Below are positions 1 through 64,000 of a stretch of DNA of 64,000 bases, piece by piece. Numbering within the stretch: position 1 is the first letter of the stretch; every line of letters begins with the position of its first letter. The stretch lies in NCBI GenBank assembly GCA_965207065.1, contig OZ242260.1:832001-896000 (forward strand), given 5' to 3'. The notes below the pieces were generated by a model, which saw nothing but the letters and a program-made list of their open reading frames with translations, searched no databases and was not told where the DNA came from. This DNA comes from a bacterium. GTDB taxonomy: Bacteria; UBA8248. The translations under genes were made by a program, and so were the position numbers.

Positions 1-904
1 GCCGATAGAAAAAGTAGATGGGTTCTATTTTCACCCCACCTCGCGCGATCGCGTACTGGCGCAGCGCCACGCGGACCCGGCCAAAACGCCCTGGACGCCG
101 TTGGACAAGCCACTGGCAGAGTGCAAGGTCACCCTGGTATCAACGGCAGGCATCTTCATGAAGAACGACGTTTCTTTCGATTACGAAAGAGAGCACCGCG
201 AGGGCACCTGGGGCGACCCCACCCACCGGGAGATTCCCAAGACGGCGGGCCAGCACGACGTGGAATATTCCCATCTGCACGTCGACACTTCGTTCTTGGC
301 CCAAGACAGGAACGTGTCCTGGCCGGTCGATATTTTCCTGGAATTCGAAAGAGAGGGGAAAATCGGCGCGCTGGCCGATACGCTCTATTCCATCATGGGC
401 TACATCCCGAACTTCAACCCGCTGGTGAAGCGCACGGCGCCCCTGATGATCGAGAAAATGAAAGAAGAAGGAGTCGACGCGGCCTTCCTCTATCCGGTCT
501 GACCCTTGTGCAACCGGTCCGGCGGACTGCTTCAGCGTGAAATCGAAAAGGCGGGGATCGCCACCGTCATCATCTCCAACGTGCCCGAGACCACCGAGCG
601 CGTCTGCGTGCCCAGGGCGGTGTTCGTCCAGTACCCCTTCGGGCGGCAACTGGGCGTCGTGGGCGATTACGAGGGACAGCGCCGGATTTGCGAGGACATG
701 GCGGCGCTGCTCGAAGAAGCAAAAGCGCCCAACGCCTACCGGCACCTGCCGTATGAATGGCCCGAACCGCCGGAGACCACCAAATGGCGTCCGGACGTGC
801 CGCCGCCCATCTTCACCGTCCGGCAGGCCAAAGAGGGTGGACACAATCTGCTGGATGACTTCAAGGACGAAGAGCGCGCCGCGTATACCGATGCAGAGCG
901 TTAG
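1..904 (+). CDS. Glycine/betaine/D-proline reductase selenoprotein B family (GrdB/PrdB-like); probable selenocysteine at TGA 500-502; 5' end lies at or beyond the window edge
   Basis: Frame is open from base 2. Track ORFs 101..502 and 506..904 are in frame across one TGA: LYPV-U-PLCNRSGGLLQREIEKAGIATV. The motifs LVSTAG, SHLHVD and PFGRQLG fit this family. Confidence 0.85.
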
Positions 905-964
905 GCGAGCACACGGGACGCGCCGAAAATCTTCCCGGTGCTATCGCACCTCAGCGCCGGAAAA

Positions 965-2374
965 TTATGCTTTCTCCAACCTGGCGAAATTGAGATAAAA
1001 CCGCCCGTCCACTTCCGTGCGCGAAAGCGTCTGCGCGAAATCTTTGGACTCCACCCGGTAGTCCCGCTCTTCTCCTCTCGCTCTGGTAACGCTCAAAAGC
1101 GTCTCCCCATCGAGGCCGCCGGGCGTCTCCTGCCCCATCAAGGAGAGGATGGTGGGGGCCAGGTCGACGTTCCCCGTCGGCGCATCCACCCGCGCGCCCG
1201 CCGGAAAAGCGGGGCCTGCGCCAATCAGGAAATTGCCTAACTCATACGGGCTGCACGAGCCGTGCGTTCCGCCGCTTCCCTTGTTGTTGACCGATGAATA
1301 CCCCCAGCCGGGTAGCGCGTCTTCGCGTTTCTCTCCCTCCAAGAATCCATCGCCCCACTGAAAGCCCATCAGCAAATCTGGCGCGCGTGGTCCACCGCAG
1401 CCCACAAGGCTCAAAGACATCGTGCCCGGCAACGCGCCTTCGGCTCCATCCCCGTCTTTGGAGAACAGCGGTCCCGCCCAGTCCTTCGTCCGCAAGAACT
1501 CTGCGAGCTCCAACATCGTGGTTTCCGATTCGCCGTAGAAAAGCGCGGCGCCCTCGCTGTGCGCCACCTGCCAACTCTCCCCGCGGACGGGGAGGTCCGC
1601 AAGTTCCGCTTCCAGGTCGATCATGCCCGCCGTCGTCACCACCCCGTGGTCGGAGAACAAAAGAAGGTTCGTCTGCGCCCAATCATCGCGCTCCGCTCGA
1701 AACCTCTCCCAGAACGCGCCGAACAGCCTGTCCACCCCCTCCAAAGCCTCGCGATGAACTGCACCTGCTGTGCCCTGGTGGTGCTGCGTGCTGTCCGGCT
1801 CGCTCAGGTGAACCACGAGCACGGCGGGTTCGAGTTCGGGGATGGCGTAATCGAGCGCCACGTCGAGCGCCCACGCGCAGCGTTCCAAATCAGGTTCGCC
1901 TGCGGCGGGGATTTCCCCCGCCTCCTCGATTCTTCCAATTTCTTCAGCGGGATGCGTCGCCTCAGGATGGATCAGACACGCAGGCCGGCCCGCGTTCCAG
2001 AGCCAGGCGGAACCGCTCGACGCGGCGCTGACGATGACGCCGCCGCCCACCCGCTCGAAAAAGGTGTCCCTCAAGAGCAGACGCCCGCCCATGGCGCGCT
2101 CCCAAGCGAGGAGGTGCTCGTAGCGGCCCGTGGTGATGGATTCGCCCAACTCGGGTGAAAAGAGGGAATTGCCCGGCAGGCCGTGCGTTCGGGGGTAGAC
2201 GCCGGTGGCCAGGCTCGAGACGCAAACCCTGGTCGAGGTGGGAAACGTGCTGCGGTGATTCTGGAACCAGACACCCCGCTCCGCCGCGGCGAGGAGATTC
2301 GGCGTTCTCTCCTCACTCAGGGCATCCGCGCGCAGACCATCGAACTGAATCGCTATTACGCGGGGCGTCGGCAT
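965..2374 (-). CDS. Alkaline phosphatase superfamily / type I phosphodiesterase-nucleotide pyrophosphatase
   Basis: FDGLRAD, FPTST, EPDSTQH, FSDHG, GTHG and VDLAPT motifs. Confidence 0.8.
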   Translation of the reverse strand: MPTPRVIAIQFDGLRADALSEERTPNLLAAAERGVWFQNHRSTFPTSTRVCVSSLATGVYPRTHGLPGNSLFSPELGESITTGRYEHLLAWERAMGGRLLLRDTFFERVGGGVIVSAASSGSAWLWNAGRPACLIHPEATHPAEEIGRIEEAGEIPAAGEPDLERCAWALDVALDYAIPELEPAVLVVHLSEPDSTQHHQGTAGAVHREALEGVDRLFGAFWERFRAERDDWAQTNLLLFSDHGVVTTAGMIDLEAELADLPVRGESWQVAHSEGAALFYGESETTMLELAEFLRTKDWAGPLFSKDGDGAEGALPGTMSLSLVGCGGPRAPDLLMGFQWGDGFLEGEKREDALPGWGYSSVNNKGSGGTHGSCSPYELGNFLIGAGPAFPAGARVDAPTGNVDLAPTILSLMGQETPGGLDGETLLSVTRARGEERDYRVESKDFAQTLSRTEVDGRFYLNFARLEKA

Positions 2375-2388
2375 GGTTGCTCATCCCG

Positions 2389-2421
2389 AAAAAAAGCGGC
2401 GGGGGATTCCGCCCCCGCCGC
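2389..2421 (-). terminator. Rho-independent terminator after the nitrile hydratase-like genes
   Basis: Stem gcggcggggg/cccccgccgc followed by a 7-U tract on the minus strand. Confidence 0.75.
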
Positions 2422-2442
2422 ATGGAAAAGTCGAGCCTTGGA

Positions 2443-3207
2443 TCAGGTGGCCTGCTCCGACGCCTGCATCGCTTCTTCGAGTTGTTCCGGCGTCAGGGGA
2501 TCGCCCACGCCGATCATCGAATCGCGCGTCACGAGCTGGAAGAGTTGCGCTTCGTTCCAGTCCTCGGTTCCCGCCGGACGCTGGGGGATGATGAGATAGC
2601 GGCAATCCGCGTTCGAGTCGATGACGATGAGCTCCACGTCATCGGGCGCATCGAAGCCCATGTCCTTCAAGGTTCCCCTCGGGTCCGACACGGCCTTCGA
2701 GCGATAGGGGAAACTCTTGTACCAGGTGGGGGGCTGGCCGAGGATTTGCCTCGGGTAGCACGAACACAGCGTGCACACCACCATGTAGCGGGTCGTGTCG
2801 GTATTCTCGAGAGCCACCACGCGGTTGATGCCCGTGGTGTCGACCCCCATCTCGCCGCAGGCGGCGTCCGCGTCCGCAAGGAGCCTCTCCTTGAAGCCCT
2901 CATCCACCCATGCGCGCGCGATGATGCGCGAACCGATGGCGGGGCTCTGGCCATAAATCTCCTCCACCGCGCGTCTCATCTCGTCGGTCGTGAGAAGGCC
3001 CTTCTCTCTGAGGACGTTCATCAGGGCCATCATGCGCACCTGGTAGTAGTCCAGATCGTGCTCGACCTGGGTCACGGCTCCTTCGCGGTAGGCGTCGTCG
3101 GACTGCATCCGCGCGTTGTGCGCCCCAGGGTCCTGGCTGTAGGTGTGGGGATGGTCGCCGTGATGGTGAACATGTCCGCCGTTGTGGTGATCGTGTGAGT
3201 GCGCCAT
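2443..3207 (-). CDS. Cobalt-type nitrile hydratase alpha / thiocyanate hydrolase gamma-like subunit with His-rich N-terminus
   Basis: VCTLCSCYP metal motif, ARAWVD and PTWYKSFPYRS; GAGGAG RBS before ATG 3207. Confidence 0.9.
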   Translation of the reverse strand: MAHSHDHHNGGHVHHHGDHPHTYSQDPGAHNARMQSDDAYREGAVTQVEHDLDYYQVRMMALMNVLREKGLLTTDEMRRAVEEIYGQSPAIGSRIIARAWVDEGFKERLLADADAACGEMGVDTTGINRVVALENTDTTRYMVVCTLCSCYPRQILGQPPTWYKSFPYRSKAVSDPRGTLKDMGFDAPDDVELIVIDSNADCRYLIIPQRPAGTEDWNEAQLFQLVTRDSMIGVGDPLTPEQLEEAMQASEQAT

Positions 3208-3245
3208 GGTGTGCTCCTCGCTCACGGGGGAACCGGTGGATTCGC

Positions 3246-3533
3246 CTAGACCGGCTCCAGCCAATGTTCATATATTTCGATATAGAGTTTGTCCTGTTTT
3301 TTCCCCGCCTCGTGATCCCAGAGATCGTTGATTTCGAACTCCACCCAGTAGAGTTCCCTGAGCGGCAGGCCGTCGCCGCCGTAGGCGAGATTCTCGGGGT
3401 TTTTGTATTTGCCGAAATAACGGTTGACGACGCCCGTCTTTCCCTTCACGAAATAAGTCGTCCGGTGGTGGCCGTCGGGGTACATCTCCTTGATGCGAAC
3501 CCTGTCGCCCACGCGGTAGCGGGTTTCCTCCAT
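3246..3533 (-). CDS. Nitrile hydratase beta C-terminal SH3-like domain (thiocyanate hydrolase alpha-like)
   Basis: YRVGDRVRI...GHHRTTYFVKGKTGVV...LYWVEF...IYEHWLEP. Confidence 0.85.
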   Translation of the reverse strand: MEETRYRVGDRVRIKEMYPDGHHRTTYFVKGKTGVVNRYFGKYKNPENLAYGGDGLPLRELYWVEFEINDLWDHEAGKKQDKLYIEIYEHWLEPV

Positions 3534-3616
3534 CGGAACATCCCCTTTGCAGTTGAATCGACTTGATCTGAAATACTTATCTGAATTTTACACCGCGAAG
3601 GCTCTTTGTCCAGCCC

Positions 3617-4633
3617 CTACTTCGCAAGTCCGTACACGCGCCTGGCATTCGTAGTGAGAATCATCTCCTGCTCCGCTTCCGAGAGGCGGTTCAGGCCCGG
3701 AATATCCCGCGCGGGCTGGTGATAGCCCATGTCCGCCGGATAGTCCGTGCCGTAGAGAATCCGCTCCGCCCCAAGCGTCTTCGCCGCGAACTCGAAGCAA
3801 TCCGCGTTGTGGATGATGGTGTCGTAATAGAAACGACCGAAATACTGCTCGGGGTCCTTCGCTCCGTGGACCTTGGGTTCCCTACGCTCGCCGTAGCCGT
3901 GCTGCCAGCGGCCCCGGATCCAGGGCACGAAGCCGCCCACGTGGGAGAGATAGAATTTCAGTTCCGGGAACCTGTCCATTACGCCGCCGAAGATGAGGCA
4001 CGCCACCGCAACCGTGGTGTCGAGCGGGTTTCCGATAAAATTCCTCAAGTAGAAATCCTGGAGGCGATCTCCACCGCCCAGCACGTTCGTGGGGTGCACG
4101 AACACAGGCATGTCGAGCGCCTCCGCCTTGGCCCAGAATACGTCCAGACCCGGATCGTCGAGGTTTTTTCCCGCCACGTTCGAGGCGATCATCACGCCGA
4201 GGTGGCCGTTCGCGCTTGCGCGCTCGAGTTCCGCCGCCGCAGCTTCCGGGTCCTGGAGGGGCACCGTGGCCATGCAGGAGAATTTATCGGGATACTCCCC
4301 CGCCAGCGCGCTCAGGCCGTCGTTCAGCGAAGCGGCCAACTCCTTGTTCGCTTCCGCCTCCAATGTATAGAGCGTCATGGCCGGGCCGATGGAGAGCACC
4401 TGATGCGCGACGCCCATCCGCTCCATGTCAGCGAAGCGCGGCTCAAGCTCATAATAAAGGGGCGTGAGCTTATTCCTGAGTTCCGAATCGCGCCCCAGAA
4501 CCTTTCCGCGCGTAATGAGCCACTCGCCGTGTTCGTCAGTTTCTATCGACGCCGTGCGGCCGAAGCGGCCCGCGCGCACGTCCGCGATGAACTGCCCGGG
4601 ATAGATATGTGTATGGGGGTCGATCGCCGTCAT
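3617..4633 (-). CDS. Amidohydrolase_2 family protein (ACMSD-like decarboxylase/hydratase)
   Basis: IDPHTH, FVHP, SHVGG and YGTDYP motifs; start taken at MTAID. Confidence 0.85.
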   Translation of the reverse strand: MTAIDPHTHIYPGQFIADVRAGRFGRTASIETDEHGEWLITRGKVLGRDSELRNKLTPLYYELEPRFADMERMGVAHQVLSIGPAMTLYTLEAEANKELAASLNDGLSALAGEYPDKFSCMATVPLQDPEAAAAELERASANGHLGVMIASNVAGKNLDDPGLDVFWAKAEALDMPVFVHPTNVLGGGDRLQDFYLRNFIGNPLDTTVAVACLIFGGVMDRFPELKFYLSHVGGFVPWIRGRWQHGYGERREPKVHGAKDPEQYFGRFYYDTIIHNADCFEFAAKTLGAERILYGTDYPADMGYHQPARDIPGLNRLSEAEQEMILTTNARRVYGLAK

Positions 4634-4718
4634 CTTTTTCTCTATCTTCTGCCGGGGGGAGGCCCTCCCGGGCCCCCTCACCGCACGTGAATCGAGTCGT
4701 ATTCGCCGCCGCTGGCTT

Positions 4719-5735
4719 TTACACGTCCAGCTTGTAGAGCTTCTTCACGTTTCCGTAGAGCATCTGTTCCTGCTCATCCGCCGAGAAGCGCGAAAGCCCC
4801 GGAATCTCCTTCGCCCCGGCCAGATAGCCCATGTCGAAGGGATAGTCCGTACCGTAGAGAATCTTGTCCACGCCGAGCGTTTTCACGGCGAACTCGAAGG
4901 AATCCGCGTTGTGGATGATGGTGTCGTAATAAATTTTTCCGAAATACTGTTCGGGGTCTTTTGCGCCGTGCACCTTGGGTTCCCTGCGCTCGCCGTAGCC
5001 GTGCTGCCAGCGGCCCCGGATCCAGGGAACGAAACCGCCCACGTGCGAGACCAGGAACTTGATGTTCGGGAAGCGATCGAACACGCCGCCGAAGATGAGA
5101 CAGGCGATGGATATCGTCGTGTCGAGCGGGTTGCCGATGAAGTTCCTCAGGTAATAGTCCTTGAGCCGGTCGTTGACGCCGATGACGTCCACCGGGTGAA
5201 TGAAAATCGGCACGTCGTGCTCACACGCCTTGGCCCAGACGACGTCGAGCGCGGGGTCATCGAGATTATTTCCCGCGATGTTCGAGCCGATCTGACAACC
5301 CAGGTGGCCGTTTTTCACCGCGCGGTCGAGTTCCGCCGCCGCGGCTTCGGGGTCCTGGAGCGGAATCTGCGCCATGCACAGGAAACGCTCGGGGTGTTCT
5401 TTCGTGAGCGCGGTCAGCGCATCGTTCAGCGATGCGGAGAGTTCCCTGTTCAGGCCTGCGTCGAGCGCATAGTGCGTCATCGGCGGAACGACGGAGAGAA
5501 TCTGAATGTCCACGTTCTGGTTGTTGTCCATGTCGCTCAGGCGCATCTCGACGTCATAGGTTTCTTTCGGCAGCGGGTTCTTGTGAATCCGCTCCTCGCC
5601 GAGAACGGTGTTTTTCGTGACGAGCAGTTCCCACGGGTCGCCCGCTTCGATGGTGACGGCGTCGCCGAAACGGCCCTGGCGTACGTCTTCGATGAAACTC
5701 TCGGGAGCGATGTGGGCATGAGGGTCGATGATCAC
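4719..5735 (-). CDS. Amidohydrolase_2 family protein, tandem paralog of 3617..4633
   Basis: IDPHAH, FIHP, SHVGG and YGTDYPFDM motifs. Confidence 0.85.
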   Translation of the reverse strand: MIIDPHAHIAPESFIEDVRQGRFGDAVTIEAGDPWELLVTKNTVLGEERIHKNPLPKETYDVEMRLSDMDNNQNVDIQILSVVPPMTHYALDAGLNRELSASLNDALTALTKEHPERFLCMAQIPLQDPEAAAAELDRAVKNGHLGCQIGSNIAGNNLDDPALDVVWAKACEHDVPIFIHPVDVIGVNDRLKDYYLRNFIGNPLDTTISIACLIFGGVFDRFPNIKFLVSHVGGFVPWIRGRWQHGYGERREPKVHGAKDPEQYFGKIYYDTIIHNADSFEFAVKTLGVDKILYGTDYPFDMGYLAGAKEIPGLSRFSADEQEQMLYGNVKKLYKLDV

Positions 5736-5932
5736 CTGGACTTCTCCTTATCGGTACGTGAATGAGGATAAACCTAATTTCGCTCAGAAATAGATTCTTG
5801 GATTTTTCGAGGGCCGATTATGCACACTTTGCCGCCGCCGCGCCAGAGCGCGGGGTCATGATCCCGATTGTTGCGCAGCGCAATCGAGACGACGCGCATG
5901 CCGGTCAGCGTCTGTGTTCCGGCCGCGCCGTT

Positions 5933-7168
5933 TTAAAACGTCTTGTCGATCACGATGCGCACGTTCTTCTCTCCCACCCGCACGGGGCGCGATGTGCGAC
6001 CTTCGAGATCGCCTGCGCCCGCGGGACCCGCCGAGCCGTCCGCGTCGAGACGCGCCGAGAGCGTAACCATTCCCTCGAACGGCACGCCGGGGATCATCAC
6101 GTTTCGCTTCGATACCTCGAACTTGAGCGGGAAACGGGGGTTCGCCACCCGCACGACCGCCAGCGGCGGGCCTCCGCCTCCCTTGCGCGCGATCAGGAAC
6201 AAGACGGGCTTGCCCTGGGCCTTGGCCTGCAAGGCGGGGGCAATCTCTATCGTACCCGAAATCACCTCTCCCGCCCCTTGCGGCTGTGCGGGTATGGGCG
6301 CTGCTTCTCCTTTTGCTTCTTGTGAGAGAACGATCTCCACGCCTCGCGCACCCACCTGGACCGGCCCGCGTGCGCCGCCGAAAATATCGCCCGGCTGCGT
6401 CCCGACTTTTCCGTCCCCATCGAGCTTGGCGATGAGGCGGACCTCACCTGCGAACGCCACCCCCTGGAGCATCACGTTTTGCTCGCTCATGGTGAAATCC
6501 AGGGGAAAACCGGGATTCAGAATCCGCATGACCGCCAGGGGCGGGCCGGGTTGCTTCCCGCGCGCGATGATGAAAATCGCCGCCTTGCCCTTCGCCTTTT
6601 CCTTAAGTTTGGGGGCGACGCGGACCACGCCGCGAATCGTCTTGCCGCTCCCGGTCGATGGCGCCGCTTCAGGGGGCGGTGCGGGTTTTGCGGGAGATTT
6701 TTTCGCGACCTTCGGAGGAGGAGCGGTGCCGATCTGATCGATCACCACGTCCACGTCTTTCGCGCCCACGGCAACCGGGCCTGCGGCCCGCCCCTCGAAA
6801 TCGCCCTGGACCAGCGGCCCAGGAACGCCGTCCGCATCGAGGCGGGCGCGCACGCGGACGCGGCCCGCGAATTTCTGGCCGCGAATCATCATATCGTCTT
6901 TCGTGATGACGTATCGGTAGGGAAACCGCGTCTCCACGAGGCGCTGCACCGCCAGCGGCGGGCCGCCTCCCTCGCGCTCCAAAATGATGAACAACGTGCG
7001 CGTGCGCCATGCCTTTACGGGCAGCTTCGCGCTCATCCGAATGGTGCCCGAAACGGATTCTTCCGGCGGGCCGAGTTCGGGAAGGAGATCGCAACCGCTC
7101 AGCATCACGGAGAGACAAATCGCAGTGAGAGCGACGCAAAAATTTTTGAATATGCGCTTCATGGGCAT
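5933..7168 (-). CDS. Lipoprotein with three tandem CcmI/CycH C-terminal-like domains
   Basis: LSGC lipobox; three copies of SGTI..LFII..GPPLAV.R..FP..F......MM..G..F.G.V...ARLD.DG...GD..G. Confidence 0.65.
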   Translation of the reverse strand: MPMKRIFKNFCVALTAICLSVMLSGCDLLPELGPPEESVSGTIRMSAKLPVKAWRTRTLFIILEREGGGPPLAVQRLVETRFPYRYVITKDDMMIRGQKFAGRVRVRARLDADGVPGPLVQGDFEGRAAGPVAVGAKDVDVVIDQIGTAPPPKVAKKSPAKPAPPPEAAPSTGSGKTIRGVVRVAPKLKEKAKGKAAIFIIARGKQPGPPLAVMRILNPGFPLDFTMSEQNVMLQGVAFAGEVRLIAKLDGDGKVGTQPGDIFGGARGPVQVGARGVEIVLSQEAKGEAAPIPAQPQGAGEVISGTIEIAPALQAKAQGKPVLFLIARKGGGGPPLAVVRVANPRFPLKFEVSKRNVMIPGVPFEGMVTLSARLDADGSAGPAGAGDLEGRTSRPVRVGEKNVRIVIDKTF

Positions 7169-8094
7169 TCCCGTGGTGAATTCGCTTGCAGAAAGGCTTC
7201 CACCTCACTCAGACGGGGGAGCGCGGCCCTTCCCCCGAGGGCGGTGCAGTTCATCGCGGCGACCGCGTTTGCGAAGCGCAACGTATCCTCAAGGCCCATC
7301 TTGCGCAATACGCCGTAGAGGAAAGCGCCATGAAACGCATCGCCCGCCCCGGTGGTGTCGAGAACGTCCACATGAAAACCCGGCGATTCGTAAAACCGCG
7401 TCCCGTCGTATGCGAGCGCGCCGCGAGCGCCGAGGGTGACGCCCACTACCCTGGGCCCCATCGCGTGAAGCAGGCTTAAACTCTCGCGGTGATCGGAAAC
7501 GCCGGTGAACAGCGCAGGAAAATCTTCCGCCGCCATCAGGTAATCCGTTAAGCCGATGAGGCCTTCGATTCCCTCGGGCGCACGCTCCGCATCCAGGAAC
7601 ACGGGCGCACCCTCCTCTCGCGCCCACCGGGCGGCGGCGATTTCCGCCTCGACATGGTGACCATCCAGATGCAGGGCGCGGCCTGCTCGCACCACCTCCT
7701 CACGCACGTCTTCGGGAGCCAGGGAAACCTCGCGCCGCCAGAGAATCGTCCGCGCGCCTTTTTCCTCCACGTCTCCTTCCCGCTGAACGATGATGAGGGC
7801 GAACTGGCTCGCACGTCCTTTCTGCGTGACGACACCTTCCACGTTCACCCCCTCGCTCTCCAGACTCGCAAGGGAAAACGCGCCCGCCTCGTCGTCGCCC
7901 ACCGCGCCGATGTAGGCCGCGCGCATGCCCAGGCGCGCCAGCGCCGCCATGGCCGTCGCCGCCTGCCCGCCGCCCGCGCGCGCCATTTCCAGAATGCCGC
8001 TCTTGGTGTTCGCTGTTGGATATTCACGCACCACACAGAACTGATCGGCGGAGTTCAGGCCGATTCCCACGGCGTCGAATCTTTTCTGCGTCAT
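7159..8094 (-). CDS. PfkB family carbohydrate kinase
   Basis: GGQAATA, VGDDEAG and DTTGAGDAFHG motifs. Confidence 0.9.
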   Translation of the reverse strand: MTQKRFDAVGIGLNSADQFCVVREYPTANTKSGILEMARAGGGQAATAMAALARLGMRAAYIGAVGDDEAGAFSLASLESEGVNVEGVVTQKGRASQFALIIVQREGDVEEKGARTILWRREVSLAPEDVREEVVRAGRALHLDGHHVEAEIAAARWAREEGAPVFLDAERAPEGIEGLIGLTDYLMAAEDFPALFTGVSDHRESLSLLHAMGPRVVGVTLGARGALAYDGTRFYESPGFHVDVLDTTGAGDAFHGAFLYGVLRKMGLEDTLRFANAVAAMNCTALGGRAALPRLSEVEAFLQANSPRECP

Positions 8095-8111
8095 GAAAGG
8101 AAGTTTCCGCT

Positions 8112-8864
8112 TCAGATGAATTCGCGCTGGCGGACACCTTCGGGGTCTGCGGCGTGGAGCGCGGCGCGCTCGGCATCCGTGGGTTCGGGCGTGGCGGGAG
8201 TCTGTTCCAGATCGCCCAGGTCGAATCCCGTGGCGGCGCGCAAGGCATCCGCCGTCACCCCCTGGTGAATCGACTTGACTCTAAGTCGACCCTCCGCCTT
8301 TTCAAAAATACACAAAGGTGTCACCACCGCTTCCACGTTGCCCGAAGCCGTCACGAAATCACATCGCTCGGGAAAGCTCCTCGCGTCGTGAACCGTCCGC
8401 CAGAGCACGGTGCGCCCCGCCGTGGGCAGAATGTGCGCGCTGCCCGCGCCGCCCGGAAGGCGCACCTTGGGCGACGCCGGGTCCCCGATGAAGGAGAGGT
8501 TCATGTCGCCGCGCGCGTCGATTTGCGCGCCTCCGAGAAACGCCAGGTCGAGCTTGCCGCGTGCGGAGAGATCGAAAATTTCCGTGAGGGTGAAATACGA
8601 GAGCGCCCCCTCCATGAGCTGCCTTGCCACGGTGGAGCCGGGAAGATGAGAGGGCTTGGGGTCCACGCCGCCCGGTATGTTCAGATAGGTCAGGTTCGGC
8701 GCATGGGTGTTCCGCGCCATGACGATCGCCGCCATCGGCAGCGGCGAGGCCACCCCGTGGAACACGAGTTCCCCGTCACGGATGAATCTCGAGAGAAAAA
8801 CCGCCATCCTGTCTGCGGCGGCGCGCACATCCTCGGCCGCGCCTTCGTGCAAGACGACGCTCAT
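8112..8864 (-). CDS. CoA-transferase-fold subunit B (GctB/AibB-like)
   Basis: AQIDARGDMN, RLPGGAG and ATGFDL motifs; ATG 8864 overlaps the stop of subunit A (ATGA). Confidence 0.8.
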   Translation of the reverse strand: MSVVLHEGAAEDVRAAADRMAVFLSRFIRDGELVFHGVASPLPMAAIVMARNTHAPNLTYLNIPGGVDPKPSHLPGSTVARQLMEGALSYFTLTEIFDLSARGKLDLAFLGGAQIDARGDMNLSFIGDPASPKVRLPGGAGSAHILPTAGRTVLWRTVHDARSFPERCDFVTASGNVEAVVTPLCIFEKAEGRLRVKSIHQGVTADALRAATGFDLGDLEQTPATPEPTDAERAALHAADPEGVRQREFI

Positions 8865-9703
8865 GCAACGCTCCCCGAGGCCGCCGCGCTGCCCGCATGG
8901 TCGCGTTCCTCCCAGGAATCCAGGTGCGCGCGCAGGGATTCCGCACCGGATGCCGAATCGAGGTATGCGCCCACGGCGTCCTCGTCGATGTCGTAGAACG
9001 GATGGCACCCCCCGGGCCGCGCGCCCCCCGGCGCGTGCACTACCGCCTGCACCATGAAGGCGGGAACCGCCGTTCTGTCGGGTTTCTCGACGAAAAACGC
9101 TGTCTCCTCGATGCGTTCCGCCGTCAGGATCACCGACTCGGCCGCCCGGGACATCAGCACGTCCTCGAACGCGCCGCCATCTATCCGCGCGTTTCCCTCC
9201 GCATCGGCATACGTCACATGGAGTACGGCGAACCGGGGCCTGATTCGGGGAACCATATAGGTCGACACGCCCGTGTAGGGGTCTTTCACCTGCCGGAAAC
9301 CCGTAAGCGCCGCCACGTCGCTCCCGTCCAGACCCGCCACGGGCTGACTCGGAAGACCGTATGCGGAGGCCCTGAGACCCGCGATGACCGTGGAGCAGGC
9401 GTGTTCGACCGCCTGCACGCGGCCTTCCTCCACGCTGAGGCGGTAGGAGGGCGCCAGGCCGAAGAGGTTTTCGAAGCCCACATAACCCGTCTGCGTCTGC
9501 GCTACGGCCCCCGCCGCGCATAGCAAATCGACATCGTAGGCGCCGGCCGTCTTAACGAGGCGCAAATTCTCCCGCCCCCGGCGGGCGAGTTCGCGGACGA
9601 AAGCGGCGGGAATTCTCGTGAGCGAGTTTCCGCCCAGGGCGAGCATATCCCCGTCCTGCACAAGGGCCGCCGCCTGCGTGAGGGACATGATTTTGCCTGC
9701 CAT
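8861..9703 (-). CDS. CoA-transferase-fold subunit A (GctA/AibA-like)
   Basis: VQDGDMLALGG, DLLCAAG, ADAEGNA and GARPGGCHPFY motifs. Confidence 0.85.
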   Translation of the reverse strand: MAGKIMSLTQAAALVQDGDMLALGGNSLTRIPAAFVRELARRGRENLRLVKTAGAYDVDLLCAAGAVAQTQTGYVGFENLFGLAPSYRLSVEEGRVQAVEHACSTVIAGLRASAYGLPSQPVAGLDGSDVAALTGFRQVKDPYTGVSTYMVPRIRPRFAVLHVTYADAEGNARIDGGAFEDVLMSRAAESVILTAERIEETAFFVEKPDRTAVPAFMVQAVVHAPGGARPGGCHPFYDIDEDAVGAYLDSASGAESLRAHLDSWEERDHAGSAAASGSVA

Positions 9704-9961
9704 CGATTCCTCCTCATCGAGATGAACGCTCCCGTGATTATCCCCCAGAGGCGCGCGCCCCTCAAGGCGGACGTGCCGATAAGCCGTGAAGTTCCAGTAT
9801 AAGGGGTTGAATTTCTCGAAAAACCCGATTTTCCCCGTTTGACAAGAACACCCATCTTTTCTAGGCTTTAGGATAATTCTAGGGCGTAGGAGAGCCTCCC
9901 CGCCCGTGGGCTCGTGAAATAGCCCGGTAAAGACCGCTCAGTCCGCCCATCCGGGGTGAGC

Positions 9962-10891
9962 ATGAATCCCCAAGAAAATACGTCACCACCAGAAGGTTCA
10001 CCTGCGCCTTCAGAGGCGACCGACTTCGCCGATCTGCCCTGGGGCAGCGATAAGTCCGCGGGAAACCCCGAGAACTGGGAAATCCTGGAGACTGCGGGCG
10101 CGCCCGATGCGGACCACCCCGACGGCCAAGAGACCGCCTCCGGGGCTTCGGATGATTCCGAGCGATTCAACATCAAAATCGACGTCTTCGAAGGCCCGCT
10201 CGAGCTCCTCCTCCACCTGGTGCGCGAGCACAAGCTGGACATCCATGACATTCCGGTCGCCTTCATTACGGATCAATACCTGAAATACGTGGAACTGCTC
10301 AAAAAGCTGAACATCAACCTGGCGTCGGAATATCTCGTCATGGCTTCTTATCTGGTCTATATCAAGAGCAGGACCCTTCTGCCCCGGACCGAGGAGGACG
10401 CGGAAGAGGAAGACCCCGAAGTCCTGCGCCAGGAACTCCAGCGCCAGCTCATCGAATACCAGAAATTCAAGAAAATCAGCCAGGTGTTCCGCCATGCCGA
10501 AGAGGAGCAATCCTGGCTCTATACGCGGGGCGCCGACCCTCTCCTGCTGGAGGAAGACGAGGAAGAAGAAGCGCCCAAACTACAAGTGACGGTGTTCGAC
10601 CTCATCAGCGCCATGCAACACCTCATCGAATCCATCGGGGAAGAGGGCATTCACCTCGTGGACATCGATGAGCTCGAAGTCGCCGACATGAGAGCCAGGC
10701 TGCTGGACACTCTCGAAGACGCAGGTAAGGAGGGCGTCTTATTCCATTCATTGTTCCAGACGAGGCGCGCTCTGGAAGTAGTGGCGATATTCCTGGCGCT
10801 CCTGGAACTCATCAAGGGAAATCTCGTCGTGGCGCAACAGGCGTCCAATTTCGGTGAAATCCGAATTTCAAAGGCGGTGCGTGATGAATAA
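9962..10891 (+). CDS. scpA: Segregation/condensation protein A
   Basis: FEGPLELLLHLV, ASEYLVMA...IKSRTLLP and FLALLELIK motifs. Confidence 0.95.
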   Translation: MNPQENTSPPEGSPAPSEATDFADLPWGSDKSAGNPENWEILETAGAPDADHPDGQETASGASDDSERFNIKIDVFEGPLELLLHLVREHKLDIHDIPVAFITDQYLKYVELLKKLNINLASEYLVMASYLVYIKSRTLLPRTEEDAEEEDPEVLRQELQRQLIEYQKFKKISQVFRHAEEEQSWLYTRGADPLLLEEDEEEEAPKLQVTVFDLISAMQHLIESIGEEGIHLVDIDELEVADMRARLLDTLEDAGKEGVLFHSLFQTRRALEVVAIFLALLELIKGNLVVAQQASNFGEIRISKAVRDE

Positions 10892-11930
10892 CCCCCAACC
10901 AGAAAAAGAGAATATTGAACGCATGGAACCGGAAACTCCCTACGAACTCGCAGAAGATGAAATATCGTCCCCGGACGCCGCGGCCAAAGCTCTGGCGGAA
11001 CATCAGTTGGAGGCCATGGAAGAACCTCGCCAGGAGACGCTCTTCGAGATCGACGAGGCGCACGAACCCGTCGAGATGGCCGAAGATGCGCCCGATGAGG
11101 AGGAAGCAGGAGAATTCGACAAGGATGCGCCCCTCGTCATGGACCTGGGCGAAGCGAAAAAGATTGTCGAATCCATTCTGTTCGTCGCGAGCGAGCCGCT
11201 CAGACCCCGGGACATTTCTTTTCTGTTCAAGGGCGTCTCCAACGTGAACGTCAAGGTCGTCCGAAAACTCCTGGGCGAACTGGTCGAGGAATACGGCGAC
11301 AAAACCCTGCAGATCATCGAAGTGGCCGAGGGCTTCCGCCTGTGCACGAGAGCGGAGTTCTCTCCCTGGGTGAAGCGATTCCTGAAAACGGCGAAAAAAA
11401 CCAAGCTGTCCCAGGCGGCGCTCGAAACCCTGGCCATCCTGGCCTACAAGCAGCCCATCACGAAAGCGGAGATCGAGGAGATCAGGCGGGTGGATTGCGG
11501 CGGCGTGCTGCATACCTTGCTCGAACGCGGCCTCATCCGCATCATCGGGCGCCGGGACGTCGTGGGCCGGCCCATTGTCTACGGCACCACGCCCCTGTTC
11601 CTGGAGCACTTCGGCTTCAAGAACCTTTCGGATATGCCGAAGCCCGAGGAATTCGAGATGACCGAGAGGATCGACTGGGAGCCGGCGGAAGGCCAGGAAG
11701 AGATCGTCGCGCTCGAAGCCGGGGCGGAGACGCCGCCATCGAACGGTCATGCAAACGGCCATTCGAACGGACATACGAATGGTCACACCAATGGCCACGC
11801 AAACGGCCAGGCGGACGAGGACACCAAGCAGGATGACGCTCCGGCGCAAGCGGAGGCATTGCCGTCGAACGGCCAGGCTAACGGCCAGGCGGATAAAGAC
11901 CTCGAAAAGAATTCGGAGACCACCTCCTGA
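10884..11930 (+). CDS. scpB: SMC-Scp complex subunit ScpB
   Basis: ESILFVASEP, LSQAALETLAILAYKQPITKAEIEEIR and GRPIVYGTT motifs. Confidence 0.95.
   Translation: MNNPQPEKENIERMEPETPYELAEDEISSPDAAAKALAEHQLEAMEEPRQETLFEIDEAHEPVEMAEDAPDEEEAGEFDKDAPLVMDLGEAKKIVESILFVASEPLRPRDISFLFKGVSNVNVKVVRKLLGELVEEYGDKTLQIIEVAEGFRLCTRAEFSPWVKRFLKTAKKTKLSQAALETLAILAYKQPITKAEIEEIRRVDCGGVLHTLLERGLIRIIGRRDVVGRPIVYGTTPLFLEHFGFKNLSDMPKPEEFEMTERIDWEPAEGQEEIVALEAGAETPPSNGHANGHSNGHTNGHTNGHANGQADEDTKQDDAPAQAEALPSNGQANGQADKDLEKNSETTS
11742..11813 (+). repeat. Six degenerate 12-bp tandem repeats encoding NG(H/Q)x in the ScpB tail
   Basis: NGHA NGHS NGHT NGHT NGHA NGQA; two further NGQA units at 11868-11891. Confidence 0.9.
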
Positions 11931-11957
11931 CGAAAACCACGGCATTCTGATACAACC

Positions 11958-11989
11958 AAAAGGAGGAAGGCCCAGGCTTTCCTCCTTTT
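11958..11989. terminator. Rho-independent terminator, possibly bidirectional, after scpB
   Basis: aaaaggaggaaggc-ccag-gctttcctcctttt. Confidence 0.75.
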
Positions 11990-12037
11990 ATTTTCACATT
12001 CGCGGCGTAAGCCGAGCCTCTTTGGTTGGGATTGAAT

Positions 12038-12982
12038 ATGCGTTTCGGAATCATGGCGACGGGAGGCGTGGGCGGGTATTTCGGCGCCATGCTGGCGAGG
12101 AGTGGCAAGGACGTCGCTTTCATCGCGCGCGGCCCGCACCTGGAAGCCATGCGAACAGACGGGCTTCGCGTGGAGAGCGTCGCGCCCGGGGCATTCAGCG
12201 TGCGTGAAGGAATTTTTACGGATTCTCCAGCGGAGGCCGGTGTTTGCGACGTCATCCTCTACTGCGTGAAAACGACTGCCAACGACTTCGCCATTCCCGC
12301 CATCGCGCCCATGGTCGGCGCAGACTCCGTGATCGTGAACCTGCAAAACGGCGTGGATAATGAGGAAAAACTGGCTGCCGTCTACGGCGCGGAACGGGTG
12401 ATGGGAGGCGCCGCCTACATATTCACCTCCATCGCGGGGCCGGGCCTCATCCGCCAAATCGGGGGACCGAGGCGAATGGTTTTCGGCGAACTGGGCGGCG
12501 GCTCGAGCGGACGTGGCGATGCGATACTAGCTGAACTCAAAGACGCGGAAATCAACGCGGAATACTCGGAAGACATCGAGGCGGAGCTTTGGACGAAGTT
12601 CATCTTCATCTGCGCGGTCGGCGGGGTGACAGCGCTCACGCGCTCATCCATCAGCGAGATTATGGCCTATGAGGGCACGAGAAACATGATGCGAGAGACG
12701 ATGCGCGAGGTCTTTCTGGTGGGCCGGGCGATGGGCGTGAACCTTCCCGAGGGCGCGGACGAGGGGCGCTACCGTTTCATCGACGAGCAGAACCCGGCCA
12801 GCAAGGGCAGCCTGTGCCATGACCTGGAAGCCGGCAGGCGTCTCGAGATCGACGCTTTGTGCGGAACCGTCTCTCGCATCGGGGCGGAGGTAGGCGTCGA
12901 GACGCCGTGCAACGATTTCATCTCGTACACTCTGAAACTCGCCGACCTTCAAATCGCGGGCGAAGTGAAGCCTCCAAGATAA
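12038..12982 (+). CDS. panE: 2-dehydropantoate 2-reductase (ketopantoate reductase family)
   Basis: GGVGGYFG, LQNGVDN, WTKFIF and SLCHDLEAGRRLEID motifs. Confidence 0.85.
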   Translation: MRFGIMATGGVGGYFGAMLARSGKDVAFIARGPHLEAMRTDGLRVESVAPGAFSVREGIFTDSPAEAGVCDVILYCVKTTANDFAIPAIAPMVGADSVIVNLQNGVDNEEKLAAVYGAERVMGGAAYIFTSIAGPGLIRQIGGPRRMVFGELGGGSSGRGDAILAELKDAEINAEYSEDIEAELWTKFIFICAVGGVTALTRSSISEIMAYEGTRNMMRETMREVFLVGRAMGVNLPEGADEGRYRFIDEQNPASKGSLCHDLEAGRRLEIDALCGTVSRIGAEVGVETPCNDFISYTLKLADLQIAGEVKPPR

Positions 12983-13078
12983 GCGCATCGCTCTCTCATA
13001 TTTCACCATCAGCCGCGACGTGATAGTCTTCACGGAACCCGGATATCACCCAAACCGACACATGGAGATGCGCTTTCG

Positions 13079-13546
13079 ATGGCCCGAAAATATTGGCTCA
13101 TGAAGAGTGAACCGGACGCATACTCGTTCGATGACCTGATGGCGGAACCCGAGCAGACCGCCTGCTGGGACGGCATCCGAAACTACCAGGCCAGAAACTT
13201 CATGATGGAGATGAAGGTGGGCGACCTCGTTCTCTTCTACCATTCGAACGCGAAACCGCCCCACGTGGCGGGCACCGCACGGGTGGCGCGGGAATACTAC
13301 CCCGATCACACCCAATACGACAAAAAATCCAAATACTACGACCCGAAGGCTCCCACTGACGCTCCGCGCTGGCAGATGGTGGATTTGCAGGCGACGGGAA
13401 AGCTCCCCCGGCCCGTCACGCTGAGCGAACTCAAGGAAAATCCCAAGCTGGCCAAGATGCGCGTCACCCAAAAGGGACAGCGCCTGAGCGTTCAGCCCGT
13501 GACCAACAAGGAATTCGACGAAGTGCTGCGAATGGCGAAGAAGTAG
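13079..13546 (+). CDS. EVE domain protein
   Basis: YWLMKSEP, WDGIRNYQARNFM, FYHSN and RLSVQPV motifs. Confidence 0.95.
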   Translation: MARKYWLMKSEPDAYSFDDLMAEPEQTACWDGIRNYQARNFMMEMKVGDLVLFYHSNAKPPHVAGTARVAREYYPDHTQYDKKSKYYDPKAPTDAPRWQMVDLQATGKLPRPVTLSELKENPKLAKMRVTQKGQRLSVQPVTNKEFDEVLRMAKK

Positions 13547-13574
13547 CCATTCGCAGCTTGGAGAATCGGCGCCT

Positions 13575-14993
13575 CTAGCTCGCCAGGCGCTGTTTCATCG
13601 CCTCGAAATCAGCCTCGTAGAAGAACTCCTTCTCTCCGAAGGCCGGCTTGAGGCCGGTGAGCCAGGTAGCGTTCTCGTCGTATTCGGCGAAGAAGACGCG
13701 GCCCAGCCACTCGGGGTTTCTCGCCTGGAGGAACTGAAGCGCGATGATGCGCTCGCCGCGGACTTCCTCTATGCCCAACACCTGCACCTTTCCTGGGGCC
13801 GCGCTCATCGAGGGGCCCCGCGCGGTTCGCGCCAGACCGGACACCTGGGAGTAGGCCTTCCGGTAGATAGCGTGCGCCTCCACCAGGGGCAGTTCGAAGT
13901 AGCGCTTGGCGCCCGTGTCCCTTTCCACGAACATGTAATAGGGTATCAGCCCGAGCCGCACCTGCTCCTTCCACATGCGCGCCCACATGTCCGCGTCGTC
14001 GTTGATATGCTTCAGGAGCGGCGCCTGCGTCCTGATGACGGCGCCCGTATCCCGCACCCTTCTGATGGCCTCGCGCGCCGTCGAGGTCTGGACCTCACGT
14101 TCGTGGTTGAAGTGCGCCATGATGGCGATGTGCTTGCCGCCTTTCACCATCTTCTCGAATAGACGCATCAGATCGTCCGCATCGGCGTCCGAGGTGAAGC
14201 GATACGGCCAGAAGGTCAGCGCCTTCGAGCCGATGCGGATGTCGCGGATGTGCGCGAAGCGCGAATCATCCAGCAAGGGCTCCATGTATCCCTCGAGCGC
14301 CTTGGTCTTCATGATCAGGGGATCGCCGCCGGTGAAGAGGACGTCCGTCACCTCTTTATGCTCGGCGAGATACCTGTGCAGGATGTCCGCATCCGTGGAG
14401 ATGAAGCGTAGCTCCTTGTCCCCCACGAACTGCGCCCAGCGGAAACAGAAGGTGCAGTAGGCGTGGCACGTCTGCCCCTGGCCGGGGAAGAAAAGCACCG
14501 TCTCGTGGTATTTGTGCTGCATACCTTCCACGTGCTCATCGTCGATGGTGGGGACGTTCAGCGTCTGCTGCCCGGCGGGGTGGGGGTTCAGGCCGGCCCT
14601 GATCTCGTGGATGGCGGCATTGAGCTGCTCCTTGGGCGCTTCTCGCCTCAGGAGATCCGCCACGGAATCGAAATCCTCTTTCGAGATCATTCCCTCCTGG
14701 GGAAAGGAGAGCTGGAACAAGGGGTCCTCGGGTACGTTGTCCCAATCGATGAGATTCTCCACCATGTAGCGATTCGTGCGGAAGGGCAGCACATGCCCCA
14801 CCACTTTCATGCTGAAGCGAATGTCATCGGGCAGACTCTGTAGCTCGGGAACTTTGTCTATTTGCTGGACCACAATCGGTTTGTAGCGAGGCGGATCGAT
14901 GGACAGCAGATTCTGGCCGTTCGGACCGCCGTTTTGGGTTTTTGCCGTCCCCGCCTCAGTCTGGCCGGGATTCTCTGAAGAAGACATGCTCAT
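13575..14993 (-). CDS. KamA (lysine 2,3-aminomutase-like) radical SAM protein
   Basis: QHKY, CHAYCTFCFR, VLFTGGDPL and IPYYMF motifs. Confidence 0.85.
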   Translation of the reverse strand: MSMSSSENPGQTEAGTAKTQNGGPNGQNLLSIDPPRYKPIVVQQIDKVPELQSLPDDIRFSMKVVGHVLPFRTNRYMVENLIDWDNVPEDPLFQLSFPQEGMISKEDFDSVADLLRREAPKEQLNAAIHEIRAGLNPHPAGQQTLNVPTIDDEHVEGMQHKYHETVLFFPGQGQTCHAYCTFCFRWAQFVGDKELRFISTDADILHRYLAEHKEVTDVLFTGGDPLIMKTKALEGYMEPLLDDSRFAHIRDIRIGSKALTFWPYRFTSDADADDLMRLFEKMVKGGKHIAIMAHFNHEREVQTSTAREAIRRVRDTGAVIRTQAPLLKHINDDADMWARMWKEQVRLGLIPYYMFVERDTGAKRYFELPLVEAHAIYRKAYSQVSGLARTARGPSMSAAPGKVQVLGIEEVRGERIIALQFLQARNPEWLGRVFFAEYDENATWLTGLKPAFGEKEFFYEADFEAMKQRLAS

Positions 14994-15288
14994 TTTCTGG
15001 CCCTCCAGGCAGTGTCCTATTGGACTCGAATCAGAATTCGAAACTTCCTCATGTTGTTCATTTCAATAAACTGCTTTCACCCGATGTCATATCCTGTTCA
15101 ATCCATCGGATACATCTTTCTCTATAATAGATGATATCCCCATCCTTGAAAACATGCCACAAAATAGGCTCCGTCTTCTCTTGGGAAAACCGGTGTTTTC
15201 TGAAAAAAATGAAAGCGCTCGAAAAAAAGGAGAGAAAAAATCCCCGCCCAGGCGTCATTCATCGCGTGAGCGGGGACTTTCCGCTTAT

Positions 15289-16029
15289 CTAGTGGGGCAT
15301 GTGGGCGGGGTTCCAGAACTCGCCCGTGCGAATCGTGTGGGCCTGCTTATCCCCGCCGGGGTCCCAGCTCTCCTCGTTCTTGCGCGCCTGTTCCTCGAAA
15401 TCATACTCGACGCGGTGGATTTCCCCTGCCCACTTCCCGGCTCCCTGGTATTCGAGCAGGACGTAGGCGGGGCGGTTGTCTCCGTCCCAGTTCACCGCGG
15501 CGGAGGCGGCGCACACGAGGGTCTGCTCCCCGACCTGGCGGATATAAGGGCCGTGACACTGCCCGAAGGCCACGACTTCTGATTTCTCCCCCGCGAGGCG
15601 TTCGAGTATCTCGTCGTCAGTGAGCCTGAGCGGGAGCGCGCCTTCGTCGTTACCCGGCGAACCATGGAAGATGCGGAGATCGTGGCCTGGTTCGGGCGTA
15701 AGCGTCATTTCGCGGGGCAGCCCACGGAGCCAGTCGAGCTGATCTTCGCTCAGGTGCTCGCGCGTCAGGCGGGAACTATCGTTTCGCGCGGGAAAATCGT
15801 TTTCCCCCTCGTCGACGTGGTCGATGACCCAGCGATCGAAATTCCCCAGTATGGGCAGGCAGTTTTTCCTGGAACGCAGGCGATCGACCACCTCGCCCGG
15901 CTCCGGCCCGCCCATGACGTGATCGCCGGGCACTATCTCCCAGTGCACATCGTGCTTGTCGACTTCCGCCAGAACGGCGTCCAGCGGCGCGAGTTGGGCA
16001 TGAATGTCGGAATAAAGCGCGAGTCTCAT
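15289..16029 (-). CDS. Calcineurin-like metallophosphoesterase
   Basis: SDIHA, GDHV, GNFD, HGSP and RVEYD motifs. Confidence 0.8.
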   Translation of the reverse strand: MRLALYSDIHAQLAPLDAVLAEVDKHDVHWEIVPGDHVMGGPEPGEVVDRLRSRKNCLPILGNFDRWVIDHVDEGENDFPARNDSSRLTREHLSEDQLDWLRGLPREMTLTPEPGHDLRIFHGSPGNDEGALPLRLTDDEILERLAGEKSEVVAFGQCHGPYIRQVGEQTLVCAASAAVNWDGDNRPAYVLLEYQGAGKWAGEIHRVEYDFEEQARKNEESWDPGGDKQAHTIRTGEFWNPAHMPH

Positions 16030-16084
16030 TTCTCAATCTCCATAATTGATAATGTATGAATATCTGTATATGCCGATGATCGAA

Positions 16085-17419
16085 CTAGTGTAGCAATCTC
16101 CTGCCGGATTCCGCCAACGCCTCCATCTTCTCCCCGAGGCGGGGGTAGAGCAGCTTCCCGTTTTTCTTCACGGCCTTTCCGGCTACGTAGACCGTATCCA
16201 CGTTGGCGTAAGACGCCTGGAAAACGGCTGTCTCCAGCGGGTCGTTCACGGGATAGAGGTTCAGGTCGGTCTTTCTGATCAGGATGAGGTCCGCCTGCTT
16301 GCCGGGCTTGAGCGTGCCCGCCTTGTATCCCAGCCCCAGTGCGTTGGCGCCGTCTATCGTCGCCCACTCCAGCGCGCGCTTCGCGGGAACCGCGACCTGC
16401 GCCGGCGAGGTTCGCCCGTCGAGTATCTTCTGGTTTTCCTGCGCGCGTGCGAACTGAAGTCCCATCCGCATCATGGTGAACATGTCGCCGCTGATGTTCG
16501 ATTCCACGTCGATCCCGAGCGTCGGCCTGCCACCCAGCGCCAGAACGCGACCGATGACGGGCTCGCCGTGGCCCATCTGCATCTCCACCTCGGGGCAGGA
16601 GGTGACCGAGCAGCCCGAGTCGACGAGTATCCGCAACTCCTCCTCGCTCAACTGGTTCGCGTGCACGGCGTTGAAATCGGGCCCCAGAAGCCCCTTGCGC
16701 GCCAGTTCCCGTATGCCGTCGGGCGTCACCCGGTAGAACCCGCCGCCGATGTGCGCGCTCCAGAGCAAGTCGTATTCACGGGCCAGGCAGATATCGTGCA
16801 CGCACATCTCGAGCGTGGAGAGATCCGGTCCTCTCGTTGCCAGTGCCAGTTTGATGAGCCCGCCGTCCGAAGCCAGCCGCCCCGCCCGCAGGCGCCTCAC
16901 CTCATCGGGGGGATGCGGCCTGTGGCTGAGCGGCGTCTCGCCCTCTGTGATTTTAGGCTTGGGCGTTCCATGGCCGAAAACCGCGCGGATGCCCGCCTCC
17001 TCCAGGCCGTCTAAGCCTGCGTCAGTGTGCTCGGGCGTGGGGTTGTTGTGGCACCAGTCGAAGAGCGTCGTGACGCCGCCGCTGAGTTGATTCAGCGCAC
17101 CCACCAGGTTCGCGAGATAAATATCTTCGGGCTGAAACCCGGGGCCGAAACCCTCGTGCATCTGCCGGATATACTCCACCAGCGACCAGTCGCCCGCGAC
17201 CCCGCGTATGCCCGTCTGCCAGGTATGCTGGTGCGCGTTCACGAAACCGGGCATGACGATGAAATCGCCCGCATCGACGCTTTCGGCCTCGGGGGCATGA
17301 ATGTTCCGGCCGACTTCCCGTATCTCATCGTCCTCGATGAGCAGGTCCCCGCCTTCGACCTCGCCGAGTACGGGGTCGAGCGTGAGAATGCTGCCACCGC
17401 GCAGGAGCGTCCTCCCCAT
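16085..17419 (-). CDS. Amidohydrolase (MTA/SAH deaminase-chlorohydrolase-like)
   Basis: MPGFVNAHQH, GVTT and GTLKPGKQADL motifs; true start MGRTLL overlaps the upstream TAA. Confidence 0.85.
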   Translation of the reverse strand: MGRTLLRGGSILTLDPVLGEVEGGDLLIEDDEIREVGRNIHAPEAESVDAGDFIVMPGFVNAHQHTWQTGIRGVAGDWSLVEYIRQMHEGFGPGFQPEDIYLANLVGALNQLSGGVTTLFDWCHNNPTPEHTDAGLDGLEEAGIRAVFGHGTPKPKITEGETPLSHRPHPPDEVRRLRAGRLASDGGLIKLALATRGPDLSTLEMCVHDICLAREYDLLWSAHIGGGFYRVTPDGIRELARKGLLGPDFNAVHANQLSEEELRILVDSGCSVTSCPEVEMQMGHGEPVIGRVLALGGRPTLGIDVESNISGDMFTMMRMGLQFARAQENQKILDGRTSPAQVAVPAKRALEWATIDGANALGLGYKAGTLKPGKQADLILIRKTDLNLYPVNDPLETAVFQASYANVDTVYVAGKAVKKNGKLLYPRLGEKMEALAESGRRLLH

Positions 17420-18528
17420 TACAAAGAACCTCCCGCGGGCGGCGCGTACTCCCGGAGCGCCTCTTCTTTCCACTGCAGTCCGAGGCCTGGTTTGTCGGTA
17501 AGCACCAGATTCCCGTCCCTGAACTCCATCGGCTCCTCGATGATGCACTCCCACCAGGGCATGTTCTCGCACCAGACGCCGTGCTCCTCCGCACTCAGAA
17601 GATGCGCCGAAACCTCGTGGAACAGGTGCGGTGTCACCGGCTTTCCGAACTCTTTCGCGATCGCCGCCGCACGGCGCCAGCCCGTGACGCCGGAGCAGCG
17701 CTCGAGATCGGGCATCAGGATATCGGCCGCGCCCGCGACGAGCAGGTGGCGCATCCCGCGCGGGTTGTAGTTCGTCTCCCCGGTGCAGATGGGAATGTTG
17801 CTGGCCTTGGCTACCTCGGCGCACCCCCTGATGTCTTCGTGATCGACCGGCTCCTCCACCCAGTAGAGATCGAACGGATCGAACGCCCTGCACGCCTCTT
17901 TCGCGGTTTCCACGTCCCAGGCCTGGTTGGCGTCCACCATGAGCGCGACCTCATCCCCTATCGCCTCACGCACGGCGCGGATTCGCTCGACGTCGTCATC
18001 CACCCTGCCGCCCACGCGGAGCTTCATGGCCTTGAAGCCGCGCGCCTTGAGCGCTGCAGCCTCCTCCATGAGTTCGTCTATCGTGAGGTTGAGCCAGAGG
18101 CCCTCGCTCGCGTAGCAGGGAATCTCGCGCTTCTCGCCGCCCAGGTACTTCCACAGCGGCTGGCCCGCCGCCTGGGCCGCCAGGTCCCAGCAGGCGGTAT
18201 CGAGCGCGGACATCGCCAGGGCGCTGATGCCGTCGCGGCCCACGAAGCTCACCGCCTTGCGCATGGCCTCCCAGTTCGCCTCGGCGTCGGCGGGGTCCTT
18301 GCCGAGCAGGTTGGCGAACAGATCGCGCACCATCGCTATCATCGCGCGGGTGCGCTCGGGTCCGAAGGCGAAGCACCAGCCGTGGCCCTTCAAGCCCTCT
18401 TTCGTCCGGAGAGTGACGCAGCAGGTGTCGACGGCATGCACCTCGAAAGTGGCCACCTTGAGCGGCCGGGCCAGCGGCACGCAAACGTGCGCCGGCGTCA
18501 TGCTGATAATGGTTTGAGAAGACGGCAA
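17419..18528 (-). CDS. Mandelate racemase / muconate lactonizing enzyme family (enolase superfamily)
   Basis: KAMKLR, MVDANQ, WVEEP, TGE and PGLG motifs; GGAGG RBS before TTG 18528. Confidence 0.9.
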   Translation of the reverse strand: MPSSQTIISMTPAHVCVPLARPLKVATFEVHAVDTCCVTLRTKEGLKGHGWCFAFGPERTRAMIAMVRDLFANLLGKDPADAEANWEAMRKAVSFVGRDGISALAMSALDTACWDLAAQAAGQPLWKYLGGEKREIPCYASEGLWLNLTIDELMEEAAALKARGFKAMKLRVGGRVDDDVERIRAVREAIGDEVALMVDANQAWDVETAKEACRAFDPFDLYWVEEPVDHEDIRGCAEVAKASNIPICTGETNYNPRGMRHLLVAGAADILMPDLERCSGVTGWRRAAAIAKEFGKPVTPHLFHEVSAHLLSAEEHGVWCENMPWWECIIEEPMEFRDGNLVLTDKPGLGLQWKEEALREYAPPAGGSL

Positions 18529-18669
18529 AACGTACCTCCTTCGCAAAGAGTGTGGGATGTCGCCCTGTCCTTCATGAGCTTTGCGCGACAGGTTACCCTG
18601 TTCGGCCCCGAATGGCTATAATCGCGTGTCTCGCAATTTTGTGAGAAACCCGAGGGAGTAATACCAAAG

Positions 18670-19539
18670 ATGACCGCTATCCGGCTTCAGAAAATTATCG
18701 CCCAGGCGGGCCTCGCCTCGCGCCGTGAAGCGGAACGCCTGATCGAGGAGGGCTGCGTTCGGGTGAATGGAGCGCGCGTGGTCACCTTAGGCGCCAAGGC
18801 GGACCCGCTGACCGATTCCATCAAGGTGAACGGAAAGCTCATTACGAAAAAGGAGGCTCCCCTCTACCTGGTGCTGAACAAACCGAAGAACGTGCTCACC
18901 ACCATGCAGGACGAGGAGGGCAAGGACAGGCCCACGGTGGCGGACCTGCTGCCCCAGGGCTTGAGACGCGTATTCCCCGTCGGCAGGCTCGATTTCGACG
19001 TCGAGGGGGTGTTGCTCCTCACCAACGACGGGGAGATGGCGAACCGCCTCGCCCACCCGAGATACGGGATACCCCGCGTCTATGAGGCGAAGGTGAAGGG
19101 AGCGCCCACCGAGGCCGCCCTCGCCCGGATGGCGGACGGGTCATGGATGCGCGGGCGGAGAAGGAAACCCCAGGAAGCGCTCGTGCGGACCATCCGCGCA
19201 AAGACGGAGAAGAACACATGGCTCAGAATCGAACTCCACGAGGGCAGACAACACCAGGTCAAGAGGATGTGCGAGGCCGTGGGGCACCCTGTCATCAAGC
19301 TCGTCCGGCGCGCATACGGGGGGATCACGGCCAGGGGCCTTCCCGCCGCCAAAGTGAGGACCCTCACCCACGATGAGGTCGAAAAACTGAAGCTGATGAC
19401 GAATATCCGCACCGAAGCGGCGAAGCTTCCGCCATCCAGAGTGGGCTGGGCCAAGGCCAAGGCGAAACCGAAGCGCACACCGCGCGGACAATCAGCAAAA
19501 CAGAAAACGAAAGCACCCGGTAAAACCGGCTCCTCATGA
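18670..19539 (+). CDS. rluB: RsuA/RluB family rRNA pseudouridine synthase
   Basis: S4 domain RLQKIIAQAGLASRREAE; PVGRLD and EGRQHQVKRM motifs. Confidence 0.85.
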   Translation: MTAIRLQKIIAQAGLASRREAERLIEEGCVRVNGARVVTLGAKADPLTDSIKVNGKLITKKEAPLYLVLNKPKNVLTTMQDEEGKDRPTVADLLPQGLRRVFPVGRLDFDVEGVLLLTNDGEMANRLAHPRYGIPRVYEAKVKGAPTEAALARMADGSWMRGRRRKPQEALVRTIRAKTEKNTWLRIELHEGRQHQVKRMCEAVGHPVIKLVRRAYGGITARGLPAAKVRTLTHDEVEKLKLMTNIRTEAAKLPPSRVGWAKAKAKPKRTPRGQSAKQKTKAPGKTGSS

Positions 19540-19638
19540 TGCAGGCGCTTGATGGACGCTCCAAGCAAAGAAAACCACGGGGTTCGTGTGTTATGATGCG
19601 TCAATACGCGAGAGAAAAGTAAAAAGGCCGCTTAAACG

Positions 19639-20244
19639 ATGAGCGCACCTGCTTCAAACAGATTAACGCTGGCGACCAAGATCACGCTGGTCCGGGTTTT
19701 CCTGATCCCCGTTTTCGTGATGTGCCTCGCCTACAAGAAGCCGGGAATCGCCCTGGCCGTCTTCATCATCGCGGGCGTGGCGGACGGGGTCGACGGCTAT
19801 ATCGCGAGACGGCGCGGCGAGATGACGGAGTTGGGCGCCATGCTCGACCCCATTGCGGACAAACTGCTCATGTTCACCGCATACATGATGATGGGGATTT
19901 CAGGACAAATCCCGATCTGGCTGGCCGTCTCCGTGGTGAGCCGGGATCTGCTGCTGTCCATCGGCTGCCTGATGCTGTTCATGAGCGTGGGCTTCCAGAC
20001 GCCGTCTCCTTCCATGCTGGGGAAAACCACGACGACCGCCCAGATGGTCACCGCAGGTGCCGCTCTTCTGGCGGCGGCGCTGAGCGCGGAGACAAACATC
20101 GTGCTATTGACCATGTACTTGATCACCTGCGGACTGACGCTCGCCTCGGGGGTTCATTATCTCTTCTTCGTGGGCACCCGGATGGTTTACGAGAAACCGG
20201 ACGAAAGCCAAACGGAGAAATCCACCCCTGCGGCCCGGAACTGA
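19639..20244 (+). CDS. CDP-alcohol phosphatidyltransferase (PgsA-like)
   Basis: DGVDGYIARR...LGAMLDPIADK signature. Confidence 0.9.
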   Translation: MSAPASNRLTLATKITLVRVFLIPVFVMCLAYKKPGIALAVFIIAGVADGVDGYIARRRGEMTELGAMLDPIADKLLMFTAYMMMGISGQIPIWLAVSVVSRDLLLSIGCLMLFMSVGFQTPSPSMLGKTTTTAQMVTAGAALLAAALSAETNIVLLTMYLITCGLTLASGVHYLFFVGTRMVYEKPDESQTEKSTPAARN

Positions 20245-20260
20245 GGCCAGGCTGACCGAC

Positions 20261-21307
20261 ATGGACAATCAACCCCAAATCCTCACGTGGAAGAGAATAT
20301 GGCTTATTCTCATATTCATCGCCGGCATCTGGCTTCTGGTGAGCGCCCGCGCGGCGCTGGTGCCCCTCGCGGCTTCCTTCATCCTCGCCTATCTGCTCCA
20401 GCCCCTGGTCGATAAGCTGGAGAGATGGAAAATACCGAGGCCCCTCGCCGTCCTGATCCCCCTGCTGGGTTTGGGCTTGGTTCTTTTGATCTTGTGGGCG
20501 AGCATCGCGCCCGTGGTGCGAGAGCAAGTGACGGCGTTCGCCAAGAAGCTTCCCGACTACATCAAGCTCACACAATCCTGGCTCATCGCCACGCTCGATA
20601 AATTCGACCTCCCCCAGACGGCCGAACTCCAGAAATACTTCACCGAAAACCTCTCCTTGCTGAGCCAGTTTCCCGTTACCGCGCTCAGGTTCCTGCTGAG
20701 AACGACCAGCGGCATTTTTTCCATCGCCATCGGCATGATCTATCTCATCCTCATCCCCGTGATGACCTTCTATGTCCTGAGGGACTGGAAAGAGCTATGG
20801 AAGGGGTTTTTCGCCTACGTGCACCGCGACTACCGCGCTGAGGTGGAGAAAAGGGTCTTCCGGCTCGACGAACTGCTCGGTTCGTTCATCAAGGGGCAGT
20901 TGCTGATCGCCTTCATCCTCTCCGCAGTGTACGTGCTGGGCTTCTTCATCGTGGACATGCCGCTGTGGCTGGTGATGGGCATTTTTACGGGTATCGCCTG
21001 CATGTTTCCCTACGTGGAATGGATTATCGCCCTGCCGATCGCCCTGCTGCTCTCCGCACTCGGCCATCAGGACTGGCTCCACCCGCTGGCAACGCTGGCC
21101 GTGTTCGGGATCATCTCGCCCATAGCGGGCATGACCCTCGTTCCCCGCATCCTGGGCAACCGCATCGGACTTCACCCCGTGGTGGTGCTCGCATCCATCA
21201 TGATAGGGGGGGAGTTGATGGGATTCGCGGGAATCCTCCTCGCCGTCCCGCTCGCGGCGGCCATCAAGGTGGCTCTCGAGGCCATTTCAGACTACTACCT
21301 GATGTAA
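20261..21307 (+). CDS. AI-2E (PerM) family transporter
   Basis: Multi-TM protein; AYLLQPLVDKLE, PRILG.RIGLHP and GILLAVP motifs. Confidence 0.9.
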   Translation: MDNQPQILTWKRIWLILIFIAGIWLLVSARAALVPLAASFILAYLLQPLVDKLERWKIPRPLAVLIPLLGLGLVLLILWASIAPVVREQVTAFAKKLPDYIKLTQSWLIATLDKFDLPQTAELQKYFTENLSLLSQFPVTALRFLLRTTSGIFSIAIGMIYLILIPVMTFYVLRDWKELWKGFFAYVHRDYRAEVEKRVFRLDELLGSFIKGQLLIAFILSAVYVLGFFIVDMPLWLVMGIFTGIACMFPYVEWIIALPIALLLSALGHQDWLHPLATLAVFGIISPIAGMTLVPRILGNRIGLHPVVVLASIMIGGELMGFAGILLAVPLAAAIKVALEAISDYYLM

Positions 21308-21425
21308 GTTTTCCTGGACGTTCCTCGCGGTTGGCGTGAACCACCGCTCAGTGGGTTGTTGAAAAAGCCCTTGAGTGGGAAAAGGAAACCCCCTTAAAAG
21401 GGAAACCCCATAAAGGCACCCCCCC

Positions 21426-21583
21426 CTACTCGGGTACTTCCACCCCCCGGTCCACGGCGCGGGCCATGAGGAAGAGGAGGTCGGAGACGCGGTTCAGGTA
21501 GACGAGCAGGTCGGGGTTGTCGATGTAGCCCTCATCCCGCAGCTTGACCGACCATCTCTCCCCCCGGCGGATGATGGTGAGCG
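21426..21583 (-). pseudogene. Duplicated 3' fragment of the pduO-type gene (direct repeat of 23052..23204)
   Basis: 21431-21583 matches 23052-23204 with 5 mismatches in 153 bp (counted by eye); encodes LTIIRRGERW...VEVPE*. Confidence 0.9.
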
Positions 21584-21603
21584 AAATCGTCAGCCACCCA
21601 CGC

Positions 21604-22257
21604 CTAAACCTGAATCTTTCCCTCGATGAAAGCTCTGGCGCATTCGTAGTGCCAGTTTGTTTTGGTCTTCGTGTGAAACCGCCGCAGCGTGTAGCCAGGC
21701 GCTTTCGGCGCGCTTTTCGAGTTGCACCAGATATACCGGGTTCCATTGACGCCTTCGGTCAATGCGCAAAACAAGCCCACGTAATCCTTACCGCCGAAGA
21801 AAACGACATCATCCCCGGTTTCATCAGGCAGCATATTGAAATCTTCATACTGGTCTTTCTTTCGTCTGCGTTTGTACGCATCAGCGCGTGGGCTGAAGGT
21901 AATGTCATAAACAGGCGTCAGGAAATCTGAGCGGATCAAACCCCACCCCGCAGAGAGGATATAGAAACGCTCCAAACCGCAATGTTCCTTCAGGAGCCGA
22001 TAGACCGGATTTTCGTAGAGTTGCCAGGCAGGAAGAAGTCCGTGCGGGTTGCCGCGAAGTTCGGTATTGTATTCCAAAAGCATGGCTCGCCACGACACTC
22101 CTGTTTTGGAATCATCATCCGGTCGCGCGTAGGCTTGGCTCAAACCACCGGGCGCTGCGCCGGGATCGGCGACGAACAATACCTTTCGTTCATCTCGCGT
22201 GCGCAGATGGCCGGCTTCGGGATTCTTTCTTGCGGCGCATTGTATGACGAGGATCAA
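21604..22257 (-). CDS. DUF6884/YaaA-like protein
   Basis: VIQCAARK, PAWQLY, YILSAGWGLI, YDITF and FFGGKDY motifs; overlaps the stop of the upstream gene. Confidence 0.6.
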   Translation of the reverse strand: MILVIQCAARKNPEAGHLRTRDERKVLFVADPGAAPGGLSQAYARPDDDSKTGVSWRAMLLEYNTELRGNPHGLLPAWQLYENPVYRLLKEHCGLERFYILSAGWGLIRSDFLTPVYDITFSPRADAYKRRRKKDQYEDFNMLPDETGDDVVFFGGKDYVGLFCALTEGVNGTRYIWCNSKSAPKAPGYTLRRFHTKTKTNWHYECARAFIEGKIQV

Positions 22258-22976
22258 GCGGGAATTTCCATCTCATCGATCAAGCGCGGCAGTTCGTCGA
22301 GAAAGGCCGGGTCGTAGTCTTCATTGACGTGGTTCGAGTTCCAGAGTCCTGAGCTCCGGACTTTTTCCCTGTCACTATTACAACCAAGCCACGAAGAAGG
22401 CGGATCGATGGGATGCTTGCCCCAGTTGCTCAAGAGGGCAATCGCGTTCCTCTCGATGTATCCACGCTTACTTTCAGGACCCGCTTCGTCCTCGATGGCG
22501 AGCCAGAGAAAGGGCATGTCGCCGATATGCCTGCTGACGGTTCTTTCCAGGCACAGTTCGCTCGTTCTGACTTCTCGCGACGCCGTGTCCCCCATTCCCC
22601 AACAGGGATAGTCCAGACTGTCTTTTTTTATCAGGGCCGCTCCCACAATTTTCCTGAAGATCGACCCCCGGTGATTGCCGCCGCTTGTGCGCGTTATTCC
22701 TTTATGTTGTTTCAGACGCGTCCAGAGTTTGGTTTTGCTCCCGGCTTTCAGGGCGTGCGTACCCACCCGCACAATGCGCGAACCTTTCCCGGTATCGGCG
22801 CGGACTTCGCCTTCCTCCTTGAAAAAATAAACTCCGCGCTTGGGCCACCTCATTTTGCCCGAACAATCGGACAATCGGCGCGCTCCGCCGAGACGCTCCT
22901 CAAGCATTGCTAGAAGATCATAAAACCGCTTCAAATCGTCGAGGCGTGATGATGAAGACGGCTGGCTTGTCGGCAT
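22254..22976 (-). CDS. GIY-YIG-like nuclease (hypothetical protein)
   Basis: GVYFF...IVRVG...LWTRLKQH...IERNAI...WN pattern. Confidence 0.55.
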   Translation of the reverse strand: MPTSQPSSSSRLDDLKRFYDLLAMLEERLGGARRLSDCSGKMRWPKRGVYFFKEEGEVRADTGKGSRIVRVGTHALKAGSKTKLWTRLKQHKGITRTSGGNHRGSIFRKIVGAALIKKDSLDYPCWGMGDTASREVRTSELCLERTVSRHIGDMPFLWLAIEDEAGPESKRGYIERNAIALLSNWGKHPIDPPSSWLGCNSDREKVRSSGLWNSNHVNEDYDPAFLDELPRLIDEMEIPA

Positions 22977-23046
22977 GAATTATCCTAAGAAAACATTTCG
23001 ATGCGCCGGGGCACGGCGTAGATCGTTTCGCGTTTTTCGAATTGAA

Positions 23047-23571
23047 TCAGGCGGGTACTTCCACCCCCCGGTCCACGGCGCGGGCCATGAGGAAGAGCAG
23101 GTCCGAGACGCGGTTCAGGTAGATGAGCAGGTCGGGGTTGTCGATGTAGCCCTCATCCCGCAGTTTGACCGACCATCTCTCGCCCCGGCGGATGATGGTG
23201 AGCGCCATGTCCAGCGCGGCGCCGCAGGGCGAATCGCCCGAGATCACCCAGTCGGTGATTTGAATCTCTTTCTCGTAGCGCGCCACCTGCGCGTCGGCCC
23301 ACGCGACCTGCTCCGCGCCCACGCGCTCTTTGAGCCTGCCGAGTTTGCCCCGCAGCGTCGCCAGGTCGCTGCTCACGAGGTAGAGGTCTTTCTGAATTTT
23401 GAGGATTTCGGGCTTCAGCCATTCGGGGGCCGTCGAGCGGGCGAGGCCGAGCGCGGCTTTCGCCTCATCGAGCGCGCCGTAGGCCTGCACTTGGGGATGA
23501 TACTTGGGAACCCTGTCCGCGAACCATAAATCGGTGTTCCCATCGTCTCCCCTTCTCGTGACGATGGACAT
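23047..23571 (-). CDS. pduO: PduO-type cob(I)alamin adenosyltransferase
   Basis: TRRGDDGNT, YGALDE, RRGER and YLNRVSDLLF motifs. Confidence 0.9.
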   Translation of the reverse strand: MSIVTRRGDDGNTDLWFADRVPKYHPQVQAYGALDEAKAALGLARSTAPEWLKPEILKIQKDLYLVSSDLATLRGKLGRLKERVGAEQVAWADAQVARYEKEIQITDWVISGDSPCGAALDMALTIIRRGERWSVKLRDEGYIDNPDLLIYLNRVSDLLFLMARAVDRGVEVPA

Positions 23572-23588
23572 CGGCTCACTCCTTCAGG

Positions 23589-24650
23589 CTAGAGTCTCTT
23601 GATGACGTCGGTGGCGACGGAGCGCGTCGTCCCTGTGCCCCCTAAGTCCGCCGTGCGGTTGCCACCGGCCAGATGCGCGCGAACCGCGCCGTCGAGCCGC
23701 TTCGCCGCGCGCTCCTCGCCCAGATAATCGACCATCAAGGCGGCGGAAATAAGCGCGGCCACCGGGTTGGCGATCCCCTTGCCCATGATGTCGGGTGCGG
23801 AGCCGTGCACGGGCTCGAACAGGCCGGGCGCATCTCCCTTGGGATTCGTGTTGGCGCTCGCGGCGACTCCCAGCCCGCCGACGATGGCGGCGCCCAGGTC
23901 CGTCAGGATGTCGCCGAAGAGGTTCGTGGACACCACAACGTCGAAATGCTCGGGCCTTCTCACGAACTCCAAGGCGGCGGCGTCTACGAGATATTTCGCC
24001 GTCTCGATTTTCTTGTAGCGGGGCCTTGCGGCGACTTCCTCAAAAATCTCATCCCACATCACCAGCGTATGGCCCTGCGCGTTCGATTTCGTGATGTTGG
24101 TCACGTGCTTTTTCCGCTTGAGCGCCGCCTCGAACGCCGCCTCGATAATGCGCTCACAGCCCATGCGCGTGAAGAGCGTGATCTGGGCGGCCAGCTCTCC
24201 CGGGTGTCCCTCGTAGTGTCTGCCGCCGATGGGGCTGTATTCCCCCTCGGTATTCTCGCGGAAGAAGAGCATGTCGATGTCGCCCGGCTCGTAACCGCGC
24301 AGCGGCGATTCCAGCCCCTCGTACAGGACGATGGGCCGCATGTTGACGTAAAGGTCGAAACCCCTGCGCAGCGGAAGCAGAAGCTGGTTGAGGGTGATGT
24401 GATCGGGGATGTCGGGCCGGCCCACCGCGCCGAGCAGAATCGCGTCGTGCTTTCTCACGCGGTCCAGAAAATTCTCCGGGCACATACGGCCCGTCTCGTG
24501 ATAGAAATCGCTCCCCCAGGGGTATTTCGTGAAAGAAAACTCAAGGCCGCGCTCGCTCTTCGCCAGCGCCCTTAAAACGCGCACAGCCTGTGTGATGACT
24601 TCGGGCCCGATGCCGTCCGCGGGAATTAAACCGATGCTGTGCTTCGCCAT
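23589..24650 (-). CDS. Tartrate/D-malate dehydrogenase-like (isocitrate/isopropylmalate dehydrogenase family)
   Basis: DGIGPEV, RENTEGEY, TKSNA, NLFGDILTD and FEPVHGSAPDI motifs. Confidence 0.9.
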   Translation of the reverse strand: MAKHSIGLIPADGIGPEVITQAVRVLRALAKSERGLEFSFTKYPWGSDFYHETGRMCPENFLDRVRKHDAILLGAVGRPDIPDHITLNQLLLPLRRGFDLYVNMRPIVLYEGLESPLRGYEPGDIDMLFFRENTEGEYSPIGGRHYEGHPGELAAQITLFTRMGCERIIEAAFEAALKRKKHVTNITKSNAQGHTLVMWDEIFEEVAARPRYKKIETAKYLVDAAALEFVRRPEHFDVVVSTNLFGDILTDLGAAIVGGLGVAASANTNPKGDAPGLFEPVHGSAPDIMGKGIANPVAALISAALMVDYLGEERAAKRLDGAVRAHLAGGNRTADLGGTGTTRSVATDVIKRL

Positions 24651-24711
24651 TGCTTCTCCCTATTGATTCCATGCGCGGCAGGTACGTCGTTCTCATCCCC
24701 GCCACTTAGAA

Positions 24712-26247
24712 TTAAAGTCCTTTTTCGATGAGATATTCCACCGGATTATAGTCGTCCGTCAAAACCGGGCCATAAAGGCGCGAGCCCGGCGGCGCCACGC
24801 GAGAGCGCGCGGCGAACTCGAACTTCCGGTCCCGGCGTATCGCCTCGCTTACCCGGCGGAAGCGACCTGCGTCCTCGTCCCGGAACCCGAAGATGAGAAT
24901 GTTCTGCGCTACATAAGCGTTGGCCGGGTCCGTACTGTAGATGTATATCTCGGGGAACACCGACTTCATCGTCCGGTAGACGGATGCGTAAATCGCGCCG
25001 CCGGCGCCCGCGCGGTAGCCGATCAGGTTCAGCATGAACACGCCGCCGGACGCCAGGCGCTCACGCGCTTCCTCGAAAAACTCCCGGGTGACCAGATGCG
25101 GCGGTATGTTCCTCAAGCCCCGGTAGGCGTCGCCGACGATGAAATCGTATTTTTCACCGGATGAGCGGAGAATGCGCCTGCCGTCTCCCACCAGGGTCTT
25201 CAGCTTCGGGAATTTCCCCAGCCTGAAAAATTTTTTTCCCGCATCGACGACTTCCTCGTCGAGTTCGGCCACTGCGATGGACATCTCAGGCTTCATGAGT
25301 TGAAGGGCCTTGGGCATCGTGAAGGCGCCGCCGCCGATGAAGATCGCGCGCTTCATGTGGGGCGCGAACAGCGGCCCCAACTCCAGGAAGCGAGTGTATT
25401 CGTAAAAAAACTTTCTGTCGTCGTCCAGGACCATCGCCCCCTCGGGCTGATGATCCAGGTACATCTCGCGCACACGCGCGCCGTCCGCTTTGGCCCTCTC
25501 GAACACGCGGATCATGTGGTACATGTTCTCGCGCACCCAAATCGTATCTTTATCCACGCCTGGGATGACGCCCAGCCACGCGGCGCCAGTCCCCATCGAG
25601 GCGAGCACGAACGCTCCGAGAAGCAGGTTCGCCCGCGCGTTTCGCTTCGAGAACAAACTGGCGAGGTCGCCGCTGAGGTAGAGCCCGAAGAGCGCCGTCA
25701 GCGCAAGCGCGCCCGCCGTCGTCAGGAAGATGCCGTTCAGCCCGAAGAAGGGAATGAAGACGAAGCCCGTCGCAAACGTGCCGAGGATGCTCCCGACCGT
25801 GGACCAGGTGAAGAGGTTGCCCGTCACCGCCCCCAGGCTCCCCACTCCCCTGGCTGCGAGCTTCACCGCGAAGGGCGTCAGCGTGGCGAGCACGCATCCC
25901 GGAGCGGCGAAGAGCAAAAGACCGGCGAACACCGGCCCCGAGCGCAGGCCCAGGCCCTCTTCCATCGCGGGCAGCAGAATCCCCCGCAGGGCCGGCACAA
26001 GGGCCACGAGTCCCGCGCCGCCCAGCATGAGCAGGAAGAACAATTTCGTAGACGGCTTGCGATCCGCGAGCCTCCCGCCGATGGAATAGCCGAGGCTCAG
26101 CGCGGCCAGGATGATGCCGATCATCGAGGTCCAGGTGTAGAGCGTGTTGCCGAAGTGAGGGGCGAGCACGCGTCCCGCCGCGATCTCCATGACGAGAATC
26201 GAGCCGCCCGAGAGAAAGACCGAGAAATAGAGATACAGGCCCGCCAT
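24712..26247 (-). CDS. Fused membrane domain / spermidine synthase-like methyltransferase
   Basis: MEIAAGRVLAPHFGNTLYTW TM region; FIGGGAF, GDGR and LTDDYNPVE motifs. Confidence 0.85.
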   Translation of the reverse strand: MAGLYLYFSVFLSGGSILVMEIAAGRVLAPHFGNTLYTWTSMIGIILAALSLGYSIGGRLADRKPSTKLFFLLMLGGAGLVALVPALRGILLPAMEEGLGLRSGPVFAGLLLFAAPGCVLATLTPFAVKLAARGVGSLGAVTGNLFTWSTVGSILGTFATGFVFIPFFGLNGIFLTTAGALALTALFGLYLSGDLASLFSKRNARANLLLGAFVLASMGTGAAWLGVIPGVDKDTIWVRENMYHMIRVFERAKADGARVREMYLDHQPEGAMVLDDDRKFFYEYTRFLELGPLFAPHMKRAIFIGGGAFTMPKALQLMKPEMSIAVAELDEEVVDAGKKFFRLGKFPKLKTLVGDGRRILRSSGEKYDFIVGDAYRGLRNIPPHLVTREFFEEARERLASGGVFMLNLIGYRAGAGGAIYASVYRTMKSVFPEIYIYSTDPANAYVAQNILIFGFRDEDAGRFRRVSEAIRRDRKFEFAARSRVAPPGSRLYGPVLTDDYNPVEYLIEKGL

Positions 26248-26476
26248 GTTCTTCGTTTCCGTTTCCGGCGCTCGCCTGGGCTGCCTCGCCACAACGCACT
26301 CCTCGAAAAAATGAAACCCACACCCGGCAAAAATGAATCCGCACTCTATGGCACAGAAAGGCCTGAGGCAAGCCTTGGGTCCGCCTGGATTTTTTCGGGT
26401 CGATGCCTCATAAATAGATTGAAATTCGCACGGAACCAAGCTGTATGGATTTTCCCTCAACAAAGAGAACGACGAT

Positions 26477-27166
26477 TTGACCTCCGATAAGGTGTATCCA
26501 TCTTCCAAAGCCGCCATCGCCGATATACCCGATGGCGCCACCATTCTGCTGGGCGGGTTCGGCGGCGCGGGCATCCCGGAAAATCTCCTGGTCGCCATGG
26601 CCGATCATCCCGCGCGCGACCTGACCGTCGTCACCAACCACGCGGGTTTCGGCGAGCGCGGCCTCGCCGTGCTGCTCAGGCAGGGAAAGGTGCGGAAAAT
26701 CATCTGCAGCTACGCCTTCCACAGGAGCGCGTTCGTGTTCAGAGAACTGTTCCTCGAGGGAAAAATCGAACTCGAACAACTACCCCAGGGGACCATGGCC
26801 GAGAGAATCCGGGCGGCGGGCGCGGGCATCGCCGCCTTCTACACGCCCACCGGCGTCGGCACGCAGGCGGCCGAGGGCAAAGAGACTCGCACGATCAACG
26901 GACGCGAGACCGTTCTCGAACATCCCCTGCCGGGCGACGTCGCGATCATCAAGGCGCACCGGGCCGACAGCACGGGAAACCTCACCTACCGGGGCACGGC
27001 GGCGAACTTCAACCCCGTCATGGCGACGGCGGCTCCGCTCACCATCGTCGAGGTGGAGGAAATCGTGGACCCCGGCATCATCGCGCCAGAGAGCGTACAC
27101 ACGCCATCGATATACGTGCAAAGAGTCGTAAGAGGAGAAGACCTTGGCCTCCGATCCGAAACTTGA
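26477..27166 (+). CDS. 3-oxoacid CoA-transferase subunit A (PcaI/ScoA-like)
   Basis: GGFGGAGIPENL, PQGTMAERIRAAGAG and NFNPVMA motifs. Confidence 0.9.
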   Translation: MTSDKVYPSSKAAIADIPDGATILLGGFGGAGIPENLLVAMADHPARDLTVVTNHAGFGERGLAVLLRQGKVRKIICSYAFHRSAFVFRELFLEGKIELEQLPQGTMAERIRAAGAGIAAFYTPTGVGTQAAEGKETRTINGRETVLEHPLPGDVAIIKAHRADSTGNLTYRGTAANFNPVMATAAPLTIVEVEEIVDPGIIAPESVHTPSIYVQRVVRGEDLGLRSET

Positions 27167-27839
27167 GAACTGCGCCCTCAAGCCGGCCGACATCACCCGT
27201 CGCGTGGCGGCGGAACTGCCGGACGGCGCGGTGGTGAACTTAGGCATCGGCATCCCCACGCTGGTGGGCAATTACGTGGAAGCCGGGCGCGGCGTGATGT
27301 TCATGGCCGAAAACGGAATCATCGGCGCGGGTCCCAGGCCCGATCCCGGCGAAGAGGACAAGGACTACATCAACGCCTCGCGTGAACCCATCACCACGCT
27401 TCCGGGCGCGTCCGTGTTCGGACACGCCGACGCCTTCGCCATGATACGCGGCGGCCACATCGACATCGCCATCATGGGCGCGCTGCAGGTCTCGGCCCAG
27501 GGCGATCTGGCGAACTGGACGGTGCCGGGACTGGGCAAAGGCGGCATCGGCGGCGCGATGGATCTGGCGGCGGGCGCGCGCGAGGTCTACGCCATCATGA
27601 CCCACACCATGAAAGACGGCGGCCTGAAGCTCCTCGAAGATTGCACCTATCCCCTCACCGCGCGGCAGGTCGTCACCAAGCTGTTCACCGACATCGCGTT
27701 CATCGAGTTCACGCCGGATGGCCCCATCTTAAGGGAAGTGGCCGAAGGCCTCACCGCCGATGACGTGCAGGCGGTGAGCGAACCCAGACTCCTCACGAAC
27801 GGGCCGCCGGGCACCCTGACGCGTGAGGAAACGCCATGA
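27144..27839 (+). CDS. 3-oxoacid CoA-transferase subunit B (PcaJ/ScoB-like)
   Basis: VNLGIGIPT, catalytic AENG, GDLANW and GGAMDL motifs. Confidence 0.9.
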   Translation: MASDPKLENCALKPADITRRVAAELPDGAVVNLGIGIPTLVGNYVEAGRGVMFMAENGIIGAGPRPDPGEEDKDYINASREPITTLPGASVFGHADAFAMIRGGHIDIAIMGALQVSAQGDLANWTVPGLGKGGIGGAMDLAAGAREVYAIMTHTMKDGGLKLLEDCTYPLTARQVVTKLFTDIAFIEFTPDGPILREVAEGLTADDVQAVSEPRLLTNGPPGTLTREETP

Positions 27840-29056
27840 CGCGCGCGGGGAGCGGCCTCTCCTCCAATCCCGATTCCGCCACCGCCGCGCGCGAAGCGAT
27901 AGAAGAAGCCATGGCGGAGGCGAAGATCGACGCCGCCTCCCTCGTTTTCCTGTTCGCGACACCGGGACACCTGAGCAGATGGCCCGAGGTGGTCGCCGCA
28001 GTCGCCGAGGGGACAGGCGGCGCAAGGGTCGTCGGCTGCACGGGCTTCGGCGTCATGACGGCGCAGGGCGAAATCGAGCGGACGCCGGGCATCTCGGTTC
28101 TGGCGGTCGGTGGCGACGCCCCGCCCGCAGCGCCTTTTCTGGTCGAGGGCCTTGGCGACGCGCCACTGGAAAGCGGGCGCGCCATCGGCCGGGCGGCGAA
28201 AAAAGAGCTGGGAGACGCACTCTCTCACGAGAATTCGCCCCTGGTCGTCATCATGCCCGACAGCTATCACCTCCAGGCCGACGCGCTTTTCGAGGGAATT
28301 CACGAGGAGTTGGGTGAGGAGGCCATCATCGTGGGGGGCGGCGCCGCCGAGGACGGCTCGGCGGGGAAAACATTTCAGTTCCTGGACGGTCAGATGCAGA
28401 CAAACGCCGTCTCGGGCGTCGTATTCGCGGGCGCGCCCAGGCGGTTTATTGGAATATCACAGGCTTATCTACCGGTGGGCGAGCCCAGGCTCATCACCCG
28501 GGCGGAGGATAACGTCGTCTGGGAGATTTCCGGCGAGCGCGCCTACGACGCCTTCGCCGAGGCGGCGGGCCCCGAATGGATGGAGAACATCCAGTTCGCC
28601 GCCATGAACCTGTTCATCGGCATTCCGGGGGATCCGGACAAGGTGATGCTCGACCACGGCGAATATATCGTGCGGCCCATCGTGGGCGCGGACGAAGAGC
28701 GGGGCATCATCGCGCTGCCGACGCCGGTGAAAACAGGCCAGGCCATCACCTTCGCCAAACGGGACGGTTCGCGCGCGCGTGAGGACCTCCGCACGATGCT
28801 GGAAAAAGGATCCCGGCGCTTCGGCGCCACAGAAGAAGCGGACGCGCGCGCGTTCGGCCTATATTTCAACTGCGCGGGCCGGGGCAGCTCCCTCTACGGA
28901 GAGAAGGAGGTGGACGCCATGGCGATCCGGGAGAAGATGCGCGGGCTGCCCGTCGCGGGGTTTTTTACGGGTTCCGAGATAGCGCCCATCGGGAAAATTG
29001 ATCACCTCCACCAGTATTCCGGCGTCCTCGTTCTGCTGGGAGAGGACACGGCCTAA
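27836..29056 (+). CDS. Stand-alone FIST N/C domain protein
   Basis: VVGCT, GGGA, FNCAGRG and GFFTGSEIAP motifs. Confidence 0.85.
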   Translation: MTRAGSGLSSNPDSATAAREAIEEAMAEAKIDAASLVFLFATPGHLSRWPEVVAAVAEGTGGARVVGCTGFGVMTAQGEIERTPGISVLAVGGDAPPAAPFLVEGLGDAPLESGRAIGRAAKKELGDALSHENSPLVVIMPDSYHLQADALFEGIHEELGEEAIIVGGGAAEDGSAGKTFQFLDGQMQTNAVSGVVFAGAPRRFIGISQAYLPVGEPRLITRAEDNVVWEISGERAYDAFAEAAGPEWMENIQFAAMNLFIGIPGDPDKVMLDHGEYIVRPIVGADEERGIIALPTPVKTGQAITFAKRDGSRAREDLRTMLEKGSRRFGATEEADARAFGLYFNCAGRGSSLYGEKEVDAMAIREKMRGLPVAGFFTGSEIAPIGKIDHLHQYSGVLVLLGEDTA

Positions 29057-29092
29057 GGGAAAAATTACTCATCATCCACGGGAGTGCGTCTT

Positions 29093-29521
29093 ATGGGATA
29101 CAGCACAGGCAACATCATCATCACGACCCTTCATGTGCTGAGCGCGATTCTGGCGGTCGGCGGCGTGGCCTTTCTTCGCTTCGTGGTCATCCCCACGGCG
29201 ACGGACCTCCCCGAGGCGGAGCGGGGGCCGTTCATGGCGAAAATCCAGAAACGGTTCATCCCCATACTCCACGGCTCGTTCCTGATCCTGATACTGACGG
29301 GGTTTCACCACCTCACCCGTCTCGTGCGGAGCGGCCTCGCCATTCCGGGGTCGCTGATCGTGAAGATCGTCCTGGCGCTCGTCATCATCTTCATAGGAGT
29401 CGCGCTCACCATCCCGAAGGGCTTCGGGGGCATGAAGACGCAGCGCAAGACCTGGCTCCTCATCAATCTGATCCTCGCCCTCATCGTCGTCTACCTGGGC
29501 GTTTCGGTCACCCACGGGTAA
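29093..29521 (+). CDS. Four-TM membrane protein (CopD/DUF2269-like)
   Basis: LHVLSAILAVGG, LTGFHH and VKIVLA; four hydrophobic segments. Confidence 0.6.
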   Translation: MGYSTGNIIITTLHVLSAILAVGGVAFLRFVVIPTATDLPEAERGPFMAKIQKRFIPILHGSFLILILTGFHHLTRLVRSGLAIPGSLIVKIVLALVIIFIGVALTIPKGFGGMKTQRKTWLLINLILALIVVYLGVSVTHG

Positions 29522-29542
29522 GGCAGGCAAAGGAGAGCGTAA

Positions 29543-30547
29543 GTGATGCGGGCAGGCTGGTACGAACGCAAGGGCGGGGCGCGCGAGGTCATCGAAGTCG
29601 GCGAGATGGCGAGGCCCGAACCCGGCGCAGGCGAAATCAGGGTGCGGCTTCACGCATCGGGCGTGAACCCCACGGATTGCAAGCGCCGCGGCGGCCAGGG
29701 AACCGAGGACTGGGGCTATTTCGAGCATTTTCCCGATTTTCCGAGGACCATCCCCCACAACGACGGCGCGGGCGTCGTGGACAAGTCAGGACCTGGCGCG
29801 AGCGGCCATGAAGTCGGCGATCGCATTTGGGTCTACAACGCGCGCTACAAACGCGCGTTCGGCACCTCGGCGCAGTACGTCTGCCTGCCCGAGAGGTTTC
29901 TGGTCCGCCTGCCGGAGGGAACCACATTCGCAGAAGGGGCGTGCCTCGGCATTCCCGCCATGACGGCGCATCGATGCCTGTTCGCGGACGGCCCCATCGA
30001 GGGCAAGACGGTGCTGGTGACGGGCGGCGCGGGCCGCGTGGGCGTCTACGCCGTGCAACTGGCCAGATGGGCGGGAGCGCGCGTGATCGCCACGGTGAGT
30101 TCGGACGCCAAGGCGGAGCGGGCGTCGGCGGCCGAGCACATCATCAACTACCGCGAAGAAGACGTTGCCGAAAAGGTGCTTGCGATCACGGACGGCGCGG
30201 GCGTGGACCGCGTTGTGGACGTGAATTTAGGGGTGAACTGGGAGACGAACTACAAAATCCTGAAGGTCGGCGGCGTGATCACATCTTATTCCTCGATGGG
30301 GGACCGCAACCCACGCTTTCCCCACTACGAACTCATGCTGAACAACATCACCATCAGACTCGTGATGGTCCACTGCTGCCCGCCGGAGGCTCTGCTCCAC
30401 GCGGCGGCGGACATCACCCGCGCGCTGGACGCAGGCGCGCTCACACACCACATCGCCGAGCGTTTCCCGCTCGAAGAACTCGCAAGCGCGCACGAGACCG
30501 TGGAAGCGGGTGAAGCGGTTGGCAACGTAATCGTGGAAATCGACTAG
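29543..30547 (+). CDS. NADPH:quinone reductase (zeta-crystallin, MDR family)
   Basis: SGVNPTD, PHNDGAG, GIPAMTA and VTGGAGRVG motifs. Confidence 0.9.
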   Translation: MMRAGWYERKGGAREVIEVGEMARPEPGAGEIRVRLHASGVNPTDCKRRGGQGTEDWGYFEHFPDFPRTIPHNDGAGVVDKSGPGASGHEVGDRIWVYNARYKRAFGTSAQYVCLPERFLVRLPEGTTFAEGACLGIPAMTAHRCLFADGPIEGKTVLVTGGAGRVGVYAVQLARWAGARVIATVSSDAKAERASAAEHIINYREEDVAEKVLAITDGAGVDRVVDVNLGVNWETNYKILKVGGVITSYSSMGDRNPRFPHYELMLNNITIRLVMVHCCPPEALLHAAADITRALDAGALTHHIAERFPLEELASAHETVEAGEAVGNVIVEID

Positions 30548-31764
30548 GCGATACTCAGCTTTTTCAACCCCGATTCCAGGGCGTCGAGCGTCCGGTCGAT
30601 CTGCGCCTCGGTGTGCGTCGCCATGAGGGTGGCCCTGAGCCTGCTGGTGCCCTCGGGCACCGTGGGCGGGCGGATGGCTAAGAGATAAACGCCCGCCTCC
30701 ATCAGGTATTCCGCGAGCGCCAGCGTTTTTTCCGTGTCCTTGATGATGATGGGGAAAATCGGAATCTCCGCCCCGGGAGGCTGCTCGCTCACGCGAACCC
30801 CGATGTAGCGAAGCCCCGCGCGAAAGCGCGCGCACAAGTCCGCCAAATTCTCCCGGCGGCGCTCCCCCTCGGCGCCTTCCACGACGCGAAGGGCGGCGCG
30901 GGAGGCAGCGGCCACGGCGGGCGGCGGGCTGGTCGAGTAGATATAGGGCCGCGCCTTGTTGATGAGGTAATCGATCACTTCGGAATCCGCGCACGCGAAT
31001 GCGCCGTATGAGGCGAGCGCCTTGCCCAGCGTGCCCATGGACACCGATACGCCGTCTTCCACACCGAAATAAGCGCCGCTCCCCCTGCCGTCCTGGCCGA
31101 TGACCCCCGTGCCGTGCGCGTCGTCGACCACGAGCATCGCGCCATATTTGCGCGCGAGGTCGCAGATACCGCGCAGGGGCGCCAGATCGCCGTCCATGCT
31201 GAAGACGCCGTCCGTCACGATGAGCTTCCGGCGCGCCCGGGAATTCTTGAGAGCGTCTTCCAGGCGATTGAGGTTCGCGTGCGGATAGATGTGGACCTGC
31301 GCCCGGGAGAGCCGGCAGCCGTCCACGATGCTCGCGTGATTTAACGCGTCACTGAAAACGGCGTCTCCCTCACCGGCCAGGGCGGTGATCAACCCCACGT
31401 TCGCCAGAAACCCCGAGCCGAAGAGGAGCGCGGCGTCCTTTCGCTTGAAAGCGGCCAATGCGCGCGCCAACTCTTCGTGAGCGCTCATGTGGCCCGAAAT
31501 GAGCGGGGAGGCGGCCCCGCTCGCGCCTGCGGCCCTTGCCGCCTCAACGGACGCCTCGATAATGGCGGAAAAATTAGCGAGGCCCAGATAGTTGTTGCTC
31601 GAGAGGTTGATGAGGGTCCTGCCTCCGTGGCGCATGGTCGGCCCCTGCATTCCCTCAACCGTGCGCAAGCCCCGGCGCAGATTGGCTTCCGTGAGTTCGC
31701 GCAGTTCATCTTCCAGCTGCGCCTTCCAGTCTTTTTGAGTGGTGTCTACGCTCGTCTCGTCCAT
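30544..31764 (-). CDS. bioF: 8-amino-7-oxononanoate synthase
   Basis: SSNNYLGL, NHASIVDG, DDAHG, TLGKA and IRPPTVP motifs. Confidence 0.93.
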   Translation of the reverse strand: MDETSVDTTQKDWKAQLEDELRELTEANLRRGLRTVEGMQGPTMRHGGRTLINLSSNNYLGLANFSAIIEASVEAARAAGASGAASPLISGHMSAHEELARALAAFKRKDAALLFGSGFLANVGLITALAGEGDAVFSDALNHASIVDGCRLSRAQVHIYPHANLNRLEDALKNSRARRKLIVTDGVFSMDGDLAPLRGICDLARKYGAMLVVDDAHGTGVIGQDGRGSGAYFGVEDGVSVSMGTLGKALASYGAFACADSEVIDYLINKARPYIYSTSPPPAVAAASRAALRVVEGAEGERRRENLADLCARFRAGLRYIGVRVSEQPPGAEIPIFPIIIKDTEKTLALAEYLMEAGVYLLAIRPPTVPEGTSRLRATLMATHTEAQIDRTLDALESGLKKLSIA

Positions 31765-31895
31765 GCGCTCATTTTAGGAGACAAAGACGCGCCCGAAAAG
31801 CGGGGACGGCGAAACTCTTGCGCCGTATGCGCAATGGTGTCATTTTTCGGGAGACTTTGGTGGTCCGGATTCAACCCGGCGGAAAGGAGCTTCTG

Positions 31896-32270
31896 TTGAA
31901 CTGGCTTTTGGTGGCGGGCGGCGGCGCAATCGGCAGCGCGCTGCGATACGGACTGGCGCTCTTCGTGCAGCGATCGCTGGGCGCAGGCTGGCCCTTCGGC
32001 ACCCTGGCGGCCAACATCATCGGTTCGTTCATCATCGGGTGCACCTACGAACTGCTCGTCGCGAAGGAGTTGTTCAGCGAAGAAGTCCGCCTGTTCACGA
32101 TGATCGGCTTACTCGGCGGTTTCACTACGTTTTCCGCCTTCAGCCTCGAAACCCTCCTCATGTTCCAGGAGGGTGATTGGCTCCTGGCGGCGCTCTACGT
32201 GGCGCTCTCGGTCGCCGGGTGTCTCCTCGCCGTCTGGGCGGGGTTTCAGTTCGCGGCCGCGGTTACATAA
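31896..32270 (+). CDS. crcB: Fluoride efflux channel CrcB/Fluc
   Basis: GGAIGSALRY, PFGTLAAN and GGFTTFSAF motifs; AAGGAG RBS before TTG. Confidence 0.93.
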   Translation: MNWLLVAGGGAIGSALRYGLALFVQRSLGAGWPFGTLAANIIGSFIIGCTYELLVAKELFSEEVRLFTMIGLLGGFTTFSAFSLETLLMFQEGDWLLAALYVALSVAGCLLAVWAGFQFAAAVT

Positions 32271-32300
32271 CGCACCTGAAACTTCCCCGGCGGCGTTTCC

Positions 32301-32798
32301 TCACCTTCTGGCCGGGTAGACCGCCTTGTTGCGATTGTCGTGCCACGGATCGTACCAAAGCGCCTGAAATACCTGACCGGCTCTGATTCCATACAGTCTT
32401 TCCCTGGAATTGATCCGCAAGGACACGATGGTTTCAATGTCGTCTTCTTCGATGTCTTTGAGTCTTTTCTTTGCGGTCGAGGAAAGATTCGAAACGAGGA
32501 TCGGATGATGGTTGGTGCCTCGCCTTCTGCCGCCGCTCGTCCGATACAACTCGGCCCAGGTCATGGTTTGCCAGTTTGAAATCGTTTCGTCGACGAGCCG
32601 CCTGAAATCGATATTCCTGCAAGCCTTCATGCCCCACGGACCATCCCAGTCGATCTTGCCCACGTGCCAGCAAATCACCAAATGATCGTGAGATTCGCTT
32701 AATTCCTGACGAACTTCCTTGACGGATTCCCTGCTTGAGGGGCTGGATTGTGGGGGGATTGCTTTTCGCCGCTTACCTCTATACCTGGAGGGAGCCAT
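32301..32798 (-). CDS. Putative toxin partner of Panacea, possibly RelE-like
   Basis: Overlaps the 3' end of the DUF4065 gene; C-terminal SLRINSRERLYGIRAGQVFQALWYDPWH. Confidence 0.6.
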   Translation of the reverse strand: MAPSRYRGKRRKAIPPQSSPSSRESVKEVRQELSESHDHLVICWHVGKIDWDGPWGMKACRNIDFRRLVDETISNWQTMTWAELYRTSGGRRRGTNHHPILVSNLSSTAKKRLKDIEEDDIETIVSLRINSRERLYGIRAGQVFQALWYDPWHDNRNKAVYPARR

Positions 32799-33210
32799 AA
32801 TATTCCGCCAGCGATTCATGCGATATAATTTGATCCCCTCTTTCTCTGGTCGGAATACCCTTCCTTGCGTTCATCCATGGGGGTTCGGAATGCGTGAGGT
32901 CGCTCAGTTGCTGACCACTGTATTCCCCGTAATGAGCCACCACGACATCAACGGTTTCACACTCGCTCTCGGACAAAGCGTCGGCATTCGCCCGGACCGT
33001 GGAGACATGGAAAAAACCTTGATGCCTTTTGTATAAATCGGGACACACCGGACCATTCGCCCACGCTTGAATCTCTTCGGGAAACAAAGGCTCTTCATCC
33101 CAGACGAGATGCCAAGCCTGCGCGTAATAAACGAGCTTTTGAAGTTTCCACGTCGTGATCCTGCCGGTCTTCGACAGAATATATTCCGCGACACCATAAA
33201 CCAACGCCAT
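32779..33210 (-). CDS. Panacea domain antitoxin (DUF4065/SocA/GepA)
   Basis: KLQKLVYYAQAW, IQAWANGPV..LY and LSDLTHSEPPW motifs. Confidence 0.9.
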   Translation of the reverse strand: MALVYGVAEYILSKTGRITTWKLQKLVYYAQAWHLVWDEEPLFPEEIQAWANGPVCPDLYKRHQGFFHVSTVRANADALSESECETVDVVVAHYGEYSGQQLSDLTHSEPPWMNARKGIPTRERGDQIISHESLAEYYGSLQV

Positions 33211-33475
33211 GCCTTCCTCCCCTTCCGTCTTTCTGTATTCACCCATTCTGGACATGAACATTCAAAATTTCAATGCGCGAATATAATACGATGATAACAC
33301 GAAATTCTCCGTGTGATTATCCCAAAAAATTCCCCGCGCCGCGGGGCAACGGGGACCACCAGGCGAGCCTGATGGGTAGCTAGATAAATATATGAGCAAT
33401 TCCACACCTTGTCCACATTTTATGCACGGATATTCCACGCGCCCGCAAGAAGGCGGATGCGCACCATGCTGCCCA

Positions 33476-34261
33476 TCAGATCGAATACATCTCGCCTCCG
33501 TCTACCTGAAGAGCGGCGCCGGTGATGTAGCTCGCGCGCTCGCTTGCGAGAAAGGCCACCGCCGCCGCGAATTCCTCCGCCTCTCCCAGGCGGCCGATGG
33601 CGATGTCCTTCGTTATCTCGGCGTAGACTTCCTCTTCAGTGCGGCCGCTCTCCGCCGCCATCTTCGCGACGCGCTCGGGCCAGTGGGTGTTGAAGCGCCC
33701 CGGGTTCACAATGTTGACCAGTATGCCGTCTCGCACGAACTCGCCCGCGAGTGATTTCGTGAAATTGAGCAGCGCCGCCTTCGACGCGTTCGACACCACG
33801 CGGCGAGGCCTTGGCTGGCGGCTGCTCGTGGAGCCCGTCATGATGATGCGGCCCCACTTCTGCTTCTGCATGTAGGGGATCACCAGACGGCTGAACTCCG
33901 AAGCCGCGAAGAGAATGCTGCTCATGGAGTAATCCCAGTCCGCGCGCTCCACGTCGAGAAAATCCTTTGTCGTGCTCACCCCTGCGTTGCTCACGAGAAT
34001 GTGGACCGTGCCGAAAAGGGCAACCGTCTCCTCCACCACGGCGGCGATTTCTTCCGCCTTGCTCACGTCGCAGCGCACCGCGCGCACCACGCCTTCCGAG
34101 ACCGACTGGATTTCCTGCTTGGCCGCCGCCAGACGCTCCTCGTTCCGGGCGCAGATGCAGACGTCGCAGCCCTCCCCCGCGAGTTCCCTGGCGACCGCGA
34201 GACCTAACCCTGAGTTTCCACCGGTGACGATGGCGGCTTTACCGTGAAGTCCCAAATCCAT
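33476..34261 (-). CDS. SDR family oxidoreductase
   Basis: TGGNSGLG, SNAG, SNASK and ITGAALQVDGG motifs. Confidence 0.93.
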   Translation of the reverse strand: MDLGLHGKAAIVTGGNSGLGLAVARELAGEGCDVCICARNEERLAAAKQEIQSVSEGVVRAVRCDVSKAEEIAAVVEETVALFGTVHILVSNAGVSTTKDFLDVERADWDYSMSSILFAASEFSRLVIPYMQKQKWGRIIMTGSTSSRQPRPRRVVSNASKAALLNFTKSLAGEFVRDGILVNIVNPGRFNTHWPERVAKMAAESGRTEEEVYAEITKDIAIGRLGEAEEFAAAVAFLASERASYITGAALQVDGGEMYSI

Positions 34262-34373
34262 TTATTCATCCTTTTTTTATGAAAGGCGCCAGAAGCCCGC
34301 GAATGATTGAGAATGCGCATACGCCCCCTTATAATCCAGCGATTCCACCGTTCGCCACCCGAGAGGAGAAAAA

Positions 34374-34646
34374 ATGACGGAGCGCGCTGATTTTCGCCAG
34401 TTCTACCGCGACGCCCATAAAGTGGACCTGCTCACCGACCGCGAGAAAATCCTGATGGGCCTGGCCATCGCCATCGTGCGCAACTGCCAGCCGTGAGTGG
34501 ACCGCCGCCTGGCGGACGCCGGGAAAGCGGGCCTCTCCGAAGAGACGCTCGACGCCGCATTCGACCTGACCGCCGCCGTCATGGCGGGAGTCGCCCAGAG
34601 CATGAACCAGCGCTACAAGGCTTCTCGCAACCAGGGCGATAGCTAG
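34374..34646 (+). CDS. AhpD/carboxymuconolactone decarboxylase-like probable selenoprotein (CxxU, TGA 34494-34496), 90 aa; absent from the ORF track
   Basis: GAGGAG RBS; MTERADFRQFYRDAHKVDLLTDREKILMGLAIAIVRNCQP-U-VDRRLADAGKAGLSEETLDAAFDLTAAVMAGVAQSMNQRYKASRNQGDS*. Confidence 0.85.
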
Positions 34647-34658
34647 AGATCGCCCCTG

Positions 34659-35210
34659 ATGAAAGACTGGTTCAAGCGATTCACGGATTTCGACGACCCG
34701 AACAAGCTCATGCCCTGGAAGGACAAAAGCCCCGAACCCCAGGGGGAGGAGCCTGAGGACCGCCCTGAGATACCCATCAAGCCGGGCTGGTATTTCGTGA
34801 TGTACTTCATCATGGGCGTGGGCTTCGACACCCTGTTCCCCACCTACGCCTTCCCGGAGAACGTACGCTTCACGCTCGGGGTCGGGCTGGTGATTGCAGG
34901 CGCCGTCCTGAATTCGACCTCCCTCGTCTGCTACAGGGACACCCGCACGAACCACGAGACGAACAAGCCCGCGCACGTCCTCATCACGGAGGGGCCCTAC
35001 CGCTTCTCGCGGAATCCTATCTATCTCGGCTACATGTGCCTCTTTCTGGGACTCGGGATTTTCCTCAACAACTTGTGGATATTCGTTCTGGGCGCGCCGC
35101 TCCTCGCCACGGTGCAGGTGGCCATCATCGCGCGCGAGGAGGACTACCTCGCGGAGAAATTCGGCGAGGATTACGGCGTATACTGCCAGAGCGTGCGCCG
35201 CTGGCTGTAG
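34659..35210 (+). CDS. Isoprenylcysteine carboxylmethyltransferase / PEMT family membrane methyltransferase
   Basis: LITEGPYRFSRNPIYLG and EEDYLAEKFGEDY..Y...VRRW motifs. Confidence 0.9.
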   Translation: MKDWFKRFTDFDDPNKLMPWKDKSPEPQGEEPEDRPEIPIKPGWYFVMYFIMGVGFDTLFPTYAFPENVRFTLGVGLVIAGAVLNSTSLVCYRDTRTNHETNKPAHVLITEGPYRFSRNPIYLGYMCLFLGLGIFLNNLWIFVLGAPLLATVQVAIIAREEDYLAEKFGEDYGVYCQSVRRWL

Positions 35211-35610
35211 GGGGAGTTGGAAAGGTCCCTCAATAACAGAGGATTGATTTCTCAATCGAAATACGCTTATCAAATGACTCCCCCCTTGAGGGGAGAGGGG
35301 TCGACTCCGACTTGTAGGGGTCGCATACATGCGACCCATGCGGACGAACCAAAACAACGCTCATCGGCAATTCCCCCACCCAAAACGCGTCTATAACCCC
35401 AAAAGGGCGAATATCAAATCACGGGTCGCATTTATGCGACCCCTACACCACTACTACGTTCTTTCCGGCCAATCGGGCGACCACATGTGGGCGCATGTGA
35501 TTCGTTTTGGGCCGTCATTCCGGCGCATGCTGACAAAAACAAAATCCGTAATCACTCCCCGGTCGACTACACACGCCGAATCACGAATTCAGGGGTTTTT
35601 CAACAATCCC
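35211..35610. repeat. MITE-like element containing a GTAG-type REP doublet (35314-35337 / 35423-35446)
   Basis: Ends ggggagttggaaagg (degenerate) and ggggtttttcaacaatccc; inner gtaggggtcgcatacatgcgaccc ... gggtcgcatttatgcgacccctac. Confidence 0.7.
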
Positions 35611-35627
35611 TCCAGCGTGGCTCTCTC

Positions 35628-35660
35628 AAAAAAAGAGGCCGCCCCATACGGAGCGGCCCC
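35628..35660 (-). terminator. Rho-independent terminator after the DUF296 gene
   Basis: GC-rich hairpin (ggccgc...gcggcc) followed by a U-tract on the minus strand. Confidence 0.65.
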
Positions 35661-35693
35661 TGAACATCCTACTTCCGATTGATTCTCTAAAGA

Positions 35694-36299
35694 CTACCGC
35701 ACGCCCTTGGGTTTGGGGCGCGCCTTGCGCTTCGCCATTGCCTGTTTTATCGCGGCATCGGATTTCCCGTTCGTCTCGATACCGAAGACCTCGCCCACGC
35801 GGGTGTGCTTGTCCATCAGGCGCATGAAGGAGATGTCCGCCAACTCGGCGATGACCATCTCGCACGTGCTGAAGATGGTGCACCCCTCCACCAGATGGCC
35901 GCCGAAGCACGTCGCCTCAGGCCGGCCCATCGAGATGGTGACGTGGGCGTGGAGGTAGGGCTCGCCCGCCTCAGTCTGCGTGATGTTGCCGCTCATCTGC
36001 AGGAGTTCGAGCGGGCCGCCTATGGGCGTGAAGATGCGGCACTCGTCGTTGATGGGGAACGGGTCGGGGAACTGCCAGACGTTTCTGAGCACCGCCTTCT
36101 GCAGGCTCGCCGCCACGCTCAGGATGACGCCCGCCTTCACATTCTTCTCCTGGCATATCTTGAGCGTCGTGCCGAACAGATCATCCCCCGGCGCCATGCG
36201 GACGGTCAGCACGCGGCCGATGCTCGCCTCGGCCACGTCGTAGCGGGCCTTGCGGGTCTTCCAGTTGGAATTATCGAAATTCGGTAATTTTCTCGCCAT
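35694..36299 (-). CDS. PPC domain (DUF296) protein
   Basis: RMAPGDDL, LELLQMSGNI, HAHVTI and GGHL motifs. Confidence 0.88.
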   Translation of the reverse strand: MARKLPNFDNSNWKTRKARYDVAEASIGRVLTVRMAPGDDLFGTTLKICQEKNVKAGVILSVAASLQKAVLRNVWQFPDPFPINDECRIFTPIGGPLELLQMSGNITQTEAGEPYLHAHVTISMGRPEATCFGGHLVEGCTIFSTCEMVIAELADISFMRLMDKHTRVGEVFGIETNGKSDAAIKQAMAKRKARPKPKGVR

Positions 36300-36432
36300 G
36301 GATACTCATTCTCCCTGAGAGGCCTCTCGCCTCGTATGTGAAAAGATGCGTTGAGCACGAAAATTTTTCGGGTTTATACCACACAGGATACCGGCGCGCA
36401 TTCCGCGTCCGTGCGAAAGCTGCGAAACAGCA

Positions 36433-37716
36433 TCAACCGCTCGGCGCCTCATAGCGGACTTCCCCGTTCGTGACGGTGCAGACGACGAACGCGCCCGGGT
36501 CGAAAACGTCGCCCAGGTTAAACCCGCCCGTGCCGCGAGGCGGACAGACGACGCAGAAATCGGCCGCGCCGCCGGGCTTCAGGACGCCCATGTTATCGAA
36601 GCCGAGCGCCTCGGCGCCCGCGCGCGTGCACATATCGAGCAGTTCGCTATCGCTTATCTCCGCATCCGAACCACGAAGCGCGCGGGCCTCGTCCAGAAGC
36701 GAGAGGTTGGGGCTGCTCGCCAGGCTGTCGGTTCCCAGGCACAGCTCCAGACCCGCCTCGCGCATGCGCGCCGCATCGGCGAAGGGGTGCTCGAAAAAAC
36801 GCGCCGAGCGCGGGCAAAGACAGACGCGCACCCCGTTCTTCCTGAGGAGCGCCCAGTCTTCCGCGTTCGTCTGGTTCGAGTGAACGGCGAGGGTGAGGCC
36901 ATCGAGCGCGCCCGTGAGATCGAGATGGGCGGCGGGGCGCAGGCCCGAGGGCTTGAAGCCGTGAAGCTGACCGTTCAGCTCATGGTGGACTCTCGCGAGC
37001 ACGCCGCCGCCGTCTTGTAAGAATTCGACCTCATGCATGCTTTCGCCCAGGTGCGTCGCCACGGGCCAGCCTCTCGATCTCGCCTCATCGCGCACGGCGC
37101 GGTAAAGAGCGAGCGAGGCGCTATAGGGCGCATGGGGACTCAGGCCATGCCGCACGGCGTTCGGTATGAGGCCCTTATATTCGGGAAACAGGTCACACGC
37201 CTTCATTTTTTCCGCCAGAACCTCATCCGCCCGCGCAGGGTCGAGCCCCAGCACCTCGTGGAACACCACGCCGCGCATCCCGGCACCCGATATCGCCGTA
37301 GCGCTCTCTCCCGAAGTCGAGACGTCGCCCACACAAGTGACGCCCGCCGCCAGGCTCGCGGCAGCGCCGATCTGCGCAGAAGCCAGAAACAGATGCGCGG
37401 GCCAGCCCCTCATCTCGCGCACGAGGGAGACGATCCAATCCTCCATCGGGCCGGGCTTTCGCTTCAGGCCCGAGAGTTCGAGATGCGTGTGCGCGTTGAC
37501 GAGGCCGGGAATCAGGATAGCGCGCCCGAAGTCGCGCTCTTCGGCCACGGGTTCCGCAGGGCGTACGAATGCTTCTTCTCCTACAGCCAAAACGCGGCCG
37601 GAGGACGTCAGGACAGCGCCGCGCCGGATGGGCGGCCCGTCCACCGGACAGACCAGGTCCGCCACCCAAAGCTCCATCTTCTGCTTTTGGGGCGTTCGGG
37701 GCGATTCCGTCGTCAC
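36433..37716 (-). CDS. Amidohydrolase, possibly aminodeoxyfutalosine deaminase
   Basis: PGLVNAHTHLELS, SPHAPYS, THLGES and GTDSLAS motifs; directly downstream of mqnC. Confidence 0.75.
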   Translation of the reverse strand: MTTESPRTPQKQKMELWVADLVCPVDGPPIRRGAVLTSSGRVLAVGEEAFVRPAEPVAEERDFGRAILIPGLVNAHTHLELSGLKRKPGPMEDWIVSLVREMRGWPAHLFLASAQIGAAASLAAGVTCVGDVSTSGESATAISGAGMRGVVFHEVLGLDPARADEVLAEKMKACDLFPEYKGLIPNAVRHGLSPHAPYSASLALYRAVRDEARSRGWPVATHLGESMHEVEFLQDGGGVLARVHHELNGQLHGFKPSGLRPAAHLDLTGALDGLTLAVHSNQTNAEDWALLRKNGVRVCLCPRSARFFEHPFADAARMREAGLELCLGTDSLASSPNLSLLDEARALRGSDAEISDSELLDMCTRAGAEALGFDNMGVLKPGGAADFCVVCPPRGTGGFNLGDVFDPGAFVVCTVTNGEVRYEAPSG

Positions 37717-37729
37717 GGGAGAGGCGTTA

Positions 37730-38809
37730 CTAGATCAGTTCGTAGAAGAAGTTGCGCCGCCTGGGCGTGAAGCCGGCGTTTCGCGCCATGCGGTGGAGGT
37801 CGTCCTCGTTCAGGGCGTAGGTGGTGCCGGCGGCGCTCACCACGTTTTCTTCGAGCATGGTGGAACCCATGTCGTTGCAGCCGTAGTGGAGCGATATCTC
37901 GCCTATCTTCATGCCCTGCGTCACCCAGGAGGACTGGAAGTTCGCGATATTGTCGAGATACAGGCGGCTGATGGCCAGCATCCTGAGATATTCGCTGCTG
38001 CCCACCGTCTGGGCCTTGAGCGGCGCCGCGCCGTCGTTCTGGAACGTCCAGCATATATACGCCGTGAAGCCGCCCGTCTCGTCCTGGAGTTCGCGCAGGC
38101 GGTGTAAGTGTTCGACCCGTTCGGCATCGGTTTCCACGTGGCCGAACATCATCGTGGCGCTGGAGCGGATACCCTGGTTGTGGGCGGCGCGCATGACCCC
38201 GAGCCAGCCTTCCGTGTCGACTTTCAGCCGCGAAATCTTCTCTCGCACGCGGTCGACCAGAATCTCGCCGCCGCCGCCCGGCACGGAATCCAAGCCCGCA
38301 GCATTCAGGCGCGTGAGCACCACCTCGTAAGGCATGTCCTCGAGCCGGGCGATGTGGTGAATCTCGGGCGGACTCAAGGCGTGGAGATGGAGGTCCGGAA
38401 ACTCACTCTTCATCCAGGAGAAGAGCTCCTCGTACCATTCTATACGCAAGTCCGGGTGGTGGCCGCCCTGGAGCAGTATCTGGCGGCCTCCCACGGCGTA
38501 GAGCTCATCGAGTTTCTGTCTTATCTCGTCACGCGTGCGGATATAGGCTTCGGGGTGATCGCCCGGCGGACGGTAGAACGCGCAGAAGGTGCAGTAGACG
38601 TCGCACACGTTCGTGTAGTTGATGTTCCTGTCCACGCAATAGGTGGCGTAGCCCTCGGGGTGCAGTCGCGCGCGCACGTCGTCCGCCGCGGCGCCCAGGG
38701 CGACAAGATCGTCCCCTTCGAGCAGGGCGAGGCCTTCCTCATAAGAGAGGCGCTCGCCCGCCGCCGCCTTTTCAATCGCCTCGTAGAACGCCGTCGTCGC
38801 CGTGGTCAT
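37730..38809 (-). CDS. mqnC: Cyclic dehypoxanthinyl futalosine synthase (radical SAM)
   Basis: DRNINYTNVCDVYCTFCAFYR, LLQGGHHP, SSWVTQG and MLEENVV motifs. Confidence 0.92.
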   Translation of the reverse strand: MTTATTAFYEAIEKAAAGERLSYEEGLALLEGDDLVALGAAADDVRARLHPEGYATYCVDRNINYTNVCDVYCTFCAFYRPPGDHPEAYIRTRDEIRQKLDELYAVGGRQILLQGGHHPDLRIEWYEELFSWMKSEFPDLHLHALSPPEIHHIARLEDMPYEVVLTRLNAAGLDSVPGGGGEILVDRVREKISRLKVDTEGWLGVMRAAHNQGIRSSATMMFGHVETDAERVEHLHRLRELQDETGGFTAYICWTFQNDGAAPLKAQTVGSSEYLRMLAISRLYLDNIANFQSSWVTQGMKIGEISLHYGCNDMGSTMLEENVVSAAGTTYALNEDDLHRMARNAGFTPRRRNFFYELI

Positions 38810-38861
38810 GGGTTTCCTCAAGGTTATCTCAAGCCCTGGGAATAATGCGGGAGAGCCGCGA

Positions 38862-40601
38862 TCAGGTCAACAGATGGAACCGGCGGTGCGAGTCGTTCCC
38901 CCGCCCAAGAGCGACATCGCGGGGATTCTCGATGGCGCGGATGGTGAGAGGCGCGTCGCGGTTTCTCACTTCGATCTGGTGCGCGGGAAAGGCGGAGACG
39001 TCCGCCCCTGCGCGCTCCGCGACCAGAGAGGAGATGACGAGCCGACAGCCGTATTCCTTCGTCAAATCCTGAAGGCGGCTGGCCGTGTTCACCGTATCGC
39101 CCACCGCCGTGAGATACTTCGCCACGCCCCGGCCCATCTCGCCCACCACGGTGGGGCCGGTGTGTATTCCGACGCCAACGCGAAGAGGCTCTTCGAGTTC
39201 ATCGGCGAGCGTCTTGCTCATTTCATCGAGCACGTCCACGATGGCGCAGGCCGCCGCCAAGGCCTGCCTGCAGCCCTCCTCAGGACCCTCCTCCACACCG
39301 AAGAGCGCCATGACGCCGTCTCCCACGAACTGGTTGATGAGTCCCCCCTCTTTGGTGATCGCCTCGCCCATCGCCTCGAAATAGCAGTTGAGGAAAAACA
39401 CGACGTCGTAGGGGAGTTTCTTCTCGGCGATACGGGTGAAACCCCTCAAGTCGGCGAACAGGACGGCCACGCCGCGCTCCTGTCCTGCGGCATAGCCCTT
39501 TTGCGCGAAACCCTGCGCCGCATTCGCTCTGGCGGGCAGCATGAGCAGGACCGAGAGGTCCGCCCCCGGCCGCAACTGGCACGCCAGGCGGACGTCGGGC
39601 GCGGCCTTGATGCGCTCCAGGACGCGCTGCTCCTCAACCTGCGCGGGTGGTATGGCATCCGCCCCGCCCAGCAGTTTCACCCGGCAGGTGGAGCACCGCC
39701 CGCGTCCCCCGCAAACCGAAGCGTGCGGGACGCCTGCGGCGCGGCTCGCCTCCAGCACGGTGGAGCCCACCGGCGCCACGGCCTCCCGTCCGCCCGCGTA
39801 TGCGACGCGGAACGTCTTGCGCATCCGCTCCCGCGCACAGCGCGCTCCCCGCGCGAGGAACACCAGCGCGACCAGTCCCAGATAGCCCCACCAGAGCGTG
39901 TCGCGCGCGAGGTGGAGTTCTTCTCTTTGCGCGCGGTCCGGCATCCCGGTGTGGCGCAGCATATCGCGCCGCCATTCCGCATCCGCCGACAGCCTCGCCG
40001 CCTCGCGCCCGCCCTGGCTGAAGCCCGCCAGCGATAAGGCCGCGACCAGCACCATGACGGACAGACAGGCCGGAAACCACTTCGAATACCAGGACCTGAG
40101 CCGCAGCCAGTAGTGGAGGCCCACGCCGGCGTGCGTCCAGGCGATGAGGAGAAAAATCGTCTGTTTCAAGCCCACGTCGGGCGAGCGCTCCCAATAGAGG
40201 AACATCAGGCGCTCGTAGGTATCCAGCGTGCCGAACCACTCATGGGCCAGGCGCGTGCCCACGACGTGCGAGATCATGAACAGCGGGATGGAAAGGCCCA
40301 GGACTATCTGGGCCCCCTCCCAGAGCGGCATCCTGAGGCTACGGCGGCCAAACAGGCCGTACATCGCAAGCGCCGTATGCAGGATGAGCGAACTATAAAA
40401 GAGCACCGAGCCGGGGACGCTTCGCCAGAACCCCAGGAACCAGAATCTGCCCGCGTCCATCGCAGCGAGCGAGGCCAGACCCAGGGTGTGATTCAAAAGA
40501 TGGGTGATGAGAAAGAGGAAAAGAACGCAGCCGGAGCCAAGGCTCATGCGCCTGCGCCAGTGTTCGACGGATGAGGCCGGGGCAGACGCATCAGAAGCCA
40601 T
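38862..40601 (-). CDS. Membrane class III adenylate cyclase with His-containing TM domain and 2Fe-2S ferredoxin domain (CyaC-like)
   Basis: THLLNH TM region; CGGRGRCSTCRV...RLACQ; LFADLRGFT, GDGVMALF and GDTVNTASRL motifs. Confidence 0.88.
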   Translation of the reverse strand: MASDASAPASSVEHWRRRMSLGSGCVLFLFLITHLLNHTLGLASLAAMDAGRFWFLGFWRSVPGSVLFYSSLILHTALAMYGLFGRRSLRMPLWEGAQIVLGLSIPLFMISHVVGTRLAHEWFGTLDTYERLMFLYWERSPDVGLKQTIFLLIAWTHAGVGLHYWLRLRSWYSKWFPACLSVMVLVAALSLAGFSQGGREAARLSADAEWRRDMLRHTGMPDRAQREELHLARDTLWWGYLGLVALVFLARGARCARERMRKTFRVAYAGGREAVAPVGSTVLEASRAAGVPHASVCGGRGRCSTCRVKLLGGADAIPPAQVEEQRVLERIKAAPDVRLACQLRPGADLSVLLMLPARANAAQGFAQKGYAAGQERGVAVLFADLRGFTRIAEKKLPYDVVFFLNCYFEAMGEAITKEGGLINQFVGDGVMALFGVEEGPEEGCRQALAAACAIVDVLDEMSKTLADELEEPLRVGVGIHTGPTVVGEMGRGVAKYLTAVGDTVNTASRLQDLTKEYGCRLVISSLVAERAGADVSAFPAHQIEVRNRDAPLTIRAIENPRDVALGRGNDSHRRFHLLT

Positions 40602-40625
40602 GAAACCAATCTCCAGGCAGGCGGC

Positions 40626-41417
40626 TCAGAGGGGGTTTTTCTCCAGGAATTTTTCCATCTGCGCGATGAAGGCTCCCGGCTGATCCCAGAATACGCTGTG
40701 GCCCGCATCGGGGATGATGGAAGTCGTGCAATCGGGCACGCCCTTCGCATACACTTCACTGAAAGATATAGGACCGGCGTCGTTCTCCCCGTGGCACACC
40801 CAGGTGGGTACGGAGATCTTGTGCAGCTCGTCCCGTAAAACCGGCATTGTGAACAGCGCGTTCGCGGTATCGGCGAACGTCTGCGGCGTGTTCTTGAGAT
40901 ACCGCTCCCTGTACTCCTCGGCCAGAGGACCCTCGCGCAGGCTCTCGGGAATTTCGTCGCGGCGCAGCTTGTATTCGTGCAGCGCTTCCATCCCTTCGGT
41001 TTCGGCCACCTGAAGGTTCTCCTCGAACATCTGCCGGTACGCGCCCGATGGCGGGCCTGCGGATGCGGCGGATAGCATAAGGCGGCTCAGGCGCTCTGGA
41101 TGCTGAATCCCCACCATGGTGCCCGTGCGCCCGCCCATACTCTGGCCGAGATAATCGGTGCGCTCGACGCCCAAGGCGTCCAGAAAACCCACGACGTCAT
41201 CCGCGAAGGTCTGGATGGTGTAGGGGCCGCGCGGCTTGTCCGAATCGCCGTGGCCGCGCAGATCGAGCGCGTACACATGGAAGCGATCCGCCAGCCAGTC
41301 GATGAGGGGCGTGAAGGAGAAATGAGAGTTCTGAAACCCGTGCACCAGAAGAAAGTGCGTCCCTTCGCCTCGTTCGATGTAGTTGATGTCGATTCCGTTC
41401 ACGCGCGCTTTCGGCAA
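40626..41417 (-). CDS. Alpha/beta hydrolase (PcaD-like)
   Basis: VHGF, DLRGHG.S, GQSMGG, GEND and AGH motifs. Confidence 0.9.
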   Translation of the reverse strand: MPKARVNGIDINYIERGEGTHFLLVHGFQNSHFSFTPLIDWLADRFHVYALDLRGHGDSDKPRGPYTIQTFADDVVGFLDALGVERTDYLGQSMGGRTGTMVGIQHPERLSRLMLSAASAGPPSGAYRQMFEENLQVAETEGMEALHEYKLRRDEIPESLREGPLAEEYRERYLKNTPQTFADTANALFTMPVLRDELHKISVPTWVCHGENDAGPISFSEVYAKGVPDCTTSIIPDAGHSVFWDQPGAFIAQMEKFLEKNPL

Positions 41418-41488
41418 GGTATTTCTCCTTTCGTTTCGCCACTTTGGCCCTTTGGCCGACTCTTTTGTCCTTTAGGCGATGAAAAGTT

Positions 41489-42910
41489 TCACGCCCCCAC
41501 GGGGGGCCGTTCGTTCCTGAGTTCTGGCGTCGCTTCTTCATAGGCGTGGGCCACGCGCAGGACGTCGGTCTCGCGCCAGGGGCCGCTCGCGATCTGGAGA
41601 GAGGTCGGCATGCCCTCCGAATTCCGGCCCATCGGCGTGACGAGCGCCGGGAAGCCCGTGGCGTTGTGCGGCGCGAGAAACGGCCTGTGGATGTTCTTGT
41701 AGGATACGTCCCGCCCGTTCATCCGGACGGTGAGCGTCTCTATCGGCGGGGCGACGCAGGGCATGGCGGGCTGGATGAGGGCGTCGGCGCCTTCAAAGAA
41801 CGCGGCGACCTCGCGCTGGGCCAGAACGCGTTCTCTCATCGCGCGCACGTAATTATCCGGCGCGATCTGGAACGACCACTCAATGCGCTCGCGCACGTCC
41901 GCCCCGTAGCCATCCGGGTTTTCTTCGAAAAACGGCCTGTGGAATTCGCTGAACTCAGGCCCCGAGATGAGGGGGAAGAAATCCATGAGCCTCTGGTGGT
42001 GCGCGAAGGATACCTCTTCCACCACAGCACCCAGGGCGCGGAACACCTCCACCGCCGCCTCGAACGCCGCCGTGACCTCCGAATCCACCTCGGCATGACC
42101 GTGAAAATCCGGGCAGACGAGGATGCGGCTGCCGCGCACGCCGTCCTCGATACTCGCAGTGTAGTCGGGAACGGGGATATTTTGGCACTTGGAATCCCGG
42201 GCGTCATAACCCGCCACCGCCTGAAGCATTATTCCTGCGTCGCGCGCCGTGCGCGTCATGGGCCCCGCATGGTCGAGACTCAGGGCGTTGGGGCAGATGC
42301 CCCGAATGCTCACCCGGCCGTGGGTCGTCTTGAAGCCCACCCCCCCGCACAGGGAAGCGGGGTTTCTGATGGAGCCGCCCGTATCCGTGCCGATGGCCGC
42401 GGGCGCAAGCCCCGCCGCACACGCCGCCCCAGAGCCGCCGCTCGAACCGCCGACGATGCGCTCGGTGTCCCAGGGGTTTCGCACGGTGCCGTAGTGCGGG
42501 TTGATGCTCACCGCCGCGGCGGCGAACTCGTGCGTGACCGTCTTGCCGAGCATGACGGCGCCCGCGTCCTTCAAGCGCCTGATGATCTCCGCATCCTCGC
42601 GGGGCACGTTGTCACGGTGAAAGGAAGAACCGTGGGTGGTGAGCACGCCCGCCGTCTCGACAATGTCCTTCGCCCCGTAAGGAACACCGTGCATGGGGCC
42701 GCGCCACTGGCCACCGGCTATCTCGGCCTCGGCGGACTTCGCCGCTTCCATGGCGAGTTCGGCCGTCACCGTCTGGTAGGCGAACAGCCTGGGGTTCACC
42801 GCCTCGATGCGCCTGAGGTGCGCTTCCGCCACCTCGACGGGGGAGATTTCCTTCTTGCGAATCATCCCCGCCAGATCGTGAATGCTCGTGAAGCAAAGGT
42901 CATCACTCAT
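41489..42910 (-). CDS. Amidase signature family protein; in frame with upstream mqnA but has its own RBS
   Basis: YGAKD, GGSSGGS and GTDTGGSIRNPAS motifs; AAGGAGG before ATG 42910. Confidence 0.9.
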   Translation of the reverse strand: MSDDLCFTSIHDLAGMIRKKEISPVEVAEAHLRRIEAVNPRLFAYQTVTAELAMEAAKSAEAEIAGGQWRGPMHGVPYGAKDIVETAGVLTTHGSSFHRDNVPREDAEIIRRLKDAGAVMLGKTVTHEFAAAAVSINPHYGTVRNPWDTERIVGGSSGGSGAACAAGLAPAAIGTDTGGSIRNPASLCGGVGFKTTHGRVSIRGICPNALSLDHAGPMTRTARDAGIMLQAVAGYDARDSKCQNIPVPDYTASIEDGVRGSRILVCPDFHGHAEVDSEVTAAFEAAVEVFRALGAVVEEVSFAHHQRLMDFFPLISGPEFSEFHRPFFEENPDGYGADVRERIEWSFQIAPDNYVRAMRERVLAQREVAAFFEGADALIQPAMPCVAPPIETLTVRMNGRDVSYKNIHRPFLAPHNATGFPALVTPMGRNSEGMPTSLQIASGPWRETDVLRVAHAYEEATPELRNERPPVGA

Positions 42911-43738
42911 GTCGTCCTCCTTGGAGGCTGAGTTTTCCACTACCTCCACGTGTGCTACCACCTCATCGACGAAGCGGGGCTCCCAGCCATCGGACACAAG
43001 GCCGTCCTCGACGAGAAGATGATAATAACGCCCCAGGCCCTCCAGTTCCTCGTCGCCCACGTCGTAGCGGATGCACTCGGTGAGATAACACCACGCCGTG
43101 TTCCTGTCGACGCCGGGCGGAAGCGCGCCGTTCACGATCTCCTCTATCCGTCCGACGCCCTCTTTTTTCGCGTTCTGCAAAAGCGCTGCGGCCTCGGCGT
43201 TTCCCGCCCCCTGACGGAACACCCAGAGCGCATACACGAAGGGGAGTCCCGTGAAATTCTGCCACTCCTCGCCCAGGTCGAGCACGTAGTGATCACCCGG
43301 CGGTTCGCGCAGCGCGTTGTCGCCGATGAGCAAGAAGGCGTCGAGCGACTCGTCCGCCCGCGGTGGTTTGATCGGGTCGATTGGGACGAACTCGGGCTCC
43401 GCCCCCCAGCGGTGTTTCAGATAGACGCGCGCCATGTTCGTCGCGGCGAGCGACCAGCTATCCAGCCCCACGCGACGCAGCGAATCAGCCGGTTTCCGGC
43501 AATAGAGGCGGATGCTCTCCACCGGGCCTTTGCTCGCGATGCCCACACCGGGCGCGAAACGCGCGCCGCGCATCCCGAAAAGGGCGAACGAGGAGACGAG
43601 CGCGCCGTCGAGCTCTCCGCTCTCAAGCATTTCCGCCAGTTTCGAGGGGGGTTCGACGAGGAGTTCGACCGCCGGGTTTCCTTCCAGCGCAATCGTGAGG
43701 GGTCTGGCGTTCAGGAAGGGAACGGTGCCGAGTTTCAT
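42911..43738 (-). CDS. mqnA: Chorismate dehydratase (futalosine pathway); no stop codon before the amidase
   Basis: PFLNARPL, GPVESI, LLIGDNAL and DLGEEW..FTGLPFVYALW motifs. Confidence 0.9.
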
Positions 43739-43746
43739 GGTGGTGC

Positions 43747-44886
43747 TCAGGCGTGAACTGCCCATTGATCTCCCTGGCGCGTGACTTCCCGGTAGAGCGT
43801 GTCGCGCTCGATGGGCTCGCGCCCCACCTCGCGGATGAGGCGGCGGATGTCGTTCACGGTGAGTTCGTGCGGCGTCTTGGCGCCCGCCATGTGGTAGATC
43901 TTCTCCTGGACGACGGTGCCGTCCAGATCGTCCACGCCGAAGCGCTGCGAGATTTGCGCGACCGGCTGGCCCACCATGATCCAGTACGCCTTGATGTGGG
44001 GAATGTTGTCGAGCAGAAGGCGCCCGACAGCGTAGTTCCTGATGTCGAGCATCCCGCCCGTGGAGGGGATGTCGTCCATCTGCGTGTTCTCGGGATGAAA
44101 CGCGAGCGGGATGAAGGTGGTGAACCCGCCGGTCTCGTCCTGCAGGTCGCGGAGCCTGAGCATGTGGTCCACGCGATCCTCGTTCGATTCCACGTGGCCG
44201 TAGAGCATGGTGCACGTACTGCGGATGCCCTTGTTGTGGGCAATACGGTGGATCTCCAGCCAGTCCTCGCCCGAGTGCTTGCCCTTGCAGATTTTAGACC
44301 GCGTGGGTTCGGCGAAAATCTCCGCGCCGCCGCCCGTGAGCGAACCGAGCCCCGAGCGCACCAGGTGATCCAGCGTCTCCTCCACGCTCATCTTGGCAAT
44401 GTGATCGGCGAGAAAGCGGATCTCCGTGGCCGTGAAGACTTTGAGGTGCAGTTGCGGGTGAATCTCCTTGATGCCCTGGATCATCTCCAGATAGTAGTCG
44501 AAGGGCAGATCGGGATGAAGACCGCCCACCATGTGGAACTCGGTGCGGCCCCGGCCCAGCGTCTCCGCCATCTTGAAGATTTCTTCCAGCGAATAGGCAT
44601 AGGCGTCCTGCTGGCCTTCCTTCTTGCCGAACGCGCAGAACTTGCACGCCTTCCACAGCACGCAGATGTTCGAGTAATTGATGTGGCTGTTCACGTTGTA
44701 ATAGGTGCGGTTCCCGTGTAAGCGCTCGCGCACGACGTTCGCCAGGAAGCCTACGGCGTTCACGTCCTCGGCTTCGTAGAGGCGCACGCCCTCCTCGAAG
44801 GAAAGGCGCAGCCCCGCCTCGACTTTTTCGAGGATATCGCCCAGAGGGCCTCTCTGGACGCGCGAGCGCATGAAGTCGCGGTTCAT
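43747..44886 (-). CDS. mqnE: Aminofutalosine synthase (radical SAM)
   Basis: NYSNIC...CKFCAF (one extra pair of residues between the first two Cys), HMVGGLHP, HIKAYW and EKIYHMAGA motifs. Confidence 0.92.
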   Translation of the reverse strand: MNRDFMRSRVQRGPLGDILEKVEAGLRLSFEEGVRLYEAEDVNAVGFLANVVRERLHGNRTYYNVNSHINYSNICVLWKACKFCAFGKKEGQQDAYAYSLEEIFKMAETLGRGRTEFHMVGGLHPDLPFDYYLEMIQGIKEIHPQLHLKVFTATEIRFLADHIAKMSVEETLDHLVRSGLGSLTGGGAEIFAEPTRSKICKGKHSGEDWLEIHRIAHNKGIRSTCTMLYGHVESNEDRVDHMLRLRDLQDETGGFTTFIPLAFHPENTQMDDIPSTGGMLDIRNYAVGRLLLDNIPHIKAYWIMVGQPVAQISQRFGVDDLDGTVVQEKIYHMAGAKTPHELTVNDIRRLIREVGREPIERDTLYREVTRQGDQWAVHA

Positions 44887-45034
44887 GGTTCACCTTCTAC
44901 TTTTTCGTCTCATCGGAGAATCAATCCAGCCGGTGACGCACGGGCGCATTCTGGAGGCTGGAGGGGGGGATGTCAACGCGGGGTGGGGGTGGTACGCAGC
45001 CCACACATACTCTCCTTCGCTCCCTTACAACCCA

Positions 45035-45913
45035 TCACTCGCCGAAAAAATACTTCACGCCGAGCATCACGGAGAAGTGGTTCATGCCGCTGATCGTGGT
45101 GAAGTTGGAGAGGCCGGGGACCGGGTGGAAATCGTAGTCGCCTTTGACGTCCTCCATGTCGCCCACCATGGAGTAGGTGAGCTTGAGGCCGAGCAGCACC
45201 TTGTCGCTCGCGCGGTAGTCGAGGCCGGCATGCAGATGCGCGGACAAGACGGTGTCGGTCAGGTCCTCGTTCTGGCGGCCGTCGTACTGCTCGGGCATAT
45301 CGCAATCCATTGCCGGATTCTTGCACGAGTAGCGCGCCTCGAAATACACGCCCGAGAGCTCGACGAAGGAAACGCCCACGCCCGCGCCCACGTAGGGCGT
45401 GAAGCGGCTTCCCGCGATGGAAAAGTCGTAGTAGGCGTTCAGCGAGAGGGTGCGCGTCGTCAGATCGTCAATACTGGCGTTGGCCTCGCTTTGATAATTG
45501 CTCACCGGGCGGGCCATGATGCGCGCGCCGTCCAGATAGGTGATGTCGGTGAATTTCTGCTCGACGTCGTTTTTCCGCTGGGCCAGCCCCAGTTCCAGGC
45601 GAAAATCGCCGAAGGTGCGGCCGACGGAAATCTCGAGCGCCGCGCCGTCGTCCGCATCCAGATCATAGAACCACCGGTAGCCCTCGGGCGCGCCGCCGGC
45701 GAGGTGGCTGCAGTCGTCTTCGGGGTAGCAGATGTTGTCCCGGTTATGGCCCGCCTGCTCGATCCCCGAAGCCTTGTTGATCCCGATGCTCGCTCCCACG
45801 TACCAGCCCGAAGGCTTCGCCTCCTGGGCGGCGCTCGCACCCGCCGCGACGAGAATCGCGCATACCGCCAGCACAGCTATGATGACACAGAATTTCCCGG
45901 GTGATGCTCTCAT
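45035..45913 (-). CDS. Outer-membrane beta-barrel protein (opacity/P44-like)
   Basis: Signal peptide; GWYVG, NAYYDF, FTPYVGAGVG and a terminal GVKYFF. Confidence 0.8.
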   Translation of the reverse strand: MRASPGKFCVIIAVLAVCAILVAAGASAAQEAKPSGWYVGASIGINKASGIEQAGHNRDNICYPEDDCSHLAGGAPEGYRWFYDLDADDGAALEISVGRTFGDFRLELGLAQRKNDVEQKFTDITYLDGARIMARPVSNYQSEANASIDDLTTRTLSLNAYYDFSIAGSRFTPYVGAGVGVSFVELSGVYFEARYSCKNPAMDCDMPEQYDGRQNEDLTDTVLSAHLHAGLDYRASDKVLLGLKLTYSMVGDMEDVKGDYDFHPVPGLSNFTTISGMNHFSVMLGVKYFFGE

Positions 45914-46018
45914 TTCGTCCTCTCCTGCTCGATGTTGGATGATTCGGATACCCTCGTGGTGAACGATTCCATAGCCCGGGGGATTAAGCGCGTCATGAGC
46001 AATCGATACACAACGCCA

Positions 46019-46882
46019 TCAGGCCGGATTTTTCGAAAGCCGCTCTATCTTCACCTCGGTGGTGAGCTCCGAGTCGCCGTTTCCCCGGAACACGCCCCGG
46101 CTCGGGGGCACGTCCGCGTAATCCCGGCCCACCGCCACGCGGACGTGGCGCTCGTCTCCCTCGGTGTTGTTCGTCGGGTCGAAGCCGACCCACCCCACGC
46201 CCGGAAACCAGCACTCCACCCAGGCGTGGCTCTCGCCCGTGGCCTCGCCTTCGATTTCGGGCCCCAGGTAACCCGACACGTAACGGCACGGAACCCCCCA
46301 GCCGCGCACGATCGAGGCCATCACGTGCGCGTAGTCCTGGCAGACGCCCCGCCCGGTCTCCAGGATGTCCTCGATGGGCGAATCGACCTGGGTATGGCCC
46401 GGTATGTACTCGAAGACGTCGTTGAGTTTGGCGCAGAGCTCGCGCGCGCCCACGAGGGGGTCGTCCCCCGGAGCGATGTCGTGTTTCGCCACGAACCTAT
46501 CGAGCGCGGGACTCGGGCGAGCGAAGAGGCTCGGGTGCGTCAGCGGCCAGAGCTCGGGCGTGCGGACGGCGCTGCGAAGCGCCTCCGAAGCGCCGGGTTC
46601 GAGCCCCTCGGGGGCGGAGGCCAAGGGACCCACCTCCACGCGCGAGTGCGCCCGCACCTCGAAGCGCGGGTGCGGGCGGGCGCGATCCAGAAAATGCGCC
46701 GTGTTGCCGAACGGGTCGGTGAACTCGAAGAACCGGCCCTCGGGGTCGGTGCGCAGCGAGAACTCATGCACGGTCTGGGCGCGGTCGCGAAGCGGGCACA
46801 AGTACAGCGTCATCACCGATGTCTGAACGGGCGTCTCGTAATCGAAGCGTATGGCGTGCTCGACCGTGTAGCTCACTATCAC
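46019..46882 (-). CDS. Transglutaminase family protein
   Basis: GVCQDYAH, RYVSGY, SHAWVE, FDPTN and GRDYADVPP motifs. Confidence 0.93.
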   Translation of the reverse strand: MIVSYTVEHAIRFDYETPVQTSVMTLYLCPLRDRAQTVHEFSLRTDPEGRFFEFTDPFGNTAHFLDRARPHPRFEVRAHSRVEVGPLASAPEGLEPGASEALRSAVRTPELWPLTHPSLFARPSPALDRFVAKHDIAPGDDPLVGARELCAKLNDVFEYIPGHTQVDSPIEDILETGRGVCQDYAHVMASIVRGWGVPCRYVSGYLGPEIEGEATGESHAWVECWFPGVGWVGFDPTNNTEGDERHVRVAVGRDYADVPPSRGVFRGNGDSELTTEVKIERLSKNPA

Positions 46883-47853
46883 GCCGGGATCTCCTCGGCC
46901 AGTGAGCGGTGGACGTAAGCCGCCATCGCCAGGTCGTGGAGCTCACGGACGTCGCCCCCTATCGCGCGGAAGAATGCGCCCGCATCCACCTCGCCGGAAC
47001 CCGTCGCATCCATTTCGATGGCCGCCGTGAGTCGAAGCGCCATCCGGTGCGGCGGCGCGAGGGGAAAACGCGCGCCGAGCGGGTCGATTCCGTTCAGCAT
47101 TTCCTCGATGCGCTGCAGCGAGAAACGGAGCGAGCGGGGAAGCTCGGGATTGCGCGTCAGGAAACCGAGCACTTCTTCTTCGAGAATCTTCATCGAGTGG
47201 CGGCGGCAATAGATTTCATACGCGCGGCATATATGAAGCAAATCCGCCCACGAAAGCGCGGCGACGCCCCCCCTCGGATGCGCGAAATCGACCCATGCCT
47301 CAAGGAGTGCGGCCTGGTGCTGCGCCCGCTCGATGAAGCGGCCCAGTTCCAGAAAGCGCCAGGCATCGTCGCGCGGCATCGTCGAGTGCACCACGCCCGC
47401 GAACAGCCGCATGCGGTCGATGATATCGAGCGCGAGCCGAGCCGGCGCCTGCTCCCATTCCCGGGCGAAATTCACCTCGCGCATCCAGAGATAGCCCTGG
47501 TTGAGCCGCGTCCATATCGCAAGCGGAAGCTGCGCACGGACGCGCTGTCCGTTCTCGCGCGCCTGACTCCAGCACGAGAGGATGGAATCGGGGTTCGCTC
47601 CCTCCTCCACGAGGCTGCCCGCAAGGGTATAGGCGTCGGGAATCAGATACACCTCGGCCTCCTCAGCGCCCGCCGTCGCGCCGGGCGGGGGCTGGCCCAG
47701 CGACCGATAAATCGCCGCCCAACCGACGGCCAGTTCATCGGCGGGCCGGTCGACAAGCCGGTTGAGCTGGTATTCCAGAAGACGCGCCGTCTGTTCGACA
47801 CGCTCGACGTAGCGGCCCATCCAGTAGAAATCTGCGGCGACCCGAGCCAGCAT
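46879..47853 (-). CDS. Alpha-E domain protein (DUF403)
   Basis: MLARVAADFYWMGRYVER, LGRFIERA and PRSLRF motifs. Confidence 0.92.
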   Translation of the reverse strand: MLARVAADFYWMGRYVERVEQTARLLEYQLNRLVDRPADELAVGWAAIYRSLGQPPPGATAGAEEAEVYLIPDAYTLAGSLVEEGANPDSILSCWSQARENGQRVRAQLPLAIWTRLNQGYLWMREVNFAREWEQAPARLALDIIDRMRLFAGVVHSTMPRDDAWRFLELGRFIERAQHQAALLEAWVDFAHPRGGVAALSWADLLHICRAYEIYCRRHSMKILEEEVLGFLTRNPELPRSLRFSLQRIEEMLNGIDPLGARFPLAPPHRMALRLTAAIEMDATGSGEVDAGAFFRAIGGDVRELHDLAMAAYVHRSLAEEIPA

Positions 47854-47998
47854 GATTCCTCTCCTTCATCATCCAGTGATTCCCGCAGGGGAGAACACAT
47901 GAGAAGCGGCGCGAGGCCGCGGGGGCCCCAACCTCATTTTATAACAACCCCCTTCGCCGAAACCAGATTTTTTCCGTAGTGGTCAATCCCGACCGAAT

Positions 47999-48317
47999 GG
48001 GGGTTGTGGAAAAAAATCCCATAAAGCAAGGAATGGATTTTTCAATCGACATACGCATTATGAAACCACTCCCACATTTACAGAGCGCCAAACAACCACT
48101 CCCCCCTTGAGGGGGAGTCAGTGAACTGAGGGCGAAAGCCCGAAAGTGAACTGGTGGGGGGTATAATTCGGAATGGCAAGAAAACGCATTTTACCCCCCA
48201 CCGATTCAGCCTTCGCAAATACCGCTCGGCTTCATCGACTCCCCCTCAAGGGGGGAGTGAACTTCAAAAGCGTGCACGCAACCCAAAATTGCTTCCCGGG
48301 TCTTTTGCAACAACCCC
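47999..48317. repeat. MITE-like element enclosing a perfect 23-bp inverted repeat pair (48097-48119 / 48237-48259)
   Basis: Ends gggggttgtggaaaaa and tcttttgcaacaacccc; inner cactccccccttgagggggagtc / gactccccctcaaggggggagtg. Confidence 0.8.
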
Positions 48318-48374
48318 GTATGTCAGTCATATATGTCTGACCCTAAATCCGGGTCGGCAATCAAAATAACACGC

Positions 48375-48402
48375 GGGGGCGGACACATAGGTCCGCCCCT
48401 AC
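48375..48402 (-). repeat. Single GTAG-type REP palindrome
   Basis: Reverse strand reads gtaggggcggacctatgtgtccgccccc. Confidence 0.75.
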
Positions 48403-48413
48403 CCTACTCTACC

Positions 48414-49889
48414 CTACCTCTCCAGCACCCAGATGTCCTTACACCCCCCGCCCTGGCTCGAATTCACCACGAGGCTGCCGCGCTTGAGCGCGACGCGGCA
48501 CAACCCGCCCGGAACCACGTGCTGCTCCTCGCGCCCCTGCAACACGAAGGGCCGCAGGTCCACGTGGCGCGGCTCGATGCCCCCATCGACGAAGCAAGGC
48601 GAGCGCGAGAGCGCGAGCGTGGGCTGTGCGATGAAGTTCGCAGGATCCGCGCGCAGCCGCTCGGCGAATTCCGCACGCTCCGCCGCCGTGGAGTGGGGGC
48701 CGACCAGCATCCCGTAGCCGCCCGAACCGCCGACTTCCTTCACCACCAGGTCGCCCAGATGCTCCAGCGTATAGGCCAGCCCCTCGGGTTCGCGGCAAAG
48801 GTGCGTCTCGACGTTGGCGAGTATCGGCTCCTCGCCCAGGAAATAACGGATGATTTGAGGCACGTAGGCGTAGATGCTCTTATCGTCCGCCACGCCGGTC
48901 CCCGGCGCGTTGGCGAGCACGAGGTTCCCCGCACGGTAGGCGTGGAAAAGCCCCGCCGCGCCCAGGAACGAATCGCCCCGGAACGTGACGGGATCGAGAA
49001 AATCATCGTCCACACGGCGGTAGAGCACGTCGATGCGGCGAAGCCCCGCCGTCGTGCGCGCGTACAACCCGGCGTCGCGCACGAGCAGGTCCTGGCCCTC
49101 GACGAGGTCGACGCCCATCTCGCCCGCGAGGAAGGCGTGCTCGTAGTAGGCGGAGTTGAAGATGCCGGGCGTGAGCACCGCCACGTTCGGCTCCCTCGGC
49201 GAGTGGCCCAGGGAGACGAGCGTGGAATAGAGGTGTTCGGCGTAATCGGCCACCTCGCGCACCCGGTGCTCGCGGTAGAGCCTGGGCAGCACGTCCTTGA
49301 TGGCGTTTCGGCAGGCAAGCATGTAGGAGACGCCCGAGGGTACGCGCAGGTTGTCCTCCAGGACGGCGAACCCATCGTGGGTGCGGACGATGTCGGTCCC
49401 GCACACGGCGACGTAGACGTCGTGAGGCACATTCAGCCCGCGCATCTCCATGCGGTATTGCGGACAGCCGAGCACGACGTCGATGGGAACGACCCCCTCG
49501 CGCAGGCACCGGCCCTCGTGATAGACGTCTTTCAAAAACATGTTGAGCGCCATCAGGCGCTGCTTGAGACCGCGTTCGACGTGGTCCCACTCCGCCGCCG
49601 TGAGCAGGCGCGGCACGCAGTCGATGGGGATGATCCGCTCGGTGGCTTCCTCGGCGTCGAGCACCGTGAAGGTGATGCCGTCATAGAGAAAGCGGCGGTA
49701 GACGCCCTCCTGGAGTTTGTCCAGATCCTCGGGCGTGAGTTCGGCGAGCGCGGTGTTCAGCCGCCCGCAAGACTCACGCGGACTGCCCTCTGAGTCGAAC
49801 ATCTCATCGTAAAAGCGCGAATCGAGATCGTATCCCGAAAAAGGCCCCTCGTCCTGCGCCGAGGCGAGCGGCTCCGCCCCCTTGTTCAT
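48414..49889 (-). CDS. Circularly permuted type 2 ATP-grasp protein
   Basis: LEDNLRVPSGVSY, NAPGTGVADDK, GSGGYGM and VVNSSQGGGCKDIW motifs; GGAGG RBS. Confidence 0.93.
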   Translation of the reverse strand: MNKGAEPLASAQDEGPFSGYDLDSRFYDEMFDSEGSPRESCGRLNTALAELTPEDLDKLQEGVYRRFLYDGITFTVLDAEEATERIIPIDCVPRLLTAAEWDHVERGLKQRLMALNMFLKDVYHEGRCLREGVVPIDVVLGCPQYRMEMRGLNVPHDVYVAVCGTDIVRTHDGFAVLEDNLRVPSGVSYMLACRNAIKDVLPRLYREHRVREVADYAEHLYSTLVSLGHSPREPNVAVLTPGIFNSAYYEHAFLAGEMGVDLVEGQDLLVRDAGLYARTTAGLRRIDVLYRRVDDDFLDPVTFRGDSFLGAAGLFHAYRAGNLVLANAPGTGVADDKSIYAYVPQIIRYFLGEEPILANVETHLCREPEGLAYTLEHLGDLVVKEVGGSGGYGMLVGPHSTAAERAEFAERLRADPANFIAQPTLALSRSPCFVDGGIEPRHVDLRPFVLQGREEQHVVPGGLCRVALKRGSLVVNSSQGGGCKDIWVLER

Positions 49890-49972
49890 ACAAGCCTCCA
49901 TCACACATTGAGTCACGAACAGGTTAACTGCGTTCGGGGCTTCGTTCAAGTTTTATGTTAGTGGCGATGCCT

Positions 49973-50459
49973 GTAGGGACAGGTCGCGACCTTGGGCCGC
50001 TCACAAGAACGGCCCCGACCCGGAACTGTTGAAAAAGCCCTTTCCGCCTCATCCTGAGTTGCGGCGAAGCCGCGTATCGAAGGATGCCCTCCTCGCCTCG
50101 GCGCGAGGCGTTCTACTCCCCTCGCCCTTCGATACAAACGCTCCTTTCTCAGTCGCGTTTTACCTTCGGCGGCTACTCAGGGTGAGGTCGATTCGGTATC
50201 CAAAAATGACGAGGGTTACGCGCTCGCTAGCAGAACCGGGTTTTTCAACAACCCCTTGAGGGTCGGGCCGACCCACTCCCCACTTGGTCGGGATGTCAAT
50301 ACTCGTGTAGGTAGCACTCCCTTCTTGGGAACGCTACATATTATGCGACCCGCATAGAGAAGACGAAAAGGCAGGGCCGCATAATATGCGGCCCCTACAA
50401 AACCGCCTACTCTCTAGTCGCGTAAAACACTCGTTTATCAGGGCTTTTTCAACAACCCC
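49973..50459. repeat. Cluster of nested repeats: MITE-like ends, ctcatcctgag/ctcagggtgag doublet and GTAG REPs
   Basis: ctgttgaaaaagccc at 50026; tttttcaacaacccc ending at 50255 and 50459; REP at 50374-50398. Confidence 0.75.
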
Positions 50460-50498
50460 TCCCCGGTCGTCAAACGCTCCCTCATCAGTCGCGTTAGA

Positions 50499-50858
50499 CT
50501 ACTCACTCAGGACCTTGTCGGCCCATTCGACCAGGGCCACCAGGTCCGGCGGCGTCACGAAACGCGCGTTCTTGCCTTCGAGATCGGCTTCGGTGACCGC
50601 ACGGGCCCGCGCGCACGCCGTTCATATGTTGACGGGAATCGCGTGCTCAACAGTCTGCGCGAACGTCTCCCTGAGAGGCGGCCAGCCGACGGGCGTCACC
50701 GCGTTCATCACCTCGTCTTTCATGAGGTTCGCCGCCTCGCCCAGCAGAAACAGCCGCACCTCATGACCGGCCTCCGCAAATGCGTTCGCGTGCAGAAAGG
50801 CGAAGGACGCCTTGGTCGATTCGTCCGACCCCCAGGGACTCTTGATGAGGACTTTCAT
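50499..50858 (-). CDS. DsrE/DsrF-like probable selenoprotein (UxxC, TGA at 50624-50622), 119 aa
   Basis: AAGGAGG RBS; ...VRLFLLGEA...IPVNI-U-TACARARAVTEADLEGKNARFVTPPDLVALVEWADKVLSE*. Confidence 0.88.
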
Positions 50859-51537
50859 GCGGGTGGTTCCTCCTTTCACGGTTGGGTGTGACTCCACATT
50901 CACCTGCAAACGCCGTCATGGCAAACCCATGCGCAATGGCAAGTATGCGTACACGCTACGGATTTACCGGGCGCTTCGGAAATACAGAAAACAGGGAAAA
51001 CCGCCAGGGAGGCCGCCTCCCTCAGAACAAGGGAAATCAGTTGAAAAAGCTGCTTAATTTTTTCCCCCTGGTGTTCCACACCAGAAAACAAGGATGCTTT
51101 TTAAAAGGCACGAATCACCGTTTCATGCCTGTCACATTCACTCAGAGAACCTTCACGATGTTCGGCTGTCTTCTTTCGCCCGATTGACCCGCCATATTCC
51201 CGGTGATACATTAAACGCATCTCATATCATCATACTTTTGACCACGCCATCATTGATCTATCCGCGATTTGCGAACCACGAAAAGGGGTTCTCGATGAAA
51301 GCGGTATATGCGTGGTTCTTCCCGGCACCTCGAGCCGGCGGCGACAGCAAATCCGATTACAAAGCAACCGAGCGGAAAACCGCCACCGGAGATCTTCCCA
51401 AGAGAAGAGTTTTCGGTTTCCCGTTGCGCCTTCGCTTCTCCGGCGTGTCGGAATGCGCATCCGGGAAGCCCAGCAACTACACGAAAGGCGCCGATGCGCT
51501 TTTCTTTTTCAGAACCCAGAGACAGGGGAGGTAAGCT

Positions 51538-52575
51538 ATGTGGCGTAATCGAAGCAACGGAAAGCGTCTCGCTGATAACCGAACCGTGAGAAGTTGTGGA
51601 TGGCTCCTGGCGGCGGCGATATTCGGCTTCGTCGCTGTTCTCTCGACCCCCGTATTCGCCATGGACAAGCAGCTTACCTTCATGTCGGGCGGTGCGAAGG
51701 GCTCCTGGTACCGCTACTTGACCGCGATGAGCGAATGCATGCGGAAAAACAGCGACATCAAGGTCACCGTCGTCCCGACCTCGGGCGGCATGGAAGCGTT
51801 CCGCAAGCTCCAGGGAGGCAAGGCCGACGTGGGGTTCACCTTCCAGACCGTGGCCTTTCCGGCCTGGCAGGGGAAGGGAAGCTGGAAGGGGAAGAAGCTC
51901 CGGGAGCTGCGCGCGGTCGGCTTTGGAATTTCCTCTTCGATATTCCACTTCGTCGTTCTGAAAAGCTCCGGCATCAAGAAACTGGCCGATTTGAGCGGGA
52001 AGAAGTTTTCGCCGTGCCCCATCGGCACCACCTGCTACGCATCCGTCGGCTCCTTTCTCAGACACATCGGCCTGTACAAGAAGATCAAGGTCAGCAACCT
52101 CTCCCACGGCGAGCAGGTCAGCTACCTGAAGGACGGCAAGATCGACGGCTACGCCCTGCAGGGCGGTCTTCCGAACCCCTCGGTCACGGAGGCGGCCCTG
52201 ACCCGCCCCGTCCGGCTGATCAGCGTCGATCAGGGGGTGGATTTCAGCGGATTCCTGAAGGAGTTCCCCGGCTTCGAGCCCACGACGATTCCGAAAGGGA
52301 CCTACAAGGGAGTGGACTATGACGTGTCCACCATGGGCCTGAGCGGTGTTCTGGTAGCGAACAAGAACACCTCCCCGGACTTGATTTACCAGATGACGAA
52401 GACGCTCTGGGGCAAATCCTGCGTCAGCTACCTGACCAAGAACAACCGCGGGCTGGCCGGCATGAAGAAAGCCAATCCGACCGAAGGGCTGGTGATTCCG
52501 GTTCACCCGGGAGCCGCCCGGTACTGGAAGGAAAAAGGGATCAAGAACATGGCGCCTGCCGAGGGCTCGATGTAA
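51538..52575 (+). CDS. TAXI family TRAP transporter solute-binding protein
   Basis: Signal peptide; GGAKGSWY, TSGGME, IPKGTY and PVHPGAARYWKE motifs. Confidence 0.92.
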   Translation: MWRNRSNGKRLADNRTVRSCGWLLAAAIFGFVAVLSTPVFAMDKQLTFMSGGAKGSWYRYLTAMSECMRKNSDIKVTVVPTSGGMEAFRKLQGGKADVGFTFQTVAFPAWQGKGSWKGKKLRELRAVGFGISSSIFHFVVLKSSGIKKLADLSGKKFSPCPIGTTCYASVGSFLRHIGLYKKIKVSNLSHGEQVSYLKDGKIDGYALQGGLPNPSVTEAALTRPVRLISVDQGVDFSGFLKEFPGFEPTTIPKGTYKGVDYDVSTMGLSGVLVANKNTSPDLIYQMTKTLWGKSCVSYLTKNNRGLAGMKKANPTEGLVIPVHPGAARYWKEKGIKNMAPAEGSM

Positions 52576-52742
52576 TTCAGGTGGGTGAATTTTCGTATAT
52601 CTCCCCGGAGGCGCGGAGTCTGGGCGGCCTTGCATCTTCATTAGCGCGCCTGATTCCGTCTCCTGCGGGGGGAAACCGGCGAAGGGCATGACTGGGGATT
52701 TCCCGATCTCCTGCGAGATCGAAAAGGGCGGAGCCGTGTGCG

Positions 52743-53837
52743 ATGAGTTATGAGCGAAAGACACTCGGGGTCGCCGTCATCGGCGCGGGGCGCATGGGGA
52801 CCCACCGCGCCAGAATGGCGTCCAAACACCCCGCGGTCCGGTTCCTGGCCATTTCCGATCTGGACCCCGCCCGGGCCGAGGCGCTGGGCGAGGAGGTGGG
52901 GGCGCATTTCACCACGGGCAGCAACGAGGTGGCGATAAACCACCCCGACGTCACCGCCGTCATCGTATCCACCCCCGAACCCAGTCATGTCGAGCCGATT
53001 CTGCAGACCATCGAGCGCGGTAAACGCGTCGTGGTCGAGACGCCCCTGGCCTTGAGCCTGGATGATGCGGACCGGCTGATAGAGGCTTCCGCGCAAAGCG
53101 GCGTGGAACTGCACGTGAACTACAGCAAGCGTTACTCGCGGCACTACTTCCTCGGCAAGGAGCAGGTCCAGGAGGGCCGGCTGGGGCGTCTCCTGGGCGG
53201 AACGGCCCGGGTGTACAATTCGCGCGCGCAGGCCTTCGAGATTCTGAAACGAACGGACGAGGTGACCCCGGTGGTCGACGTGCTGGTCTACTCCGTGGAC
53301 ATGATTTGCTGGCTCATGGAGGGGATCCGCCCGGTGGAGGTTTTCGCCCGGGGCCACGGGGTCGTTTTCGAAGAGGCCGGCTACCCCGGGATCAACGATA
53401 CGACCTGGGCGATTCTCACGTTCGAGGACGGAGCCGTCTTCAGCCTGGGAATCTGTTACGCCCTGCCCTACAAATACCCCACACTGGGGCAAGGCACCCG
53501 CCTGGAAGTCATCGGAAAGGAGGGGGTCCTGCTTTTTGACGAGGACAAGAAGGAGAACCTCCTCTATACGGAAAAGGGATATCCTCACGTCTACGTCCCC
53601 GACCACCACATCAATACCGCGTTCCTGGGAACCAACTCCGCGGGCGACTGGGCGCTCGACCATATGTTCGGGCCCGTCGCCCACGAGACGCGCGCCTGGC
53701 TCGATTACCTTTCGACGGGGAACCCCTGCCTGCACCCGACCGCAAAAGAAGCGCGGCAGACTCTGGAAATCACCCTCGCAATCGACGAATCCGCCCGGAC
53801 CGGAAGGGCGATCGAGCTGCCCTCGAGAGTCATCTGA
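52743..53837 (+). CDS. Gfo/Idh/MocA family oxidoreductase
   Basis: IGAGRMG, IVSTPEPSH and VETPLA motifs. Confidence 0.88.
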   Translation: MSYERKTLGVAVIGAGRMGTHRARMASKHPAVRFLAISDLDPARAEALGEEVGAHFTTGSNEVAINHPDVTAVIVSTPEPSHVEPILQTIERGKRVVVETPLALSLDDADRLIEASAQSGVELHVNYSKRYSRHYFLGKEQVQEGRLGRLLGGTARVYNSRAQAFEILKRTDEVTPVVDVLVYSVDMICWLMEGIRPVEVFARGHGVVFEEAGYPGINDTTWAILTFEDGAVFSLGICYALPYKYPTLGQGTRLEVIGKEGVLLFDEDKKENLLYTEKGYPHVYVPDHHINTAFLGTNSAGDWALDHMFGPVAHETRAWLDYLSTGNPCLHPTAKEARQTLEITLAIDESARTGRAIELPSRVI

Positions 53838-53901
53838 GAATCCCCCGCTCTGCATATGACGCCCCTGACGCCATACGAGGCATGCCCGAGGAACGCAGGG
53901 G

Positions 53902-55851
53902 ATGGAGACGGTAGCCGTGCGCGATGACGCCCGAAACAACTGGCTCGACCGCTTCGTCACCCGGACCACGGCCATTCCGCTGCCCCGGGACTTGCGCTCG
54001 AAGGGGCTTCGCACCGTCGTGACGCTGGTTTCCGTCGCGTTTTCCCTTCTCTATATCTACTACGCCGGGTTCGGGTATTTCTCGCCCGAGAGCTTCATCT
54101 CCGGGTATCTGGGCTTCACGTTCGTCCTGGTTTTCATCCTTTTCCCGGGGTCGGACAAATCGCCGCGCGACCGGATTACCGCTGTTGACGGAATCCTGGT
54201 GTTGAGCACCATCGCGGTCACCTACCATTACAACGTCTACTTCCCCGTCCGCTACATCGAGCGATTCGGCGAGGCGCTCACGCACGACGTGGTTTTCGGC
54301 ATCATGGCCATCCTTCTGGCGCTCGAGGCCTGCCGCCGCACGCTGGGGCCCGCCCTCCCGTTGATCTCGGTGTGCCTGATCGGATATTCCCTTTTTGGCC
54401 CCTACTTTCCCGGCCATCTGACGCACCAGGGGATCAGCCTCTGGGACACCGCGGCATGGCTCTACAGCAACCAGTCGATCTACGGCGTCATCACGCGGAT
54501 ATTCGCGAGTTTCGTATTCCTCTTCATCGTGTTCGGCGCGATTCTGGAGATGTCGGGCGGCAAGGAGCTCTTCCTCAATCTCCCGCTCTCGATCATCGGG
54601 CGCACCCGGGGAGGTTCGGCGAAGCTCAGCGCCGTGGCGAGCGCGCTTTTCGGCATGATATCCGGGAGCCCCACGGCGAACATCGTGGGCACCGGAACGC
54701 TCACCATCCCGCTGATGAAGCGTTCCGGATTCCCGCCGCACGTCTCGGCCGCTTTCGAGGCCACAGCCTCGACCATCGGGGTGACCATGCCCCCGTTGAT
54801 GGGCGCGGCCATATTCCTCATGGCGGATTTCACGGGAATCCCCTATCTGGAAATCGTCAAGGTATCGATACTGCCGTCGCTGCTGTTCATGCTGTCCCTC
54901 CTGGTGGTGGCTCACGTGTACGCCAGGAAGGCGGGCATCGAGGGATTGCCGCCCGAGGAGCTGGGCGACCCCTGGGAGATACTCAAAAACTACTGGACCT
55001 TCGCGGTTCCCCTGGGTCTCATATTCTACATGCTCGGCTCGGGCTACAGCCCGGATTACGCCGTGTTCGTCGCTATCCTGGGCGTGGCGGGGGCGAGTCT
55101 CCTTTCCAGGCACACGCGCCTGACGATTCCCCAATGGGGTAAAATCCTCGAGACCGGCGCCCGGAGATCGCTCACCGTCGGCGGCTTGGCCGGATGCCTG
55201 GGCATCATCATCGGGATCGTGTTCAGGACGGGAATCGGAACCAAGCTCTCGATCCTCGTGGTCGATCTATCCGGCGGATATCTCATTCTCGCCGTTTTGC
55301 TGACCGCCCTGGTGACGTTCGTGCTCGGGATGGGCGTCTCTTCCATCACGGCCGACTACCTCCTCCTTTCGGTGCTGATCGCACCGGCGCTGATTGAACT
55401 CGGCGCGACGCCGATGGCGGCCCACCTTCTGATCATCTGGTACTCGCAGACATCGAACCTGACACCGCCGGTCTGCGGCGGCGCCTTCACCGCGGCCGCC
55501 ATCGCAGGCGCTCACCCCTGGAGGACAGGCTTCTTCGCCTTCCGGATCGGGCTGTTCATCTACCTCATTCCCATCGCTTTCGTTTTCGGCGACCTCCTGA
55601 ATCCGGGGCTGAACCTCCCCTTCTTCTGGACGCTGCTGACGGCGGCCCTCTCGGCGGTCTGCTTTGGCGGCGCCGTCATCGGCTACCTGGCGGGCCCCTT
55701 GAATATGTGGCAGAGGTTCTTGCTCGCGGCGGCGACGATCGCCTTGTTCGAACCGCACCTGCTCCTGGATTTCATCGGCGTGGCTCTCCTCGCGCTGGTA
55801 ATAGTGTGGCAAAATCTCGGCAGAAGGCGGGCGAACGAAGGGGCCGCCTGA
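53902..55851 (+). CDS. TRAP transporter 4TM/12TM fused permease
   Basis: ISGSPTANIVGTGTLTIPLMKR, MPPLMGAA and LTPPV motifs. Confidence 0.93.
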   Translation: METVAVRDDARNNWLDRFVTRTTAIPLPRDLRSKGLRTVVTLVSVAFSLLYIYYAGFGYFSPESFISGYLGFTFVLVFILFPGSDKSPRDRITAVDGILVLSTIAVTYHYNVYFPVRYIERFGEALTHDVVFGIMAILLALEACRRTLGPALPLISVCLIGYSLFGPYFPGHLTHQGISLWDTAAWLYSNQSIYGVITRIFASFVFLFIVFGAILEMSGGKELFLNLPLSIIGRTRGGSAKLSAVASALFGMISGSPTANIVGTGTLTIPLMKRSGFPPHVSAAFEATASTIGVTMPPLMGAAIFLMADFTGIPYLEIVKVSILPSLLFMLSLLVVAHVYARKAGIEGLPPEELGDPWEILKNYWTFAVPLGLIFYMLGSGYSPDYAVFVAILGVAGASLLSRHTRLTIPQWGKILETGARRSLTVGGLAGCLGIIIGIVFRTGIGTKLSILVVDLSGGYLILAVLLTALVTFVLGMGVSSITADYLLLSVLIAPALIELGATPMAAHLLIIWYSQTSNLTPPVCGGAFTAAAIAGAHPWRTGFFAFRIGLFIYLIPIAFVFGDLLNPGLNLPFFWTLLTAALSAVCFGGAVIGYLAGPLNMWQRFLLAAATIALFEPHLLLDFIGVALLALVIVWQNLGRRRANEGAA

Positions 55852-55888
55852 AGTTCCTGGATATGGCCGAGCCAATGATCCTGAAAGG

Positions 55889-57943
55889 ATGTATCGGTTG
55901 TTTACGTTAGGCGTCGACATCGGTGGAACGTTCACCGACCTCGTAGCGGTTGATCCCGAACGCGGCGAGGTGCGGACGGGGAAGATCCCATCGGTTTCGG
56001 ATGAACCCGCAGGAGCCATCCTGGCATGCCTCCGGGACCTCGGGCTCGAAGGCGAGGAACTGGAGCGGATGATCCATGGAACCACCGTCGCCACCAATGC
56101 GCTCCTGGAGCGGCGCGGCGCCGTGACGGCGCTGGTGACCACGCGCGGGTTCCGGGACGTGGTCGAAATCGGCAGGTGCCGGCGGCTGGTCGAGGGCGGC
56201 ATGTTCAACATCGGGTTCCGCCGTCCGCCCCCTCTGGTTCCCCGAAACCTTCGCGAGGAGGTGGACGAGCGCGTCCGGGCGAACGGCAGCGTCGAAGCCC
56301 CGCCCCGGCCGGAAGAGTTCCAAAGCGTAGCGGAAAACCTGAGACGGGAGGGGGTCGAGGCGGTGGCGGTATGCCTCCTGCATTCCTACGAGAATCCGGA
56401 ACACGAGGAAGCCCTCGGGCGGTGGTTGCGGGACCAGTTGGGGCCTGAGGTCTACATCTCGCTCTCAAGCTCCGTGAACCCCCAGTACCGCGAGTTCGAG
56501 CGCTTCTCCACGACCGTGGTGAACGCCTATGTCGGTCCGGCGGTGGGGCGGTATCTCTCGAAACTCAGAGACGGCGATATCGGGAAGCTGGAGGACCGCA
56601 GCATTTACATCATGGGCTCGGCCGGCGGTGTGATGGATATCGACACGGCGGAGGACTTTCCGGTGCGGACCATCTTTTCGGGGCCTGCCGGCGGGGTCAC
56701 CGCGGGGCGATATATCTCCGGGGAACTCGGGATTTCGAATCTCATCACCTGCGACATGGGCGGGACGAGCGCGGACGTCGCCCTCCTCCTCCGGGACCGG
56801 ATTCTCTACGCCGGAGATACCGTCATCTCGGGGGTACCCGTCCGCGCCGCCCAGCTCGAGATGAAAACCGTCGGCGCGGGAGCCGGAAGCATCGTGTGGG
56901 TCGACGTCGACGGGGCGCTTTGCGTGGGACCCAGGAGCGCGGGCTCCTCGCCGGGTCCCGCCTGTTACGGGTTCGGGGGAGAGGAGCCCACCGTCACCGA
57001 CGCGAACGTCGTCTTGAACCGGATCGGAGACGGCGCCCTTCTCGGCGGGAAAATACGGGTGGACGCCTCGCCGGCGCGAGAGGCGATGGCCCCGGTGCGG
57101 GACAGGCTCGCATTCCGCTCGTCCGAGGAGCTGGCCGAAGGGGCGCTTAAAATTCTCGTGGCCCGGACGGTCCGGCTTATCCGCGAGATCTCGCTCGAAC
57201 GGGGGTTCGACCCGCGCGAATTCGCCTTCGTGGCCTTCGGCGGAGCAGGCCCCATGCACGCCGCGGCCATCGCGGATGAACTCGATATCGAAACGGTCGT
57301 GGTTCCGTCTCACCCGGGGAATTTTTCCGCCATGGGGCTCGTGATGGCGAAGATGCGCCGGGATGCGACCGCCACCTATCTCGAACGCTCCTCCACCATC
57401 GATTCGGCGGACCTGCGCGGGCGGCTCGGAGAGATGGCGGAGGGGGTGGTGGACCGCCTCCTTGGCGACGGCGTACGGAAGGAAAGCATCTCCTTGTCGT
57501 GCTTTCTGGAGATGCGCTGTCTCGGGCAGGCGCACGAGATTCCCGTTCCCCTGGGATCGTCTCCAAGCCAAGTGGATCTGCCGGCCATCGAGGACGCCTT
57601 CCGAAAGATCTATGCCGAACGCTACGGCCGCAACCCGGACCCCGCGACCGAATGGGAGGTGATTTCGATCCGGATTATCGGCGAGGGAGAAGTCCAGGCG
57701 TATCCACCGGAAACCTGGCGGGCAAAGCGCGGGGGCGGCGAGGGTCCCAGGGAGGTGCGGAAAGTCTGGTTCGATGGGGAGTGGCGCGAAACTTGCGTAT
57801 ATGAGCGAAACGGGGTCGGGCCCGGGGCGGTCGTGGAAGGTCCCGCCATTATGGAAGAGAGCGGAGCCACGACGGTGGTTCCGCCGGGGTGGCGCGCCAC
57901 GGTCCACGCGAGCGGGCACCTGCTGCTGCGAAGGCGGCGATAA
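55889..57943 (+). CDS. Hydantoinase/oxoprolinase subunit A
   Basis: DIGGTFTD, HGTTVATNA, SGPAGG, DMGGTS and FGGAGPMH motifs. Confidence 0.93.
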   Translation: MYRLFTLGVDIGGTFTDLVAVDPERGEVRTGKIPSVSDEPAGAILACLRDLGLEGEELERMIHGTTVATNALLERRGAVTALVTTRGFRDVVEIGRCRRLVEGGMFNIGFRRPPPLVPRNLREEVDERVRANGSVEAPPRPEEFQSVAENLRREGVEAVAVCLLHSYENPEHEEALGRWLRDQLGPEVYISLSSSVNPQYREFERFSTTVVNAYVGPAVGRYLSKLRDGDIGKLEDRSIYIMGSAGGVMDIDTAEDFPVRTIFSGPAGGVTAGRYISGELGISNLITCDMGGTSADVALLLRDRILYAGDTVISGVPVRAAQLEMKTVGAGAGSIVWVDVDGALCVGPRSAGSSPGPACYGFGGEEPTVTDANVVLNRIGDGALLGGKIRVDASPAREAMAPVRDRLAFRSSEELAEGALKILVARTVRLIREISLERGFDPREFAFVAFGGAGPMHAAAIADELDIETVVVPSHPGNFSAMGLVMAKMRRDATATYLERSSTIDSADLRGRLGEMAEGVVDRLLGDGVRKESISLSCFLEMRCLGQAHEIPVPLGSSPSQVDLPAIEDAFRKIYAERYGRNPDPATEWEVISIRIIGEGEVQAYPPETWRAKRGGGEGPREVRKVWFDGEWRETCVYERNGVGPGAVVEGPAIMEESGATTVVPPGWRATVHASGHLLLRRRR

Positions 57944-58122
57944 GGGGTTGTTGAAAAAGCCCCGCAATGCCGATATGACGGCGACGGGATACCGCCTTGC
58001 CGGAGGGAATGTAGGGGTCGCATAAATGCGACCCGCATGCCACGAACGGGGAGGGCCGCATATATGCGGCCCCTACGGGTAAATCTTGGTTGATGCGAGA
58101 AGGAAGGGTTTTTCAATAACCC
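57944..58122. repeat. MITE-like element with a GTAG REP doublet (58011-58034 / 58053-58076), directly after the TAA
   Basis: ggggttgttgaaaaagccc ... gggtttttcaataaccc; gtaggggtcgcataaatgcgaccc ... gggccgcatatatgcggcccctac. Confidence 0.85.
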
Positions 58123-58185
58123 TTTGCAGGGCAGCCGGGAACTTATCCTGGAATTGCGGCCTGTGATGAATGAAGAGGTGAAGAG

Positions 58186-59475
58186 ATGACTTCAAACAAG
58201 GGGACGGACTTTCTCGAAAGGGCCCGTTCTTCCCTCCCGGGCGGCTGGCTCGGGGACCTGACGCTTCCCGACGAGATGATGCTGATCGCTTCCCGCGGAG
58301 AGGGGAGCCGCCTTTATGACGTGGACGGGCGTGGTTACCTCGATTTCACGATGGGCGGGGGATCCCTGATCCTGGGCCACGCGCATCCGGCCATCCTCGA
58401 GGCGGTTCAAAAGCAGATGGAACTCGGTTCGACTTACTATACGCTGAGCGACCGTTCCATCGAGTTGGCCGAGGAACTGGTGAAGGCGATTCCCTGCGCG
58501 GAACTGGTGCGTTTCGCCTCGACGGGCGGGGAGGCCACGTTCTATGCGCTGCGGCTGGCGCGCGCCTTCACCGGCAAGGAGAAAATCCTGAAATTTGAAG
58601 GGAGCTACATCGGCCACAGCGACTACGGAATGATGAGCGTCTCCCCGCCGCGCCCGAACATGTATCCGTCCCACCACCCGGATTCGGCCGGGATTCCCGC
58701 TGCGGTCCAGGAACTGGTGATCACGGCTCCCTTCAACAATGCCGATATCGCCTGCGGGCTGGTGGAAGAGCACGCCGGGGAGCTTGCCGCCGTCATCGTC
58801 GAGCCCGTTCAGCGGTCGATTCCCCCGGCCCCGGGTTTTCTCGAGCAACTCCGCCAGGTGACGACCGAGCGCGGGGTGCTGCTCGTTTATGACGAGGTGG
58901 TGACGGGATTCCGGCTGGCCTACGGAGGGGCGCAGGAGTATTTCGGCGTCGTTCCCGACCTGGCGGCTTACGGCAAGGCCGTCGCCTGCGGGTTTCCCCT
59001 GTCGGCGGTGGCGGGGCGGGCGGATGTAATGGAACTGGCGGACCCCGCCCGCAAGGGAGAGCCGGAGTACGTCTACGTCAGCGGCACGCTCTCGGGAAAT
59101 CCGGTGTGCGCCGCCGCGTCGCTCGCCACCTTGCAGGAATTGTCCCGGCCCGGCGTCTACGACGGCTTACGCGACATGGGGGAGCGATACCGGGGGGAAC
59201 TGGCGGCCTTGTTCGACGAACACGGGGTTCCGGCCCAAGTGCAGGGAATCGGGCCCTTCTTCCAGGTGTTTTTCACCCAGAATCCGGTCACGGACTACCG
59301 GGCGCAGACGCAAGCCGACCGGAAGCGGTTCGAATCGTTCGTCCGAAAAATGTTCGCGCAAGGTATTTTCATGAGCCGCAGGGCGAAGAACTATCTCTCC
59401 ACGGCCCACGGCGAACCGGACCTGGGCGAGTTCCTGGAAGCGGCGCGCGCCGTATGCGCCGGAGGCATCGACTGA
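58186..59475 (+). CDS. Class III aminotransferase (glutamate-1-semialdehyde aminomutase-like)
   Basis: ILGHAHP, DEVVTGFR, YGKA and GTLSGNP motifs. Confidence 0.9.
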   Translation: MTSNKGTDFLERARSSLPGGWLGDLTLPDEMMLIASRGEGSRLYDVDGRGYLDFTMGGGSLILGHAHPAILEAVQKQMELGSTYYTLSDRSIELAEELVKAIPCAELVRFASTGGEATFYALRLARAFTGKEKILKFEGSYIGHSDYGMMSVSPPRPNMYPSHHPDSAGIPAAVQELVITAPFNNADIACGLVEEHAGELAAVIVEPVQRSIPPAPGFLEQLRQVTTERGVLLVYDEVVTGFRLAYGGAQEYFGVVPDLAAYGKAVACGFPLSAVAGRADVMELADPARKGEPEYVYVSGTLSGNPVCAAASLATLQELSRPGVYDGLRDMGERYRGELAALFDEHGVPAQVQGIGPFFQVFFTQNPVTDYRAQTQADRKRFESFVRKMFAQGIFMSRRAKNYLSTAHGEPDLGEFLEAARAVCAGGID

Positions 59476-59477
59476 CA

Positions 59478-61538
59478 ATGAACGATAACCCTACGACTCA
59501 GGAGAGCGCCTCGGCCGACGCCGTCACGATCTCGGTCATCCAGGAACTCTTGATCTCCGTGGTCCGCGAGATGCGGGTTACTTTTTCGCGAAGCGCATTC
59601 TCGTCGATCATCAACGAAGGACACGATTTTTCCTGCGCTCTCCTTTCGCCGGAGGGAGACCTGGTGGCCCAGTCGGAAGATCATCCCGGGCACATCTTTC
59701 CGATCTCCTACGCCGCCAAGGCGGTTTTCGAGCGCTACGCCGGCGATATTCATCCGGGCGACGTTTTCCTCCTGAACGACCCCTATATCTGCGGAACCCA
59801 CATGAACGACATGGCGATGTTCTGCCCCCGGTTTTTCGAGGGGCGCGCGCTCGCCTTCCCGGCGCTCCGCGCGCATTGGGGGGACGTCGGCGGCTCGGTG
59901 GCCGGCAGTCTTTCGGGTGACGCCTCCCACATCTTCATGGAGGGAATGATCGTCCCGCCCATCCGGCTCTATTCCCGGGGCGAGCTGAACCGCGAATGCC
60001 TGGAGGTCATTCTCAAGAACATGCGGGGCCGCGAAGACAGGCATGGCGACCTGATGGCCATGCTCGGCACCTGCCAGCTTGCGCAGCGGCGCCTGGACGA
60101 GATCGAGGAGCGATACGGACGCGAATCCCTCCAGGCGGTGAACGACAGCCTCCTCGCCCGGGCGGAGAAACGGATGCGGGCGGCCATCAGCGCGCTTCCG
60201 TGCGGAACGTTCCACTACGAGAACTACATCGACAACAGCGGCACGGGCGCCGAGCCGCTCCGGATATCGCTCCGCCTCCAGATCAAGGAAGATCAAATCC
60301 ACTGTGATTTCAGCGGGACTTCCGGGCAGGTGAAAGGGCCTACGAACGCCGGGCCGGCCACGGTGGCAACCTCGTGCTTCATGGTGCTGAAATCGCTTCT
60401 GGATCCCGCGCTGAGCGTGAACGCGGGCTGTTTCCGCCCCCTCACGATGGAAGCGCCTGAAGGGTCCATTCTCAATGCCGGGTTTCCCGCTCCGTTCGGC
60501 GGCGCTTCCGACGTGCGGCGCACGATAGAATCGTGCGTTCTGGGCGCGGCGGTCCAGGCGATGCCCGACCTCGCGGCGGGCGACACCAAGGGGGCGGCCA
60601 ACCATTGCTACATCGCGGGCAGCCGGCCGGACTCGGGCGAGGCCTTCCTCTACTATGAATATCCGGCGGGGGGCACGGGCGCGCTTGCGGGAAGCGACGG
60701 AGACCACGCCATCAGGACCTACACAGAAGGGGATTTCAACGCCGTCCAGCCGGTGGAGAGCCTCGAAGCCACGCTTCCGCTCCTCGTCGAGGAGAGCGGC
60801 CTCAGGGCCGGCTCCTGCGGGCACGGGGAGTGGCGCGGCGGTCTGGGCATGGAGCGGAGGGTCCGCCTGGAGGCCGGCGGCGCGGGCCTCACCGTTCTGA
60901 CGGACCGCGTGATCATCCCTCCCTACGGGGTGGACGGCGGGACATCGGGCGGAGGAAACCGGTTCACGGTTCTCCGGGAAGGATCGGAGGTGGAGCCTTC
61001 CGACGTGCCGGGCAAGGCCACGGCCTTTCCGCTCACTGAAGGCGACGCCGTCGTACTGCGCTCCGCGGGCGGCGGCGGCTGGGGGGACCCGCTCGCCCGC
61101 GCGCCCGAGGCGGTGCTGGCCGACGTCCGGCTGGGATACATCAGCCTGGAGGATGCGCGGGAAGTCTATGGCGTGGTCGTAAATGGCGGGGCAATCGATG
61201 CGGCTGCGACCTCCTCCGCGCGGGAGCGGCTCAGAAAATCCAGGGTGTATCTCACCGTCCGCCTGGGCAGGGAGGACGCCTACGGCGGCAGCCGGCGGCT
61301 TTGCCCGATGTCTCTTGGGACGGCGAAAGAAGGCGGATTTTCCGAAGGGATGCTCGTCGAGTACGTTCCGGCGCGGGGCGCGCCGCTCAGGGCCTGGGTG
61401 AAAATCACGCCGGGGCCGGCCACCGGGGAAACTCCCCTCGGACCCGTCGCGGCGAGCATTCTGAAGCTACGGGAGGAGGAGCGAATATGGCTCCGGCCGA
61501 TCACGACGCCCTACTCGCACCCCCCGCTGGCCTCGTGA
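59478..61538 (+). CDS. Hydantoinase B/oxoprolinase with C-terminal extension
   Basis: DFSCAL, NDPYICGTHMND, HWGDVGG and GGGGWGDP motifs. Confidence 0.92.
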   Translation: MNDNPTTQESASADAVTISVIQELLISVVREMRVTFSRSAFSSIINEGHDFSCALLSPEGDLVAQSEDHPGHIFPISYAAKAVFERYAGDIHPGDVFLLNDPYICGTHMNDMAMFCPRFFEGRALAFPALRAHWGDVGGSVAGSLSGDASHIFMEGMIVPPIRLYSRGELNRECLEVILKNMRGREDRHGDLMAMLGTCQLAQRRLDEIEERYGRESLQAVNDSLLARAEKRMRAAISALPCGTFHYENYIDNSGTGAEPLRISLRLQIKEDQIHCDFSGTSGQVKGPTNAGPATVATSCFMVLKSLLDPALSVNAGCFRPLTMEAPEGSILNAGFPAPFGGASDVRRTIESCVLGAAVQAMPDLAAGDTKGAANHCYIAGSRPDSGEAFLYYEYPAGGTGALAGSDGDHAIRTYTEGDFNAVQPVESLEATLPLLVEESGLRAGSCGHGEWRGGLGMERRVRLEAGGAGLTVLTDRVIIPPYGVDGGTSGGGNRFTVLREGSEVEPSDVPGKATAFPLTEGDAVVLRSAGGGGWGDPLARAPEAVLADVRLGYISLEDAREVYGVVVNGGAIDAAATSSARERLRKSRVYLTVRLGREDAYGGSRRLCPMSLGTAKEGGFSEGMLVEYVPARGAPLRAWVKITPGPATGETPLGPVAASILKLREEERIWLRPITTPYSHPPLAS

Positions 61539-61593
61539 ACGGGCCGACGCCCTTACCCCATCGTCGGGCATCCCGATCATCGAATTGTTCACC

Positions 61594-62210
61594 GTAGCGG
61601 ACAGCCCCGAGGAAGGGCTGTCCCTACAAAACCAACCCCCCCTACCCCCCCTTGTCAGGGGTCAAACGCGAGTGAGGAACGAGCGTTTGCAGAAGCCATA
61701 GACGAGAAACGCATCGGCTCGCAAAACCTCCCTCTTCGGTCGGTTTTGACCCTGACAAAGGGGGGTAGGGGGGGTTGGTTTTCCGGGGGTTCCCTCTCAA
61801 GGGGCTGTTGAAAAAGTCCTCCAAGGGGAAATGATGCCCCAAAGAGTGCCGCCCAATGCGGGAGGGTGGTTTTGCAGTTCGCTTTTGATCGTCATTCCGG
61901 TGTCGGAACCGACCGAGGAGAGAGGGTTCGACGGAATCCAGGGACTTTGCTTTTTTTATTTCTTATGCACTCCCGCCAATGAATGGGGATGAAAAATCGG
62001 AACCTCGCCATTCTCCTCGGCTCTGGATTCCGGCATTCGCCGGAATGACGGCGCTGGTCAATTGCGAGAGAGGAGGGGTTTTTTAACAGACCCCTCAAGG
62101 GGGGAGTGAACTTCAAAGGCGTTCGCGCAACCCAAATCCGCTTGCCGGGACTTTTTCAACAGGCCCTCCTCGGTCGCGTTCGATCCCCTGCCCCCCCTTG
62201 ACAGGGGGGG
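61594..62210. repeat. Dense cluster of nested palindromic repeats and MITE-like ends
   Basis: GTAG palindrome 61594-61627; long inverted repeat 61628-61665 / 61744-61782; ends at 61801, 62094 and 62167; gtcattccgg...ccggaatgac doublet 61891-62049. Confidence 0.8.
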
Positions 62211-62480
62211 TAAAGGCGCCGCCGCCCGGCGGGGTGTAAACAAGCCCCGATCATCCATTCACCGCGCGATTCCCTCGCGGCTCCGCTGCGATGTTCCTCC
62301 AAAATACCGCTTCGGAATATTGATCCCGTATGTCGCTCATATTGTGATAATATTGGTACAATCGTTCCAATATTTAACATTTACAGGTGTTTGACGATTG
62401 AAACGGGATACAGAACCGAAGGGTGCGCTCCGCTCGGGGGGCATCGCCGCCGGGGTTTCGCAGGTGACAGGAGATTGCAC

Positions 62481-63617
62481 ATGAACGGCTACAGGAAACG
62501 TACGGACTCGATGAAAGCGCTCTGGCTGCTCGTCGCCGCTGCGCTCGCGCTGGCAGTGACCGGTTGCGGGGGCGGCGGCGCCCGGCCCGCCGCGTCCATC
62601 ACGCCGGCCGTTGCGCCGCCGCCAGCCGTTGTCCCACCGCCAGAGGAGACGCCGACGGTCGTTGCGCCACCACCAGAGGAGACGCCGAGGAGGGTTGCTA
62701 CACCACCGAGGGTTGTTCCGCCGCCGACCTTCTCATCCGTGAAGCCGCCGGCCTTCACGCCGAAGGCGGTCGACCCGGTGAAGGCCGCCATGGAGGCGGC
62801 CGCAATGAGCGTGGAGACTTCGTCCCCGGACAATCTTCCCTCCTCCGAGGGAAGCACGAGCAACATGAACACCTGGGGTTCTCCTGGCAGCCCGGACGTG
62901 GAGGTCAGGACGAGAAGGGGGCCGAGCAGATGGAAGTGGTACGGATGGAATTGCTGGGGGTGGTCGCCCGACGGACCGGTGTGGGGCCCTTGCGGCTTTG
63001 GAGTCACCATCCTCGACAAGTGGACGAGCTATCCGGCCGACGCCGGTGATGACGAAATGAAGGTCCACGTCCGGGCCAAAGAGACCCCGGATAAAGATAA
63101 ATCGTTATTGGTTCAATTGGATCGTAGTTGGGGCTTCGCAGCCGGCGGCGAGAACGATTTCTTCGCGACCGAGGCCCACCTCGAGGCGCCCGGGACCCCG
63201 GTGCAGCCGGCGGCCCAGGGGACGGAGACGAGCGCGACGTGGACGGGCAGGGTCATCGCCGTAGACTCCGCACCGCGAAAAATCCTCATCCGGGGGTTTG
63301 AGATCGGCGGCAAGGCCGAGCTTACCTTCAACTTCGCCGGCAGCACGCTGGACGTGAATCTTACGGAGCTCAGGACCCCCCGGGCAGTAGATATTAATAC
63401 GGGGCAGGCCGGCCCCTACCCCTCCCAGAGATGGAATGGCCTGGGCGTCAGCAACGGGAGTTTCTCGGATTCAAAGGGCAACCGCACGATATCGGGCACC
63501 TTCCGCCATCAGGACGCGTCGAACACGAGCACGAACGCGGATACGGTCGGCGGTGTGTTCAACGTGCAGGGAACGATGAAGGGCGGCTTCGTCGCCACTT
63601 TTTCCGGGACCGACTGA
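62481..63617 (+). CDS. Surface lipoprotein with Pro-rich linker and C-terminal TbpB-like beta-barrel
   Basis: VTGC-GGGG lipobox; PPPEETP repeats; ATWTG...AELTFNF...ISGTF...TVGGVF...GGFVA; alternative start at 62511. Confidence 0.65.
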   Translation: MNGYRKRTDSMKALWLLVAAALALAVTGCGGGGARPAASITPAVAPPPAVVPPPEETPTVVAPPPEETPRRVATPPRVVPPPTFSSVKPPAFTPKAVDPVKAAMEAAAMSVETSSPDNLPSSEGSTSNMNTWGSPGSPDVEVRTRRGPSRWKWYGWNCWGWSPDGPVWGPCGFGVTILDKWTSYPADAGDDEMKVHVRAKETPDKDKSLLVQLDRSWGFAAGGENDFFATEAHLEAPGTPVQPAAQGTETSATWTGRVIAVDSAPRKILIRGFEIGGKAELTFNFAGSTLDVNLTELRTPRAVDINTGQAGPYPSQRWNGLGVSNGSFSDSKGNRTISGTFRHQDASNTSTNADTVGGVFNVQGTMKGGFVATFSGTD

Positions 63618-63761
63618 CCCCTCGACGCGATCGAGGCGAGGTCGGGACGGCGGTTGTCCGGGGCGCGGGAAAACAGCCCCCTGCGCCCCTTGAGGGGAAT
63701 ATACGATGAAAAAGTCCTCATACCGTGATTTCGCGAATGGAGTCGAAATCGAAAGAGGTCT

Positions 63762-63992
63762 GTAGGGACAACCCCCTGTGGTTGTCCCTTGCAGAACAGG
63801 ACATCGGACAGGCACGGAGGCCGGACAACCCGAGGAGGGTCATCCGGCTAAGGCCCCCGAACCCTCATCCCGAACAGGCGGCGCAGGTCAAACGCGACTG
63901 GGGAAGGAGCGTTTATATCGAGAGCCCGCCCTGAGCCTGTCGGAGGGGACGCCGTAAAACCAACCCCCCCTACCCCCCCTTGTCAGGGGGGT
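63762..63992. repeat. GTAG REP (63762-63789) and a second copy of the aaaaccaacccccc...cttgtcagggg repeat (63956-63992)
   Basis: gtagggacaaccccctgtggttgtccct; near-identity with 61628-61660. Confidence 0.75.
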
Positions 63993-64000
63993 ATAAAAAG

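Follow-up and report, generated by a model that had tools for sequence, protein, structure and literature searches.

Three genes in one stretch of bacterial DNA are each interrupted by an in-frame TGA codon, and each TGA is followed by a small hairpin. Are these codons read as selenocysteine (Sec), and do the hairpins belong to a SECIS element that is peculiar to the lineage? The original prediction had answered yes to both questions. It placed TGA codons at 500 (+), 34494 (+) and 50624 (-) in CxxC-like motifs, each followed at 18, 17 and 14 nt by a hairpin whose loop starts with GG, and proposed a selenoprotein-rich organism with its own SECIS consensus. We analysed the window, i.e., the whole stretch of 64,000 nucleotides (positions 832,001 to 896,000 of contig OZ242260.1, assembly GCA_965207065.1), and the genome that contains it. 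The three TGAs were confirmed as UxxC or CxxU motifs in three open reading frames, and the three hairpins were found letter for letter, each extending to 6 bp. The features are as follows.

1 to 904, plus strand: PrdB/GrdB-like putative selenoprotein gene (site 1), about 301 aa with U168; its start codon lies 2 nt upstream of the window edge
500 to 502, plus strand: putative site-1 Sec codon TGA, in frame, UxxC motif (V-U-P-L-C)
515 to 529, plus strand: putative site-1 SECIS hairpin, 6-bp stem CGGTCC/GGACTG, loop GGC
34374 to 34646, plus strand: CMD/AhpD-like putative selenoprotein gene (site 2), 90 aa, CxxU motif
34494 to 34496, plus strand: putative site-2 Sec codon TGA, in frame (C-Q-P-U)
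34502 to 34530, plus strand: putative site-2 SECIS, upper stem 34508-34513/34518-34523 (CCTGGC/GCCGGG), loop GGAC, lower stem 34502-34505/34527-34530
50499 to 50858, minus strand: DsrE-like putative selenoprotein gene (site 3), 119 aa, UxxC motif
50622 to 50624, minus strand: putative site-3 Sec codon TGA, in frame (U-T-A-C)
50598 to 50613, minus strand: putative site-3 SECIS hairpin, stem CGCGCG/CGTGCG, loop GGCC

The predicted distances hold if the count starts after the TGA and runs to the first loop base; started at the T, it gives 21, 20 and 17 nt for sites 1 to 3. All three stems begin 8-13 nt past the TGA, inside the reading frame.

Each TGA stands where a known family of thiol-oxidoreductase type has its redox-active residue, and more distant homologs have Cys there; the redox motifs of PrdB, CMD-domain and DsrE-like selenoproteins are described in the text of PMC1088965. 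The site-1 protein matches Pfam GRDB (37.8 bits, cut-off 22). TIGR04483 (PrdB) aligns with its residues 29-253, including U, at 132.1 bits (under the cut-off of 300) and TIGR01918 (selenoprotein B subfamily) scores 53.1 bits (under 65.45). Because the equivalog and subfamily cut-offs were missed and only that of Pfam GRDB was passed, the gene is filed here as PrdB/GrdB-like and not as PrdB. Like the selenoprotein B family, it has the U of its UxxC motif at the family's Sec position, with the TIGR04483 alignment crossing it; unlike the family, it falls under the PrdB equivalog cut-off and has no PrdA-type partner among the neighbours tested (three genes upstream and four downstream). The neighbours include two MFS transporters, an amidohydrolase and a phosphodiesterase. 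The TGA is kept at the aligned position in all 30 relatives' loci, and one 36%-identical homolog locus (L361) has Cys there (C-I-V-C). All 38 matching proteins among public gene calls are 166-177 aa long and end at the TGA.

The site-2 protein matches Pfam CMD across U41 (residues 9-77, 33.5 bits, cut-off 23). It resembles published CMD-domain and AhpD-like selenoproteins (PMC1088965; family table of PMC13188914) in passing the CMD cut-off, in having Sec as the second Cys of an AhpD-type CxxC motif and in having Cys forms. It differs in being a very short, single-domain protein of 90 aa that misses the cut-off of every NCBIfam AhpD-type (seleno)protein model, the matches being weak (e.g., 21.9 against 110 for NF041047). 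The TGA is present in 38 of 38 matches in relatives, and the site-2 loci on public genome contigs have TGA in 66 of 68 cases and TGC in the other two (L359 and L360). A PEMT/ICMT-type methyltransferase gene begins 12 nt 3' of the site-2 gene.

At site 3, Pfam DsrE spans residues 12-117 across U79 (48.9 bits, cut-off 22.7). As in the DsrE-like selenoproteins (PF02635) of PMC1088965 and PMC13188914, the DsrE cut-off is passed and a UxxC motif takes the place of the CxxC of homologs. In contrast to TusD/DsrE equivalogs, the protein scores 16 bits against cut-offs of 89-92 and its gene is solitary: none of the neighbours tested encodes a TusBCD/DsrEFH partner. In the databases, many homologs end at the TGA as 78-aa fragments. 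All 17 relatives' loci have TGA at the corresponding alignment position. The full-length homologs (n = 12) have Cys in ten cases (C-G-A-C), W in one and R in one. Thus the Cys/TGA pairs that the original prediction had proposed to look for in homologs exist at all three sites.

Might the three codons nevertheless be real stops, or nonsense mutations in split or dead genes, with hairpins that are by-products of G+C-rich coding sequence? Public gene callers do end all three genes at the TGA, and an in-frame TGA elsewhere in the genome, in an AEP primase domain at genome position 336074, looks like a private nonsense mutation. However, at the three sites the TGA and the downstream frame are kept in every ortholog examined, to 62% identity and in other lineages too, and coding potential is the best of the six frames on both sides of the TGA. 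The domains cross the TGA, Cys corresponds to it at the redox motifs and the genome has the full Sec machinery, all of which makes termination at these codons very improbable.

Both selB and selC are present in the genome. A tRNA-Sec with anticodon TCA scores 75.9 bits and is also called by ARAGORN (tRNA-SeC, tca). SelB is full length (386 bits, profile positions 1-580 of 581), selA scores 579 bits, and selD scores 334 bits and has one in-frame TGA of its own. Reassignment of TGA to a standard amino acid, either Trp or Gly, would be suggested by the single W among the DsrE-like homologs, but that record (P0006) probably comes from a gene prediction that used another code. Stop-codon usage refutes reassignment, as TGA is the main stop codon and ends 1444 of 3201 called genes. 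Domain-supported in-frame TGAs are moreover confined to about 52 sites and tRNA-Sec, selA, selB and selD are present, which leaves a recoded TGA with almost no probability at all.

The strict best-of-six-frames coding filter left 226 in-frame TGA candidates (513 under a first, looser filter), and profiles were scanned against 164 of them plus two that were added back, in 70-aa windows on either side of the TGA. In 4.48 Mb, about 52 genes with an in-frame TGA gained family support in this way, most of them with the TGA at Cys-type redox or active-site positions. The count, made with a home-made gene caller, is a lower bound because 60 candidates were left out (58 low-margin candidates without a nearby Cys and two outside the fetched loci). 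The claim that the organism is selenoprotein-rich is therefore supported, with about 52 candidate Sec genes. BSepDB's ten genomes with the most selenoprotein genes, as given in PMC13326102, include three metagenome-assembled genomes placed under UBA8248 (Nitrospinota, Nitrospinaceae, Nitrospinae) with 48-54 genes each. The records of some of the closest relatives are titled Nitrospinota.

A self-BLAST of 1016 loosely filtered in-frame TGA windows against all six-frame reading frames, used to look for Cys paralogs, was rejected as noisy, with repeat shadow frames placing R, G or W at the TGA; it gave Cys in 13 candidates, about five of them credible. Formate dehydrogenase was considered as a further Sec gene and rejected, as none of the ten Fdh-alpha-like matches has an in-frame stop. 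A grouping of the three genes as a cluster was also considered and rejected: among the 52 Sec sites there are seven triples within 50.2 kb (Poisson P of about 0.02 per span). The three genes are functionally unrelated members of the selenoproteome and not a cluster.

Taken from these sequence comparisons, the three TGAs are very probably Sec codons read via the standard bacterial pathway. SelB carrying Sec-tRNA would bind a small hairpin just past the UGA, the apical loop of which would present a G some 18-23 nt past the U of the UGA, as in E. coli fdhF. SelB would then bring Sec to the ribosome, competing there with release factor 2.

How unusual are the hairpins by chance? We defined a narrow hairpin as one with five or more base pairs in the stem (GU no more than once), a GG-initial loop of 3-4 nt and a stem that starts 8-20 nt past the codon. 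Such a hairpin occurs at all three sites and at about 1% of background sites in the genome (15 of 1444 true TGA stops, 384 of 36676 out-of-frame coding TGAs and 110 of 10461 in-frame Cys codons). Equivalent narrow hairpins after true stops, raised beforehand as plausible in G+C-rich DNA, are thus uncommon. Since the narrow definition was fitted to the three sites post hoc, a fairer figure comes from a broad one (spacer 5-25, loop 3-8), under which the background is 4.0-5.7% and three of three would be expected by chance with a probability of roughly 1e-4. A perfect hairpin with dG of -8 or lower, a G in the first two loop bases and a loop 14-30 nt from the T was found at 27 of 50 Sec sites, against 49 of 1444 true stops and 104 of 3000 Cys codons.

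Folding, which the original prediction had proposed for all three regions, bore out two of the hairpins: those of sites 2 and 3 lie within the minimum free energy (MFE) fold of 61 nt and that of site 1 does not. No region is significantly more stable than its shuffles (z of +1.26, -1.11 and +1.43 for sites 1-3), as would also fit hairpins that are by-products of coding sequence. The same can be said of our approximation of the broad published bSECIS model, which 46 of 51 Sec sites pass, as do 278 of 600 true stops (46%) and 364 of 600 Cys codons (61%). Sites 1-3 pass it, sites 1 and 3 via another hairpin, but a fit to this model is weak evidence because about half of the controls pass in a genome of 59.5% G+C. 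An Rfam search of the window returned no family at gathering score.

The hairpins were also compared among orthologs. The upper helix of site 2 is 100% paired in 33 distinct sequences, with two-sided changes at two pairs. The site-1 stem is 98.6% paired and nearly invariant across 23 distinct orthologous sequences, in which covariation was sought and none was found; third codon positions within the stem (alignment columns 18, 21 and 30) show no variation, while most flanking third positions are variable. The closest site-1 paralog, at genome position 1874584, has no equivalent hairpin. At site 3 (14 distinct sequences), pairing holds in 92.8% of cells and covariation is weak (one cell, equalled by 110 of 500 shuffles). 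Conservation of the encoded residues (R-S-G-G-L at site 1 and A-R-A-R-A at site 3) could account in part for the constancy of both stems. As a within-family control, one of ten Cys-type CMD paralogs has CxxC, and it lacks a hairpin of at least 5 bp downstream (n = 1, too few).

The second question is whether the lineage has a minimal SECIS of its own, with a 5-6 bp stem and a GG-initial loop, distinct from those of other bacteria and read by a specialised SelB. In its favour, the narrow hairpin shows very high specificity in this genome: of its 18 positives among the 226 coding-filtered in-frame TGAs, 17 are Sec genes. Loop positions at Sec sites are tightly grouped at 17-28 nt from the T, and a perfect hairpin occurs at 43 Sec sites, with a GG loop at 17 of them. 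However, nine of these 17 GG loops come from a single paralogous AhpD/CMD family, in which GGTC encodes a conserved Leu-Gly, and the narrow definition is met by 18 of the 52 Sec sites (about 35%). GU loops occur at a further 14, and AGGU, AGAA or CGGGAUUU at others.

The GG loop is also one form of what is already published as general. The bacterial SECIS consensus, in the account of the bSECISearch model (Zhang and Gladyshev 2005) given in PMC13188914, has a G among the first two loop positions (mostly G[G/U]), in a loop of 3-9 nt on an upper stem of 4-16 bp, with 16-37 nt from the UGA to the apical loop and a free energy of -7.5 kcal/mol or lower. The hairpins of sites 1-3 agree with this account in lying inside the coding region just past the UGA and in their 6-bp stems and 3-4 nt loops starting with GG. 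Sites 1 and 2 fall within the published spacing (18 and 17 nt); site 3 has 14 nt, or 17 if counted from the U, and the published passage is silent on how the distance is counted. The energy threshold applies to the element; taken as bare hairpins, site 1 (-6.0 kcal/mol) and site 3 (-8.0 kcal/mol) are of weak to moderate stability, and site 2 has -9.4 kcal/mol.

In the E. coli fdhF SECIS, as described in PMC8659212, the upper stem-loop lies 11 nt from the UGA and the noted bases are U17, G23 and U24. The hairpins described here are similar in that the loop G is about 22-23 from the U of the UGA at sites 1 and 2 and the site-2 stem begins 11 nt past the UGA. They differ in that the three stems have no bulged U and the loops (GGC, GGAC and GGCC) have no U after the G. 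The fdhF loop is GGUC, and this tetraloop also occurs in eight AhpD/CMD-like Sec genes of this genome.

Finally, the site-2 hairpin is found in records titled as other phyla. In those titled Entotheonella, Binatia and Deltaproteobacteria it has the same form and retains its GGAY loop, with compensatory stem changes, and further records share the hairpin and loop. In 40 of the 68 other-lineage loci the stem is CCTTGC with GCAAGG (GCGAGG in L320 and GCAAGA in L335) and the loop is GGAC or GGAT. Together with the variety of loops and the published consensus, this makes a SECIS restricted to the lineage very unlikely, and the proposal of a lineage-specific consensus is already largely refuted. The hairpin is the kind found in bacteria generally, with nothing peculiar to this lineage.

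The suggestion that the hairpin could be used to find selenoproteins genome-wide holds in part: combined with the coding filter it is precise and picked up a CoA-transferase-fold candidate Sec gene, but it recovers about a third of the Sec sites. This gene encodes a CoA-transferase-fold alpha subunit and has the TGA in 23 of 23 orthologs and a GG-loop hairpin. A second candidate Sec protein, which is sulfurtransferase-like (TIGR01244/PF04273) with the motif H-U-x-x-G-R-A-G, has the TGA in all 53 matches from 31 genomes. Neither family was found in the published catalogue text or the literature searched. We see about an even chance that a compact, perfect G[G/U]-loop hairpin some 17-28 nt from the U, combined with a coding test on both sides of the codon, marks Sec sites in this lineage almost exclusively and that the selenoproteome drawn with its help includes at least these two families.

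The families, the mechanism and the hairpin type of the three genes in the window are all in print, and there is nothing biologically new in them. Their meaning is first one of annotation: public calls cut the three genes at the TGA, leaving fragments of, for example, 78 aa or about 167 aa, and read-through restores the redox-active residue. In a G+C-rich genome, a GG or GU hairpin past an in-frame TGA is meaningful only when a narrow definition is combined with conservation. If the two further families are both real and uncatalogued, selenium chemistry would extend to CoA-transferase-fold enzymes and to PTP-fold sulfur-transfer enzymes.

Three in-frame TGA codons in the window each stand where a CxxC-type motif has one of its Cys residues (U, Sec encoded by TGA):

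500-502 (+), site 1, TGA of a PrdB/GrdB-like gene; ORF from 2 nt before the window to 904; local protein AAFLYPV-U-PLCNRSGG
34494-34496 (+), site 2, TGA of a small CMD/AhpD-like gene; 90-codon ORF 34374-34646; local protein VRNCQP-U-VDRR
50624-50622 (-), site 3, TGA of a DsrE-like gene; 119-codon ORF 50858-50499; local protein IPVNI-U-TACARA

Public gene calls for all three genes end at the TGAs. The site-1 protein passes the Pfam GRDB profile (37.8 bits, cut-off 22), and its alignment to TIGR04483 (PrdB) crosses U with 132.1 bits, below the cut-off of 300. The site-2 protein consists of one CMD/AhpD-like domain (Pfam 33.5 bits, cut-off 23) and the site-3 protein scores 48.9 bits as a DsrE-like domain (cut-off 22.7). 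PrdB (UxxC), CMD-domain/AhpD-like (CxxU) and DsrE-like (UxxC) proteins are described with the same motifs in sections of two papers on known selenoprotein families (PMC1088965; PMC13188914).

In the relatives' genomes searched, the aligned codon is TGA in 30/30 loci for site 1, 38/38 for site 2 and 17/17 for site 3, counts that exceed the number of independent events because the relatives are not independent. Orthologs of site 2 were present in all 36 same-family genomes searched, with identity down to 62%. Cys forms exist for all three sites: one site-1 homolog with C-I-V-C (36% identity), TGC in 2 of 68 loci for site 2, and C-G-A-C in 10 of 12 full-length homologs of site 3.

The hairpins proposed downstream (ggtcc-GGC-ggact, cctggc-GGAC-gccggg and cgcgcg-GGCC-cgtgcg) are present exactly as quoted, each stem can be extended to 6 bp, and the distances of 18, 17 and 14 nt are correct when counted from the last base of the TGA to the start of the loop. 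We searched for hairpins of this type (stem of 5 bp or more containing no more than one GU pair, loop of 3–4 nt starting with GG, stem start 8–20 nt past the codon) in a control set of 3201 genes, 1444 of them ending in TGA, obtained from simple home-made calls with a codon-usage model.

Frequency of the narrow GG-loop hairpin at control positions
True TGA stops: 15/1444 (about 1%)
Out-of-frame TGAs in genes: 384/36676 (about 1%)
In-frame Cys codons: 110/10461 (about 1%)

Under a much looser definition (spacer 5–25, loop 3–8) the control rates were 4.0–5.7%. Hairpins at three of three sites are therefore far above background, even with a definition fitted to those sites, and the possibility that they are equally frequent after true TGA stops is not borne out (15/1444 versus 3/3). 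Against this, the three 61-nt regions were no more stable than dinucleotide shuffles (z of +1.26, -1.11 and +1.43), and the site-1 hairpin is absent from the MFE fold of its region.

Across 33 distinct site-2 sequences, pairing in the upper helix is complete (100% of cells). Two pairs are altered on both sides (C-G to U-A and G-C to A-U), although within the family these double changes all come from one clade; one U-G is changed to U-A. The covariation score was reached by none of 500 shuffles. Among 68 site-2 loci in other lineages, 40 carry the form CCTTGC-GGAC/GGAT-GCAAGG (with GCGAGG and GCAAGA at the single loci L320 and L335, respectively), which adds another compensated pair (G-C to U-A) with the same loop, independent of the changes within the family. 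The site-1 stem is near-invariant across orthologs (98.6% paired) and no covariation was found in their alignment. Synonymous third positions are fixed throughout this stem, in contrast to most of those on either side of it; this is weaker evidence, pointing to constraint at the RNA level. At site 3 the stem is 92.8% paired with a single compensated cell.

The nearest site-1 paralog in the source genome (G000:C1:1874086-1874961 (+), outside the window; 68% identity) keeps the TGA without the GGC hairpin. Perfect-hairpin and model scans of this paralog found nothing; its downstream fold has a longer stem beginning 3 nt past the UGA, which may be an atypical SECIS.

Neighbouring genes gave no functional link among the three genes. 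Upstream of site 1 lie genes for two MFS transporters and an amidohydrolase, and the site-3 gene is isolated among its neighbours. Also near the PrdB-like gene (window 2443-3533 (-)), nitrile hydratase alpha and beta-C-terminal domain genes adjoin amidohydrolase genes; the alpha-like protein has a sub-threshold match to the ribosomal-peptide leader family PF14407 (37 bits, cut-off 48). A PEMT/ICMT-family membrane methyltransferase gene (window 34659-35210 (+)) begins 12 nt past the site-2 gene. In NCBIfam, the site-2 protein bears a weak resemblance to methyltransferase-fused selenoproteins (MduS; ArsM/AhpD) in their AhpD-type domains, and the two adjoining genes may represent a split version of such a fusion. 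Finding three Sec genes in 50 kb is nothing out of the ordinary in this genome, where seven such triples occur among 52 sites.

The original prediction also held that the organism is rich in selenoproteins and named absence of selB or selC as evidence to the contrary. The genome, a single 4.48-Mb contig, contains both: a tRNA-Sec (75.9 bits; ARAGORN anticodon tca) and a full-length selB (386 bits, profile positions 1–580 of 581), together with selA (579 bits) and selD (334 bits), which has a TGA within its own gene. A home-made coding filter, requiring both flanks to be the best of six frames, retained 226 candidate in-frame TGAs, and a Pfam scan of 166 of them (70 aa either side of the TGA) placed a family domain spanning or abutting U at 45 sites.

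Sec sites by Pfam family
CMD: 10
UGSC: 8
OsmC: 5
AhpC/Prx: 4
GRDB: 3
Deiodinase-like: 3
Glutaredoxin: 2
Rhodanese: 2
PTP/BLH-phosphatase-like: 2
GRDA, DsrE, Rdx, thioredoxin, DUF3179 and DSBA: 1 each

NCBIfam added four further sites and SelD one, alongside a DsbA-like gene placed by motif alone and a CoA-transferase-fold gene backed by Pfam and conservation, for a total of approximately 52 candidate Sec genes from the 166 candidates scanned. Judged from sequence, this genome thus appears to be among the richest reported, and the prediction of selenoprotein richness is upheld. Figures given in part of the BSepDB paper put the top ten at 46–63 selenoprotein genes, including three MAGs filed under UBA8248 (Nitrospinota 54, Nitrospinaceae 50, Nitrospinae 48) (PMC13326102). 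Large paralog expansions comprise 13 AhpD/CMD-like and eight UGSC-family Sec genes. None of the ten formate dehydrogenase (Fdh)-alpha-like matches in the genome has a TGA; the same portion of that paper names FdhA as the most common bacterial selenoprotein family (PMC13326102).

A lineage-specific SECIS consensus was not sustained. The bacterial SECIS model, as set out in part of a review, is general: loop of 3–9 nt, stem of 4–16 bp, spacing of 16–37 nt, MFE <= -7.5, and a loop whose first two positions include a G, mostly as GG or GU (PMC13188914). In E. coli fdhF, an excerpt of another paper gives G23 and U24 as the critical loop bases, with 11 nt separating the stem-loop from the UGA (PMC8659212). 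Perfect hairpins were found at 43 of the 50 Sec sites first analysed, with loops starting GG (17), GU (13), AG (7) or otherwise (6); nine of the 17 GG loops come from AhpD/CMD paralogs, where GGTC codes for Leu-Gly. The narrow definition was satisfied at 18 of 52 Sec sites, and at 14 of 52 with GT in place of GG. Furthermore, the site-2 element is common to genomes with records titled Entotheonella, Binatia, Deltaproteobacteria, Syntrophobacterales and Eisenbacteria. The reading of the three genes as probable Sec genes with SECIS hairpins is supported; they are ordinary new examples of families and a mechanism already described.

As a genome-wide finder, the narrow hairpin proved precise but insensitive: 17 of its 18 positives among the 226 candidates were Sec genes (no family matched the remaining one, at 2735907), but about two thirds of Sec sites were missed. 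A wider rule (perfect stem, dG <= -8, a G among the first two bases of the loop, loop 14–30 nt from the T) captured 27 of 50 Sec sites; its rate was 3.4% at true stops and 3.5% at Cys codons. An approximation of the full published model passed 46 of 51 Sec sites, yet 46% of true stops and 61% of Cys codons passed as well. This agrees with part of a further paper, in which SECIS-like structures are reported to increase with G+C content (PMC12013277).

Further in-frame TGAs lie outside the window. One interrupts an AEP-TOTE primase domain (G000:C1:335862-336284 (-); Pfam E 9.5e-57 across the TGA), but the stop has no counterpart in four of four homologous stretches from three relatives (77–91% identity), which suggests a nonsense mutation private to this genome, or a sequencing error, rather than Sec. 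At G000:C1:2762771 (+), a DUF507 alignment ends exactly at the TGA, halfway through the profile (positions 28–94 of 182); this may be a split gene, a read-through or a pair of genes.

Two other cases involve these genes:

G000:C1:3021495-3021917 (-), CoA-transferase-fold (PF01144) gene with in-frame TGA, T-E-H-A-U-A-S-V
window about 9188-9607 (-), its Cys paralog
G000:C1:1354485-1354850 (+) and 4140381-4140767 (-), TIGR01244/PF04273 (DUF442, PTP-fold sulfurtransferase-like) candidate Sec paralogs

The CoA-transferase-fold TGA is retained in 23 of 23 orthologs from 22 relatives, and a 7-bp hairpin with loop GGC begins 15 nt past it. Its paralog group (38–59% identity) lacks the stop, and the member in the same genome has Cys at that position. 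In the TIGR01244/PF04273 pair, the TGA falls at the H-C-x-x-G-R active-site position (V-H-U-K-x-x-G-R-A-G) and is found in 53 of 53 matches, from 31 of 61 genomes searched; the hairpins have the loop CGGGAUUU. The available text of a 2026 review mentions neither 'CoA transferase' among selenoprotein families nor a Sec form of PF04273, TIGR01244, phosphatase or sulfur transferase (PMC13188914), and our literature searches returned no match for a Sec-containing CoA-transferase selenoprotein or a DUF442 selenoprotein. The candidate CoA-transferase-fold Sec gene and the candidate TIGR01244/PF04273-like Sec pair are by-products of this analysis worth separate study.

Follow-up and report, generated by a model that had tools for sequence, protein, structure and literature searches.

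What do two small, overlapping genes do when they are the only cargo of an islet in a bacterial chromosome? From the letters of the DNA, such a pair had been read as a candidate two-gene defence system, in which a DUF6884/YaaA-like sensor would work with a GIY-YIG-like nuclease, possibly against modified phage DNA. We followed up this prediction computationally in the window, by which we mean the whole stretch of 64,000 nucleotides that was analysed, and in related loci from other genomes, metagenomes and viruses.

Results

Two overlapping genes fill a short insertion

Both genes, here called B and A, are minus-strand ORFs, and in the ORF list of the window they overlap and fill positions 21604-22976, exactly as the original prediction placed them. 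Nothing else is carried by the 1.6-kb insertion in which they lie, flanked by the genes for an AI-2E transporter and a PduO-type adenosyltransferase. The features of the locus are as follows.

21431-21594, no strand: left copy of a 164-nt repeat, a remnant duplicate of the PduO-type gene's 3' end; left border of the islet
21604-22257, minus strand: gene A, 217 aa, TTG start; long DUF6884/YaaA-clan protein, putative DNA base reader
22254-22257, minus strand: overlap of the B stop and the A start, 4 nt, TTGA, read directly in the context GC-TTGA-TCC
22254-22976, minus strand: gene B, 240 aa, ATG start; GIY_YIG_3 (PF26468) nuclease-type protein
22977-23046, minus strand: spacer from the stop of the PduO-type gene to the B start, 70 nt, carrying an AGGA ribosome-binding motif
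23047-23571, minus strand: PduO-type gene with a 174-aa product (TIGR00636, 1.4e-38)
23052-23215, no strand: right copy of the 164-nt repeat; lies within the PduO-type gene, which is intact

The two copies of the direct repeat (family D1) are 94% identical, and the translation of an ORF at 21426-21746 repeats the C-terminus of the PduO-type protein. GC content is 54-56% in the islet versus approximately 60-65% in the flanks.

The AGGA motif sits 7 nt 5' of the ATG of B. Since B and A overlap by 4 nt, translational coupling of the two genes is plausible; judged by coordinates, the overlapping layout is common to most related loci. As a promoter scan of positions 21200-23700 found no sigma-70-like promoter, transcription of the cassette by read-through from the upstream operon is also plausible. 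The same interval held four terminator-like sites compared to 3.3 expected, which is chance level. Coverage by RNA-library contigs (four sets) was limited to 23052-23379, inside the PduO-type gene, with three of the four sets continuing at 23052 into unlike sequence. No contig in the four sets lay over A or B, a result that says neither that the genes are expressed nor that they are silent.

B is a GIY_YIG_3 protein with a predicted GIY-YIG core

The Pfam family GIY_YIG_3 (PF26468.1) is precomputed on a protein (P0001) that is 100% identical to B over 240 aa, and on all 120 B relatives among the matches listed. We found 5237 relatives of B at E<=0.001. A scan with a copy of Pfam-A that lacks PF26468 gave no match for B, nor did PHROGs, and NCBIfam gave no match for B or A. 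A profile search of the PDB gave only marginal matches, to chains of the RbcX-like protein ORF134 (E 0.018), which aligned with the C-terminal extension of B; we treated these as chance.

We searched solved structures with an AF2 model of B (pLDDT 94.8). Using VIA, only 16 of 48,161 PDB representatives reached Z>=2, and GIY-YIG nucleases made up nine of the top 11 matches. The best was T4 EndoII (Z 5.5), followed by the GIY-YIG domain at the N-terminus of UvrC (Z 4.9). The homing endonuclease I-TevI (Z 4.5), R.Eco29kI and PD-T4-3, a 5hmC-specific GIY-YIG nuclease (PDB 9u75), were also among the proteins sharing the core fold, the whole set spanning Z 5.5-3.8. Foldseek gave no match for B at E<=1e-3, with R.Eco29kI at E 0.84-1.3. 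On the VIA search, which carries the assignment, the predicted core fold of B is GIY-YIG, a three-stranded sheet with helices, at modest Z scores of 5.5 or below. The earlier description of B as GIY-YIG-like is borne out both by these matches and by PF26468 on the identical protein.

All of the sequence motifs that had been quoted for the two proteins were present in the translations: in B, GVYFF at 48, VRVG at 69, RLKQH at 87 and IERNAIALLSN at 174; in A, CAARK at 7, LY at 80, ILSAGWGLI at 100 and YD at 117. Most fall in alignment columns that are invariant or nearly so (59 sequences for A, 62 for B). In the B alignment, Y50, R67, G72, S105 and R108 were invariant, and R70, H74, R87, H91, E175 and N177 were at least 90% conserved. 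The catalytic set of the GIY-YIG superfamily comprises the Tyr of GIY, the Tyr of YIG, Arg, His or Tyr, Glu and Asn. The candidate active-site residues of B are the conserved Y50, R87-x3-H91 and E175, which would correspond to the Tyr in strand 1, the R-x3-H helix motif and the Glu in the helix that follows strand 3 of GIY-YIG nucleases; we inferred these equivalences from motif order and secondary structure rather than from residue-level superposition. B differs from these nucleases in that it has no sequence-level match to them, is extended by a long helix at the N-terminus and by a conserved stretch (WLG, SGLWN) at the C-terminus, and has the second canonical Tyr replaced (R70-V-G72). Since Arg70 takes the place of this Tyr, catalysis by B is not assured. 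A separate DNA-binding domain is absent from B.

A belongs to the DUF6884/YaaA clan as a long and divergent member

Against Pfam DUF6884 (PF21818), A scored 26.1 bits, under the gathering cut-off of 30. PF21818.4 is precomputed on 76 of the 120 A relatives among the matches listed, one of them at 89% identity; relatives at E<=0.001 numbered 1893. PHROGs gave one weak match, phrog_5935 (0.012). In their paper (PMC11701544), Pfam's authors give CxxxK and LSAxxG as signature motifs of DUF6884, which they describe as a distant relative of YaaA with a shared positively charged cleft. A keeps both signatures (CAARK, 7-11; LSAGWG, 101-106), and C7, K11, S102, G104, W105 and G106 were invariant in 59 sequences. 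Cys7-x3-Lys11 and LSAGWG supply the conserved candidate active-site residues of A. Alignment to short DUF6884 domains with hhalign gave 90.6% over residues 75-163.

With an AF2 model of A (pLDDT 94.0), E. coli YaaA (DUF328, PDB 5caj) was the best solved-structure match in two independent searches. In Foldseek it came top at E 1.1e-3 (prob 0.91), and in VIA it reached Z 6.9, 1.8 above the next match, with an rmsd of 5.1 Å over 162 aligned residues and 13% identity. Unlike A, YaaA is a chromosomal stress protein without a nuclease partner. The signature motifs, the fold match and the hhalign result uphold the earlier assignment, and A is a long, divergent clan member whose model has the YaaA-like 'cantaloupe' fold.

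To our knowledge, no protein of this clan has a proven biochemical function apart from the DpdC branch. DpdC belongs to the Dpd 7-deazaguanine DNA-modification system and acts on a base within DNA. PADLOC profiles for DpdC matched A weakly (3e-5 to 7e-3) at residues 97-134, around LSAGWG. This similarity, together with the invariant Cys/Lys pocket of A, which suggests chemistry beyond binding, and a QueC gene that adjoins a fused DUF6884-B gene in one locus (L030), could point to a pair resembling restriction-modification, in which A converts a base in host DNA, DpdC-style, and B cuts DNA that is unmarked. However, the similarity covers only about 38 residues, the DpdC profiles have some 300-320 positions compared to 217 aa for A, and the islet holds only A and B, with neither DpdA/DpdB-type genes nor any other gene of the DpdA/TGT type that would insert a precursor base. 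As partnerless B genes are also viable in several loci (below), we consider this arrangement very improbable.

The two families are paired consistently and are often fused

The prediction that the pair would be conserved could be checked in 80 metagenome loci, those most similar to B. In 62 of these, B was followed directly downstream by a long A, and in one further locus B was fused to a short DUF6884. Only seven of the other 17 had at least 400 nt downstream on which to judge, and B lacked an adjacent DUF6884-clan gene in seven of 70 assessable loci. In 19 IMG/VR loci, a short DUF6884 gene lay directly upstream of B in 11 and was fused to it in one more. Representatives of the B family that exceed 300 aa number 63; DUF6884 is present in 35 of these and YaaA (PF03883) in three more, with fusions in both orders, and three of the 63 join a 5'-3' exonuclease (FEN) domain to DUF6884 and B. 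One of the natural B-A fusions is a 450-aa representative (P0251). A tree of 102 B sequences placed 64 of the 66 long-partner rows in a single clade (support 0.91), which contained neither short-partner nor fused rows. The families thus co-occur very consistently, and their pairing is robust and looks obligate. Exceptions were B genes on haloarchaeal plasmids, where B stands alone and the nearest DUF6884 gene is approximately 7 kb away, and the B gene of locus L102, which has no DUF6884 neighbour. The downstream 208-aa ORF of L102 was considered as an A homologue and rejected, as hhalign gave a probability of 0.1% and the ORF is PDC-M06B.

In comparisons with three congeneric copies, dN/dS of A and B was 0.17-0.21, which, together with the numbers of relatives, marks both as genuine genes. 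Prediction of a B+A complex from separate alignments scored 0.00 in two runs and is uninformative on binding either way.

Overlapping, co-inherited genes that are sometimes fused, in a small mobile cassette that can occupy a prophage moron position (below), also recall many abortive-infection and toxin-antitoxin modules. B could be a non-specific toxic nuclease kept inactive by A, which would release or activate it on sensing infection-linked DNA damage or a phage product. However, since B occurs without a partner in metagenome loci and on haloarchaeal plasmids, an unrestrained toxin is unlikely, and fusion in both orders is at odds with the logic of a labile antitoxin. We regard this explanation as quite improbable.

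The pair is best read as a variant of the catalogued candidate PDC-M57

The original prediction recognised no named system. This part did not hold, since B matches PADLOC PDC-M57B at 3.2e-83 (277 bits); its residues 11-236 align with positions 3-234 of the 238 in the profile. PDC-M57, which consists of PDC-M57A and PDC-M57B, is a computational phage-defence candidate (Payne et al. 2024 preprint, 10.1101/2024.01.29.577857). The full-length match of B is in the same range as that of a canonical copy (L019; 1.4e-83), and both forms are overlapping two-gene cassettes with a partner from the DUF6884 clan.

The partners differ. In canonical PDC-M57 the partner is a DUF6884 protein of 135-145 aa encoded upstream of B, whereas here it has 217 aa and lies downstream. 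Against PDC-M57A, the canonical partner in L019 scored 7.4e-38 (128 bits), compared to 2.4e-5 (22.7 bits) for A, which aligned over 85 residues (77-161). Relative to the short partner, A is longer by about 60 residues between CxxxK and the core and by about 50 at the C-terminus. The B proteins that have long partners group in a clade of their own, apart from the canonical form. Thus, the match to a known system is partial: B fits PDC-M57B, but PDC-M57 is itself a computational candidate, A is longer, and the gene order is opposite. We read the cassette as a variant form, with the nuclease gene leading and a long DUF6884 relative of 217 aa as its partner.

In the literature that we searched, neither PDC-M57 nor any pair of DUF6884 and GIY_YIG_3 proteins had been studied by experiment, and PDC-M57 was not named. 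PF26468/GIY_YIG_3 went unmentioned in it, PF21818 was mentioned only in the Pfam paper, and no paper combined GIY-YIG, YaaA and defense.

The cassette is mobile and patchily distributed

We compared the AI-2E/PduO site across 13 congeneric genomes. Four carry the cassette, and in four the site is empty, with the flanking genes 42-51 nt apart. One genome has a 156-nt remnant of B at this site, one has a gene for a GmrSD_C/HEC-06-like nuclease, and one has two IS transposase genes. The four empty sites, together with the repeat that brackets A and B only, confirm that the pair is the islet's only cargo. Synonymous divergence (dS) was 0.73-0.93 for A and B compared to 0.30-0.49 for the flanking genes. 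The cassette is intact, horizontally mobile and patchy at a variable chromosomal hotspot.

A mobile cassette could be selfish, in which case B would be a free-standing homing endonuclease of the GIY-YIG type and would copy the cassette into empty AI-2E/pduO sites. I-TevI is among the fold matches of B, and the cassette occupies the same site in four species, where it is flanked by the duplicated 3' gene end; these ends are 94% alike within this genome and 97% alike in a second genome (G012), compared to approximately 92% between species. However, outside the genus of the window, 59 of 62 other loci had no flanking repeat, and those in the remaining three were 24-32 nt, a size expected by chance. 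Insertion sites differ widely among loci, B remains 60-70% identical across very different sources while having no DNA-binding domain of its own, and homing leaves the constant DUF6884 partner without a role. Homing is therefore extremely unlikely.

The surroundings of the pair bear on whether it serves defence, and here the expectation of a defence-gene neighbourhood stood in part. In 11 of 33 loci, a PADLOC family match (E<=1e-8) lay within 3 kb, a raw count without a matched background; the neighbours were type I RM, Mrr, SoFic, DzbA, CapP+E2, a Mokosh-like helicase, a type IV REase and others. In three prophage loci (L019, L021 and L028), the pair is a moron between the capsid gene and cement or head-tail genes, and in some loci it resides on elements bearing an integrase, a relaxase or a T4SS. 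Prophages, mobile elements and defence islands are frequent locations of the pair. In contrast, about one third of the chromosomal loci had housekeeping-only surroundings (L068, L071, L079, L084, L091, L097 and L112). A search of 50,697 deposited phage genomes gave no match to A or B.

Housekeeping surroundings would suit an accessory DNA-repair module. In such a module, A would read a lesion (an abasic site, a ribonucleotide or an oxidised base), B would incise next to it, as the N-terminal GIY-YIG domain of UvrC does, and FEN and ligase, from the host or fused, would finish. Consistent with repair, several islets lie within housekeeping operons, the pair directly follows ligA (by 10 nt or less) in L084 and L112, FEN is fused to DUF6884 and B in the three long representatives, and UvrC is the second-best fold match of B. 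In addition, PMC10220248 has B. subtilis YfjM, a DUF6884 protein, among those enriched on abasic and ribonucleotide lesions, and the Pfam authors' paper (PMC11701544) suggests a repair role for DUF6884 and, as does the PDB title, describes YaaA as a peroxide-stress DNA-binding protein. On the other side are the patchy distribution among congeneric genomes, synonymous divergence two to three times that of the flanks, the prophage and mobile-element locations, and the frequent RM, TIR and CBASS-type neighbours. The PDC models themselves, according to the preprint (10.1101/2024.01.29.577857), derive from genes that lie inside BREX, DISARM or type I RM systems. Weighing both sides, we judge a repair function rather unlikely.

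Discussion

The cassette adds one more copy, in variant form, to a candidate that had already been catalogued; it is plausible as a defence system and not new in kind. For its function, we favour the reading that the cassette is a PDC-M57-type variant carrying out modification- or lesion-dependent (Type IV-like) restriction of phages or other mobile DNA, to which we give about an even chance. According to this proposal, A would scan DNA, flip a base into its Cys/Lys pocket, and recognise or chemically process a non-canonical base or lesion that marks the DNA as foreign. The DNA so recognised would then be nicked or cleaved by B. Type IV enzymes of the GmrSD/HEC-06 type share the logic that we propose here, a reader of non-canonical DNA plus a nuclease, and a GmrSD_C gene occupies the same hotspot in a congeneric genome. 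The folds of GmrSD are unrelated, however, and its DUF262 and DUF1524 domains are in one polypeptide.

A bolder form of this proposal is that long DUF6884 plus GIY_YIG_3 constitutes a new kind of modification-dependent restriction. A would be a base-flipping reader of the YaaA/DpdC fold whose invariant Cys7/Lys11 pocket recognises or covalently engages purines of phage DNA that are hypermodified, for example to 7-deazaguanine derivatives, and thereby licenses the nuclease. We think this is distinctly unlikely. If true, it would be the first restriction reader of the YaaA/DpdC fold and would counter a widespread phage anti-restriction strategy.

Since A scores only 2.4e-5 on PDC-M57A, current defence finders probably undercount the long-partner form, and a dedicated model for long A would mend this. 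Biochemistry could start directly from the FEN-DUF6884-nuclease fusions and from the Cys/Lys pocket. Should the pair prove to be a defence system, the large DUF6884/YaaA clan would gain a concrete role, and the repertoire of known restriction systems would be extended by a reader-plus-nuclease design.

The cassette consists of two overlapping genes

The original prediction described two translationally coupled genes at 21604..22976 as the only cargo of an islet. Two minus-strand open reading frames fill these coordinates exactly, and nothing else lies between the two copies of a 164-nt direct repeat. The features of the islet are:

21353-21429, intergenic element of 77 nt, next to the islet on its left side
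21431-21594 and 23052-23215, 164-nt direct repeat, copies 94% identical, copying the 3′ end of the PduO-type gene
21604-22257, minus strand, A, open reading frame of 217 aa with a TTG start
22254-22976, minus strand, B, open reading frame of 240 aa with an ATG start
23047-23571, PduO-type cob(I)yrinic acid a,c-diamide adenosyltransferase gene (TIGR00636, 1.4e-38)

Since B ends in ...CCC GCT TGA and A begins with TTG ATC CTC (minus strand), the four bases TTGA are common to both genes. AGGA lies 7 nt upstream of the ATG of B. All motifs quoted in the prediction were found, both in B (GVYFF 48, VRVG 69, RLKQH 87, IERNAIALLSN 174) and in A (CAARK 7, LY 80, ILSAGWGLI 100, YD 117), confirming the two-gene islet in its reading frames, motifs and repeat borders. 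B occurs once in the window's genome. In database searches, 5237 of 6633 candidates were relatives of B at E<=0.001, and 1893 of 1986 were relatives of A; a 50%-identity representative library held 2322 B relatives at E<=0.001, 555 of them at E<=1e-30. Compared with three congeneric copies, dN/dS was 0.17-0.21 for A and B alike. Both are real genes.

The cassette occupies a variable integration site

We compared the locus in 13 genomes of the genus (G000 to G012), the window's own and 12 others. Four (G000, G002, G006, and G012) have the cassette between the same AI-2E transporter and PduO-type genes; in G006 the duplicated PduO-type gene end is absent. G009 retains a 156-nt remnant of B (5′ part), while in G001, G004, G008, and G010 the flanking genes are 42-51 nt apart, leaving an empty site. 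The remaining genomes carry other inserts: 1.2 kb in G007, with a gene (L117 740-1756) for a 338-aa GmrSD_C protein (Pfam 1.7e-18; PADLOC Orf5 8e-14, HEC-06 1.1e-12); 3.97 kb in G011, with two DDE transposase genes (L116 1167-4119); and about 600 and 435 nt in G003 and G005. The cassette also differs from its surroundings. GC is 54-56% between the repeat copies and about 60-65% in the flanks, interspecies DNA identity is 76-79% for A and B and 81-94% for the flanks, and, in three cassette genomes, A and B have dS values of 0.73-0.93, against 0.30-0.49 for flanking genes, although the lower GC may raise dS somewhat. By these values the cassette alleles would be either older than the species or exchanged. 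Together, the mixed occupancy and the divergence reveal that the AI-2E/pduO intergenic site is a variable small integration hotspot and that the cassette is accessory.

The duplicated PduO-type 3′ ends (in L010, at 1502-1653 and 3126-3277) are more alike within genomes (94% in the window, 97% in G012) than between species (about 92%). This suggests gene conversion, or else a circle bearing the gene end that inserted more than once by a Campbell-type event.

The 77-nt element at 21353-21429 gave 14 matches in total and has many copies in the window's genome and congeneric genomes (80-92% identity). It includes a hairpin followed by a T-run (minus strand, 21404-21389) and resembles dispersed repeats of the REP/MITE type. 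In three runs, RNA-library contigs matched the PduO-type gene up to 23052, near the stop codon, and diverged exactly there, as expected for relatives with different DNA at the hotspot.

B resembles GIY-YIG nucleases

A Pfam-A profile scan, in a release that lacks PF26468, gave no match to B. Precomputed assignments place PF26468.1, named GIY_YIG_3 (Pfam 38.1, per Atlas), on P0001, a protein identical to B, and on all 120 listed relatives. The PADLOC model PDC-M57B matched residues 11-236 at 3.2e-83.

We modeled B with AlphaFold2 (mean pLDDT 94.8, 62-sequence alignment). Foldseek found nothing in the PDB at E<=1e-3, and in an all-against-all VIA comparison only 16 of the 48,161 chains reached Z>=2. 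GIY-YIG nucleases made up nine of the top 11: T4 EndoII (Z 5.5, 111 aligned, rmsd 3.7), the UvrC N-domain (4.9), the plant Grx N-terminal domain (4.7), I-TevI (4.5), the 5hmC-specific PD-T4-3 (4.1), and R.Eco29kI (3.8) were among the matches, as were Slx1, HIGLE, and Hpy188I (2.2-2.4). For this predicted structure, then, the Z scores are modest, yet the list is almost purely GIY-YIG. The conserved residues Y50 (strand 1), R87-x3-H91 (first helix), and E175 and N177 (helix after strand 3) appear to fit the GIY-YIG layout, equivalence being drawn from motif order rather than superposition. B differs in having Arg70 in place of the tyrosine of the second motif, and in its long N-terminal helix, HRGSIFR helix, and conserved C-terminal extension (WLG, SGLWN). 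The model thus presents B as having a nuclease fold in which the candidate catalytic residues are conserved.

A is a DUF6884-clan protein

Pfam DUF6884 scored 26.1 bits against A, below the cut-off of 30, while 76 of 120 listed A relatives carry a precomputed PF21818.4 match. PADLOC matches were PDC-M57A (2.4e-5, residues 77-161) and DpdC (3e-5, residues 97-134). DUF6884 is described as defined by CxxxK and LSAxxG motifs and as related to YaaA, which binds DNA (PMC11701544). In an alignment of 59 A sequences, C7, K11, S102, G104, W105, and G106 were invariant. The AF2 model (pLDDT 94.0) found YaaA (5caj) first both with Foldseek against the PDB (E 1.1e-3, probability 0.91) and with VIA (Z 6.9, 162 aligned, rmsd 5.1; next row Z 5.1), and the A profile aligned with short DUF6884 domains excised from fusions over residues 75-163 (90.6% probability). 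From the motifs, the fold match and the profile alignment, we conclude that A is a DUF6884-clan protein. It has a DNA-binding fold with an invariant Cys/Lys pocket, and differs from short DUF6884 proteins by about 60 added residues between CxxxK and the core and about 50 at the C-terminus.

The A and B families belong together in three arrangements

The two families occur with B ahead of long A (the window's order), with short DUF6884 ahead of B, and as fusions. At least 600 metagenome stretches matched, 584 of them encoding a relative, and we used the best 80 of these 584 by likeness to the query. Long A lay directly 3′ of B in 62 of the 80, and one locus had B fused to a short DUF6884. Among the other 17, ten had <400 nt of downstream sequence (one, L049, with a partial A) and seven lacked a partner despite enough sequence to hold one (L041, L062, L067, L088, L095, L099, and L102). 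In 19 IMG/VR loci, short DUF6884 preceded B in 11, one was fused, one was B-long A, and six had neither. Because the L019 pair matched both PDC-M57 models (short partner to PDC-M57A, 7.4e-38; B to PDC-M57B, 1.4e-83), short DUF6884 then B is the canonical PDC-M57 layout.

Fusions were surveyed with Pfam in 63 of the 71 listed B-family representatives >300 aa. DUF6884 was present in 35 and YaaA (PF03883) in three more, before or after the B domain; 19 had no Pfam domain. Eight carried DUF7662 (PF24698, about 70 aa) at either end of B or DUF6884-B (P0248, P0258, P0262, P0275, P0291, P0311, P0312, and P0381). In four, the B domain leads and DUF6884 is matched weakly behind it (e.g., P0251, 450 aa), which is the window's gene order within one protein. 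In three (P0326, P0366, and P0390; 709-749 aa), a complete 5′-3′ exonuclease (FEN; PF02739 and PF01367) preceded DUF6884-B. Such a fusion would be a three-activity DNA-processing protein, and it bears on the choice between repair and defence.

Three of four genome_contigs loci had long A; synteny places these in the genus of the window. The fourth locus is from a Methylocystis MAG and encodes a 309-aa partner with only a PAWQ..Y...ILSGGYG stretch in common with A (hhalign 61%). A plasmid search for B gave 10 matches. On a Deinococcus plasmid, a short DUF6884 gene is followed by a split B and a 211-aa ORF; on haloarchaeal plasmids, B lies tail-to-tail with an HNH endonuclease gene, the nearest DUF6884 gene being about 7 kb off. 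Haloarcula hispanica pHH126 (L006 6968-8569) and four similar plasmids have the B homologue near cas1/cas2 and an ArdC-like gene. Overall, the A-B linkage looks obligate.

In a tree of 102 B sequences (leaving out L010-L012, L072, L004, L005, and matches <190 profile positions), a clade of 81 leaves with support 0.91 held 64 of 66 long-partner rows and zero short or fused rows, its size being inflated by a metagenome sample picked by likeness to the window's B. Another (support 0.94, 10 leaves) held eight of 10 short-partner rows.

The cassette is a variant of PDC-M57

According to its preprint, PADLOC-DB v2 includes the pair as PDC-M57 among 145 "guilt-by-embedding" candidates (10.1101/2024.01.29.577857). 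The window differs from the canonical form in its reversed gene order, in a long DUF6884-clan partner barely detected by the PDC-M57A model, and in a B whose long-partner relatives form their own clade; most of the metagenome loci nearest to the window (best 80 of 584) have the B-long A form. We conclude that the cassette is a variant of an already catalogued candidate. The prediction of a sensor plus nuclease module is partly supported: it holds in pairing a nuclease-fold B with a DNA-binding-fold A, but not in treating the pair as unlisted. Literature searches, which did not extend to the supplements of the PADLOC preprint, found tests of other PDC candidates but no paper naming or testing PDC-M57, no functional study of DUF6884, nothing beyond the Pfam paper for PF26468, GIY_YIG_3, or PF21818, and no paper linking GIY-YIG with YaaA and defense or DpdC with YaaA.

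The distribution favors a possible defence role over repair

Pfam was used to annotate 291 neighboring ORFs at 33 loci. Lambda-like prophage contigs carry the canonical pair between the major capsid and cement/head-tail attachment genes (L019 6258-7374, L021 4902-6153, and L028 4668-5796), a fixed moron position, and other viral loci have terminase, portal, and tail genes nearby. Also near the pair were integrases or serine recombinases (L031, L033, L037, L078, and L096), relaxases or T4SS genes (L003, L067, and L115), IS elements (L081 and L105), a small terminase (L106), ArdA, ArdC, or ParB (L046, L062, and L078), and TIR domains (Pfam; L003 and L108). Neither A nor B matched any of 50,697 deposited phage genomes.

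PADLOC was run on 142 ORFs within 3 kb of the pair, after removal of 40 with clear housekeeping or phage-structural Pfam matches. Defence families (E<=1e-8) were found at 11 of 33 loci, a count that has no matched background and gives an impression of enrichment only.

Defence families within 3 kb of the pair
L018 and L067: SoFic
L030: QueC and a weak ThsA-like SIR2
L031: type I RM
L046: Mrr, PD-T4-3-like protein, reverse transcriptase
L062: PDC-S32, DzbA
L096: type III methyltransferase
L102: PDC-M06B
L103: type I REase
L108: CapP, E2
L110: Mokosh-like helicase, PDC-S07, type IV REase

A further locus, L038, was rejected, as its sole match was a Csa3-like HTH judged generic. At 4701-8701 in the L030 prophage, the QueC gene is directly upstream of a fused DUF6884-GIY_YIG_3 gene, and the next proteins are SIR2_2 and one resembling a nucleoside 2-deoxyribosyltransferase; this arrangement may be a link to 7-deazaguanine chemistry.

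Seven chromosomal loci had housekeeping neighbors only (L068, L071, L079, L084, L091, L097, and L112). In two of these, the syntenic metagenome loci L084 (5739-9358) and L112 (4363-7971), B-A starts <=10 nt after the stop of ligA, the NAD-dependent DNA ligase gene, on the same strand. This adjacency, the FEN fusions, and a report that abasic and ribonucleotide lesions pulled down YfjM, a DUF6884 protein (PMC10220248), keep accessory DNA repair in play. We nevertheless consider repair unlikely, and less likely than defence, since the distribution is mobile, patchy, and prophage- and island-borne. Defence is further favored by the origin of the PDC models, which the PADLOC preprint traces to genes lying inside BREX, DISARM, or type I RM systems (10.1101/2024.01.29.577857). 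We give defence roughly an even chance.

The viability of B with no partner in several loci makes it an improbable candidate for either an unrestrained toxin or the R half of a classical R-M pair. Abi/TA-like control is accordingly a distinctly poor prospect, and R-M-like self-marking by A a still poorer one. Homing has the slimmest chance of all.

In the proposed mechanism, A would read or chemically engage a non-canonical base or lesion, and B would cut the DNA bearing it. An AlphaFold3 model described by the Pfam authors has a base flipped into the conserved pocket (PMC11701544). The function of the cassette can be tested, while the pair itself is already catalogued.
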